DNA of 40,361 nt from Paracoccaceae bacterium. Its GTDB lineage: Bacteria > Pseudomonadota > Alphaproteobacteria > Rhodobacterales > Rhodobacteraceae. Positions within the stretch are counted from its first letter, which is position 1. Every line of letters starts with the position of its first letter. The notes below the pieces were generated by a model. It saw only the letters and a program-made list of their open reading frames with translations. It ran no database searches and had not been told where the DNA came from. Both the position numbers and the translations under genes were made by a program. Shown piece by piece: positions 1 to 40,361 of the stretch. The DNA is taken from positions 1-40,361 of the forward strand of contig JACOMT010000016.1 of assembly GCA_014623385.1 (NCBI GenBank), in the 5' to 3' direction.

Positions 1-251
1 CCCCGATCTGACGTCAAACCCCGGCCAGAAGATCATCGTGGGTTGCGAAAACGGCAATGGGTTGTCGCATCGGGCACGGCCGCAAAATAGCATGAAATCC
101 AACCACAGTTGAGGACGCACACTCCAGCTTCGGGGTGCCACCGCCAGTCCATCAGGGCACCAATCCTGGTCAGAATGTCGTCTGCACCGATCCGAACCGT
201 GTTCGACACGAACCGCGCAAAAGCAGGTGCACCAAACCACCCCTGAACGCC
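1..251 (-). mobile_element. Partial dead copy (copy 1) of a ~1.1 kb IS5-family-like element (IS-B), 5' part, cut by the window edge
   Basis: Nucleotide homology to 37588-37956 (same orientation) and to the reverse complement of 24219-24560. Minus-strand fragment ..FSQPTMIFWPG.. resembles the IFW..TG.QW region near the N-terminus of IS5-family transposases. No long ORF. About 99 bp missing relative to copy 3. Confidence 0.55.
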
Positions 252-800
252 TCCCAAAAGCACACAGGGCTGATGGTTTGTCCGCAATCCTCCAACTATG
301 CAGAAGACTTGGCGAGGTATTTTGTGATGACTCCCCGGCGACCTCCAATAAACGCCTCGCGGCATGCGTGACGACTGATGACGATCTGGATATGAAGCTC
401 GTCACGAGCGCGTTCACGAACCAATTGATTGTATTGAGCACCGCGTGGCTGACCCCAAGGCAGCTGCGGCGGATAACCGGTTCTGCCGTCTGTTATCGGC
501 AATGCATGCTTGCCCATGACCGGCGCGAAAACCGCGCGCAGCGTATCTGCATTGACCGCAGGTAGCACGGGCACTGAGGATCGCGCCAGAACCGGCATCC
601 GCTCAGCTGGACAGGCCCCGCGCGCTTGCGGGCCCTTCGGTTTGAATTTTTCAGAGGCTTTGCCTTCCCTGGCCCGTGTCCAAACAGGACCTTCTTTGCG
701 GCTTTCAGGAAAAAGGGTTCGTAGGCCTCGACAATACCCTTCAGTTGTTTGGCGGTGGTGCGGCTTAAAAAAGTTGGGGGACAAATCCTTACTAATGTAT
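252..800 (-). mobile_element. Decayed IS3-family-like remnant (IS-Y): OrfA tail plus rve-type OrfB core, internally deleted
   Basis: Minus-strand frames give ..EPFFLKAAKKV.. (like the ILKKA.A.FA end of IS3 OrfA). They also give ..RGAQYNQLVRERARDELHIQIVISRHAC..EAFIGG.., like RGSQY..F.E.L...GI..SMSR.GNC.DNA..ESF.G of IS3 OrfB. Frames are broken and the C-terminus is missing. Conserved terminal module GGTTTGTCCGCAATCC at 275-290. Confidence 0.45.
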
Positions 801-913
801 TTTCTGTTCAAGAGCATTAAAAATTATCCGGACAGGGTTGAATCTTTGCCCGGTTATACTGTATGTGTGTTGCATCGAATAACCGATGCACCAACCAAAC
901 CAAAGGACATCCA

Positions 914-1252
914 ATGAACCGCTTTGTATTCGCAGCAACTATCACAGCGTCTGTATTCACGCTCAGCGCGTGTGAACCTATACAGTTACCAACACAGCGT
1001 GCGTCGGTAATTTCTCTTGATGATGAACACGTTACGGTGCGTTCAGGTGAAGCCTTTAATAATGAAAATTTTAAAAGATCAGAAACACCGCAGTCTGAAA
1101 TTGACAAAAAAGCTTTTGATGTCTGCGCAAGGTATGGAAAACAGGCAGATTTTGTAGATTATACAAATATCGGAGAACAAATATATACACATGGTACTAC
1201 TTTGCGCGGTAGTGATACATTGAGAGAAAGCCTGTATGCTTGTGTAGACTAA
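914..1252 (+). CDS. Small putative lipoprotein, unknown function (112 aa)
   Basis: ATG at 914 inside ORF 863..1252. N-terminus MNRFVFAATITASVFTLSAC has a signal peptide plus lipobox-like LSAC. Local sequence is visibly AT-richer than its neighbours. Confidence 0.6.
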   Translation: MNRFVFAATITASVFTLSACEPIQLPTQRASVISLDDEHVTVRSGEAFNNENFKRSETPQSEIDKKAFDVCARYGKQADFVDYTNIGEQIYTHGTTLRGSDTLRESLYACVD

Positions 1253-1278
1253 CAATCCTGAAACTTGTCCTGTACTGC

Positions 1279-1620
1279 ATGACGAACCCATTCAAACTAC
1301 CGACAGGGAAAGTTTTGATCTCTTTCTCTAGCGGTAGATCGTCCGCAATGATGCTTTACAAACTTTTAGAAGCAAACGGGGATTTTGACTAATCCATCGT
1401 GCAAGTTGTGTTTGCAAACACCGGAAGGGAAATGCCTGAAACATTGGATTTCGTACAGGCACGTGGTGAAAATAGAGCCAAAATATTCTACCGCCAGGTG
1501 CCCATACCCGCGTCTTCACATCTTATGCTGATCGAGTCGGCGCGATGGCCTTTTCCCGCCTGACCATAACCAACACAGGCCACCCGTCAGCCAAAATCAT
1601 GATCATCTAAACCGCGCCGT
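1279..1620 (+). pseudogene. PAPS-reductase-like (phosphoadenosine phosphosulfate reductase family) pseudogene, 5' part
   Basis: Reads MTNPFKLPTGKVLISFSSGRSSAMMLYKLLEANGDFD, then an in-frame TAA at 1390-1392, then SIVQVVFANTGREMPETLDFV... The SGGxxS-type PP-loop context is recognisable. Downstream frames are broken and there is no room for a full-length gene before argF. Confidence 0.5.
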
Positions 1621-1854
1621 TTCCGGAACGGTTCACAGACCCGGCCGGAATATTTTGGGATGGGCACGACCCGTTCTTTCTGACTGAAGCACTCAATACA
1701 CGGGAAAGGCGCATGAACAGGATCGAAGTCATCAAAATTTTGTAGCACACTTGCTATACCCGGGAACAAGCATGGGAAATTTTGATCCCGGCCCTACGCG
1801 CGCTTCCCGAAAATTTAGGCACTTATTCCGTTTCGCTATGTCTGATTGGCCGAT

Positions 1855-2784
1855 TTAGATGGCCAGACACCACCGCATAATTGCCTTTTGTGCATGCAGG
1901 CGGTTTTCGGCCTCGTCAAAGATCACTGAATGTGGGCCATCCATCACCGACGATGTTGCCTCTTCTTCTCGGTGGGCGGGCAGGCAATGCATAAACAGCG
2001 CATCCGCCCGGGCATGGGCCATCAGGTCATCGTTGACCTGATAAGGGCGCAACAGGTTGTGGCGCTGTTCTTTGGCCGATTGGCTGTCATGCATCGACAC
2101 CCAGGTGTCGGTCACAACCAGGTCGGCATTCTGCACCGCCTTCACCGGGTCCTGTTCGATGGCAACGCTGCACCCGGCCTTCCGGGCCATATTCATGAAT
2201 TCATCTTCGGGAGCCAGCCCTGGCGGGCCAGAAAAGGTGATGTCAAAGCCAAATTTTGCCGCGCCTTGCAGAAACGAGGAAAACACATTATTGTGGCCGT
2301 CGCCGTAACAGACCACCTTTTTGCCGGTGATGGGGCCACGATGTTCCTCGAACGTCATGATGTCGGCCATGATCTGACAGGGATGCGTGCGGTTGGTCAG
2401 CCCGTTGATCACCGGAACGGTGGCATGCTCGGCAAGTTCGGTCAGCACACTTTCGTTAAAGGTCCGGATCATAATCAGGTCGACAAACCGCGACAGCACC
2501 CGTGCCGTGTCAGCGATGGTCTCCCCATGACCGAGGTGCATATCTCTGCCAGACAGAACCAGGGTTTTGCCCCCCATCTGACACACGCCGACATCAAAGC
2601 TGACGCGTGTGCGGGTAGACGGTTTTTCAAAGATCAGCGCCACGATATGACCGGCTAGCGGCTGTTCGTCATCCGGTTCGCCCTTGGACCGCCCCGCGCG
2701 TGCGGTTTTCATTGATTTTGCGTGATCAATCATATGACGCAGCGCGTCTGGTGCGGTTTTATGGATATCCAGGAAATGGTTCAT
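1855..2784 (-). CDS. argF: Ornithine carbamoyltransferase
   Basis: ORF 1855..2820. Motifs STRTR, HPCQ and HCLP are present. The likely true start is MNHFLDIHK (ATG at 2784) rather than the upstream extension. Confidence 0.93.
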
Positions 2785-2849
2785 GTATTGCGTCCTTGTC
2801 TGCGGTCCGGGCATGGGCATAGACCCGGACCCGGAAAACTCGAATGGGA

Positions 2850-4025
2850 TCAGGTCGCTTTCAGCGATGCAGCCGTGGTATCAAGGCGTGATATCGCCTC
2901 GGCGATATCGTCTTCGGTGATGGTCAGCGGGGGCAGCAGACGGATCACGTTATCGGCTGCAGGCACGGTGATGACCTGATGGGCATAACCGGCATTCACC
3001 ACCTCGGTATTCGACATTCGGCATTTTATCCCTAGCATCAGGCCCACTCCGCGCACAGATTCGAACACCCCTGGATGTGCAGTGCTGAGCTCTTCCAGCT
3101 TTTGCCGCAAAAGCCCTGCCTTGCGGTTGACCTTGGCCAGAAAATCAGGGTCGGCCACGATATCCATGACGGTCGCGCCCACGGCACAGCCGAGCGGATT
3201 GCCGCCATAGGTCGACCCGTGTGTGCCCGCGGTCATGCCGCTGGCGGCCTGTTCGGTAGCCAGAACCGCGCCCAAAGGAAAGCCACCCCCGATGCCCTTG
3301 GCCACCATCATGATATCGGGTTCTATACCCGCCCATTCATGGGCAAAGAGCTTACCCGTACGACCAATACCACACTGAACCTCGTCCAGAATCAACAGGA
3401 TACCGTGTTTGTCGCAAAGATCGCGCAGCCCCTTCAGACAGACGTTCGGCAGCGGGCGAATGCCGCCTTCGCCTTGAACCGGTTCGACGAGAATGCCGAC
3501 GGTTTTGTCGGTTATGGCCGCCCGCATTGCGTCGTGATCACCCCAGGGTAGGTGGACAAAGCCGGGCAGCAGCGGACCAAACCCTGTTGTCATCTTTTCG
3601 CTGCCCGCCGCCGCGATCCCGGCCGAGGACCGGCCATGGAACGAGCCGCCAAAGGTCAGGATTTCGACCTTGTCCGGCTGACCTTGCTCAAACCCGTATT
3701 TGCGGACCATTTTGACCGCCAGCTCACAGCTTTCAGCGCCAGAATTTGTGAAAAACACGGTATCGGCAAAACTGGCCGCCACCAGCTTATCCGCCAGCAC
3801 CTGTTGTTGGGGTATCTGATAGAGGTTTGACACATGCCACAGGGCGTTGGCCTGATCCGTCAGGGTAGCAACCAGCGCAGGATGCGCGTGACCCAAGGCA
3901 TTCACCGCAATCCCGGCACCCAGATCCAGAAAACGCCGACCATCCGCCTCGATCAACCAGATGCCTTCGCCTTTGACAAAGCTCAGCGGAGCGCGGCAAT
4001 AGGTCGGCAGTATGGACGGGATCAT
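2850..4025 (-). CDS. argD: Acetylornithine aminotransferase (class III PLP aminotransferase)
   Basis: ORF 2850..4058. Typical N-terminus [17 protein letters not shown], an LDEVQCG.GRTG motif, and position upstream of argF on the same strand. Start chosen at the internal Met (4025). Confidence 0.92.
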
Positions 4026-4289
4026 AGCGGACCCTCTCCTTTGCATGGACTTGGGCACAATAGGTGCCTTACGCGTGGGGCACCGTCAACGATTTGAATG
4101 GGTGAAGCACCGAAAATATAGCACGAAAAGATCAAAAGTGGCCGGAGCGCGGATTCAGTGTCGGCGTCGGATGCCAGGGATATGCGCAGGTTTGACCATG
4201 CGGGACGGGTAGCACAGAAAACGAGGGCGAAATTTGGGACTACATTTGCTGCTTGTACCCGCCGGGTCAGAGACGCACAGAGTGGAGTA

Positions 4290-5048
4290 CCCCCCGCAAA
4301 ACCCGACAGTAGCCGCCGCCTTTATTCTGGGGGTCACCGCTTTTGTTGCGGCCACCACGCTTTTGGTCAAAGCACTGGAGAACGAGGTGCTGGAGGCACC
4401 GCTGCATCCATTGCAGACAACCATGGCCGGTTTCTGTTTGCCTTTCTAGCGGTTATTACGGCGGCCACCGCAACCCGCATACCACTGACGCGTCGGCATT
4501 GGAGGTTACATATCGGGCGAACGAGCTGTGGATAGGTCGGTTGTTTTGCTGATATTTGCCAGCATGGTGTAGGCCCGATGGCTGTCTGCGGTCATCGCGT
4601 TTGCCGGGGCCGTGATCCTGTTGCGGGAAACGCCGCAGAACTTTCAACCGGCGGCTCTGTTGGTGCTGTCGGCAACGATGATGGGGCTGGAATTGATCTT
4701 TATCAAGCGGTTGACTGAGCTGAAACGCCCCTTGCGAACCTGCACTACAACAACGTCCTGTACGTTGCGTTGGCTGTTCTGACCGTATGTCAGATGCCCA
4801 CAAACGCGGCAATGGCTGGCACCAGCCAGCCTGGGAGGGTAAGGGCCTGTGCCCGGTTTTATTTTGTTAACGGCATGGCCCGCGCCGAAGCCAGCCTTGT
4901 TGTGCCGTTTGGCTATGCCACGCTGGTTTTTACCGCACTTTATGATGCGGTTTATGATTCGGTTGTGTCTGGAATGGTGCCGGATTGGATATCCGCTGTT
5001 GGTGCTGCGGTCATTCTAGATGGGGCACTGGTGCTGGCGCTGCGCTAG
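4290..5048 (+). pseudogene. EamA/DMT-family transporter pseudogene (multiple frameshifts)
   Basis: Fragments in three frames: ..FLFAFLAVITAATATRIPL.., ..WLSAVIAFAGAVILLRETPQ..PAALLVLSATMMGLELIFIKRLT.., and a C-terminal piece AEASLVVPFGYATLVFTALYD..PDWISAVGAAVILDGALVLALR (ORF 4770..5048). Confidence 0.6.
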
Positions 5049-5071
5049 GCGCGTGCGCGGCGGCTGACTCG

Positions 5072-5875
5072 TCAAGGCTTCAGCCGATAGCCCGAAATCA
5101 AAAGCCGCCAAGTAACATAACACAAGCCCACCGTGGCGATGATACAGACGACAGCCCCCAATACCGGGCTGCTATCTGACACGCCTAGCACCCCATAGCG
5201 GACGCCGTCAATCATATGGAACATCGGGTTCACATAGGTCAGCGCGTAAAGCACAGGCGGCAAGGATTGAACCGAATAAAAGCTCCCCGACAAAAAGGCG
5301 AACGGCGTGATGATAAAATTCGTAATCGCCGCCATCTGGTCGAACCGCCGGGCAAAGATACCAGTGAGAATCCCCAAGGCTGCCATGAACGCCGAGCCCA
5401 GCAATACGAACATCAATGTCACCAGTGGCGCATGGGGTACAACCCTCAGAACCACCAGAACGCCCACCCCGATTGTCACCGCAACCAAAAGCCCGCGTGC
5501 GACACCGCCCGCCAGGTAGCCCAGCAGCATCTCGAACGGGGACAGCGGTGGCATCATCGTATCGATAATGTTGCCCTGTATCTTGGCACTAAGCAGCGAG
5601 AAAGAAGTATTGGCAAATGCATTCTGGATCACCGTCATCATCAAGATGCCCGGCGCAATGAAATCCATGAACGGAACTCCCATCACCGCGCCCCTTTGCG
5701 GCCCGATGGCGATCGTAAAAATCACCAGGAACAAGCCCGCAGTCACCAGCGGTGCCAGGACTGTCTGGCTCCATATACTGGAAAAGCGCCGGATTTCGCG
5801 TTCGGCAAGGGTAAAGAGGCCAATCCAGTTGATGCTGCCAAAGCGGCGAATACCCAAATCATGCTGCTGCGACAT
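5072..5875 (-). CDS. ABC-2 type transporter permease (YadH/NodJ-like)
   Basis: Intact 267 aa ORF with multiple hydrophobic spans. N-terminus ..INWIGLFTLAEREIRRF..IWSQTVLAPLVTAGLFL is typical of ABC-2 permeases. No ATPase gene is adjacent. Confidence 0.8.
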   Translation of the reverse strand: MSQQHDLGIRRFGSINWIGLFTLAEREIRRFSSIWSQTVLAPLVTAGLFLVIFTIAIGPQRGAVMGVPFMDFIAPGILMMTVIQNAFANTSFSLLSAKIQGNIIDTMMPPLSPFEMLLGYLAGGVARGLLVAVTIGVGVLVVLRVVPHAPLVTLMFVLLGSAFMAALGILTGIFARRFDQMAAITNFIITPFAFLSGSFYSVQSLPPVLYALTYVNPMFHMIDGVRYGVLGVSDSSPVLGAVVCIIATVGLCYVTWRLLISGYRLKP

Positions 5876-6004
5876 TGCGTCCCTTTCCTGGCTTATTCCC
5901 TGACATTGGCTTGTGATATCAGGCCTTGTTGGTTAACATAGGGATCATAATGGTTTAGGGTAAGGTGGTTTCGGGGGTTCCGACTGCTTTTTTAGCTGGA
6001 AAGG

Positions 6005-6577
6005 TTGTCCATGTCCTGGACTGATGAGCGTGTGAAAATTCTCAAGAAAATGTGGGAGGAAGGACAATCTGCAAGCCAGATCGCCGATAAATTGGGGGGT
6101 GTCACGCGCAATGCGGTAATTGGCAAGGTGCATCGTCTGGGTCTGCCGAGGCGCAGTCACCGCGCAACCCCTGTGCCCAAGCCCAAGCCCAAGCCGGAGC
6201 CGGTGAAAGAGGTTAAGACCATTGTGGCCAGAGCCGAACCGGTAGAGTGTGAACCCGCTGTGGAACCTGTGCCAACGCCAAAAGCGAAACCGGCACACAA
6301 GGCCATCATTCCCGCCGATCAGCCCCTGCCGCCACAACCGTCAACCAACGAGATCAGCCCCGAGGTGCTAGCAAAGGTCAATGAGGTGGAAAAGAAGGCA
6401 AAAAAGCTGACCTTGATGGATCTGACCGAGCGCACCTGCAAATGGCCTATTGGCGATCCGGATAGCGACGATTTTTGGTTCTGCGGCCTGCCGGTACAAG
6501 CGGGGAAACCCTATTGCGAAGCGCATGTGAGCGTCGCGTTCCAGCCGATGTCGCCGCGCCGTTACCGACGGCGGTAA
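6005..6577 (+). CDS. gcrA: Cell-cycle transcriptional regulator GcrA
   Basis: MSWTDERVKILKKMWEEGQSASQIADKLGGVTRNAVIGKVHRLGL at the N-terminus and CKWPIGDP..DDFWFCG....GKPYCEAH at the C-terminus. A Pro/Lys-rich linker lies between them. Confidence 0.9.
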   Translation: MSMSWTDERVKILKKMWEEGQSASQIADKLGGVTRNAVIGKVHRLGLPRRSHRATPVPKPKPKPEPVKEVKTIVARAEPVECEPAVEPVPTPKAKPAHKAIIPADQPLPPQPSTNEISPEVLAKVNEVEKKAKKLTLMDLTERTCKWPIGDPDSDDFWFCGLPVQAGKPYCEAHVSVAFQPMSPRRYRRR

Positions 6578-7408
6578 CATTATTTTCGGGTAAAATGCTT
6601 TGGGGCCGGTCAGCAAAGTATGGGCGGCGTTTCCGGGTCTAATTGCAGAGTGGGGTGCACATGTTTGGTCGCATCGTGTGGTACTGGCAGAGCGACCCGC
6701 AATCCCACCTGGCACCAGCCGATCAGCAAAGGGATCATCGGCACGGAAAACCCGCATCCGTCACCCTGGTCCCAATCCCCGAACATGTCAGCGCCTCGCT
6801 TGTTGCTTTGGTTAGAGGGCGACCTCGACCTTAAGGCTCGCGCGTCCATCATCCCCAAAAGATGCCCCTGCCCCGGCATCGCGGATGCCTGCCAGATAGG
6901 CGGCGGTGGGGAGTTTGGCATCAAGGGCTGTTATTAGCAGAATACACGGCAAGCCCGTGGCACATGAACTTTTGCCGGGCGATGTTCAACCTCATCCGAC
7001 CGATATTTCAGCGTCTCAACCAACTCAGGTGGGCGCGGGGTTGGAGAGCGGAATGCTAGCAGACAGGGCCACGTCCCGATTGGCACCCGGCCCGATCCCT
7101 TGCGGTACCAGCCGACGATGATTCGTCCCGACAAGCGCGGCATGGGGGGAACGATATGCCCGGCAAAATCGGCCAACCGATCCTCACCACGGTCAAATTC
7201 CAGGTGCCAGGGTGAACTGGTCCTGATGCATGTCGAACAGCACCAACGTTATGTTGTCGTCCTCCGGTGCTTGTGCCAGCATCGGAAATAGCTCGGCATC
7301 GGTCAGCTGTTCATGGAACTGCGGACGCGCCGCATCATTGCCCGGGATCATTGCCCGGCGCAACCGTCATTGCAGCATGGGTCCTGTCCAGAGGCGTAAT
7401 CAGGTCAG

Positions 7409-8026
7409 TTATGTCAAAGCCTCTTTCACAGCAGCGCGCAGCACCGGTATCAGGTCAGTTTCAAACCACGGGTTCTGGCGCAGCCATCCGGTGTTGCGCC
7501 AGGACGGATGCGGCAGTGGGATAATGCCCGGTCCAAAATTCCGCCAATCCGCCACCGTTTCGGTGACTGACCGGGCGGCGGGCTTCAGATACCATCGATG
7601 TGCATGGGACCCCACAAGCAATGTCAGGCGGACAGGACCCAATGCCGCGCCCACCCGGTCATGCCATGTTTTGGCACAGACAGGCGGCGGGGGCAGGTCG
7701 GCCTTGCCTGCGTCATAACCCGGAAAACAGAAAGCCATCGGCACAATGGCAACCCGGTCCAGATCGTAGAAGGTGACCGCGTCCACATTCATCCAATCCC
7801 GCAGCCGGTCACCGGACGGATCGGTAAAAGGCCGACCTGATTGATGCACGCGTGCCCCAGGTGCCTGTCCCGCAATCAAAATACGCGCACCGGTACGGAA
7901 CCAGACAACCGGGCGGGGTGTATGTGCGGTGGCGGTTGCTGCAAACCGGTCGGCGCAAATGCGACAGGCGGCAATGTCCTGCATCAGACGAGACGCCTTG
8001 CCAAAGGATTGGACAGGTTCAGTCAT
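7409..8026 (-). CDS. Uracil-DNA glycosylase superfamily protein
   Basis: Intact 205 aa ORF with ..ILIAGQAPG.......GRPF.DPSGDRL..W.. and a ..PLPHPS.RN.. C-terminal motif, typical of UDG-family enzymes. Confidence 0.8.
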   Translation of the reverse strand: MTEPVQSFGKASRLMQDIAACRICADRFAATATAHTPRPVVWFRTGARILIAGQAPGARVHQSGRPFTDPSGDRLRDWMNVDAVTFYDLDRVAIVPMAFCFPGYDAGKADLPPPPVCAKTWHDRVGAALGPVRLTLLVGSHAHRWYLKPAARSVTETVADWRNFGPGIIPLPHPSWRNTGWLRQNPWFETDLIPVLRAAVKEALT

Positions 8027-8162
8027 TACCGTTCAGTCATTATCATTGCATAATGTATGGCTGTGGCCCAGCCAGGTCAAAACCCGATCATCCGTATTAT
8101 GTACACCACATATTGCCATCGCCGACAAATCGCTTACGCTTGAAACAAGCGGCAAAATAAGA

Positions 8163-9422
8163 ATGGTGCGCACGATGTATCGCGTCTGGAATTTCCTGAC
8201 CCATTATTCCCTTCCGCTGATCTTTGGTGCGTTGATCGCTCTGGTTTGGGCGAATGTTGATGCAGATGGCTATCACCACTTTGTCGAGTTCGTGATCTGG
8301 GACCACGCGCCTATCGGGCATTATCATCACGGGTACCGAACACTGACGCTACATTATCTGGTAAACGATATCCTTATGGCGTGCTTTTTTGCAGTTGCTG
8401 CCAAAGAGGTTTGGGAGGCGATCACGCTGAAAGACGGTTCTTTGCGCGGGAAAAAGGCGGCGACACCACTGTTTGCAACCGCCGGGGGCATGTTTGGACC
8501 CATTGCTGTCTATCTGGGCCTGGCCGCCATTTTAGGGTCGGAAACTTATAACGCGCTGGCCAATGGTTGGGCCATTCCGACGGCCACGGATATCGCGTTT
8601 TCCTACCTGGTGGGAAGGGTCGTGTTTGGCACGGGGCATCCTGCGGTGCGGTTTCTGCTACTCCTGGCGATTGCGGATGACGCCGCCGGGCTGATCATTC
8701 TGGCCGTCTTTTACCCGTCTGGTGAACTGGCACCGGAATGGCTGTTGTTCTCTTTGGCTGTTGCGATCCTGGTCTTTGTTCTGTTCAACTGGTTGCCCCG
8801 CTATATGGATCGGGGCAACCAAGCGCGCCCTACATCCACATGGGTGCGCAAAATTCTGAGCTTTTGGCCCTATCTGATCGCCGCTTGTGCCAGCTGGTAC
8901 GGCTTTATGCTGTCAGGTCTGCACCCGGCCCTGGGCCTGTTACCAATTGTGCCAAGCATCCCGCATGCTGACCGCGCCTTTGGCATATTCTCGGATGCCG
9001 AAAGGCATCTGACGGACCTGTTGAACCAGATCGAACACGCGCTGAAACACCCGGTTGAGGTCATTTTGTTCCTTTTCGGGCTGTTGAATGCCGGGGTCGA
9101 ATTCAGCTCGATCGGGGCCGCCACATGGTTGGTTATGGCAGGGCTGTTGATTGGCAAACCTGTGGGAATATTGATATTCGGCTGGGCTGCGGCGGTACCG
9201 ATGCGCTTGGGCCTGCCGGAAGGCATGCGGATCATTGATCTGATGGTTATCGGCTGTGTCGCGGCCATCGGTTTTACCGTGTCGTTGTTTGTGGCCTCGG
9301 TCGCGTTTGATACCGGACCGGTACAAGGTGCCGCCAAAATGGGGGCACTGTTCAGCTTTGCGGCCGTTGGGATCAGCATACTCGCGGGGCACCTGTGCCG
9401 GGTTCAGAAACAAAACCTGTGA
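8163..9422 (+). CDS. nhaA: Na+/H+ antiporter NhaA
   Basis: ORF 7929..9422. The NhaA-like sequence begins at MVRTMYRVWNFLTHYSLPLIFGALIALVWAN (ATG 8163). Further motifs include ..IPTATDIAF.. and ..LAIADDAAGLIILAVFY... The upstream extension overlaps the divergent UDG gene and was rejected. Confidence 0.88.
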   Translation: MVRTMYRVWNFLTHYSLPLIFGALIALVWANVDADGYHHFVEFVIWDHAPIGHYHHGYRTLTLHYLVNDILMACFFAVAAKEVWEAITLKDGSLRGKKAATPLFATAGGMFGPIAVYLGLAAILGSETYNALANGWAIPTATDIAFSYLVGRVVFGTGHPAVRFLLLLAIADDAAGLIILAVFYPSGELAPEWLLFSLAVAILVFVLFNWLPRYMDRGNQARPTSTWVRKILSFWPYLIAACASWYGFMLSGLHPALGLLPIVPSIPHADRAFGIFSDAERHLTDLLNQIEHALKHPVEVILFLFGLLNAGVEFSSIGAATWLVMAGLLIGKPVGILIFGWAAAVPMRLGLPEGMRIIDLMVIGCVAAIGFTVSLFVASVAFDTGPVQGAAKMGALFSFAAVGISILAGHLCRVQKQNL

Positions 9423-9461
9423 TAAGTGTGCAGGTCAGTGCGTTCCGTCACATTTCCACAA

Positions 9462-9497
9462 CGTCTCATTTTACGTCTCATTTTGCGTCTCATTTTG
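9462..9497. repeat. 12 bp x 3 tandem repeat CGTCTCATTTT(A/G)
   Basis: Read directly: cgtctcatttta cgtctcattttg cgtctcattttg, starting 40 nt after the nhaA stop. Confidence 0.9.
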
Positions 9498-9799
9498 CAC
9501 CCATAATAAAGGACATTCTAAGCAGTCTTTCCGCAGTTATCGACTATTTTCTTCGGCTGATGTTCCACGACACGGGCTTGCCGGGAGGCATTGCGGCTGT
9601 GACTGGCCTCATCGGGGGTGGCACCCATCGGTCCAGACCTCTCCTTTGCAGACTGATACCGCGATGGTTTCAAACGCACCCCTGGTCGATTGATCCTCTG
9701 TTATTCTTCACACGGTGCATCACCGAATGGCCCAATGCGTATATCGGCAACATCCCCGTCACATCACGAGTAACTTTTTGACGTGCCCCAACAGGCGGT

Positions 9800-10891
9800 C
9801 AAATCATGCCGGGCCCGTGTCGGAACACACGCCATGGCAGCCTTCCCCTATGGCGCAATCGCCGCATAAAGCGTTGAATGATTGCGCGGGTTTTTGCTTC
9901 CGGTGGCCGACAGGTTCATGCACATTGCCGTTCGTTTTGTGGGGTCCGGCCTGGCTCGATTGTCGGCGGGGTCAACCGCTCGGCCCTCCGCTGGGTTTCC
10001 CTGGTTGTTCGCCGCCATACGATCCAGGGAAGCAATCCAAATCAAAGCGATGTTTCCCGCTGTTCCCAAACCATGCGATTTGCCCATGGCAGTTTGCGAA
10101 AAATGCTCTGTGCTTGCATCCTTGTTCGGATAATGCCACATGGCCGGTTGGCCACAGGCATGGCCCCTGTGTGGTACGACAGAAAACCGCCACTCCCAGC
10201 CTCGCCGCAGTATTGAAACTCACCGGATAGTGCGATGCTGTAAGTTGACAAAGCTCCCGTCAGGAATCGGCCCATTCAACGCAGTTCCCGTGACAGTTCG
10301 ATACCGCCATCATAATGGTGCAAGGCGGGTCACAAACAAGCCGTTGAGCGAACGCGCCGGGCAATCTGGCAAGGGTCTTGCGGCAATCGGAAATGGCGAC
10401 ACCAGGGTGCGGCGCATCCACGGTGCCCAGGTCCATTTCCTCAATGAACAATTCCCGTCGTCGCGACAGATGGGTTCATGGCCTCCGCGCCGGAATTGCG
10501 GTGCGCCCCTGTTCAGCTTGTCATCCTGTCCCCGGTAATGCCACGAACGGACCGTCAAAACAGGCCGTTGCCCCGCCCCAAGGCACATGCACCAGTGCAT
10601 CCTGCGCCCATGGTTCGCAAAGCCGCCCGCGGCATTCGCGGGGCACCGTCCAATTTGGCAAGACGGCCTGTGGGATATTGACCTTACGTCCTTCGGGCGT
10701 CCCGCCAAAAACAGGGTCGCGGCGAAATCCGAACCTTGCAAGAACCCGACATGAGGGACAGGCATTTTATCGGGCAGACGCGGTTAGGCTTGTGGGCGCG
10801 GGCCATGGCGGTTTTTCCCTCCGCCACCGAAGAAACCCTGATCCTTGGTCTTGCCCTGTGTCCGCCCCCGCATGGACGGTTTCAGTGCCAT
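9800..10891 (-). pseudogene. Possible sulfatase / alkaline-phosphatase-superfamily pseudogene (weak)
   Basis: No ORF over ~150 aa in over 1 kb. Minus-strand fragments include ..ACFDGPFVALPGTG.. (compare C.PSR..LLTG), ..PTGHVALSEQGCKHRAFFANCHGQ.. (compare PT....L.E.GY.T...GKWHLG) and ..GKHRFDLDCFPG.. (compare GFD.F.G). The assignment is tentative. Confidence 0.3.
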
Positions 10892-10982
10892 TTCCCCCGA
10901 TGCCTTGGCCGCACTGACAAGCCTGGTCCGGTATCGCCCAAAGCGGCCCGGTCCCTTGATGATTGCGTCGTCTTGTTAAGGT

Positions 10983-11155
10983 GACGGAGGATGCTCAAAG
11001 CGCGATTAGGTGGAACGGGCCTTGAAAATGAGGGGATGGGGGTGGATTTGGAGACGGAGCACGGGAAAGCGGGAGCAACGATTTAGTGCTCAATCAAAGG
11101 CCGAATTTAACCCGGATGGGCAGAATTATGGTGTCGAAAATGAGGGGAAACAGGT
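10983..11155. repeat. Copy A of a ~170 bp paralogous intergenic element
   Basis: Aligns by eye with 26849-27004. Shared blocks are GA.GG.ATGCTCAA.G, TGGATTTG.A.A, TT.GTGCTCAATCA.AGGCC.GAATT, CC.GGATGGGC.GAATTAT.G and TCGAA.ATG.GGAAA..GGT. Confidence 0.6.
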
Positions 11156-11677
11156 CAGACACAGAGAAACCGGGGATGAGGCGGCGGGTAAAGATTGGTC
11201 GGCGACATTCAGTCGGGGTGTCGATGCGGTTTTGACGCTGCACCCGGTCCCGGTGGCACTGGCATGATGGGTAAGGCGGATGATTCGTGGACCGAGACGA
11301 CGACGCGGGTGAACAGGGAGAGGGGGCTGTGAAACACGCCACCATGACCACGCCGAGTGCCGCATCGAAGCTTGCAAAACCCCGCCCCCGTGCAGCCTGC
11401 CTGGTCGCGCAGATAGCTTCTTACAAGGCGTTTAACCAAATCCACGAATGCTACCTCTAGGGGGGCACCATCCATCGTAGCCTAAGAAACAACCACAGGC
11501 CCAACCCCTAAACCTTTTGACAGCATTTTCCGGATCATTGATATTTAGAAGATCACAACATCAAGGTCAAGCAGCGACCCCAAACCAAAATGGACCTGGT
11601 GATCTCGGCCACGCCTCAATCATGATAAATCCGTTTGGGTACCGCAAAAATCCCTGCTCCCGCCGATCTGCAATGCC

Positions 11678-12466
11678 TCAATTTGCGATATCGATGAACA
11701 GATTGTCGCTTTCGACAAAATCCAGCCAATCGTGTTCCACGGTACCTTCGTTGATATTGCGCGACTCGACCCGACCATCGCCATAGCCTATCACAACCAT
11801 GTCACAGGTATCAATGAACAACCCGTTTTCAACGACACCCGGGGTCTGATTCACAACCATGGCAAGCCGACGGGCATTGCCGATCCGTTGCAGGTGCAAG
11901 TCCAGGATATAGTTACCCTCATCCGTCATGAATGGCAACTCCCCGTTCATTCGCAATGTGACGGTTCGGCCCAAAACATCCATGGAAATCAACATCTCTT
12001 CGATCAGGGCCTGCGTCGTTTGCCAACCAAACGGGATCACTTCGACCGGCAGGGGAAAGGCACCCAGCGTTTTGACCTCTTTCCCGATATCGGCGATCAC
12101 CACCATTTGATCAGAGGCGGTTGCCACAATCTTTTCCTGCAAGAGTGCGCCCCCCCCACCTTTGATCAGGTTCAGATCCCCGTCAAACTCATCCGTCCCA
12201 TCAATGGTCAGGTCCAGCCATTTCGCCTCGTCCAAGCTGATCACCTTGATACCCACATTACGGGCCAATTCAGCGGTTCGGATGGATGTTGGAATACCCC
12301 GGAATTTCAGCCCGGCCTTCTGCACCATTTCGCCCAGGCACCGCACCAGCCAAGCCGCCGTGCTACCCGTGCCCAGACCCACGCGCATGCCATCCTCGAC
12401 AAAATCGGCGGCACTTTTTGCCGCAACGAATTTGGCCTTGTCAATAGGCGACAAATCTCCGGACAT
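11678..12466 (-). CDS. rpiA: Ribose-5-phosphate isomerase A
   Basis: Intact 262 aa ORF with ..GMRVGLGTGSTAAW.., ..TSIRTA.. and ..IDGTDEFD..LNLIKGGGGALLQEKI.. motifs. Confidence 0.92.
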   Translation of the reverse strand: MSGDLSPIDKAKFVAAKSAADFVEDGMRVGLGTGSTAAWLVRCLGEMVQKAGLKFRGIPTSIRTAELARNVGIKVISLDEAKWLDLTIDGTDEFDGDLNLIKGGGGALLQEKIVATASDQMVVIADIGKEVKTLGAFPLPVEVIPFGWQTTQALIEEMLISMDVLGRTVTLRMNGELPFMTDEGNYILDLHLQRIGNARRLAMVVNQTPGVVENGLFIDTCDMVVIGYGDGRVESRNINEGTVEHDWLDFVESDNLFIDIAN

Positions 12467-12502
12467 TTCAGGTTCTCCTGCGGTATTGCGCGTTTATAGG
12501 CC

Positions 12503-13060
12503 ATGTTCCCATCGAGGGCGAGGGACAAACCCATCGCTTTGCTGGAAGAATTGGGGGGTGCCATATCGCACCATCTTGTTCAATCACCAAAGCCGGGGGC
12601 AGCAGTCAGAGGTATATCGCAAAATGAACCCAAACGGGCTGATCTCCGTTCTTGAAACGCCCCAGGGCCTGATTTTCGAAACCGCCACGATCTGCCTTTG
12701 GCTGTCCGAACGACATGGAGCTTTGGCACCCCTGCCCGGCGGTGCCGTCACGGACGGCATTTCTGAAATGGTTGTTTTCAAATACGGTCCATGCGGAATT
12801 GCGGTTATTGTTTTATCCGGGCCGGTGTATTGGCTCTGATTGATGCTTTATTGGATGGCGAATGACAGAGCGCACTGTGATTGGCATTTATGCCACGGCC
12901 TGCCTGCGATGGGACCAGATATATCCAACGGGTCACACGGGCTGGTTCCACTGGTCCACCTATCCAAACCTGCATGCCCGTGCCGCGATGCTGGAAACCC
13001 ATGCGACCACGGACCGCGTTGCCATGGCCCAAGGGCCGGGCCAAAATCATTCACACAAGC
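12503..13060 (+). pseudogene. Glutathione S-transferase pseudogene (at least two frameshifts)
   Basis: ..KPIALLEELG, then a frame change at the G6 run near 12551-12556, then VPYRTILFN....QQSEVYRKMNPNGLISVLETPQGLIFETATICLWLSERHG. A second shift near 12755 gives AFLKWLFSNTVHAELRLLFYP. The C-terminal piece is ..YPNLHARAAMLETHATTDRVAMAQG in a third frame. Confidence 0.7.
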
Positions 13061-13097
13061 ACAATGCCCCAACTCACCCGAAGGATACACCGTCTAG

Positions 13098-14471
13098 ATG
13101 TTTTTGTCCGTCTTCGAAATGTTTAAGGTCGGCATCGGCCCGTCATCGTCCCACACGATGGGGCCTATGTTGGCTGCCGCACGGTTTTTGGACATGATAC
13201 GTGCCGCCCCCTTCAGTGCCCACGGGATTCGGGCATCCTTGCACGGCTCTCTAGCCTTTACCGGCGTCGGCCATGCAACGGATCGTGCAACCATCCTGGG
13301 CCTCGCTGGGTTTTCCCCCGAAACATATAGCGCCGAATCGGCAGAGGCAGCAATGGCCACCATCGCCGAAACAAAGACGCTGACACCCGACGACCTGCCC
13401 TCTTTGTGCTTTGATCCGGACAGCGACCTGATTTTTGACTACGATCACGCATTGCCCGGTCACGCCAATGGCATGATCCTAATGGCTACCGACGCCCAGG
13501 GCGACGTGATCCTGCAACAGGTGTTTTACTCCATCGGCGGCGGTTTTGTGATGACCGAAGAGGAGCTGGCCGCAGGCAAAAACACCGAAGACGGGCCTAC
13601 GGTCCCTTATCCGTTCAAATCCGCCTCGGAAATGCTGGAGATGTCCGGTGCATCCGGCAAATCTATCGCCGCAATGAAACGCGCCAATGAAATCAGCCGG
13701 ATGGATCAGGCTAAGTTGACCAAGGGCACGACCCGCATCTGGCACGTTATGAACAACTGCATCAACCGGGGCCTGCAATCCGACGGGATCCTGCCGGGTG
13801 GCCTAGGCGTGAAACGCCGGGCCAAGGGGATTTACGATGCGCTGATGGATGAAAGGGGCATGAACCTGAAGGCCCCGCATACGATCAATGACTGGATGAG
13901 CGTCTATGCCATGGCGGTGAACGAGGAAAACGCCGCCGGTGGTCAGGTGGTCACTGCCCCCACAAACGGGGCGGCGGGCGTGATCCCGGCCACTTTGCGC
14001 TATTACCTGGATCACGTACCTGGTGCCTCGACCGCGCATATCGAGGATTTTCTGCTGACCGCCTCAGCGATTGGCGGGCTAGTGAAATACAATGCATCGA
14101 TCAGCGGGGCCGAGGCCGGATGTCAGGCCGAGGTCGGATCGGCTAGTGCCATGGCTGCCGCCGGGTTATGTGCTGTGATGGGAGGCAGCCCAGAACAGGT
14201 TGAAAATGCCGCCGAGATCGCGCTGGAACACCATCTGGGCATGACATGTGACCCGGTTAAAGGTCTGGTCCAAGTGCCCTGTATTGAACGCAACGGGCTC
14301 GGCGCGATCAAGGCAGTGTCGGCCGCCAGCCTGGCTTTGCGCGGGGATGGCACACATCTGGTATCACTGGATGCCTGCATCGAAACGATGCGGCAAACAG
14401 GCATTGATATGAGCGAAAAGTACAAGGAGACATCTTTGGGTGGTTTGGCGGTGCACGTTCCAAACTGCTAG
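13098..14471 (+). CDS. sdaA: L-serine ammonia-lyase (L-serine dehydratase, single-chain Fe-S type)
   Basis: Intact 457 aa ORF with N-terminus MFLSVFEMFKVGIGPSSSHTMGPM and C-terminal ..LEHHLGMTCDPV.GLVQVPCIERN... Confidence 0.93.
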   Translation: MFLSVFEMFKVGIGPSSSHTMGPMLAAARFLDMIRAAPFSAHGIRASLHGSLAFTGVGHATDRATILGLAGFSPETYSAESAEAAMATIAETKTLTPDDLPSLCFDPDSDLIFDYDHALPGHANGMILMATDAQGDVILQQVFYSIGGGFVMTEEELAAGKNTEDGPTVPYPFKSASEMLEMSGASGKSIAAMKRANEISRMDQAKLTKGTTRIWHVMNNCINRGLQSDGILPGGLGVKRRAKGIYDALMDERGMNLKAPHTINDWMSVYAMAVNEENAAGGQVVTAPTNGAAGVIPATLRYYLDHVPGASTAHIEDFLLTASAIGGLVKYNASISGAEAGCQAEVGSASAMAAAGLCAVMGGSPEQVENAAEIALEHHLGMTCDPVKGLVQVPCIERNGLGAIKAVSAASLALRGDGTHLVSLDACIETMRQTGIDMSEKYKETSLGGLAVHVPNC

Positions 14472-14535
14472 CGCCAAGCTGCCGACGGGCAACCTGTTTT
14501 ACATAACACGCAGGGGTCCCATATGGTGACTGCCA

Positions 14536-15420
14536 ATGACACTTAACCAGCCTATTTTGGGGCATACTCATTATGTTGGGCTTTTGCATTGGAGCACCGA
14601 TGGGCGATGTGCTGGCCAAACTGTTGGGCGATGAGGTGACTTTGGGCCAGTCGGTGTGGGTGCTTTTGCCGCAAAGATCGTCATTTCGGTCCCAATCGTG
14701 TGGCTGACCGGCTTGGCATGGCGGATGTGAGGCCGCGTAATACGGCTGATCGTTTTGCGCACCGCCCTGCATATCATCTGGGTCGGTGCGATGTTCACGG
14801 CCCTGCAATAGCTGACTTTGGCCGATGTGGCGGCCGTCGCCTTTGTTATGCCGTTCATCATGTTGATGTTAGGCCAAATCGTTCCGGGGGAAGAGGTAGG
14901 ATAGCACCGGCACGGTGCCTGTATGGACGAGTTTGCCAGAACACTAATGATTGTTCAGCCCAGCTGCGCTGCCGTGGGTTGGTCCGCCTTGTGATCTCTG
15001 GCTGTGGCGGTTGTGTTTTTGCTCTTCATGTTGACCACACGGCAGATTGCCAAGGAAACGGATCCCATCAGCCTGCAAGCGGTCAGTGGCATTATTGCAT
15101 CGGTAGTTTTGCTGCCCGTCGTCCTGGTCGGCGACGCGTACCAAATTGAACTGCTCGGGTGGATTCACCTCAATTCTTACCCGTTGTTTTTGTTGTTGGG
15201 AATTGGCATCTTGGGCACCGGTGTGCACCTGTGGCGACCTTTTGGGGCTGGCTGATCTTTTCGGATTTGCCCAACGGGCTTGCCACTGCCAGGATCTGTG
15301 TCACGATCACCACCGGTCTTTACATCATTCTGCGCGAGATTCTACGCGAACGAGCCATTTCCGCAGCTCAGGATGGGCCAAAAAGATGCCCCCGCGGTAC
15401 CATCGCCAGCAGCCCGGGTG
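14536..15420 (+). pseudogene. Second EamA/DMT-family transporter pseudogene (frameshifts and in-frame stops)
   Basis: MTLNQPILG.. shifts frame to ..MLGFCIGAPMGDVLAKLLG... Later ..ADVAAVAFVMPFIMLMLGQIV.GEEVG is followed by a stop. ..LAVAVVFLLFMLTTRQIAKETDPISLQAVSGIIASVVLLPVV is followed by further shifts, then ..WLIFSDLPNGLATARICVTITTGLYIILRE. Confidence 0.65.
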
Positions 15421-16012
15421 AGTCAACCGCCAATGTGACGGTCCCCGTAGCTCGGTTCGACGTACCTACCTGATCTATTGGCGACAAAACCAACCCGTCA
15501 ATCGGCCATTCCAAACCGGTGGAACGCACCTTGACCGCCGCCAAGGGGTAAAGCGATACAACATCCCCCGCCGCTGTAGCAAGCGTCAGATCGGGGGGCA
15601 CGTGAAACACCAATTCGCTGCGCCCCAGTAAAACACAAGCTCGGTCAGCATGGCGCGCCAGCGTCGAAAGCGCGGCCAGCTGATGATCAACCCGTGCGCC
15701 AAGAAATCCGACGCCCAAGACAATCGGCGCGTATATGCTGCGCAAAGCCTTGTCAAAATCCGTAGTGTCCTGTTCGGTAATCGGAAATTGGCGATCCGTT
15801 GGAATGACGGCCTGGCTACTGGCTGTAATGGAGTCAAAATCGCCAATCACCGCGTCCGGCATATGGCCAAAATCCAGCGCCCGCGTCGCCCCGCCATCCG
15901 CTGCCACCAAAGATGGAGCAAATTCCAGTGCCGTGCTCAGGTCGACCTGATCAACCTCTCCCCCGCCGATCAATGTCACGGGATGAGGCGATGAAAATAG
16001 CGGCCTGGTCAT
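15368..16012 (-). CDS. Thiamine pyrophosphokinase
   Basis: Intact 214 aa ORF with ..VTLIGGGE......AL.FAP.LVAADGGA..AL..GHMPDAVIGDFDSI.., characteristic of TPK. Confidence 0.8.
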   Translation of the reverse strand: MTRPLFSSPHPVTLIGGGEVDQVDLSTALEFAPSLVAADGGATRALDFGHMPDAVIGDFDSITASSQAVIPTDRQFPITEQDTTDFDKALRSIYAPIVLGVGFLGARVDHQLAALSTLARHADRACVLLGRSELVFHVPPDLTLATAAGDVVSLYPLAAVKVRSTGLEWPIDGLVLSPIDQVGTSNRATGTVTLAVDSPGLLAMVPRGHLFGPS

Positions 16013-16734
16013 GCCTCACTCATCACTTTTTCAAGAAAAGACATAATAACGCCACACAACGCCACGAAATGATGTTCTTCGTTGGGCAGATTCGAGCTGC
16101 TTTTGGCCACAGACCCAGGTCCCAGACATGGGACAAAATCTCAGAGAACAGGCACCCGATGGTAATCAACAGTAAAAAAACCATAGTTGTATCCTATGAT
16201 ACATTCATCATAACATTCATCGTATTCCTGAACTCTGGAAGAGTTTGAGGACTTGTTTGATACAGTGAAGATAAATGCCGAGTATTTTCGTGGTCTCGCT
16301 GCAGATGACCGCTAATTCAGCACAAATCCACCGCAGCCGGATGCAGATATGTTGGCCGGGTCGCCCAACACGAAATTGACAGGCGTGTCGAAGCCCGTGA
16401 AGACACCGGCAAGATGGTTTTGCATCCCGCCGAAACAGCAGCGGCTCCAACCTATGACCTCCAAAAACTATGAAGTTTACCCAACGTACAGCGATAAGAT
16501 ACGGTACCTGACGGCAGAAGGCTACGAAGATCGATGAAATTACCTAATATTCTGGGTAAAAGGGACCAGAAATTTGTAAAATGTTCTGAAAGGCGGCACT
16601 GAAAAACTGCTCGGGCAGCGGATGCCAAAAATATTGAAACCCAAAAGGCTAAGGTTTTGTATCTTCCATGGAAGAATACAATAAGGGGGTTTGATCATCC
16701 TCCTATTCTCTGGTACGGATAGGAATGAACCCTT

Positions 16735-16788
16735 GTTGAAGATGCTGTTGGAAGCTCTGGTGTTGAAGATGCTGTTGGAAGCTCTGGG
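16735..16788. repeat. 27 bp x 2 tandem duplication
   Basis: gttgaagatgctgttggaagctctgg(t) is followed immediately by gttgaagatgctgttggaagctctgg(g). It lies in an AT-rich stretch with no convincing ORF. Confidence 0.95.
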
Positions 16789-17149
16789 CTGCTAACCATG
16801 GGTCAGTACGCAAGGGTACATCCCGCAGGAAAAAAGACAAAGCATGATCGAAGCCAAAGACTCCGAGCAGCTCTATGAAGTTGTGATGTTAATAGGCAGG
16901 GCATTAAAAATGAAAAAATATACACTAATTACTTATACTAACACTAAAATTGGAAATATGGGAGTACGGAGAACACATATCGCTGGCAATAAATCATTTA
17001 ATAAATGTATTTTTACATATACCGATCATCATCGACGTTCTCAACAGAACCGCGGACCTCTATTAAAAAACAGGGACGCAGCAAGCATTCCCTTTAAAAG
17101 GTACCTGAATAGCTGTCCCATCCCGGAAGTTGATATGGTTGTTTTATGA

Positions 17150-18000
17150 ACAATTCCGGCTTGATTTTGTACCGGTTCTGCATCGTCTGCAATGGCGTTT
17201 TGCTTCCCGGAGCCGATTGGGGGAGCTGCCGGTTGTAAAGCCAGATATATGCGTTGGCGCGTGGTCTCCAATGCCCTCACCCGATTGGAAACGACGGCTT
17301 TTAAGGTTGCCCGCAGCCTTGTTATGCGCATAGCCGAAGGTCAGGTATAAGTTGCCGAACCTGCCGAAACAGGCACCGCCGCATCGGAAAAAATTCAGGC
17401 CGAAATCCTGAAACCTGCGGACGACATGGGCAGCCCAGGGTCCTGACAGCACCGCGTCCAAGCTGCTCTGGAAGCAGCCGTCGCCGAAGGCGTTCCGGAA
17501 GAGGTTTTTAGACGAAGAAGCCATCGAACGCAGGCTCAGCCCCGAAGACGAGACGGACCTGATGAGCAAATTGGCCCAAGTCATGGACGGGGTTGTGCGT
17601 TTGATGGACGAATCGGCCGCATCCGGCCATCTTGCGGATTCCGACCGCTTGTGTGTTGCGGTCGCAGCAGTCAGGGCGGAAAAACCGACGACGGTGCCGC
17701 GGGCCCAGAAGAGGAGGCAGCAAACGCCTATGGCACCGGCCTAGCTGACGCCATACGCCCCCGTGCCCAAGAGGGATGACAAAGACAGATAAACCCCGGC
17801 GTCCATACAAGTTGCGTCCCATACCGCTGAAGTCGGTTGGGGAATAACCCCTCGAATAACGAACCGGTGCGTCCGCAGCGCGTGCCCGCAGGGACAAACC
17901 AGCCGCCAAAACCGCAACACCGGATGTAAGGCTAGCGGCCCGAACAGAATGGCCAAACCGAAGCTTCCAACGAAAATCACGCTCTCACGCAGAGGTTTTT
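17150..18000 (-). pseudogene. Possible outer-membrane beta-barrel (porin-family/Omp25-like) pseudogene (weak)
   Basis: Minus-strand fragments in different frames: a signal-peptide-like ..IFVGSFGLAILFGPLA / SLTSGVAVLAAGLS..A.AADAP, then ..DFSGMGRNLYG.., then ..GNLYLTFGYAHNKAAGNLK...GFTTGSSPN... The alternating pattern suggests a beta-barrel, but no intact frame remains. Confidence 0.35.
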
Positions 18001-18220
18001 CCCAACCCCAATAAGCCCAGAAATAGATCGCGCACCCTTGGATAGCCGCTGTGCGAAGGCAAATCCACACAAGATTGGTAATGGCCATTTCGCAGCGTCG
18101 GACCGCATCGAATTTACCTCCTCAACGTGCGCGGTTGGCTAGGATACCAGAAGTCAAGGGGCAATTTGCACGTTTTTGCACGTTTTGAGCGACCGCAGCA
18201 AAAAGCATAGCTATAAACGC

Positions 18221-18487
18221 CTATTCTTGCAAATCCCGATCAGCCGCTTGCGGATCGGCTTGTCCAATGCCGCGAAAGATATAGCGGAATGGCAACGCCC
18301 ATATTAGGCCAAGTACCATGTAGACGGCAAATTCGACCCAAAACGGGGGCCGCCGCCCCAGCAGGTTCATGACCGTCACCGCCGCAATGATATAGAGCGG
18401 CAAACCCAGCAACAGAATGACGAGCGCCCATCGGCGGCGTGCGCGATAGCTTAGGCCAGCGGATGGCGAAATCGGATCAGTCGGCAA
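18221..18487 (-). CDS. DUF2842 family small membrane protein
   Basis: 88 aa with ..[27 protein letters not shown]......[24 protein letters not shown]... Its start overlaps the purA stop by 11 nt. Confidence 0.7.
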
Positions 18488-19769
18488 AAGGATCAGTCAC
18501 CAGGATTGTATCATCGCGCTCCGGCGAAGTCGAAAGTAGCGCCACATGGCATTCAACCAACTCTTCAATGCGACGAACGTATTTAATGGCGTTTGCGGGT
18601 AACCCCGCCCAGATGCGCACGCCCTCAGTGCTTTCCGACCAACCGGGCATTTCCTCATAGATCGGAACACAACGTGCCTGTTGATCTGCTGCCGCTGGCA
18701 GGTAATCCAACCTCACCCCGTCTAGGTCATAGCCGGTGCAGATTTTCAGTGTTTCGAACCCGTCGAGCACGTCCAGCTTGGTCAATGAAATCCCCTTGAC
18801 CCCGGATATGGTACAGGCTTGCCGCACGAGCACCGCATCGAACCACCCGCACCGGCGTTTCCGTCCTGTAGTGGTGCCAAACTCATGCCCGCGTTCGATC
18901 AAACGCTGACCATCATCGTCAAACAGTTCGGTGGGAAACGGGCCTTCGCCCACGCGGGTGGTATAGGCTTTGACAATGCCCAGAACAAAATCGACCGCAT
19001 CCGGACCGACCCCGGTTCCTGTCGCCGCCTGCCCCGCGATGACACTGGACGACGTGACAAAAGGATAAGTTCCAAAGTCAATATCCAACAATGCGCCTTG
19101 TGCACCTTCGAATAGGATCCGCTTCCCCGCTTTGCGTTGTTCGTTGAGCACTTTCCAAACAGGCACTGCATATTGCAAAATTTCCGGCGCGATTCGTTGC
19201 AGGTCCACGACCAGCATATCGCGATCAATCGGCCCCAACCCCAATCCACTGCGTAAAGCGTTGTGGTGAAACAGTGCCCGGTCGACCCGCGTTTCCAACG
19301 TTTTGGCATCGCCCAAATCCGCCACGCGGATCACCCGGCGACCCACCTTATCCTCATAGGCCGGACCGATGCCGCGACCGGTCGTACCGATCCTGGCCAC
19401 CGAATTCTGCGCCTCGCGCGCACGGTCCAATTCCCCGTGAAACGGCAAGATCAGCGGAATGTTTTCCGCGATCATCAATTTGTCGGGTGTGATTTCGATA
19501 CCCTGTTCGCGAATGCCCGCAATTTCCTGGACCAGGTGCCAAGGGTCCAGCACCACACCATTGCCGATTATCGATACCTTGCCGACACGCACCACACCGG
19601 ACGGCAGCACATGCAGCTTGTACACCGTGCCATCGATGACCAGCGTATGGCCTGCGTTGTGCCCCCCCTGAAATCGGGCGATAATATCGGCCCGTTCGCC
19701 CAACCAGTCGACAATCTTGCCTTTCCCTTCATCCCCCCATTGGACACCGACGACGACGACATTGGCCAT
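18477..19769 (-). CDS. purA: Adenylosuccinate synthase
   Basis: ORF 18477..19829. The canonical N-terminus [21 protein letters not shown] starts at the internal ATG (19769). GHNAGHT and [13 protein letters not shown] motifs are present. Confidence 0.95.
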
Positions 19770-19999
19770 ATCCAGTCCTTTCCAAGCTGGTTGCAAACCG
19801 GCGTCGGTATAGCGGCGAGAAAGCAACAAAGGAACCTGAATTTCGCGCCAACAAGTACCGGGCGATGGGATACTGCGTGCAATTACTCATCCTCGAAACA
19901 GAAAATACAAGGACGGGCACGAACATTTTTTATGCTGACTGTTTTACCTTTCTGCTGCTCGGATTGACCTGCAACTCGAAGCCCCGGGATTTTGTCCGG

Positions 20000-21280
20000 T
20001 TGGCACTGGAACATTACGACATTCCTCTGTCTGTTGTGGTTTTGGCAGGTCTGATTTTAATCATTGGTCAGATAATCTGTTTGCGCGCCATGGTCTGGTC
20101 GATTGGCGAGTTCCGGCATGATTGCTATGGATTCTACATGACTTTGAAATGTTGTCCCCGGACGACCGCAACCTGAACATCTGGCTGGGGATTGTTGTGC
20201 TAGCAGTCCTGTTGGGCATCGGGCCGAATTGGGGCCATGTGTGCCGCGCGCTGTCGGACCGGTCGGATATAGACGAAGTGGACGAATGATCCGGTGCCAG
20301 GCGAACCGGCTGACCATGCGGCGTTTATAGACAGGCAGCGCACCAGGCGGTGGTCACATCTCGCACCTCGCCCGACTCCATCAAACCGTCACCGATCAAC
20401 AGATTTTCCACCGCGGCGGCCCAAATCGCCGCCATTGAGCGATTTCGTCAGCCCCTGTTTCTTTAACTCCAATGAAAAGACGCCCACCCATTCAGCCCAG
20501 TCCCGTTCAATTGCGACTATTACAACAAAACCTTGGCACATAACTTGGCACATAAAGGGTAAACCGAATGCGGGCGCGCACCAGTCGGTTACGCGGGGTG
20601 TAGATAGTATTATTGCCAGAGGTCCAAAACAACCTCACCCACCGGTCCCGTATCTAACCCCCACAGATTCTTCCCAGAAAAATGCCATCGCATACAACGG
20701 CTCTGGCGTTTTCTCAAACCATGCACTCTTTCGGGCAGGCACATGCGTGCTGTGATATAGCGTAAGACAGTATTTTGTTGCACTCTGGGTATATTGTGGC
20801 AGGCTGCTATGCTCGCCGGGAACAAAGGCATTACCCGCACGCCTCCGCCGCGCGCAGGCAGGCATCGGCCAGCGGATGAGCCGCTTCTGCGCCCCCCTCC
20901 GGTCATCTGTGGGCAGTGCACTCTGTGCCGCTAAAAGATTCGCAGGACCGGCCAGCCATTTTTACGTAATATTCGAATCGGGCATAATACCTGGATACCA
21001 GATATTCCTGTGCATGGCGCAACGTATTATGCTGTATTGTCTGAAAATACTCTCGCGGACAATCTCTGGACCACCAAAACGGCCCTCATGCCGTGTATTC
21101 GGGTCATTTGGCAGGCTCCCAAAACAATCTCCTGTGCCAAGCATGCTGTCACGCATGGCAAGCTGGGCCAGATCATTCTCACCCGGTCCGTCGGTACCCG
21201 CAGGACGTTGCGACAGAATCAGATACCGCACCCGGATACTGGAATCACAAACACGAATGCGCTTTGCCTTGTTCATCTAC
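20000..21280 (-). pseudogene. Lytic murein transglycosylase (MltB-like) pseudogene, approximate bounds
   Basis: Minus-strand fragments in shifting frames. ..EPLYAMAFFWEESVGVRYGTGG resembles I.AIWG.ES.FG...G. ..ELKKQGLTKSL.. follows. ..RFDGVGRGARCDH.. resembles DFDGDGRRDIW. ..SINAAWSAGSPGTG.. resembles ASIANYL...GW..G. Confidence 0.45.
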
Positions 21281-21830
21281 ACCCCAAACTCGGCCAGAGC
21301 GGCGCGCGGTTCGCACAGGTCGTAGTCGCGATAGGAATCGATTTTATACCAATCCCGGCGAGATTCCGAACAGCGGCCGGAGCTGACAATTGCACAAGGT
21401 GCAAACGGCCATACCATAATACAATAATTATACGCGGCTGCAGTGTGTTCGACGATCACCACATATTCGCTTTATCGCCCATAAAATCCAATCTCTTGCA
21501 GCAACGGCCTGGAATTGAACAATAGCACCGATTTAAACACGGGCTTGGACGAGGCACGCAGCACCATCATTGCTCCGTTGTTCGGCCCGATCTCGTTTGT
21601 ATAAGATGTCAATAACCACATCTAAGCTGTATGGATGAATCAATCCTTTCCAGTACCTTGACATGCAGCCCCGGAGCCGGTGGCAAATGGTTGTGCAAGT
21701 GGTCAGGAGCGTCATGGGGCATGGTGCGACAACGCCTCTGTCCACCTATAACGATCCTCCTCCCTTGCCCCCTTATCGAAACTCGCTTATTTGGTGCCCA
21801 TTGCACGTCAGCCTATTGCGAAGGTCGCGA

Positions 21831-22211
21831 ATGGAAAATGTTATCCTGATAATCCACCTTTTTTTGGCCCTTGGCCTGATCGCCGTCGTTCTAATGCAGC
21901 GGTCCGAGGGAGGCGGATTGGGCATGGGGTCCGGTGGCGGTGGCGCAAGCGGCGCGATGACCGGCCGCGGTACGGCGTCCGCGCTCAGCAAATTGACCTG
22001 GGTTCTCGCCCTTGGCTTTATCTGTACTTCGATTGCCCTGACGATCATCGCTGCTCAAAACGCCTCGGGCAGTTCAGTGCTTGACCGGCTCGGCATTCTG
22101 TCACCGACAACCGAAGAGGCGAACCCAAAGGAACCCGCGACACCGTTAGGCTCTGACCTGTTGCCGCCATTGCTGGACGAAACTGCACCATTGGTTCCAC
22201 GAGCAGAGTGA
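21831..22211 (+). CDS. secG: Preprotein translocase subunit SecG
   Basis: MENVILIIHLFLALGLIAVVLMQRSEGGGLGMGSGGG... lies inside ORF 21663..22211. Start chosen at ATG 21831. Confidence 0.88.
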   Translation: MENVILIIHLFLALGLIAVVLMQRSEGGGLGMGSGGGGASGAMTGRGTASALSKLTWVLALGFICTSIALTIIAAQNASGSSVLDRLGILSPTTEEANPKEPATPLGSDLLPPLLDETAPLVPRAE

Positions 22212-22234
22212 TAACCAGAATTTGAAACCCTGGT

Positions 22235-22275
22235 AAGAGCCGCAACAGCATCTTGCGGTTCTCTTGTACTTTTGT
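22235..22275 (+). terminator. Putative rho-independent terminator after secG
   Basis: Stem aagagccgcaa / ttgcggttctctt (one G-U and one bulge) with a 7 nt loop, followed by gtacttttgtg. Confidence 0.5.
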
Positions 22276-22384
22276 GCAAATCCCATAAGAATCAAGCCCC
22301 GTAAATGTTGCGGTTTTTTTGGATCGGTTTGGATAAACAAGCAGCGATCATTTCGCGTTGGAAATGCACGGGAGCAACTGGGTC

Positions 22385-24028
22385 ATGGCTCGATTTATTT
22401 TTATCACCGGTGGTGTCGTATCATCTTTGGGAAAGGGTCTTGCATCTGCCGCGTTAGGGGCTTTGCTGCAGGCGCGTGGCTATTCGGTTCGGCTGCGAAA
22501 ACTGGACCCTTATTTGAACGTCGATCCCGGTACCATGTCCCCGTTGGAACACGGCGAGGTGTTTGTAACCGATGATGGCGCGGAAACCGATCAGGACCTG
22601 GGCCACTACGAACGATTTACCGGTGTGGCCGCACGGAAAACGGATTCCATCAGCTCCGGGCGTATTTATTCCAATGTTCTAAAAAAGGAACGCCGGGGTG
22701 ATTACCTAGGCAAAACGATCCAGGTGATCCCACATGTCACCAATGAAATCAAAGACTTCATCAAAATTGGCGAGGATGAGGTAGATTTCATGCTATGCGA
22801 GATTGGCGGCACGGTCGGCGACATCGAGGGGCTGCCCTTTTTCGAAGCCATCCGCCAATTCAGTCAGGACAAGCCGCGCGGTCAGTGTATTTTCATGCAC
22901 CTCACGCTTTTGCCGTTCATCAAAGCCAGCGGTGAGCTGAAAACCAAACCAACCCAACACAGCGTCAAAGAATTGCGCTCTATCGGTATCGCCCCCGATA
23001 TTCTAGTCTGCCGCTCCCAAGGTCCGATCCCACAGAAGGAACGCGAGAAGCTGGCCCTCTTTTGCAATGTGCGTCCTGAGGCTGTGATTGCAGCACAGGA
23101 CCTGAAATCGATCTATGAGGCACCGCTGGTCTATCACCGCGAAGGTTTGGATCAGGCCGTGCTGTATGCTTTCCGGATCAGCTCGGCACCCTGCCCCGCC
23201 CTGACCGTTTGGGAAGACGTGGCTGACCGCATTTATAACCCCGAAGGGGAAGTGAATGTCGCCCTTGTCGGCAAATATACCCAGTTGGAAGATTCGTATA
23301 AATCGATTACCGAAGCACTGAACCATGGTGGCATCGCCAACCGCGTCCGCGTGAATATCGATTGGGTTGATGCTGAGCTTTTTGAAAGCGAGGATCCAGC
23401 ACCGCATCTGGAAGGGTGCCACGCGATCCTGGTGCCCGGCGGTTTTGGCGAACGCGGCACCGAAGGCAAGATCAAGGCGGCCGAATTCGCCCGCACACGC
23501 AACATCCCATACTTGGGTATTTGTCTTGGTATGCAGACGGCGGTGATCGAGACCGCGCGCAACGTCGCGGGCTTTGCAATGGCTGGCTCCGAAGAATTCA
23601 ACCATGAAGCAGGAAAAAAACGTTTTGAAACAGTTGTTTACCATTTAAAGGAATGGGTCCAGGGTAATCACAAGGTTGAACACAAGGCTGACGACGATAA
23701 GGGTGGCACCATGCGTCTGGGTGCCTATGACGCGGTGCTGATGGCAGGGTCTCGGGTGGCAGAGGTTTATTGCAACACAGCCATCAAGGAGCGCCACCGC
23801 CACCGGTACGAAGTCGACATCAAATACCGCGACAAGTTGGAAGATGGTGGCTTAAAATTCACAGGTATGAGTCCCGATGGACGGCTGCCGGAAATCGTGG
23901 AACGGGCGGACCACCCGTGGTTCATTGGGGTACAGTTCCATCCGGAGTTTAAGTCAAGACCTTTTGAACCCCATCCTCTATTCAAGGATTTCGTGCGCAC
24001 GGCAAAGGATATGTCCCGTTTAGTCTAG
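22385..24028 (+). CDS. pyrG: CTP synthase
   Basis: [19 protein letters not shown]-terminus (ATG 22385 within ORF 22358..24028). The glutamine amidotransferase half carries GICLGMQ and HRHRYEV motifs. Confidence 0.96.
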
Positions 24029-24160
24029 AATAAAACACATTGCAGCCCCCCACATGGGCAGTGCGCACTTCACTGCGAAAATGATCCAAGCCGTAGGAAA
24101 TCGGGTACCAAAGCTGCTTCGTTTTGGAGAAGCATTCGTAACAGTATTTACATATCTAAA

Positions 24161-25551
24161 GACCCCTGCATAATTTAGAGGATTGCGGACAAACCATCAG
24201 CCCGGTATGTTCTCGGGAGGCCATCAGGGGTGGCCTGATGCACCTGTTTTTGCGCGGTTCGCGTTGAACGCGGTTCGGATCGGTGCAGACGACGTTCTGA
24301 CCGGAGATTGACGCCGGTGTTCGCCGACGCGCAAGCGCGGGGTGGGACACTGCGGGATCGGGCCTCAGGGTCGTGATCCGTCTGGTCCGCTTCACGTGTC
24401 TGCCGATCAGGCAGTGGTACCCCGAAGCTGGAGCGCACACCCTCAACTGCGGTTAACTGCGGTTGGATTTCATGCTGTTTTGCGGTCTCGACCTCTTTGC
24501 GCCTGTGCCCGATGCGACGACCCATTGCCGTTTTCGCAACTCACGATGATCTTCTGGCCGGGGGTTGCCGTGCTCCGCAAAACCGGACCGAAGAGCAGGC
24601 CCCGACGATCCGCCCGACAATCCAGGCGTGCATTTCAGTGCCGACACGCAAGCGCGATGGGTCAGGAAAAGCCCGAAGCGTATGCCGGGCGACAAGATGA
24701 CATCCAACGGTCTAGCTCGCCCGGACGTGGCCCGGACGAGGAAGGCTTCATCGACAAGGTCCACACGGTAAGGTCCACACGGGCACCTGCGAAACACCAC
24801 ACCTGCGAACTGGGCTAGGAGCCCCGCGCTTGATCCCATGATCGAAAGGGCGAATGCGCTTACGGGTGGCAGGTTCAGGGAGTTCAGGGTGGTGACGATC
24901 AAGGCCGAGACCCGCGCCGCCTTTGCCAGCGTGCTCATATCCACTTACGCAGGCTCCGATTTCAACGACCTCTGCATAAGTGGCGGATTGCGGACAAACC
25001 AGACAGCGGCGATCAAGGTCCAAAGGGTACCTGCGAACCGGGCCAGGAGCCCCCGGGTTTGATACCATGGTCAAAGAGGCGAACGCGCGGACGGGTATTG
25101 GCCCGAAAAGACCTGTGCCAGCAAGGCAAACCGGGACGGGCCTGCGCGGTCGCCACCGTGACGGGATCATGCGAACGACCGCCCGTCATTGGCCCCTGCG
25201 GGCTTTGGAACAACGCGGGGGCGGCTGATCTGCAAACGCCGCTTGAGGGATTGCGCAATGCCTATGCCACGATGGCACACCGCCCGATAGTTCGGGCCAG
25301 CCAAAACAATAGGCTCAACTGGCGCTGGCGGCAATCAGGCAGAACCTGCCCCGCAAACAGCGGCAATCGCATAACCAGATCACCAAAATCGCTTTGCCCG
25401 CTGTAAGAACAAGTAAGGCCAGCAGACCGGACAGAATGGCCAAATCAAAGCGTTCGCCGAACATCACGCGTTCACGTAGAGGTCTTAGTAAACCTTTGCT
25501 GGGATTTGCGCGACAAAACGGACCACAACCACCACCCTCAACTTGAACGTT
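24161..25551 (+). mobile_element. Mosaic of dead IS fragments
   Basis: Order is: IS-Y terminal stub (24161-24218), IS-B 5' part (24219-~24868), IS-Y 3' fragment (~24869-25001), IS-B 3' part (~25002-25551). This is homologous to the reverse complement of 36855-37956 and of 1-308. IS5-like fragments include ..DDPLPFSQLTMIFWPG.. and ..GRVLARKDLCQQGKPGRA.. (compare VLADKAY.SKANRDAL). The module GGATTGCGGACAAACC occurs twice (24181-24196, 24985-25000). About 70 bp of IS-B is present in two diverged versions on either side of the inner IS-Y fragment. Confidence 0.65.
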
Positions 25552-25599
25552 AGAGAATTGATGCGTCAATCTATTCAATCTATCAAGTCTAGTGTACGC

Positions 25600-25900
25600 C
25601 CACGATGAGCATATACTCACCGCTCCCGATTGTCTTTATCAATTTCTGTTCCCTTAGACTCGGCTCAATGTTACGCTGCAGGCGGCTGACCATATTGTCA
25701 GCGCACAGCTCAAACGCGCCGACTTCGCGGCCTCGCGACATGGTTCGGTAAAACCCCACAGCTTAGAAAAGCTGTGCGTGCGGTGCAGCATTTCCAGCAA
25801 ATTGCCCAAAATCAGGTTGTTGACCACCGCAGTTTCCTCGTTAGTTGATAATTTTTCCGCTTACCATTGCGTATGGGTGCCATCGCACCCGCGTCGGCCG
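25600..25900 (-). pseudogene. OmpR-type response regulator fragment (winged-helix DNA-binding domain only, frameshifted)
   Basis: The minus strand reads ..KLSTNEETAVVNNLILGNLLEMLHRTHSFSKLWG, then shifts frame to ..SRGREVGAFELCADNMVSRLQRNIEPS...KLIKTIGSGEYML (compare L...VWG......R.VDV.I.RLR.KI.....I.TVRG.GY). There is no room for a receiver domain before the kinase gene at 25907. Confidence 0.45.
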
Positions 25901-25906
25901 CAAACC

Positions 25907-26833
25907 CTATACCTCGTCAGCCCACGGTGGGTTTGCTCCGGCCCGCGTCACCGTGACCGCTGCAACGCGCGCACCATAGCGCAATGCATCGGTGAGGATC
26001 ACCGGATCCAGAGACCGCAAGGCGGTTTTCGTTAGGCACCCATGTTCCGAGAGCTTCGCCAATACGCCCGCGTTGAACGTGTCCCCAGCCCCAACGGTGT
26101 CCAAGACAGTCATTTTCTGGGCCGCCACCATCACGCTGTCGCCATCCGCGCGATAGGCGGTGGCACCTTCACTGCCACGGGTCAGGATAACCAGAGCCGG
26201 ACCCGCCGCCAGGACACGCTCAATCTTGTCCTGCATCGACACGGGATCTGGGACCAGCCAGTCCAGATCTTCATCCGACACTTTCACAATATCCGCACGG
26301 CCAAGCATATCATCCATTCGGGCACGAAATGCGGCGATGTCGCGAATAAAGCCGGGCCGGATATTGGGGTCAATCATCACCGCACGGTTTGCCCCTTCCC
26401 GCCGCAAAAGATCGGCGTAGGTATCCGCTGCCGGTTCACAGGTCAGGCTGATGCCCCCGAAATACAAAGCAGACACTGCATCAGACACCGTCGGCAATTC
26501 AGAGGGGGCCAACATCCGTCCCGCAGAATTTTCATCGTAAAATTCATAAGTTGCATGACCGTCATTCAGTTGCACAAAGGCCAGCGTTGTAGGTCGGTCT
26601 GAATGCACCACATGCGACACATCCACATCGCTGGCCTGTAACGCCACAGTCAGTTTCTGACCAAAGAAATCCGTGGACAGACCTGTCAGCATCCCGGTCC
26701 GGACCCCGAGACGGCCCAATGCAATTGCGGTATTAAAGATCGCACCACCCACATGCGGCACAAAACCGTCCGGGCCGTCGACGGTCGGTACCGGGATCAT
26801 ATCTATCAGTGCTTCACCAGAACACAGAATCAT
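25907..26833 (-). CDS. PfkB-family carbohydrate kinase (fructokinase-like)
   Basis: Intact 308 aa ORF with MILCSGEALIDMIP....GGA.FNTAIALGRLG and the ..DTVGAGDTFNAG.. ATP-site motif. Confidence 0.85.
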   Translation of the reverse strand: MILCSGEALIDMIPVPTVDGPDGFVPHVGGAIFNTAIALGRLGVRTGMLTGLSTDFFGQKLTVALQASDVDVSHVVHSDRPTTLAFVQLNDGHATYEFYDENSAGRMLAPSELPTVSDAVSALYFGGISLTCEPAADTYADLLRREGANRAVMIDPNIRPGFIRDIAAFRARMDDMLGRADIVKVSDEDLDWLVPDPVSMQDKIERVLAAGPALVILTRGSEGATAYRADGDSVMVAAQKMTVLDTVGAGDTFNAGVLAKLSEHGCLTKTALRSLDPVILTDALRYGARVAAVTVTRAGANPPWADEV

Positions 26834-26848
26834 ACTTCACTGTAGAAC

Positions 26849-27004
26849 GACGGGAATAATGCTCAAGGTCGGATGGGGTCGGATTGCGGGGGACGGAGTG
26901 GATTTGAAAGAGTGACAGCTTTGTGCTCAATCAGAGGCCTGAATTGTCCAGGATGGGCCGAATTATAGGGGCGATTTATGAAGTCGAACATGGGGAAATT
27001 GGTT
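26849..27004. repeat. Copy B of the ~170 bp paralogous intergenic element
   Basis: See 10983-11155. This copy begins 16 nt upstream of the start codon of the minus-strand sugar kinase gene. Confidence 0.6.
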
Positions 27005-27927
27005 ATGCATGAGAAATGGGCAGCCAACCGTCGAACAGCACATTGGTGAAATTGATCCGGCTGCAGAAGGTGAAAATCGCTCGCGCCAATCCTTCGAGCG
27101 CTTTATGCAATCACTCTAATATCTCTTAGAATATTAATGTCACTTGGAGCTATACAATCATGCAGACCGAATCCATGTGGCCTCTGCCCCACGGTCATTA
27201 GCGCGCGTTCCAGGGAATTGAACAAGGCCACAGCGATCAGTTGCAGCGCGGAACTATCCTATCAGCTTAGCGGCATAGGACCTAACGAGGCAGCATTGTT
27301 GTTGTGTCGGGTGATCAGCGTGTTATCCAAAACCCCCGTTCTGCACCAAAGGCCGACGACCCAATATGCTGTAGATAAACCGGAAACGGCATCACCGCAT
27401 CCAGGCCCGCGACGCGGTCCTGCTGGCTGGCAGACAGGCTTTATGTCCTTGCACCGAACCGTACGCCCGTCTTCGATCTATTGACGGCGCGGTGGCAGTA
27501 TTGACGAGACCGGGGAACCTCTAAATTGGGGGGCACCCCTAAATTTGGAAGGACGTTTCTTTGAACGTCTGTCTGTAGGTGAACCACATGCAGAACAAAC
27601 CAGTGAACCAAACCTGCCTCGATCAGGTTAACAAGGCCTTTGAAATCTATCGCCAAGAAGTTGCAGAAACGGACTTGGCCCTGAATACCTAAAGAGACTT
27701 GCCTGCCCCATGCGAAACGCTTTGTCTGAACGTTTAGTCCGCTGGCTGGACGGCGACGTTGAGCCGGGTTCTAATAAACAGCGGTGAGATCAGTTGATAA
27801 CGCGCGAACCACGGGAAAGGCAGCACAATGACCGGGACATTGAGCGTCATGGAATGCGCGATTCGGGAAAGGAACACCCGCATGTTCCCCGCATGTTCCC
27901 GGCGCAATCGGTACCGGTGATGGGCGC

Positions 27928-28128
27928 ATGAGCATGGCCTTTGATCCCCTTGTCGCCGCTCGGGACATGGCACAGGCGGCGGAAGCCATCGCCGACACAA
28001 TCCGCACCGGGCAGGGTGCCCTTGCCACAAAGGCCGATCTCGACATGCTGAAAGCCGAACTGCGCCCTGAAATCAGGGAACTGCGCGGCAATATGGACAG
28101 CCGGTTTGCGGAACCACGCCATGAATAG
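27928..28128 (+). CDS. Short coiled-coil protein, DUF1640-like, probably C-terminally truncated
   Basis: MSMAFDPLVAARDMAQAAEAIADTIRTGQGALATKADLDMLKAELRPEIRELRGNMDSRFAE. The ..LATK.DL..L..EL...I..L pattern matches DUF1640-type proteins, but the usual hydrophobic C-terminal segment is absent. Confidence 0.45.
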   Translation: MSMAFDPLVAARDMAQAAEAIADTIRTGQGALATKADLDMLKAELRPEIRELRGNMDSRFAEPRHE

Positions 28129-28333
28129 AGGCCACAAAGTTACCCCCAGTTGGGTAGCTATCGACACCCGCTGGCGTCCATGCGCCCCGCAGCCACGAAA
28201 TCATCAGCATCCAGCACTGGTCCACTCCACCCGATATGTTCTGCAAAATACCCATTGAACCCCGCCCAGGTTTACTTGACCGGGAGTGAGATAAGGCAGT
28301 ACTCTTCACCCCCCATAACCAAGGGAGGCCCCA

Positions 28334-28858
28334 TTGTTCAGACTCCTGATTGCTGTAATCGCGCTATTCATAGCTGGATGTACCCACAACATTGACATTG
28401 ACCGCATTGAGTTGCCAGAAGGGCCATTCGACACAAACGAAGTCGCTTGGATAAAACGACCCGGCAACAATACTGTCTCCGGGCAAGCCTTCATTCGTCA
28501 AACAGGCGGCGGGGTTGTGACATGTGCAGGCGAAGAGGTATCCCTAACTCCTGTTTCTTCTTACGCGACTCGCCGCATTCAAGCGATTTATGGAAACACC
28601 ACAAGAGGTTATAACCACTATGGTTATAACCGCACAGATTATTCAGATCCCGACGTTGATCCAAAATACTTTGAGTATCGGCTGCGATCTGTGTGTGATG
28701 CTGCAGGCAATTTTTCCTTTTCGAGGGTACCAAGCGGGGATTACTTCCTCACTACCCGTGTCTGGTGGCAAGTTGGTAACTTTACCCAGGGCGGGAATTT
28801 GATGAGACGTCTGTCCTTGTCCGGCGGGCAAGAGAAGCGCATTTTAATGTCCCCATGA
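28334..28858 (+). CDS. Putative lipoprotein with carboxypeptidase-regulatory-like fold features
   Basis: MFRLLIAVIALFIAGC has a signal peptide plus lipobox. The C-terminal ..CDAAGNFSFSRVPSGDYFLTT.. resembles CarboxypepD_reg-type beta-sandwich motifs. Intact 174 aa ORF. Confidence 0.7.
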   Translation: MFRLLIAVIALFIAGCTHNIDIDRIELPEGPFDTNEVAWIKRPGNNTVSGQAFIRQTGGGVVTCAGEEVSLTPVSSYATRRIQAIYGNTTRGYNHYGYNRTDYSDPDVDPKYFEYRLRSVCDAAGNFSFSRVPSGDYFLTTRVWWQVGNFTQGGNLMRRLSLSGGQEKRILMSP

Positions 28859-29190
28859 CCGCCCCCTCCCGCACTCGCAAGGCCCGGCCCTGCAAGGCTA
28901 CCTATCAGGACGTGATCGACGCGCCGCCGCACATGGTGGCGCAGATACTGGCCGGAGCCCTGCACACCCATCCGCACCCGGCCTTCCTCCATGCCCGCGC
29001 CAGTTCAAGCCTGAGATGCAGCTTGGAGTACCCTTTGACCATGGCGACGGCGGCCACGGCGTCCGGTGGATCATCGACGAACCGGAGCTTCATCTTGGCG
29101 ACGATGTTCTTGTTCCCGATCTGGCAGGCTGGCGGCGAGAGACCATGCCGACACCGCTTGATACTACCTTCATTCCGATTGCGCCTTTAA
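28855..29190 (+). pseudogene. Uma2-family (DUF820) endonuclease pseudogene, frameshifted and 3'-truncated
   Basis: ..KATYQDVIDAPPHMVAQILAGALHTHPHP.. shifts frame near 29010 to ..GVPFDHGDGGHGVRWIIDEPELHLGDDVLVPDLAGWRRETMP...TTFIPIAP. Homology ends abruptly where the AT-rich block begins. The start overlaps the lipoprotein stop (ATGA). Confidence 0.65.
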
Positions 29191-29699
29191 AACATAGATT
29201 TTAATTGGTTTATCTGCGTGCAGTTTTCGGCTTAACCCTTGTTTTAACTATAAATAACTCTTTGAAATCACTATATTTGCACTTGAGAAAGTGCAAGAAA
29301 AATTTCTAATTTCTAAAAAAGATAGATGCACGCATAATTTTCCTTCTTTGTGCTTATCAATTTACTAATATATCGCTACCGATATCTGGGTATCTAGGCC
29401 CTATTTTCAAATTTTTAAAGAAGCGATTCTTTCTATTTTATCATAATTGTTTTTTTCTTCGCTATTTTTGTGGAATTTTGCTAAGCTTCTTTCTTTTTTA
29501 AGTTCTCAAAATACATGCCTGAACGGCCCTATAAAAGCCGCCCATAGGCCTCAGGTAGCCAAATTCAGGTTACTCCTCTATATTCTTCTATTTTTGCTAA
29601 TATCACCCAAATCACTTTTGCCGTTTTATTGTTCACCGTCACCGGTGTTTTATTATGTTCTGCGCTTGGGAGATTTTCTTATCATCTTTAACAGCATCC

Positions 29700-30005
29700 A
29701 AGTGCGTCATCCGCACCTGTACGGTCAGAGATACCCCACCACCACTTTGACCGCAAAGCTTTGCGCCTGCTGCATTGAAACCGGATAGCCGTCGTCGAAC
29801 CACTTGCCCCTAGATGACATAGACCCCAACGTTGCAGGTCAGCAGAACAATGGGTTCATCCAACAGGTCGCACGGCCAAAACGGTGCGCCCCGATGAGTT
29901 CGCCACATACAAGCGCATGGCCGGTCAATCCATCGCGCGAGGTTCCGGTCACACGATGACCAATGGCCAATCCCGTGATTGGTACCCGGTTATCAGAATG
30001 TTCAC
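29700..30005 (-). pseudogene. Possible carbon-nitrogen hydrolase 3' fragment (frameshifted, 5'-truncated)
   Basis: Minus-strand pieces are ..VTGTSRDGLTGHALVCGELIGAHRFGR.. / ..DLLDEPIVLLTCNVGVYVI.. / ..VVRRRLSGFNAAG... These resemble the GHS.IV.P.G.V.A....E..L.A.ID...V...R..IP end of nitrilase-superfamily proteins. The upstream part is replaced by AT-rich DNA. Confidence 0.35.
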
Positions 30006-30009
30006 GAGA

Positions 30010-30435
30010 TCAGTTTGTCTTACGAGTGGGCATAAAGGGCAGCGGGGCGACAGGCACACCTTCTTCGATCAGGGCGCGCGCTTCATCCGGGTGCGCCTCG
30101 CCGTAGATCGAGCGCTTGGGTTGATCCCCATCGTGGATCGCCCGTGCCTCGGCAGCAAAGCTCATCCCGACATAATCGGAATTCTCTTCGACATGCTGGC
30201 GCATCGCGGCCAGCTTTTGTTCGATCTCAGATGCCGGGACGGACAAGGGCGCGGCGGTGTTGGTCTTGCGCAAGGGCGCAACCCAGGGTGCCATAATGGC
30301 CTTGGCCACATCCGTCGAGCCGCATTCGGTACAGGAAATCAGCTTGCAACCTGAAAGCTTTTCAAAGGCTTTGGCAGACTGAAACCAACTGTCAAAAGTG
30401 TGATCATTCACACATTTCAGGCTGTAGCGGATCAT
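30010..30435 (-). CDS. DUF1178 family protein
   Basis: MIRYSLKCVNDHTFDSWFQSAKAFEKL.....ISCTECGSTDVAKAIMAP is typical of DUF1178. Intact 141 aa ORF. Confidence 0.85.
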   Translation of the reverse strand: MIRYSLKCVNDHTFDSWFQSAKAFEKLSGCKLISCTECGSTDVAKAIMAPWVAPLRKTNTAAPLSVPASEIEQKLAAMRQHVEENSDYVGMSFAAEARAIHDGDQPKRSIYGEAHPDEARALIEEGVPVAPLPFMPTRKTN

Positions 30436-30949
30436 CGGCAGTTCCCAAAATCTGGTGTTTAGTTAGCTATCCAAGTGTTCGTCAGGATCAAGGAGATCGC
30501 TATGTCAGCACAACATACGCGGGTCAAAATCCCGCAGGATATGCGCCAATTCCGACACGATCACAGGAGACGCCGCTTTCTTGGGCACGAACCATGTTCG
30601 TTTCCACACTGCCCGTTCCGGGAATCGGCACGACAAGGATTTTACACGGATTTTACTTTTACGGGATAAACCATCACCACACTGGTAATAAAATCCCAAG
30701 CATCGATCATCGCCTTTTCCGATCACCCTGCCTCTTCTTAGGCTTCCTGTTTCGCGGATTGCAGCGGCGTTTTGTTTGATATTGGCCAGCCTTTGAGCGC
30801 GACCCAGCGTCTGGTTATGCGCGAGGTTACCAGCAAAACCTGTAGTTTATCGCCTGATATGCGATAGGCACCAACCTCCGGGTGCCACGAGTGCCAATTG
30901 CGGCAAGCAATGAGCCGATCATCCTGGGTGTTTGCCCCTCACACAAGCG

Positions 30950-31693
30950 TCACATGCGGTCGCGCAGCCGGGCCACCAATTCGTTGTCCGGCAACCCGGT
31001 GTCCAACGCCAGGCGCCGCAGGCCAAACTGAACACAGGCGATCTGAACGTAATATCGGGCATAGATATAATTTGTCGTAGCCCCGGCTATCGCGCCCAAC
31101 ACAGGTACCAACTGCGTGCCCAGCTTTTGCCCCAGAACGACCGATAATCGTGGTGCGACCTTGCGTATCATGCCGGAAATCATCGGGCCGGTGATCGACA
31201 GACGCGCAGTCAAAAATACGGTATCGGCCCCGTCATCATGGCATAACGGACCCGCCGCTGCAAAAACGCGCAACGTGTCAAACTTGGTCGTTTCCGCCGC
31301 AGGGTCAAAGCCATATCGTGCCGCAACCTCCTGAATGCTGCGGAACAGCAAGGTGGTCGTCATCGGTAGTTCAACCAAAGAAGATGCTAAACCACCCGCG
31401 CCGCCCACCGCTCCCATCGCCGTGGCCGCCGCCCTGTTAAGCCAATCGCCCTGGTCAGGCACGACGCGCCGCGACCGTCCGGCGGCGGATATGCAGAGGT
31501 GCAGGGCATCCTCTATGGCCGTGGTCAACCCCCGGCGCACAGGATCAGGCATTTGATCCAACAGCATTTCGGCCTGACCGCCCACGGCATTCAGAACCTG
31601 GACCGCGCCTCGATTCGCTGATCGATATCGTGATGCCAGCCGGTCCAGCTCGGCATCGTGATCTACCGGGGTGATTTGCAGGATGTGTGTCAC
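30950..31693 (-). CDS. EcsC family protein
   Basis: ORF 30950..31921. The first ~76 codons overlap the upstream GNAT gene, so a GTG start near 31693 is more likely. The body (..LNAVGGQAEMLLDQMP....LVELPMTTTLLFRSIQEVAARYGFDP....GAIAGATTNYIYARYY..) matches the EcsC pattern. Confidence 0.7.
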   Translation of the reverse strand: MTHILQITPVDHDAELDRLASRYRSANRGAVQVLNAVGGQAEMLLDQMPDPVRRGLTTAIEDALHLCISAAGRSRRVVPDQGDWLNRAAATAMGAVGGAGGLASSLVELPMTTTLLFRSIQEVAARYGFDPAAETTKFDTLRVFAAAGPLCHDDGADTVFLTARLSITGPMISGMIRKVAPRLSVVLGQKLGTQLVPVLGAIAGATTNYIYARYYVQIACVQFGLRRLALDTGLPDNELVARLRDRM

Positions 31694-31737
31694 TTGGTCC
31701 TCGCTAGTGCCAAAGATGCGAATGCAACCGGTGGATG

Positions 31738-32235
31738 TCAATGGCTGTCGGATATCCAACGTTGAACAGTGCCCCGAACCGCGTCCCAAGCACCCGGTGT
31801 CAGGGCGATGCCCAGAACCCGATCCGGGTTGGTCGGCGGCGGCATATGCACATTCGACAGACGGGCAAAACCAAACCGCCCGTAATATGGTGCATCCCCG
31901 ACCAGGATTACCCGCTCCCATCCATCGCTCTGTGCTGCGGCCAGCCCGTCGCGGAGCAGCACACCGCCCAAACCTTCACCTTGGTGGGTCGGATGCACGG
32001 CCACAGGTCCCAGCAACAGTGCCGATCGCGAACCAACGCACACCGGCCAGAATCGGATAGCACCACCAATGAACCCGGCCCCATCCCGCGCCACACGCGA
32101 CAAGCTTTGGACCGGCGGCACGTCATCGCGCAAACGATAGGACGGCAACGCTTTGCGCCCCGGGCCGAAACACAGGTCATACAGTGCCTCGACATTCCAC
32201 ATGTCATCGGGCAGTTCCGGTTTAATCTGAAACAC
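31738..32235 (-). CDS. GNAT family N-acetyltransferase
   Basis: ORF 31738..32307. ..LLGPVAVHPTHQGEGLGGVLLRDGL..A...GW..VILVGDAPYYGRFGF.. is a GNAT core. The probable start is GTG at 32235 (VFQIKPELPDD..). Confidence 0.8.
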   Translation of the reverse strand: MFQIKPELPDDMWNVEALYDLCFGPGRKALPSYRLRDDVPPVQSLSRVARDGAGFIGGAIRFWPVCVGSRSALLLGPVAVHPTHQGEGLGGVLLRDGLAAAQSDGWERVILVGDAPYYGRFGFARLSNVHMPPPTNPDRVLGIALTPGAWDAVRGTVQRWISDSH

Positions 32236-32311
32236 AGGTTTTCCGACCTCAACGGTAGAAATCCACCTATCATGCCCTCCAGGCCCTGGGCAAACATATG
32301 AAGCCATCGCA

Positions 32312-32887
32312 ATGTTCTATTGCCCGCAAGGCGGCCACGTCTTACCACAACCCATTCAACACGTTGACCACCCCCGTCCTGTCGGTTGGATTTCCAGCCG
32401 GGATAGCGGTGATATCACCACCTTGACACCGTATTCGTTTTTCAACGGCACTGCCTATTTTTCACCCCGGATCATGGTCGGCCAGCACCGCCCCAAATCC
32501 GGACATGACAACACCAGAACCAATGGTGCTTTTGCCACGCGGGATGTAATGAGCAAAAGCTCGGCGGCATGCGGCATTGGACAGGAATGTGGATGAATTT
32601 GCAGCGGTGGGCGTACCAATGGCGGAGTGTTTGGAAATCGGCTGTACTAGAGTCGCGAACGCGCCTGCATCTCTGCATGCAGGCATGCAGGGCTCACCAA
32701 AATTGGCAAATTGCCCAAAGCGTCGAACAAGGTGGTATTGGGCGAGGTTGTAGATATTTACATCCGCGATGACGTGCTAACCGGTGGGAAGGTCGCTATG
32801 ATCAAATATCACCTTCTGTCCCACAGGACTATCGCGATTACACTGTTATTCGCGAGGGTGTTTCAGCTGATGCGCCTGGATGATTAG
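32312..32887 (+). pseudogene. Flavin reductase-like (FMN-binding split-barrel) pseudogene, at least two frameshifts
   Basis: ..PRPVGWISSRDSGDITTLTPYSFFNGTAY.SP.IMV.. is followed after a shift by ..DEFAAVGVPMAECLEIGCTRVANAPASL... A further shift gives ..VVLGEVVDIYIRDDVLTGGKVAMIKY..LS......YTVI.E.FQLMRLDD. Confidence 0.65.
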
Positions 32888-33032
32888 GCCCCGACCCTAA
32901 GGGCGGGGCTGTGTTCAGCCTCTATTTTAATGCTTGTCCAAAATAGCGATGCGCATCGAATAGTTCGAGCCCAATGCGTATTCGGGGTCATTATGGCTAG
33001 CCACCATCAGGTGCTCGGCTATGGTCGGCAGC

Positions 33033-34445
33033 TTAGTACTTGGTGGTTACCGCCTCAATGGCTTGCAAAGCGAATTTGTCGGCAACGCAGCTGTTTTCGG
33101 AATCCACAAACACAGGAACCGGGTCAGATTTCGGGGCGGACTGTTCGATGAACCCTGCGGCAGAATCAGAAAACAGCGGACCCTGAACCTCATAAACCCT
33201 GTTGCCTTCAGGCATCATGTGGATTTTTGTATAGATTGCCATTTGGCGTTGTTCTGGGCATAGGCCGACGCGGAAACGATTACGCCAACGGCCGCCGAAA
33301 GGGTGAGGTCTTCCATCACGGTAACCAGAACAATGACAAAGGCATCGGTCAGCGACACGCGATGCCAGGATATTCAGCGCATCCCAAGCAAAGGTATCGA
33401 TTACGACCATGAACAATTACATCAACCAGCGCGGCCAGCGGGTTCTGTTCAGGTATGAGGGGTGGCAACCAGGATGAAAACCGACAGGAACAGTGCCGCC
33501 GCCGCCCGCAATCCGGGTTCCACCACCCGATTGCACGTTGATCATCGATTGACCACTCATTGCACAGCCGCTTATGCCGCCCCAAAAGCCGTTAACTGTT
33601 TTTGCCACACCTCGGACAATACATTCCCAAGATACATTCCCACGATGTGCCGCCGCGTTTATTTGGCATTTTGCCTACCAGGTTCAGGGTCAAAAGGCTT
33701 CCGATCAGGTCGATGGCTGACAGGTTCATTGCTATAAGCCAAAATGATTTCCAGGGATTCCCGCTCAGCGGACCCATGGGAATGTGAAAGGCAGGCACCC
33801 TGCTCTCGCTCCAGACCATGTTCCCGACGCGCGGCACAACCCAGGCCAAAGGCAATCAACAAGCCCGCGACGGGTACGGGTATCACAGACGTCTATCACA
33901 GGTGTCATGATGTGCAGTATAACGCGTCGCGTGTCCCTGGATGATGCCCATTATCAGCGCAACCAGGCCCGGCACCAGGCAAAATAGCCATGCCGATCAA
34001 CCATTCGCCACCGGCCACGCAATGCCCGTCCCTAACCATGTGCCCGGTACTTTGAACCGGGCTCATCTATACCAGAAAGATCACTATGGCCAGCCCGTTC
34101 ACAAACCCCGGCATTACTGGATGGGGTACCAGCTGAATGAATTTGTCCCATTGCATCACACGGACAGAGACCTGTGGCAGGCCCATCAAAACCACCGCCG
34201 TAAAGCGGTATTCGATCTCATGCTCCTTAACCAGCGCGACTATGACGACCGCCAGTGTACCCGTTGTCCCCAGGATCATGCCAGGCGGTGATCAGCCCCG
34301 CCAGAAAAGCCGCATATAGTTCAACCAAGGTTATGCACGGCCACAAAGGCAAAGCTCACCGCCTCCGGCACCAGGGCCAGCACAACGGTCAGGCCCGGCA
34401 GCAATTCGATGTGCAGCCGTGCAAAGGACAAAAACCGTGAACCGG
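33033..34445 (-). pseudogene. SulP-family anion transporter pseudogene (many frameshifts/stops)
   Basis: N-terminal ELLPGLTVVLALVPEAVSFAFVA.., then ..[33 protein letters not shown]......[25 protein letters not shown] (ORF 34067..34279), then a STAS-like C-terminus ..VYEVQGPLFSDSAAGFIEQ.. (ORF 33033..33416). The pieces lie in at least four frames. Confidence 0.75.
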
Positions 34446-34739
34446 ACCCGATCCCAGGTCAGTCAGCGTGAGACGACTGACAAATGATGCCAGGGATGGT
34501 ACAGGTTATGGGCGATCTTGTGTTCAGACACATACGGATTTTTACGGATTTTGCGGCAGATTTTGACAGACCTTTGGCGGGGAACATGCAAAATGCCAAT
34601 AGGTCGACACAAAAGGCCAGTATGCATCCATGGCATAGCGGGTCAGCCTTTATGTGCATGCAATACGAAATTTCGCGCACACCCCTACAAGGAATCAATA
34701 AAAAATGTGCACGCCCGACGTGTTCGTTTGACCCATCGA

Positions 34740-35094
34740 TTGTGATCTAGCCACTTGCGATCACTGAACGCCTGAATCAGAATTTGTGCGATGGCATACT
34801 GAAATTTGGCGACAGCACCAGAACCACGTTTTGACGTGGGTTTGTGACCCGTCACGTCACGGGTGTCGATTTCACCTGTGGTAAAGTCCTGGATAAGCCT
34901 GTGGTAAAGTCCTGGATAAGGACGTGATCGTGCACGGCACGGCGACCGGATTGGTCGATTACCGTCATTGAATCGGCGACATTGTCACCTTGAACGGCAT
35001 CATGAGCGATTTCGCAGCTGCGCCGTAGGCAGAAAACACCAACACCGATCCGAATGCCATTGGCATATCTGGCTTTGTCAACTATCTCCTGCAT
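34740..35094 (-). pseudogene. Unknown ORF disrupted by a perfect 23 bp tandem duplication
   Basis: ORF 34852..35094 (MQEIVDKARYANGIRIGVGVF...). The duplication cctgtggtaaagtcctggataag x2 at 34875-34920 shifts the frame. Removing one unit extends the reading frame downstream. No family recognised. Confidence 0.4.
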
Positions 35095-35517
35095 AATAAA
35101 TCGCTAAGAGCGTGGCATCACAGGATGGACGACAGATAATTTTTGACTGCGATGGCTGCAACCGGCTGACCGGTGGTAACGGTGAGGTGCCATTCATTTT
35201 TTGCCCCGTATCCAGCTACGATAAAGATCGCCTAATCCAGGTTACAATTATGACGACTATCTGATCATGACCCGCGGTGACAAGGCGACCATGGTCGTTG
35301 AGCAGGGCACACCGGTTGAAACAACCGGTCGAAACAAAGGTTGACCTATGACGGTGATGTCATTGTCGTCAACGACCCGGTCGCGGATGACTTGACCGTC
35401 GATGATCCCCTGTTCGTCTAACAAAATCGCGGTCCCCGGTGTTGACATGCCTTGCAGACCGGCACAAAATCTTGTCAGGTTTAGGTGGAAACTGCCAACA
35501 GCGTGGGGGTGGCAGGC

Positions 35518-36390
35518 ATGGCGCGTACCAAGCTCGGCATCATCGGCGGTTCGGGCATTTATGAAATCGACGGTCTGGCGGGTGCCGCCTGGACCACGGT
35601 CGACAGCCCATGGGGTACACCATCGGATGCGATATTGACCGGCACACTGGATGGCGTGGCTATGGCTTTTTTGCCCCGTCACGGGCGCGGCCACGTTCAC
35701 AGCCCGACCACTGTACCCTATCGCGCGAATATCGATGCCCTAAAACGGCTGGGTGTCACCGATGTCATCAGCGTCAGCGCCTGTGGCTCTTTCCGCGAAC
35801 ACATGGCACCTGGCGATTTTGTGATCGTTGACCAGTTTATCGACCGGACCTTTGCCCGCGAGAAGAGCTTTTTCGGCATCGGCTGTGTCGCGCATGTGAG
35901 CATCGCCCACCCGACCTGCCCGCGGCTTGGCGACGCCTGCGAAACGGCAGCTCGCACGGTGGGCATCCACGTGCATCGGGGCGGTACTTATCTGGCGATG
36001 GAGGGCCCCCAGTTTTCGACGCTTGCGGAATCCAAAATGTACCGCGAAAGCTGGGGCTGTGATGTTATTGGCATGACCAACATGCCAGAGGCGAAACTCG
36101 CCCGCGAGGCCGAGCTTTGTTACACCTCGATAGCCATGATCACCGATTATGACAGCTGGCATCCCGACCATGGCGAGGTCGATGTGACCGAGATCGTCAA
36201 GGTACTGACCGGCAATGCCGAAAAGGGGTGCGCCCTGGTGGCGCAATTGCCCGGGCTGCTGGGACCGGATCGGGTACCTTGTCCGCACGAATGCGACCGC
36301 GCGTTGGAATACGCCATTCTGACGGCCCCGGAACAACGCGATCCGGCATTGGTCGCGAAACTGGGTGCTGTTGCAGGACGGGTTTTGTAG
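35518..36390 (+). CDS. mtnP: S-methyl-5'-thioadenosine phosphorylase
   Basis: MARTKLGIIGGSGIYEIDGL... (ATG 35518 within ORF 35485..36390), with ..FLPRHGRGH.. and ..GMTNMPEAKLAREAE.CY..IAMITDYD.W motifs. Confidence 0.92.
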   Translation: MARTKLGIIGGSGIYEIDGLAGAAWTTVDSPWGTPSDAILTGTLDGVAMAFLPRHGRGHVHSPTTVPYRANIDALKRLGVTDVISVSACGSFREHMAPGDFVIVDQFIDRTFAREKSFFGIGCVAHVSIAHPTCPRLGDACETAARTVGIHVHRGGTYLAMEGPQFSTLAESKMYRESWGCDVIGMTNMPEAKLAREAELCYTSIAMITDYDSWHPDHGEVDVTEIVKVLTGNAEKGCALVAQLPGLLGPDRVPCPHECDRALEYAILTAPEQRDPALVAKLGAVAGRVL

Positions 36391-36842
36391 TGTCCTTCGT
36401 TGCTGCATCTGTCGCCTTGCTGCTGATTCCTGGCCCGAAATCGTATTGCTGGTGCAGAGCTATGCTTTCAGCAGTTGCCTTGGGTGACTTCATTGCGATG
36501 ACCGCATCGATCCTGGCATCCACCACGCTGTTTGCGGCACTGAAATGGACCGGGGTGCTGTATCTGGTCTGGTTGGGCATCAAATTGATCAAAAGTGCCA
36601 AGGACAACGATATCACGCTGATGCCGATTTCTGGTGTTTGTGCCCCAGCTCATCGCGCCTGATGCGCCGATCCTCTGGCCGCGATCAACGCACTGACCTA
36701 TGCTGTTCTGGCAGATCGTTTGCGCCAGGCAATTGCCTGATCGGGTGTCGTCCCGTTGATCACACGCGCAGGTGGGGCCACATTAGGGGCCACATTGATT
36801 GTCATGGGAGTGCTAACCGCAGCAGTGCGACGCCCGGCTTGA
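36390..36842 (+). pseudogene. LysE/RhtB-family exporter pseudogene (internal deletions and frameshifts), abutting the IS relics
   Basis: VSFVAASVALLLIPGP.. ...LGDFIAMTASILASTTLFAALKWTGVLYLVWLGIKLI is followed after a shift by ..FLVFVPQLIAPDAP.. and later ..LTYAVLADRL... Segments expected between these motifs are missing. Confidence 0.65.
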
Positions 36843-36854
36843 CCACCCTGCCCC

Positions 36855-37956
36855 GTTCTTCTTCAGGAATGCGCGTATAAAGCCCCGCCGGTATCCAGTG
36901 CTTTGCACAGTTCGAAGGATATGATCGCGTGAGCGCGTGATGTTCGGCGGAAGCGTCGATTGGGCCATTCTGTCCGGTCCTCTGACCTTTTCGATGGCCT
37001 TACATCTGGCAAAGCGGTTTTGGTAGTCCGGTTCTGCGATTGCCGGTGTTGGCGGGGTGAGGGGCGGCTCCCCGACAGGTTCTGCCCGATTGCCACCAGC
37101 GCCCAGCTGGGCGTCTTGTTTTGGCCAGCCCGAACTATCGGGCGGTGCGTCATCGTGGCATAGGCATTGCTCAATCCCTCAAGCGGCGGTTGGAGGTCCG
37201 CCTGCCCCCGCGTTGTTCCCGGACACGCAGGGCATCCCGGTTGGCCTTGCTGGTACAGGCCTTGTCGGCCAATACCCGCCCTGACCATGGTATCAACCCG
37301 GGGACTCCGGGCCCCGGTTCGCAGCTGCCCTGTGTAGACCCTGTCGCTGAAACGTTCCTTGTCCAGGCCTCATCCGGACCTCATCCGGGCGGGCAAAGCC
37401 GGTGGATGTCATCTTCCTTAACCCGGCGTACGGTTCGCGCCGTTCCTGACCCACCGTGCTTGCGTGTCGGCACTGGAATGCACGCCTGGATCGTCGGGCG
37501 GATCGTCGGGGGACCTCCTCTTCGGCCTGGTCTTGCGGCGCGCCCATATGGCTGCCGGGGCGGGTGGCACGTTCCACCGCTGCGGCCCCGTGATCCCCGG
37601 CCAGAAGATCACTGTGGGTTGTGAAAACGGCAACGGGTCGTCGCATCGGGCACAGGCGCAAAGAGGTCGGGACCGCAAAACAGCATGAAATCCAACGGAA
37701 TTTTCAACGCCCGCTCCAGCTTTGGGGGTGCCACTGCCTGATCGGCAGACAGTTGAAGCGGACCAGAGGATCACAACCCTGACGCCCGATCCCGGCGCGC
37801 CCCAACCCGTGCTTGCGTGTCGGCGAACACCACCGCCAGTCCCTTAAGGTCGTCAATCCCGGTCAGAACGTCGTCTGCGCCGATCCAAACCGCGTTCAAC
37901 ACGAACCGCGCAAAAACACGCGCAAAAACAGGTGCATCAAACCACCCCTGAACGCC
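36855..37956 (-). mobile_element. Dead copy 3 of the IS5-family-like element IS-B (most complete, ~1.1 kb)
   Basis: Minus-strand fragments are ..LSADQAVAP.. / ..DDPLPFSQPTVIFWPGITGPQRW.. (N-terminal region) and ..GRVLADKACTSKANRDALR.. (compare VLADKAYDS.ANR.AL of IS5-family DDE transposases). Stops occur in every frame. Terminal sequences are cgttcttcttcagg (left) and cctgaacgcc (right). Confidence 0.6.
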
Positions 37957-38612
37957 GGAACAACGCGCCGCATCGGTCGTAGTGGGTGGCGATCCGACGC
38001 CAGTCGTTCAGGCGAACGAACAGGTTCTCGACCCGGTGATACTGCCGTGATCGGCGGGGCTCTTGCGCCCGCGTCGGGCCGGGATGCAGGTGGCAATGCC
38101 TTAGCCAGTCGGCATCGTAGCCCTTGGCGGCCCAGGGGCACCTTGGCGGGCGGCAAGGTACCAGGGCGACCCAGCTTCGCGTTGCCGCGCGCATCCGCGG
38201 GCGACAGGCAGAACGTCAGAGGCCGCCCCGGCGATTACAGGCCATGTGCAGTTTCGGGTTCAGCCCGCGCCTTTGGTCCGTCCGATGTCCCGCGGTCGAG
38301 GGAGGCTTTTGAGATGCTTACCGCTGTTCTGTGGACCTTGGGGTGGGTGCTGTCGAACATGATTGTCTTACCGTGGCCCCCCGGCCCGGCGTGCTCGACG
38401 AAGATCCGGGTGAACACACCCATGCCCGACCAGCGTCAGCACCCGCCGGTCATCAACCCACGACTTGCCCCGGAACTCAGGAAAGAACAGCTGCAGTCGC
38501 TCCATATATTCGTCGGTCAGCCAGAAATGCCCGATCATCATGCCCACCCGGTCCCCGGGTGTTTGAAGCACGCAGCCCTGGCGGCCTCAAGCACGTTTAA
38601 GGGTCCTTGACC
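37957..38612 (-). mobile_element. IS5-family (IS427-type) transposase relic IS-A, internally deleted and 3'-truncated by IS-B
   Basis: Minus-strand ORFs: MIGHFWLTDEYMERLQLFFPEFRGKSWVDDRRVL.. (38368..38571), MGVFTRIFVEHAGPGGHGKTIMFDSTHPKVHRTA.. (38235..38423), and ..AAKGYDADWLR...HRVENLFVRLNDWRRIATHYDRCGALF (37937..38194). About 35 codons are missing between the first two blocks. Homology stops at 37957, where IS-B begins. Confidence 0.8.
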
Positions 38613-38919
38613 CTAGGGGGCTGTATTTTTTACTTGCAAAGCTGTTTGTCTTTCTGCGTCTGTCGGTAAAAAGACGGCGGTAGTAATAACAAGAATAGAA
38701 ATGCAAATGGACGTTATAATTGAACGTTATAACCGCAAAAATTTTTCTGCTCCGTGGCCGTATGGGCTGGAAAACCACGAATTCCGGCGACTCATCGGCA
38801 CATTGTAGCACCGCATTTTTCGTAAACACATTCAAAATAGGGCTCAAATACGGGGCCTGCGTGCTTATTTGCCTGATTTTCCGTAGGCTATCGGGCCAAA
38901 TTGCGGCGGTGTTTTCCGA

Positions 38920-39120
38920 CTTGGGGCGGTGCCAGCGGGTTTTGTGATGCGAACCCCCCGAAGAGGTTCACTGTGAGGTTCACTGTTTGGTTCCGGTGTG
39001 ACAGCCGGAGGCGGTGCGCGTCTGCCCCCCTGTGCCTGCAAAGGACGGGACCGGGAACCGGACGGCCGCGGAACAGCACCGTGGCAACGTGCCTGTGCTG
39101 CCCTATCAGGCACCCCGCCC
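38920..39120 (+). promoter_or_regulatory. Candidate decayed cobalamin-riboswitch-like element (orphan)
   Basis: GGGGCGGTGCC (38923-38933) can pair with GGCACCCCGCCC (39108-39119). Between them lie a GGGTT..AACCC hairpin, CCGGTGTGACAGCCGG (compare C.GGTG..AA..CC.G), CTGCCCCCCTGTG (compare CTGCCCCCGCAACTGT), a GGGAA block, and TCAGGCACCCCGCC (compare the B12 box CCAGGAGACCTGCC). No gene lies downstream on this strand. Confidence 0.35.
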
Positions 39121-39436
39121 TGTGGCAAGGATGAAGCAGATACCATCTCTGGAGTGCCGAAATTCCGGGTCCATATCGTTACACCGCACCCGGCATATCC
39201 CTCGCATATCCCTCACCGGGCCTGCGGGACAAACATGTCCGGGGAAAGGGGGGATCAGCCCATCACCCGATTTATACAACAAAGCCTTTGCGACAGGCTA
39301 GCCACAGGCACCGATTCGCTGGGGGGTATGCCACTGCCCAGCACAACCCGATGGTGTCTCCGGTTGACGCATCCTGCACCATGACTGATGTCACAAGGCT
39401 TGCCGACACGGATAGCGGCATACGGACCGATCCGCA

Positions 39437-40361
39437 TTAAACCGCCCTTAGAACCGCGCCGGGGTTCATGATACCGTTCGGGTCCAGCGCGTTCTTGATC
39501 GCGCGCATCGTCGCCAGCTTGGCCGGAGCGGCATAGCGTTCCAGATCATCAACATTCAGCCGCCCAACCCCATGCTCTGCGCTCACTGATCCTTGCAACT
39601 GATGCACCAGATCGTGGATCGCACGCCTGATCATCGGCCGTGCGTTTTCGTGATCCGCCCGGCTGTACCCCGGCAGGGGGAAGACATTGTAATGCAGGTT
39701 TCCATCGCCGACATGCCCAAAGCAATTAATGCGGAACGTGCCAATTTTTGCGATCTCTTTTGGTGCCTTTGAAAGGAATTCCGGTATTGCCCCGACGGGA
39801 ATCGAAATATCATGGCTGGATACCGAGCCAATCCGGCGATTGGCCTCAGGAATGTTTTCCCGCACCGCCCAAAAAGCGGCACGCTGGGCCTCGGATTGGG
39901 AGATCAGCCCATCGGTGACAATCCCCGCCTCATAGGCCGCTTTGAACAGCGCTGCAAGCGCGGCTTGCGGGTCCAGACCCGGTGCCAGGCCAACGTCAAT
40001 CAGCACGCACCATTCCGGTTTCTCGTCAAAGGGTTGGCGCAGGTCGGGCAAGATTTCACCGAGGAAATCCAGGCCTTGACGGTGGATCAGCTCAAAGGCC
40101 GACACCGCCTCGCCCATATGGGTGCGCGCCATTGACAAAAGCGACAAAGCCGCTGTGGCAGCGGGCAAAACCAGCAATGCAGTACCCGTGCCTGCGGGTA
40201 CCGGGCTCAGCTTGAGCGAGGCCGCCGTGATGATACCCAGCGTGCCCTCAGACCCGATCATCAGGTTTTTCAGATCATACCCGGTGTTGTCCTTGCGCAG
40301 GCGCGACAGGCCATCCCAGATCGTCCCATCAGGTAGAACAACCTCTAGTCCCAGACATAAA
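39437..40361 (-). CDS. FAD-linked oxidase (GlcD / D-2-hydroxyacid dehydrogenase-like), C-terminal ~300 aa, 5' end outside the window
   Basis: The reading frame stays open to the window edge (..GTIWDGLSRLRKDNTGYDLKNLMIGSEGTLGIITAASLKL..). The C-terminal ..GSVSAEHGVG......L.......L..M.AIK.ALDP.GIMNPG motif is typical of FAD-linked oxidases. Confidence 0.88.
   Translation of the reverse strand, partial: LCLGLEVVLPDGTIWDGLSRLRKDNTGYDLKNLMIGSEGTLGIITAASLKLSPVPAGTGTALLVLPAATAALSLLSMARTHMGEAVSAFELIHRQGLDFLGEILPDLRQPFDEKPEWCVLIDVGLAPGLDPQAALAALFKAAYEAGIVTDGLISQSEAQRAAFWAVRENIPEANRRIGSVSSHDISIPVGAIPEFLSKAPKEIAKIGTFRINCFGHVGDGNLHYNVFPLPGYSRADHENARPMIRRAIHDLVHQLQGSVSAEHGVGRLNVDDLERYAAPAKLATMRAIKNALDPNGIMNPGAVLRAV

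What the first reader, a model, noticed from the sequence alone, without database searches (positions are those of the whole stretch)
1..40361. Selective large-scale gene decay: ~20 gene wrecks between intact housekeeping genes, only ~43% intact coding
Summing my own intact CDS calls gives about 17 kb of 40.4 kb. Core genes (argF, argD, gcrA, rpiA, sdaA, purA, secG, pyrG, mtnP) have clean full-length frames. Accessory functions do not: two EamA, SulP, LysE, GST, flavin reductase, Uma2, lytic transglycosylase, an OmpR fragment, a PAPS-reductase-like gene, and possibly a sulfatase, a porin, a glutaredoxin and a C-N hydrolase. These carry several independent lesions each, including frameshifts, in-frame stops, missing internal segments and truncations, and they sit alongside dead insertion sequences. 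That combination is the textbook picture of a lineage in early or middle reductive evolution, as in recently host-restricted bacteria such as Mycobacterium leprae or Sodalis glossinidius, which are roughly half coding. For a Rhodobacterales-like genome this would be notable. Sequencing error is unlikely to explain it, because many lesions are stops, tens-of-bp duplications and deletions rather than homopolymer slips, and neighbouring essential genes are clean.
Basis: partly seen in the sequence, partly recalled or inferred. Interest (0 to 1): 0.7.

Follow-up and report, generated by a model that had tools for sequence, protein, structure and literature searches.

The report
Decaying genome of a sponge bacterium
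This 40-kb contig from a roseobacter-type bacterium living in a Guam sponge really is about 42% working genes; the rest is broken genes, dead mobile elements and unrecognisable DNA, the known signature of a bacterium becoming host-dependent.

Summary
Fourteen gene wrecks were verified by frameshift-aware comparison with intact orthologues or family members: EamA x2, SseB-like, GST, nitrile hydratase alpha, beta and accessory, DUF6524, a lipoprotein, Uma2, NUDIX, flavin reductase, SulP and LysE. There are also IS1595, IS481 and IS5 fragments and three copies of a dead ~1.1-kb IS5-like element.

In the rpiA-to-pyrG block, gene order matches free-living Rhodobacteraceae exactly. Intact genes are as similar to relatives as relatives are to each other. 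The wrecks are far more diverged (nitrile hydratase alpha 42% against 77%) and carry stops of all three kinds.

Four independent assemblies reproduce the lesions. The only artefacts are two contig-join errors, one of which falsely truncates thiamine pyrophosphokinase.

The contig comes from Lamellodysidea herbacea sponge SP12 and probably belongs to MAG SP12ARB1. The source paper does not mention pseudogenes.

Genome-wide extent is unproven: one flank is 45% coding, the other 89%. This is a new member of a known kind.

The parts
11..303 (+). Copy A of the dead IS5-like element. It is cut by the contig end and continues in L145.
314..604 (-). IS1595-family transposase fragment, residues 182-284 of 319.
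   Evidence: tblastn to ISOar1 of Octadecabacter: 47% identity, E 6e-17.
1855..2784 (-). argF, intact (309 aa).
   Evidence: Pfam OTCace; 80% identity to L089 over the full length.
2850..4025 (-). argD, intact (391 aa).
   Evidence: Pfam Aminotran_3; 82% identity to L089.
4293..5024 (+). EamA transporter pseudogene #1, with 2 in-frame stops and internal loss.
   Evidence: 33% identity to the intact EamA of L089 at the syntenic place, E 3e-32.
5072..5875 (-). ABC-2 permease, intact (267 aa).
6011..6577 (+). gcrA, intact (188 aa).
   Evidence: Pfam GcrA; 72% identity to L089.
6747..7400 (-). SseB-like pseudogene, spread over 3 frames with 6 in-frame stops.
   Evidence: Matches the intact SseB genes of L089 and L149 at the same position between UDG and gcrA.
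7409..8026 (-). UDG-family gene, intact (205 aa).
   Evidence: Pfam UDG; 71% identity to L149.
8163..9422 (+). nhaA, intact (419 aa).
   Evidence: Pfam Na_H_antiport_1; 74% identity to L089.
9423..11677 (.). 2.25 kb with no recognisable homology. Presumed gene remains decayed beyond recognition.
   Evidence: No hit in Pfam or in plasmid tblastn.
11678..12466 (-). rpiA, intact (262 aa).
12537..13044 (+). GST pseudogene, with 1 frameshift and 1 stop.
   Evidence: Syntenic with intact GST genes in 14 relatives. Median identity 37% against 50% among relatives.
13098..14471 (+). sdaA, intact (457 aa).
14555..15371 (+). EamA transporter pseudogene #2, with 2 frameshifts, 4 stops and loss of about 64 aa.
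   Evidence: Syntenic with intact EamA genes in 27 relatives.
15368..16012 (-). Thiamine pyrophosphokinase. It is intact in reality (234 aa). The window lacks 17 nt at position 15383, a contig-join artefact that alters the C-terminus.
16135..16449 (+). N-terminal remnant of a 540-830-aa hypothetical lipoprotein gene. The rest of the gene (to about 18220) is unrecognisable and invaded by IS fragments.
17106..17249 (-). IS481-family transposase C-terminal fragment (48 aa).
   Evidence: 69% identity to the Thioclava IS481 transposase, E 4e-17.
17926..17999 (+). Solo terminal piece of the IS5-like element.
18221..18487 (-). DUF2842 gene, intact (88 aa).
18477..19769 (-). purA, intact (430 aa).
19943..20286 (+). 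DUF6524 pseudogene, with 1 frameshift.
20298..20574 (-). Nitrile hydratase accessory-protein pseudogene.
20592..21096 (-). Nitrile hydratase beta pseudogene, spread over 3 frames with several stops.
21097..21734 (-). Nitrile hydratase alpha pseudogene, with frameshifts and stops.
   Evidence: The reference protein gives Pfam NHase_alpha at 3e-90. Window identity is 42% against 77% among relatives.
21831..22211 (+). secG, intact.
22385..24028 (+). pyrG, intact (547 aa).
24166..25486 (+). Copy B of the dead IS5-like element, carrying a 245-nt nested insertion.
25907..26833 (-). PfkB-family sugar kinase, intact (308 aa).
28334..28858 (+). Hypothetical lipoprotein, open (174 aa).
28915..29186 (+). 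Uma2-family endonuclease remnant: N-terminal half only, with 1 frameshift.
30010..30435 (-). DUF1178 gene, intact (141 aa).
30511..30869 (-). NUDIX hydrolase pseudogene, with 1 frameshift.
   Evidence: Syntenic with the NUDIX-DUF1178 pair in L090.
30950..31693 (-). EcsC-family gene, intact (247 aa).
31738..32307 (-). GNAT acetyltransferase, intact (189 aa).
32312..32875 (+). Flavin reductase pseudogene, with 2 in-frame stops.
33036..34425 (-). SulP anion transporter pseudogene, spread over 3 frames with loss of about 110 aa.
35485..36390 (+). mtnP (PNP_UDP_1), intact.
36390..36833 (+). LysE translocator pseudogene, with 2 stops and about 160 nt of internal loss.
36928..37918 (-). Copy C of the dead IS5-like element.
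37921..38538 (-). A second, different IS5-family transposase pseudogene (2 frames, 5 stops) abutting copy C.
39437..40361 (-). FAD-linked oxidase gene. It is intact and runs off the contig end; it is 472 aa in the longer ENA contig.

Best explanation
The window is a chromosomal contig of a Roseobacter-group (Rhodobacteraceae) bacterium from the sponge Lamellodysidea herbacea, specimen SP12 from Guam. It most probably belongs to MAG SP12ARB1. The genome is in a middle stage of reductive evolution.

Accessory genes are no longer under purifying selection. These include drug/metabolite, sulfate and amino-acid exporters; GST; the nitrile hydratase operon; flavin reductase; NUDIX; SseB-like; Uma2; and a lipoprotein. 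They have been inactivated by frameshifts, nonsense mutations, short tandem duplications, internal deletions and IS insertions, and they now drift neutrally.

Interleaved housekeeping genes remain under normal constraint. These include argF, argD, gcrA, rpiA, sdaA, the TPK gene, purA, secG, pyrG and mtnP.

An old burst of a ~1.1-kb IS5-family element, plus IS1595, IS481 and another IS5, contributed to disruption. These elements have since decayed themselves.

Deletion has been too slow to remove the debris, so coding density has fallen to about 42% in this stretch.

Shown: the lesions, the synteny, the divergence contrast, the dead IS family and the sponge origin.

Inferred: relaxed selection due to a host-restricted life, the assignment to SP12ARB1, and genome-wide extent.
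For: Synteny. The order pyrG-secG-NHase alpha-beta-accessory-DUF6524-purA-DUF2842-lipoprotein-TPK-EamA-sdaA-GST-rpiA is the same as in Ruegeria, Tateyamaria, Shimia and Sulfitobacter. In the window, seven of these genes are broken. The order UDG-SseB-gcrA-ABC2 ... EamA ... argD-argF is shared with L089 and L149, and SseB and EamA are broken in the window.

Divergence contrast (window vs relatives / relatives vs each other).
- Intact genes: rpiA 70.6/70.6, sdaA 75.1/76.7, TPK 48.4/46.2, pyrG 82.1/85.3.
- Wrecks: NHase alpha 41.6/76.8, NHase beta 31.5/64.6, DUF6524 44/59, GST 37/50.

Lesion types. There are 34 in-frame stops of all three kinds, and 2-3 reading frames per wreck. Of 21 short perfect tandem duplications, 20 lie outside intact genes.

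GC gradient. Intact genes are 57.3% GC, wrecks 55.3% and unassigned DNA 52.5%.

Dead IS. Six copies plus fragments lie in 54.5 kb, 77-92% alike, with a 15-nt imperfect terminal inverted repeat. The consensus hits Pfam DUF772 (IS5 N-terminal domain) at E 4.5e-6 and weakly hits DDE_Tnp_1 in another frame.

Reproducibility. Four assemblies agree.

Source. The sample is a sponge metagenome. SP12ARB1 is the only Rhodobacteraceae MAG from that sponge. Among the four Rhodobacteraceae MAGs of the study it has the lowest CheckM completeness (69%), the most scaffolds (262) and the densest gene calls (1 per 881 bp against 947-1022 bp).

Comparison. The closest relative's locus, L089, is 89.5% coding.
Against: - The 6 kb beyond the right end of the contig is about 89% coding, with only one split gene. 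Low density is therefore not uniform, and genome-wide figures are unknown.
- About 29% of the window has no detectable homology, so its origin as decayed genes is an assumption.
- EamA #2 shows almost no excess divergence (45.5 against 48.8%).
- No read-level check was possible.
- All assemblies come from one BioSample.
- The assignment to SP12ARB1 and the obligate or host-restricted lifestyle are inferences.
Confidence: 0.85

Rival explanations
1. Local junk island. The pseudogenes are real, but they are confined to a few IS-invaded stretches of an otherwise ordinary, free-living-type genome with about 88% coding. There is no lineage-wide reductive evolution.
For: - The right flank (L148 14877-20906) is about 89% coding.
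- Decay is densest near IS5-like copies.
- No genome-wide data were available.
Against: - Wrecks are spread over the whole 40 kb and continue in the left flank, which is 45% coding with three more IS copies.
- A split Lactamase_B_3 gene lies even in the dense right flank.
- The broken genes are chromosomal, syntenic accessory genes scattered between core genes, not a mobile island.
- The statistics of the probable parent MAG (69% CheckM completeness, 1 gene call per 881 bp, 262 scaffolds) fit genome-wide fragmentation.
Confidence: 0.12
2. Sequencing or assembly artefact. The frameshifts and stops come from consensus errors, strain mixing or mis-joins, and the genes are really intact.
For: - Two join artefacts do exist in the window: 17 nt missing at 15383, which falsely truncates TPK, and 8 nt missing at 30942.
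- All assemblies derive from one sample.
Against: - Outside those two joins and a few SNPs, four assemblies made with different software are identical.
- The wrecks carry many lesions each, including 34 in-frame stops and missing segments of 45-110 aa.
- Their amino-acid divergence is far above that of neighbouring genes on the same contigs. Consensus errors cannot produce that.
- Intact genes on the same contig are error-free.
Confidence: 0.02
3. Alternative decoding. The apparent stops or frameshifts are read through (stop-codon reassignment or programmed frameshifting), so the genes are functional.
For: TGA is the commonest in-frame stop, 18 of 34.
Against: - All three stop codons occur in-frame in the wrecks, and all three terminate the intact genes.
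- Twenty intact genes are open under table 11.
- The wrecks also have frame changes, deleted segments and elevated divergence.
Confidence: 0.01

Closest known systems
Mycobacterium leprae genome decay (about half coding, more than 1,000 pseudogenes, dispersed dead repeats). Cited from my own knowledge of Cole et al. 2001.
   Same: - Pseudogenes are kept in syntenic positions between intact housekeeping genes.
- Each gene carries several lesions.
- Dispersed repeat families lack a working transposase.
- Coding density is near 40-50% in the sampled stretch.
   Different: - It is an alphaproteobacterium from a sponge, not an actinobacterial human pathogen.
- Only about 55 kb was sampled here, and one flank has normal density.
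Sodalis glossinidius (about 51% coding, recent symbiont). Cited from my own knowledge.
   Same: Large numbers of pseudogenes in a genome of still moderate size, with accessory functions lost first.
   Different: Sodalis pseudogenes and IS elements are young. Here the IS copies are 77-92% alike with no open transposase frame, and the wrecks are down to 25-50% identity. The decay is therefore older.
'Candidatus Halichondribacter symbioticus', the Rhodobacteraceae symbiont of the sponge Halichondria panicea (Knobloch et al. 2020, Environ Microbiol 22:483). The paper is not in the held library; it is cited through PMC10942906, and the details are from memory.
   Same: A Rhodobacteraceae lineage specific to a sponge host, with genomic signs of host dependence and mobile-element proliferation.
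   Different: It is a different host and lineage. I could not verify its coding density or pseudogene numbers. In the present contig the mobile elements are all dead.
Eroded natural-product symbionts of sponges and tunicates, for example 'Ca. Endolissoclinum faulkneri' (PMC3851785) and the lasonolide producer in Forcepia (bioRxiv 10.1101/2022.05.23.493085).
   Same: Marine-invertebrate symbionts with low coding density and many pseudogenes.
   Different: They belong to other phyla or orders. No biosynthetic gene cluster is seen in this window.
IS5 family insertion sequences
   Same: - The repeat is about 1.1 kb and present in many copies.
- It has a 15-nt imperfect terminal inverted repeat.
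- The consensus hits the IS5 N-terminal domain DUF772 above Pfam's cut-off and weakly hits DDE_Tnp_1.
   Different: - No copy has an open transposase frame.
- There is no DNA or protein match to any plasmid-borne IS.
- A target-site duplication was not established.

Membership tests
Pseudogene-rich genome in reductive evolution | Several independent inactivating lesions per gene. | tested here: met
   Each wreck spans 2-3 frames. There are 34 in-frame stops in total and missing segments of 45-110 aa.
Pseudogene-rich genome in reductive evolution | Wrecks are orthologous to intact genes at the same position in relatives. | tested here: met
   Eleven wrecks are syntenic. Flavin reductase, SulP, LysE and Uma2 are supported only at family level.
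Pseudogene-rich genome in reductive evolution | Relaxed constraint: wrecks are more diverged than expected, intact neighbours are not. | tested here: met
   The excess is weak for EamA #2.
Pseudogene-rich genome in reductive evolution | Low coding density across the whole genome. | not testable with these tools
   The window is 42.5% coding, the left flank about 45% and the right flank about 89%. The MAG statistics are only suggestive.
Pseudogene-rich genome in reductive evolution | Proliferation of mobile elements. | tested here: met
   Six IS5-like copies plus fragments in 54.5 kb, and also IS1595, IS481 and a second IS5.
Pseudogene-rich genome in reductive evolution | Host-restricted lifestyle. 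| tested here: inconclusive
   The contig comes from a sponge metagenome. The source paper reports Rhodobacteraceae 16S sequences stable in these sponges over 11 years. The link between contig, MAG and 16S, and any obligate dependence, are not shown.
Pseudogene-rich genome in reductive evolution | Lesions are real at read level. | not testable with these tools
   Only agreement between four assemblies could be checked.
Pseudogene-rich genome in reductive evolution | Shift towards A+T in unconstrained DNA. | tested here: met
   GC falls from 57.3% (intact) to 55.3% (wrecks) to 52.5% (unassigned). The effect is modest.
IS5 family (the ~1.1-kb repeat) | DDE transposase with the IS5-type N-terminal domain. 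| tested here: inconclusive
   The consensus hits DUF772 at E 4.5e-6, 27 bits against a cut-off of 23.1. DDE_Tnp_1 gives only E 0.2 and lies in another frame. Individual copies give no hit.
IS5 family (the ~1.1-kb repeat) | Terminal inverted repeats and defined ends. | tested here: met
   AAGACCYCTGCRTRA is found at both ends, 12 of 15 positions matching. The ends are shared by copies A, B, E, F and G.
IS5 family (the ~1.1-kb repeat) | Target-site duplication. | tested here: inconclusive
   The flanks show no clear duplication. Decay may have erased it.

The most novel reading that the evidence does not exclude
The Lamellodysidea-associated Rhodobacteraceae lineage SP12ARB1 is, genome-wide, a roughly half-coding bacterium. 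It would carry hundreds of pseudogenes and an extinct IS5-family burst making up around a tenth of its DNA. That would make it the most eroded Roseobacter-group genome known, and a marine, sponge-hosted analogue of M. leprae. This decay went unnoticed in the original metagenome study.
Probability: 0.45. Interest if true: 0.6.

Novelty: new member of a known kind. Interest (0 to 1): 0.5.

Why it matters
Roseobacter-group genomes normally code at about 88-90%. Their known route to small genomes is streamlining in the open ocean, not erosion.

A sponge-associated roseobacter caught with about 40% of its recognisable genes broken, and with a dead IS burst, would give a marine, non-insect case of the middle stage of symbiont genome decay.

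It would also point to which functions become dispensable inside a sponge: exporters, detoxification and nitrile metabolism.

There is a practical side as well. Medium-quality MAG statistics (69% completeness, inflated gene counts) can hide biology rather than poor binning, and metabolic reconstructions from such MAGs will overcount functions unless pseudogenes are called.

Tried and rejected
- Pfam on six-frame translations of the gaps and on forty open segments of the unassigned DNA. This was almost blind to the wrecks; even the EamA wreck, later proven by tblastn, was missed. Absence of a Pfam hit therefore says little.
- A 22-nt probe from the repeat scanned against metagenome contigs. All 46 hits were chance matches, and the source sample is not in that collection. 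This spent the only scan.
- Synteny anchored on DUF1178. The neighbourhood is not conserved among relatives, apart from NUDIX in L090.
- blastn and tblastn of repeat copies B and C against plasmids. There was no match. Only the six-copy consensus revealed the IS5 domain.
- The plasmid hit to a 'PAPS reductase family protein' at 17043-17253 on the + strand. I treat it as an antisense shadow of the stronger IS481 hit on the other strand.
- The idea that the gene between DUF2842 and TPK was a lytic transglycosylase. Its intact homologues are Pfam-less hypothetical or putative lipoproteins.
- The idea that the FAD oxidase at the right end is truncated. It simply runs off the contig and is 472 aa in a longer contig.
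- Rfam and tRNA scans found nothing.

Full report
**Origin and reliability of the sequence**

The window is a whole 40,361-nt contig. Exact-protein look-ups place it in the metagenome of BioSample SAMN04939363, run SRR3666246, BioProject PRJNA320446. The supplement of Podell et al. 2020 (PMC7313196) identifies that sample as Lamellodysidea herbacea specimen SP12, clade Ia, Anae Island, Guam, June 2014.

purA is 86% identical to that of Thalassococcus and 80-84% identical to those of many Roseobacter-group genera. It is only 66-69% identical to those of other alphaproteobacterial orders. The organism is therefore a Rhodobacteraceae. No GTDB species representative carries the sequence.

The only Rhodobacteraceae MAG from SP12 is SP12ARB1: 2.91 Mb, 57.2% GC, 262 scaffolds, 3307 genes, CheckM 69%. 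Assigning the contig to that MAG is an inference.

Contigs from JGI, ENA-megahit, SPIRE and Logan overlap one another along the whole window and are 99.8-100% identical to it. The differences are a handful of SNPs and two gaps: 17 nt at position 15383 and 8 nt at position 30942. Both gaps lie exactly at the ends of JGI contigs, so the window was stitched from those contigs and lost a few bases at each join. Restoring the 17 nt gives thiamine pyrophosphokinase a 234-aa product whose C-terminus matches relatives. That one lesion is an artefact. All other lesions are shared by all assemblies.

**The observation**

My intact-gene list has 21 genes and covers 17,150 nt, or 42.5% of the window. Recognisable gene and IS wrecks cover about 22%, a dead repeat covers 6.6%, and about 29% is unassigned.

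**What the gaps are**

The clearest evidence comes from synteny. I fetched 80 loci around purA from other genomes and ran their ORFs against the window with tblastn.

Free-living Ruegeria, Tateyamaria, Shimia, Sulfitobacter and others share this gene order: pyrG, secG, nitrile hydratase alpha, beta and accessory, DUF6524, purA, DUF2842, a 540-830-aa lipoprotein, TPK, EamA, sdaA, GST, rpiA.

The window has exactly this order. However, nitrile hydratase alpha, beta and accessory, DUF6524, the lipoprotein, EamA and GST are split over two or three frames. They contain stops and lack segments. Pfam on the intact reference proteins fixes their identities.

The closest relative with a long contig is L089 (74-82% identity). 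It and L149 show intact SseB and EamA where the window has wrecks. L090 shows an intact NUDIX gene next to DUF1178 where the window has a frameshifted remnant.

The right half lacks conserved synteny. There I translated open segments and searched them against annotated plasmids, then mapped the best annotated proteins back onto the window. This identified:

- flavin reductase (32312-32875, two stops)
- SulP (33036-34425, three frames)
- LysE (36390-36833, two stops)
- a Uma2 remnant (28915-29186)
- an IS5 transposase (37921-38538)
- an IS1595 fragment (314-604)
- an IS481 fragment (17106-17249)

**Evidence that this is relaxed selection and not error**

For each syntenic gene I compared two numbers: identity between the window and relatives, and identity among the relatives themselves.

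| Gene | Window vs relatives (%) | Relatives vs each other (%) |
|---|---|---|
| rpiA (intact) | 70.6 | 70.6 |
| sdaA (intact) | 75.1 | 76.7 |
| TPK (intact) | 48.4 | 46.2 |
| DUF2842 (intact) | 55.2 | 56.0 |
| pyrG (intact) | 82.1 | 85.3 |
| NHase alpha (wreck) | 41.6 | 76.8 |
| NHase beta (wreck) | 31.5 | 64.6 |
| NHase accessory (wreck) | 44.7 | 58.2 |
| DUF6524 (wreck) | 44.0 | 59.2 |
| GST (wreck) | 37.0 | 49.8 |
| EamA #2 (wreck) | 45.5 | 48.8 |

Intact genes are on par with relatives. The wrecks fall far short, except EamA #2.

In-frame stops inside the wreck alignments are TGA 18, TAA 11 and TAG 5. Intact genes terminate with all three codons, so recoding is excluded.

GC falls from 57.3% in intact genes (GC3 64%) to 55.3% in wrecks and 52.5% in unassigned DNA.

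Twenty of 21 short perfect tandem duplications (10-27 nt) lie outside intact genes. Their density is 5.2 per 10 kb, against 2.0 per 10 kb in relatives and about 0.25 per 10 kb in shuffles.

**The repeat**

A 1.0-1.3-kb element occurs three times in the window: 11-303 (cut by the contig end), 24166-25486 and 36928-37918. There is also a 74-nt solo end at 17926-17999.

Longer ENA contigs that extend the window hold three more copies. That makes six copies in about 54.5 kb. The copies are 77-92% identical and differ by many indels.

The copies share ends with a 15-nt imperfect inverted repeat. No copy has an open frame, and neither DNA nor protein searches of single copies hit anything.

A majority consensus of the six copies hits the IS5 transposase N-terminal domain DUF772 (E 4.5e-6, above Pfam's cut-off). 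In another frame it weakly hits DDE_Tnp_1. I read this as an extinct IS5-family element. Several assemblers break inside its copies.

**Extent**

Left of the contig, 8.1 kb holds ADH, RPE65, DUF2141 and PadR plus three IS copies, and is about 45% coding. Right of the contig, 6 kb holds the rest of the FAD oxidase, a Lactamase_B_3 gene split in two, GNAT, peptidase M16, thrC and SURF1, and is about 89% coding.

Over the 54.5 kb sampled, about 48% is intact coding. For comparison, the locus of relative L089 is 89.5% coding.

Decay is therefore patchy, and the genome-wide figure remains unknown.

**What was not confirmed**

The PAPS-reductase-like call rests on sub-threshold Pfam hits. My searches were limited to open segments of 30-55 aa or more, against Pfam and plasmid records. 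These remain untested rather than refuted. The NUDIX wreck surfaced only when the right relative was at hand.

**Comparison with what is known, and novelty**

The pattern is the classical middle stage of reductive genome evolution, and it is closer to M. leprae than to a young symbiont. The source paper never uses the words pseudogene, coding density or transposase. Eroded symbionts of sponges and tunicates, and a host-dependent Rhodobacteraceae sponge symbiont, are already on record. This is a new member of a known kind. It is of moderate interest, and the interest would rise if the whole genome proves to be about half coding.

Noticed in passing
window 15383 and 30942: The window lacks 17 nt (ATCCTCTGTGCTGTCGA on the minus strand) at 15383 and 8 nt at 30942, compared with the ENA and SPIRE assemblies. 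Both sites coincide with JGI contig ends, so they are stitching artefacts. The first one falsely shortens thiamine pyrophosphokinase from 234 to 214 aa.
   Followed up: yes
window 11-303, 17926-17999, 24166-25486, 36928-37918; L145 15980-16990 and 19760-20905; L148 20330-20906: A ~1.1-kb dead IS5-like element with the terminal inverted repeat AAGACCYCTGCRTRA occurs about once per 9 kb in the 54.5 kb sampled. Copy B carries a 245-nt nested insert that repeats the left-end motif. If this density is representative, the family would make up roughly a tenth of the genome.
   Followed up: partly
window 4939-39214 (21 arrays): Short perfect tandem duplications of 10-27 nt, mostly two copies. Twenty of the 21 lie outside intact genes; the exception is an in-frame GCCCAA repeat in gcrA. 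This looks like a slippage signature accumulating in unconstrained DNA. Density is 2.6 times that of relatives.
   Followed up: partly
window 16450-17105, 29187-30009, 1253-1854: A+T-rich patches (41-49% GC against a 56% average) with low-complexity translations. Their origin is unknown. A 129-aa lipoprotein-like ORF (863-1252) next to the third patch has no homologue in Pfam.
   Followed up: no
window 9423-11677: The largest stretch (2.25 kb, 57% GC) with no detectable homology by any search. It lies between nhaA and rpiA, where relative L089 has different genes (ABC ATPase, a 532-aa protein, DAHP synthase).
   Followed up: partly
L148 15411-16176 (just beyond the window's right end): A Lactamase_B_3 gene is split into two ORFs covering profile positions 1-63 and 90-159. 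It is probably another pseudogene, sitting in an otherwise densely coding stretch.
   Followed up: partly
L089 7770-8508: In the closest relative's long-read contig the UDG-family gene is uncalled and matches the window's intact UDG in two frames. This is either a long-read frameshift error or an independent pseudogene there.
   Followed up: no
window 4059-5071 compared with L089 10817-15871: Between the ABC-2 permease and argD, the relative has five genes (P450, EamA, WYL regulator, EamA, MFS) in 5.2 kb. The window has only one EamA wreck in 1.0 kb. This indicates outright deletion as well as pseudogenisation, or a gain in the relative.
   Followed up: partly
window 337, 11161, 32026, 33913: Single-base differences between assemblies of the same sample. 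Three lie in wrecks or unassigned DNA and one lies in the GNAT gene. They suggest slight strain heterogeneity in the sponge.
   Followed up: no
window 36833-38538: The LysE wreck, IS5-like copy C and a second, unrelated IS5 transposase wreck abut one another. Copy A likewise abuts an IS1595 fragment. IS elements seem to have landed in or next to each other.
   Followed up: no

Follow-up and report, generated by a model that had tools for sequence, protein, structure and literature searches.

Short tandem duplications carrying a strand-specific motif at both boundaries in a decaying symbiont genome, and a possible origin in topoisomerase I cleavage

The studied genome is that of a sponge-associated Rhodobacteraceae symbiont; it is decaying, rich in pseudogenes, and ridden with IS elements. 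The short tandem duplications scattered through it are genuine and mostly neutral mutations, blunt and head-to-tail, of about 9–14 bp with a mode of 10 bp, and have built up at a steady pace. Both ends of the duplications carry a strand-specific motif, CNNN followed by the cut, which points to enzymatic breaking and rejoining of a single strand. Judging from the sequence, this reaction was most likely carried out by topoisomerase I.

Tandem duplications in the window and in the genome

In the window, that is, the whole analyzed stretch of 40,361 nt, the initial annotation had listed 17 tandem duplications, none of them in an intact gene. All 17 were recovered by TRF and by our own scan at most 1–4 bp from the positions given there, 11 of them exact and six with one mismatch; the 9-bp unit at 25566, described as present in about three copies, was found in two. 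TRF additionally reported duplications at 4939, 7332, 15327, 24601, 34533, and 37488, and the number of exact duplications with a period of at least 10 in the window was 12. The absence of the 17 duplications from intact genes was upheld: sdaA and pyrG contained just an 8-bp repeat at chance level (13938) and a 12-mer with two mismatches (23669). The features are given below, where a double mark means that each boundary has a C at position -4, both on one strand.

4939..4964, + strand: 12 bp x2.2, one mismatch; in an EamA pseudogene; absent from the earlier list; double mark in one phase
7332..7358, + strand: 13 bp x2, one mismatch; 5' of a UDG-family gene; double mark on +
9461..9498: 12-bp unit ACGTCTCATTTT, 3.1 copies, exact; 3' of nhaA; one C(-4) mark instead of two
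16734..16787, + strand: 27 bp x2, exact; double mark on +
18165..18186: 10 bp x2.2, exact; 3' of purA; phase ambiguity of 2 nt; no double mark
20532..20555, - strand: 12 bp x2, exact; double mark on -
24445..24464: 10 bp x2, exact; within a dead IS-B copy; copy-specific; single mark
24756..24783, + strand: 14 bp x2, one mismatch; in IS-B; double mark on +
25566..25583: 9 bp x2, exact; no double mark
27877..27900, - strand: 11 bp x2.2, exact; double mark on - in one phase out of three
30633..30656: 11 bp x2.2, one mismatch; no double mark
33619..33646, + strand: 13 bp x2.2, one mismatch; double mark on + in one phase
34533..34552, - strand: 10 bp x2, exact; absent from the earlier list; double mark on -
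34875..34920, - strand: 23 bp x2, exact; double mark on -
35311..35337, - strand: 13 bp x2, one mismatch; double mark on -
36773..36797: 12 bp x2, one mismatch; phase-dependent double mark possible on + or -
36927..37956: IS-B copy, dead, IS5-like, about 1050 bp long; belongs to a set of about 220 decayed copies or fragments
37366..37389, + strand: 11 bp x2, one mismatch; in the IS-B family consensus
37487..37510, + strand: 12 bp x2, one mismatch; found by TRF; in the IS-B consensus (inherited)
37907..37930, - strand: 12 bp x2, exact; end of IS-B copy 3; copy-specific; double mark on -
38963..38986: 12 bp x2, exact; double mark on both strands
39193..39214, + strand: 11 bp x2, exact; double mark on +

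The approximately 220 decayed copies and fragments of IS-B were used for polarizing the insertions. The duplications at 24445 and 37907, which had been considered copy-specific and derived, are indeed so, because both are insertions relative to the IS-B family consensus. The duplication at 37368, previously counted separately, is already present in that consensus, as is the one at 37488; thus, both came along with the element and do not count as separate events. The 24756 duplication is common to the IS-B copy of the window and a copy on contig C61.

Across the 2.89-Mb genome, 398 exact two-unit duplications with a period of at least 10 were detected, whereas order-3 and order-5 Markov controls contained about 0–4. 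Eight were found in 1.2 Mb from four relatives and seven in 583 kb covering 80 pyrG loci. Related free-living Rhodobacterales have about 20-fold fewer such duplications. The comparison with controls and relatives proposed by the initial annotation revealed an excess over both, and its suggestion of a specific mutational process behind the density was supported. The excess over the Markov control amounted to 115, 98, 85, 82, 41, 37, and 17 for periods of 9, 10, 11, 12, 13, 14, and 15 bp, respectively, with a peak at 9–12 bp within a full span of 7–27 bp. The chance component is largest at period 9. The profile of spacer lengths between the copies had a sharp spike at 0. Duplications with no mismatch (342) and with one mismatch (338) were equally common, which fits a long-running process.

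The density per 10 kb was 0.46 in ORFs of at least 250 aa and 2.71 outside them, an approximately 6-fold depletion; the share of units with a length divisible by three was 50% in the ORFs vs. 23% outside. Selection purges working genes of such events, which is why they collect in dead DNA. The suggestion that the duplications contribute to pseudogenization received no statistical support: of 281 duplications, 10 gave back a long ORF once one copy was removed, compared with 43 of 796 nearby control deletions. Most of the duplications look like passengers in already dead DNA and not like primary gene killers.

Boundary motif and a proposed topoisomerase I model

The only informative positions at the boundaries were C at -4 and G at +4, and this was true of both boundaries. 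Without orientation, the frequency of C(-4) was 0.51 and 0.48 at the two boundaries against a background of 0.28. A double C(-4) on the same strand was present in 159 of 267 unambiguous events (60%, null 15.8%, p = 3e-59), in about 71% of those with periods of 10–14, and in 137 of 228 when the analysis was confined to unique DNA. When the strand was assigned from one boundary alone, the other boundary had C(-4) in 80–83% of events. Same-strand pairs, C with C and G with G, occurred together more often than expected (odds ratios 4.9, p = 6e-10 and 1e-9), whereas opposite-strand pairing was depleted (odds ratio 0.45, p = 0.0014). Exclusive patterns agreed, with nine events marked at the outer two positions only and six at the inner two only, vs. 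50 and 42 with the same-strand patterns. Events bearing the signature peaked at 10 bp and ranged from 9 to 14 bp; the full motif was missing in about 30–40% of events. Weak additional positions were A at -5, C at -6, and T at -1, +1, and +2 for the left site, and G at -1 and +1 for the right site. The strand of the motif showed no bias relative to GC skew or the coding strand. Deletions of 9–16 bp in IS-B copies had no motif excess (22–25% vs. 19% null in a noisy test).

All characterized bacterial topoisomerases I select C four bases 5' of the cut, in contrast to topoisomerase III (PMC3467081). Since the CNNN cut coincides with this published selectivity, and since a topA R168C mutant of E. 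coli produces duplications, a topoisomerase I model is proposed. We consider it fairly probable that the duplications arise by type IA topoisomerase I cleavage, extension of the 3' end by ~10 nt, and religation. The enzyme would cut one strand at 5'-C-N-N-N-cut and covalently hold the 5' end. The freed 3'-OH end would then escape, and a DNA polymerase would lengthen it by about one helical turn, pushing aside the strand held by the enzyme. Once a C again lay four bases back, the held 5' end would be rejoined to the new 3' end. One strand would thus read up-U-U-down with a loop of ~10 nt, and the next replication would fix the tandem duplication. The gate of topoisomerase I opens up to 6.6 nm, corresponding to about 10 nt of single strand (10.1101/356659), and we infer that this opening is tied to the 10-bp mode. 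If the model is true, new tandem repeats in nature are probably the work of topoisomerase I rather than of copying slippage.

No PF01131 or tblastn match to a type IA topoisomerase gene was found in the assembly, which is 80% complete. The syntenic neighbors of topA stop at the ends of contigs C161 and C106; therefore, this looks like a gap in the incomplete assembly and not a loss of the gene. The TopA candidates from the same project belonged to other organisms, and a metagenome scan returned no record from the strain's own sample.

Alternative origins

Slipped-strand mispairing is the textbook source of short duplications. The initial annotation had suggested it, or template switching, and possibly the loss of a repair function; neither slippage nor template switching was supported. 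In slippage or microhomology-mediated duplication, the newly made strand pairs again at a short direct repeat, so that the interval is copied twice; here, this origin is highly improbable and has been largely refuted, as junction microhomology equals the chance expectation (run-minus-period counts 294/127/39/17 vs. 291/147/56/19 expected without microhomology). The lengths peak at 9–12 bp instead of decaying from short values, and slippage gives no reason for a strand-specific C(-4) at both boundaries. Arrays with more than two copies, such as that at 9461, probably did grow later by slippage after the first event. As for repair, mutS is frameshifted, which would favor slippage, whereas mutL, polA (including its 5' nuclease), recJ, xseA, and uvrD look intact, and the intact polA argues against it; nothing supports a link between mismatch repair and 10-nt loops. 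An assembly or sequencing artefact is the least credible origin. The genome is a fragmented metagenome bin (262 contigs), and one 17-bp discrepancy between assemblies was observed at a scaffold joint (window 15383/15384), but the sequence, with the duplications at 9462, 16735, 18165, and 20532, was identical in three assemblies of the sample (ENA, JGI, and Logan). An artefact would carry neither the C(-4) motif nor the depletion and 3n enrichment in long ORFs; in addition, decayed and exact copies are equally frequent, and a same-genus bin and other metagenome bins are devoid of such duplications.

Fill-in and rejoining of double-strand breaks with 5' overhangs of ~10 nt, produced by transposase cuts, by excision footprints that leave two target-site duplications, or by paired nicks on opposite strands that end joining repairs, is suggested by the huge IS burst in the genome (~220 IS-B relics, 10% repeats) and by the resemblance of blunt ~9–12 bp duplications to target-site duplications. 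IS footprints have been proposed for pseudogenes of Burkholderia symbionts (PMC6054270), and tandem duplications from adjacent opposite-strand nicks are mentioned for plants in a work cited in PMC6954433. Staggered breaks nevertheless seem very unlikely in this genome: they need marks on opposite strands (C at -4 upstream with G at +4 downstream), exactly the depleted combination, and the units lack palindromic symmetry (self-complementarity 0.229 vs. 0.235 shuffled). A fixed stagger is at odds with lengths of 7–27 bp, and neither Ku (TIGR02772) nor the LigD polymerase domain (TIGR02778) was detected in the 80%-complete genome or in 12 relatives. Less easily set aside, though still unlikely, is the same single-strand reaction performed by another enzyme preferring C(-4), such as an HUH nuclease of a mobile element, a second type IA paralog, or another nickase. 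The lack of topA in the assembly, the motif-free duplications of E. coli topA mutants, and the difference in weak positions between left and right sites speak for it. Against it, a C at -4 with little else is exactly the selectivity published for bacterial topoisomerase I and also for reverse gyrase (PMC3467081), HUH nucleases and type IIS-like nickases recognize several neighboring bases, none of which were seen here, and the assembly contains no PF01131 paralog.

Comparison with known systems

The closest parallel is the E. coli topA R168C mutator, in which repeat-independent tandem duplications in galK and tdk are mostly 8–13 bp long (range 2–19) and direct catalytic failure of topoisomerase I is one cause suggested by the authors (Bachar et al., Nucleic Acids Res 2020; PMC6954433). 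In both cases, head-to-tail duplications arise de novo with no need for pre-existing repeats, and the sizes are similar to the mode of 10 and range of 9–14 found here. However, R168C is a laboratory point mutant with a very high duplication-to-substitution ratio of about 1:2–4, whereas the ratio in the natural genome is about 1:100–150, with about one duplication of period 10–14 per 150 substitutions. It is not evident that this rate exceeds what would be expected from wild-type bacteria. Two readings are entertained: an altered TopA, for instance, may have raised the rate in the lineage, or the rate may be ordinary and the events visible only because about 40% of the genome is neutral.

The second difference concerns the motif. 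The signature resembling wild-type cleavage is explicit at both ends here and not in the R168C events: on re-check, the double C(-4) was present in about 1 of 13 galK and tdk duplications with a period of at least 7, and the authors themselves found no motif (PMC6954433). As R168 neighbors the residue that reads the -4 base, one may conjecture that the sequence context of the mutant enzyme differs. The boundaries agree with the selectivity of bacterial topoisomerase I, with C(-4) on the would-be 3'-OH strand and little else required (Narula and Tse-Dinh 2012; PMC3467081). In the literature searched, this selectivity was known biochemically and was not reported as a boundary mark of a natural mutation class, nor at both duplication ends.

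Microhomology-mediated and Rad27/FEN1-dependent duplications (PMC8639346, PMC13167724) likewise build up neutrally and are purged from coding DNA; those systems need flanking microhomology, whereas none beyond chance was present here. The setting is alike in Candidatus Burkholderia leaf-nodule symbionts, which also have pseudogene-rich, host-restricted genomes. In that study, which reported no ~10 bp peak and no boundary motif and tentatively invoked IS insertion and excision, about half of the pseudogene insertions created direct repeats (Danneels et al. 2018; PMC6054270).

Short tandem duplications in the window and in the genome

Tandem Repeats Finder and a scan for exact two-unit duplications were applied to the window. 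The former detected 31 short arrays and recovered all 17 duplications listed in the initial annotation, 11 of them exact and six with one mismatch; the one at 25566, listed there with three copies, is real but has two. The dense occurrence of short tandem duplications was thus confirmed. The exact scan yielded 12 duplications with a period of at least 10 bp in the window and 398 in the whole genome (2.89 Mb, 262 contigs, 57% GC). An order-3 Markov control contained no duplications of this length; in an order-5 control, the mean was 3.7 at period 10 and 0.7 at period 11, with none at longer periods. The window carried about twice the genome average (12 vs. 5.6 expected, p = 0.012), in keeping with how little of it is intact coding sequence (~43%). 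Genome-wide, long ORFs cover far less of the sequence than they do in relatives. The reported concentration of the duplications outside intact genes was borne out, with 0.46 per 10 kb within stop-to-stop ORFs of at least 250 aa vs. 2.71 outside. Periods divisible by three accounted for 50% of the events within ORFs, against 23% elsewhere.

After subtraction of the background, the length spectrum showed a hump at 9–12 bp and a steep fall beyond 14 bp, without three-base periodicity. At periods 10–14, one-mismatch and exact duplications were equally numerous (excess over the control, 338 and 342, respectively), which indicates that the duplication process has been long-running. From these counts, its rate in neutral DNA at these periods is estimated at about one per 150 substitutions.

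The duplications in the assembled sequence are biological. The same DNA is present in three assemblies (ENA, JGI, Logan) of a single sample (SAMN04939363/SRR3666246), which are base-identical at positions 3098–24454 of the window apart from 17 bp where two scaffold parts are joined. There, at 15383/15384, the ENA scaffold has 17 additional bases (TCGACAGCACAGAGGAT); since the same point is a JGI contig end, the difference belongs to the scaffold joint and is no biological variant. We infer that the genome corresponds to MAG SP12ARB1, which was binned as Rhodobacteraceae from the sponge Lamellodysidea herbacea; pseudogenes go unmentioned in the paper describing it (PMC7313196).

Relatives identified by pyrG were all Rhodobacterales of the roseobacter group. 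The density of exact duplications with a period of at least 10 bp was 138 per Mb in the studied genome and ~20-fold lower in the sampled sequence of the relatives.

Exact duplications (period of at least 10 bp) in sampled sequence of related genomes
G001 (same-genus genome): 1 in 400 kb
G005: 1 in 400 kb
G002: 4 in 300 kb
G015: 2 in 100 kb
pyrG loci of 80 genomes: 7 in 583 kb

Old repeats make up ~10% of the genome, and the dominant family among them is IS-B, a decayed IS5-like element with ~220 dead copies or fragments that are ~10% diverged from the consensus. Copies occur genome-wide and at three places in the window.

IS-B copies in the window
1–759: IS-B
24144–25506: IS-B
36927–37956: IS-B

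The decay of this family is very indel-rich: any pair of copies differs by ~30 gaps per kb. In 127 kb of alignment, substitutions numbered 12,309, deletions 1,387, and insertions 1,557. The duplications at 24445 and 37907 are, as proposed, copy-specific insertions relative to the IS-B consensus. The one at 37368, which had been listed as a separate event, is present in the family consensus and hence inherited; the same applies to the duplication at 37488. Deletions of 9–16 bp across the ~220 copies showed no motif excess in the majority-consensus alignment, which is noisy.

Boundary signature

Alignment of 270 unambiguous events on their duplication boundaries revealed only two positions that stood out, C at -4 and G at +4 (background 0.28). 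The frequency of C at -4 was 0.51 at left and 0.49 at right boundaries, and that of G at +4 was 0.44 and 0.48, respectively. A left C was paired with a right C (odds ratio 4.9, p = 6e-10) and a left G with a right G (odds ratio 4.9, p = 1e-9), whereas the combination of a left C with a right G was depleted (odds ratio 0.45, p = 0.0014). These strand-linked pairings indicate that a C is positioned four bases 5' of each end of the duplicated segment, with both Cs on the same strand. This double C(-4) mark was found in 159/267 events, compared with 15.8% at random sites (p = 3e-59), and in 137/228 events in non-repeated DNA; at periods 10–14 its share was ~71%. With the strand assigned from a single boundary, C(-4) was present at the opposite one in 80–83% of cases. 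Events bearing the mark spanned 9–14 bp with a sharp peak at 10 bp. In the window, seven of the 10 unambiguous exact duplications carried it, those of 23 and 27 bp included. Genome-wide, exact duplications of period 15 were rarely marked (2/10 unambiguous), unlike those of periods 10–14, and may belong to a separate class, for instance in-frame coding repeats.

The duplicated units were slightly more AT-rich than their flanks (GC 0.537 vs. 0.569). Weaker genome-wide preferences were observed for C at -6, A at -5, and T at -1, +1, and +2 of the left site, and for G at -1 and +1 of the right site. This asymmetry may reflect sites of 3'-end fraying and of stalled strand-displacement synthesis. 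The marked strand was unbiased relative to both GC skew (101 vs. 107) and the inferred coding strand (69 vs. 65). Among the relatives' own rare duplications, a low-power set consisting mostly of chance 9-mers or in-frame coding repeats, the mark occurred at the null level (7/30). We found no literature report of C(-4) as a boundary mark.

Origin of the duplications

The initial annotation had suggested replication slippage or template switching. Slippage predicts junction microhomology, but identity runs beyond one period (294/127/39/17 observed vs. 291/147/56/19 expected by chance) followed the chance distribution, and classical slippage was rejected. The spacer profile had a sharp spike at zero. 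End joining was dropped as well: Ku and the LigD polymerase domain are absent from this genome and from 12 relatives, and the strand correlations place both marks on one strand. The same two observations contradict a staggered cut of opposite strands, whether by a transposase or by paired nicks followed by end joining. Insertion sequence footprints were discarded because the marks are on the same strand and the units lack symmetry.

A single-strand reaction of the topoisomerase I type agrees better with the boundaries. Topoisomerase I breaks a single strand and becomes covalently attached to the 5' phosphate, and the 3' segment, including the C at -4, is kept in a groove of the enzyme. All characterized topoisomerase I enzymes of bacteria and archaea, as well as reverse gyrase, select a C at the fourth position 5' of the scissile bond, and topoisomerase III does not (PMC3467081). 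In the proposed scheme, topoisomerase I would cleave the left site, the 3' end would escape the enzyme and be extended over the unit by a polymerase, the enzyme would regain the new 3' end once a C is again at -4, and religation would join it to the 5' end still bound to the enzyme. Such a cut-extend-rejoin reaction would account for the double mark on one strand as well as for blunt junctions and short units. The gate of topoisomerase I opens up to 6.6 nm (10.1101/356659), which corresponds to ~10 nt of single strand and is a possible length ruler. We consider an origin of this type the best-supported explanation and, on balance, a probable one. A wider proposal is advanced here tentatively and with some doubt: wild-type bacterial topoisomerase I might be a general, hitherto unrecognized source of de novo short tandem repeats, arising through an occasional extend-then-religate error that leaves a copy of ~10 nt set by the enzyme and a one-strand C(-4) mark at both junctions, readable wherever neutral DNA suffices.

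The closest precedent is the Escherichia coli topA R168C mutator, in which repeat-independent tandem duplications of 2–19 bp arise at a high rate; those in galK and tdk were mostly of 8–13 bp, and the authors found no motif (PMC6954433). When the published R168C events were placed on the MG1655 sequence, the double C(-4) was not found at them. The mutator works alike, but the present case cannot be classified as the same thing. In addition, about half of the insertions in pseudogenes of Burkholderia symbionts create direct repeats (PMC6054270); thus, tandem insertions in decaying genomes were already known. The E. coli topA study stated the origin of tandem repeats from non-repeated sequence as an open question (PMC6954433). 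The natural genome studied here offers hundreds of independent duplication events with junctions exact to the base pair, and the double C(-4) on one strand, together with a ruler of ~10 nt, gives the so far vague association of topoisomerase with duplication the form of a specific reaction scheme that is open to testing. The C(-4) boundary test is also a simple computational signature for other genomes, mutation-accumulation data, and clinical isolates.

Topoisomerase and repair genes, and gene decay

Neither a Pfam nor a tblastn search of the assembly recovered a type IA topoisomerase gene. The neighbors of topA in relatives, a cox cluster and a CoA-transferase subunit, lie here at the end of contig C161 and the start of contig C106. 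As these flanking genes stop at contig ends, topA is probably located in the assembly gap between the two contigs. The CoA-transferase subunit beside this gap is frameshifted. The closest TopA proteins, P0004 of the same sponge project and P0006 of another JGI sample, were rejected, their contigs being only 71–77% identical, or unrelated, to the genome. One metagenome scan gave no record of topA from the genome's own sample.

Loss of a repair function had been suggested as a possible background of the duplications, and in the inventory mutS was indeed split, whereas the other genes were open.

Repair genes
mutS: C4:9292–9726 and C4:9948–11846, split by a frameshift and a ~67-nt gap
mutL: C19, one open frame, intact
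polA: one open frame, full length
recJ: one open frame
xseA: one open frame
uvrD: one open frame

The N-terminal 145 residues of MutS are encoded in one frame and residues ~252–884 in another; judging from this reading-frame structure, mismatch repair has probably been lost. To our knowledge, 10-nt loops are outside the action of mismatch repair, and no causal link between the split mutS and the duplications is therefore drawn. Two recJ-like genes were observed on the small contigs C257 and C259; they could stem from paralogy, from heterogeneity among strains, or from minor contamination of the bin.

The suggested contribution of the duplications to pseudogenization was not upheld. Removal of one copy restored a long ORF in 10/281 duplications vs. 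43/796 control deletions; the duplications were thus rejected as primary gene-killing lesions and are mostly passengers. For symbiont genome decay, they represent a steady supply of insertions, at about one per 100–150 substitutions, that runs counter to the usual deletion bias. Two of the three top restoration cases (cobQ and a ubiH-like gene) were located, and in both the duplication lies at or ahead of the start codon.
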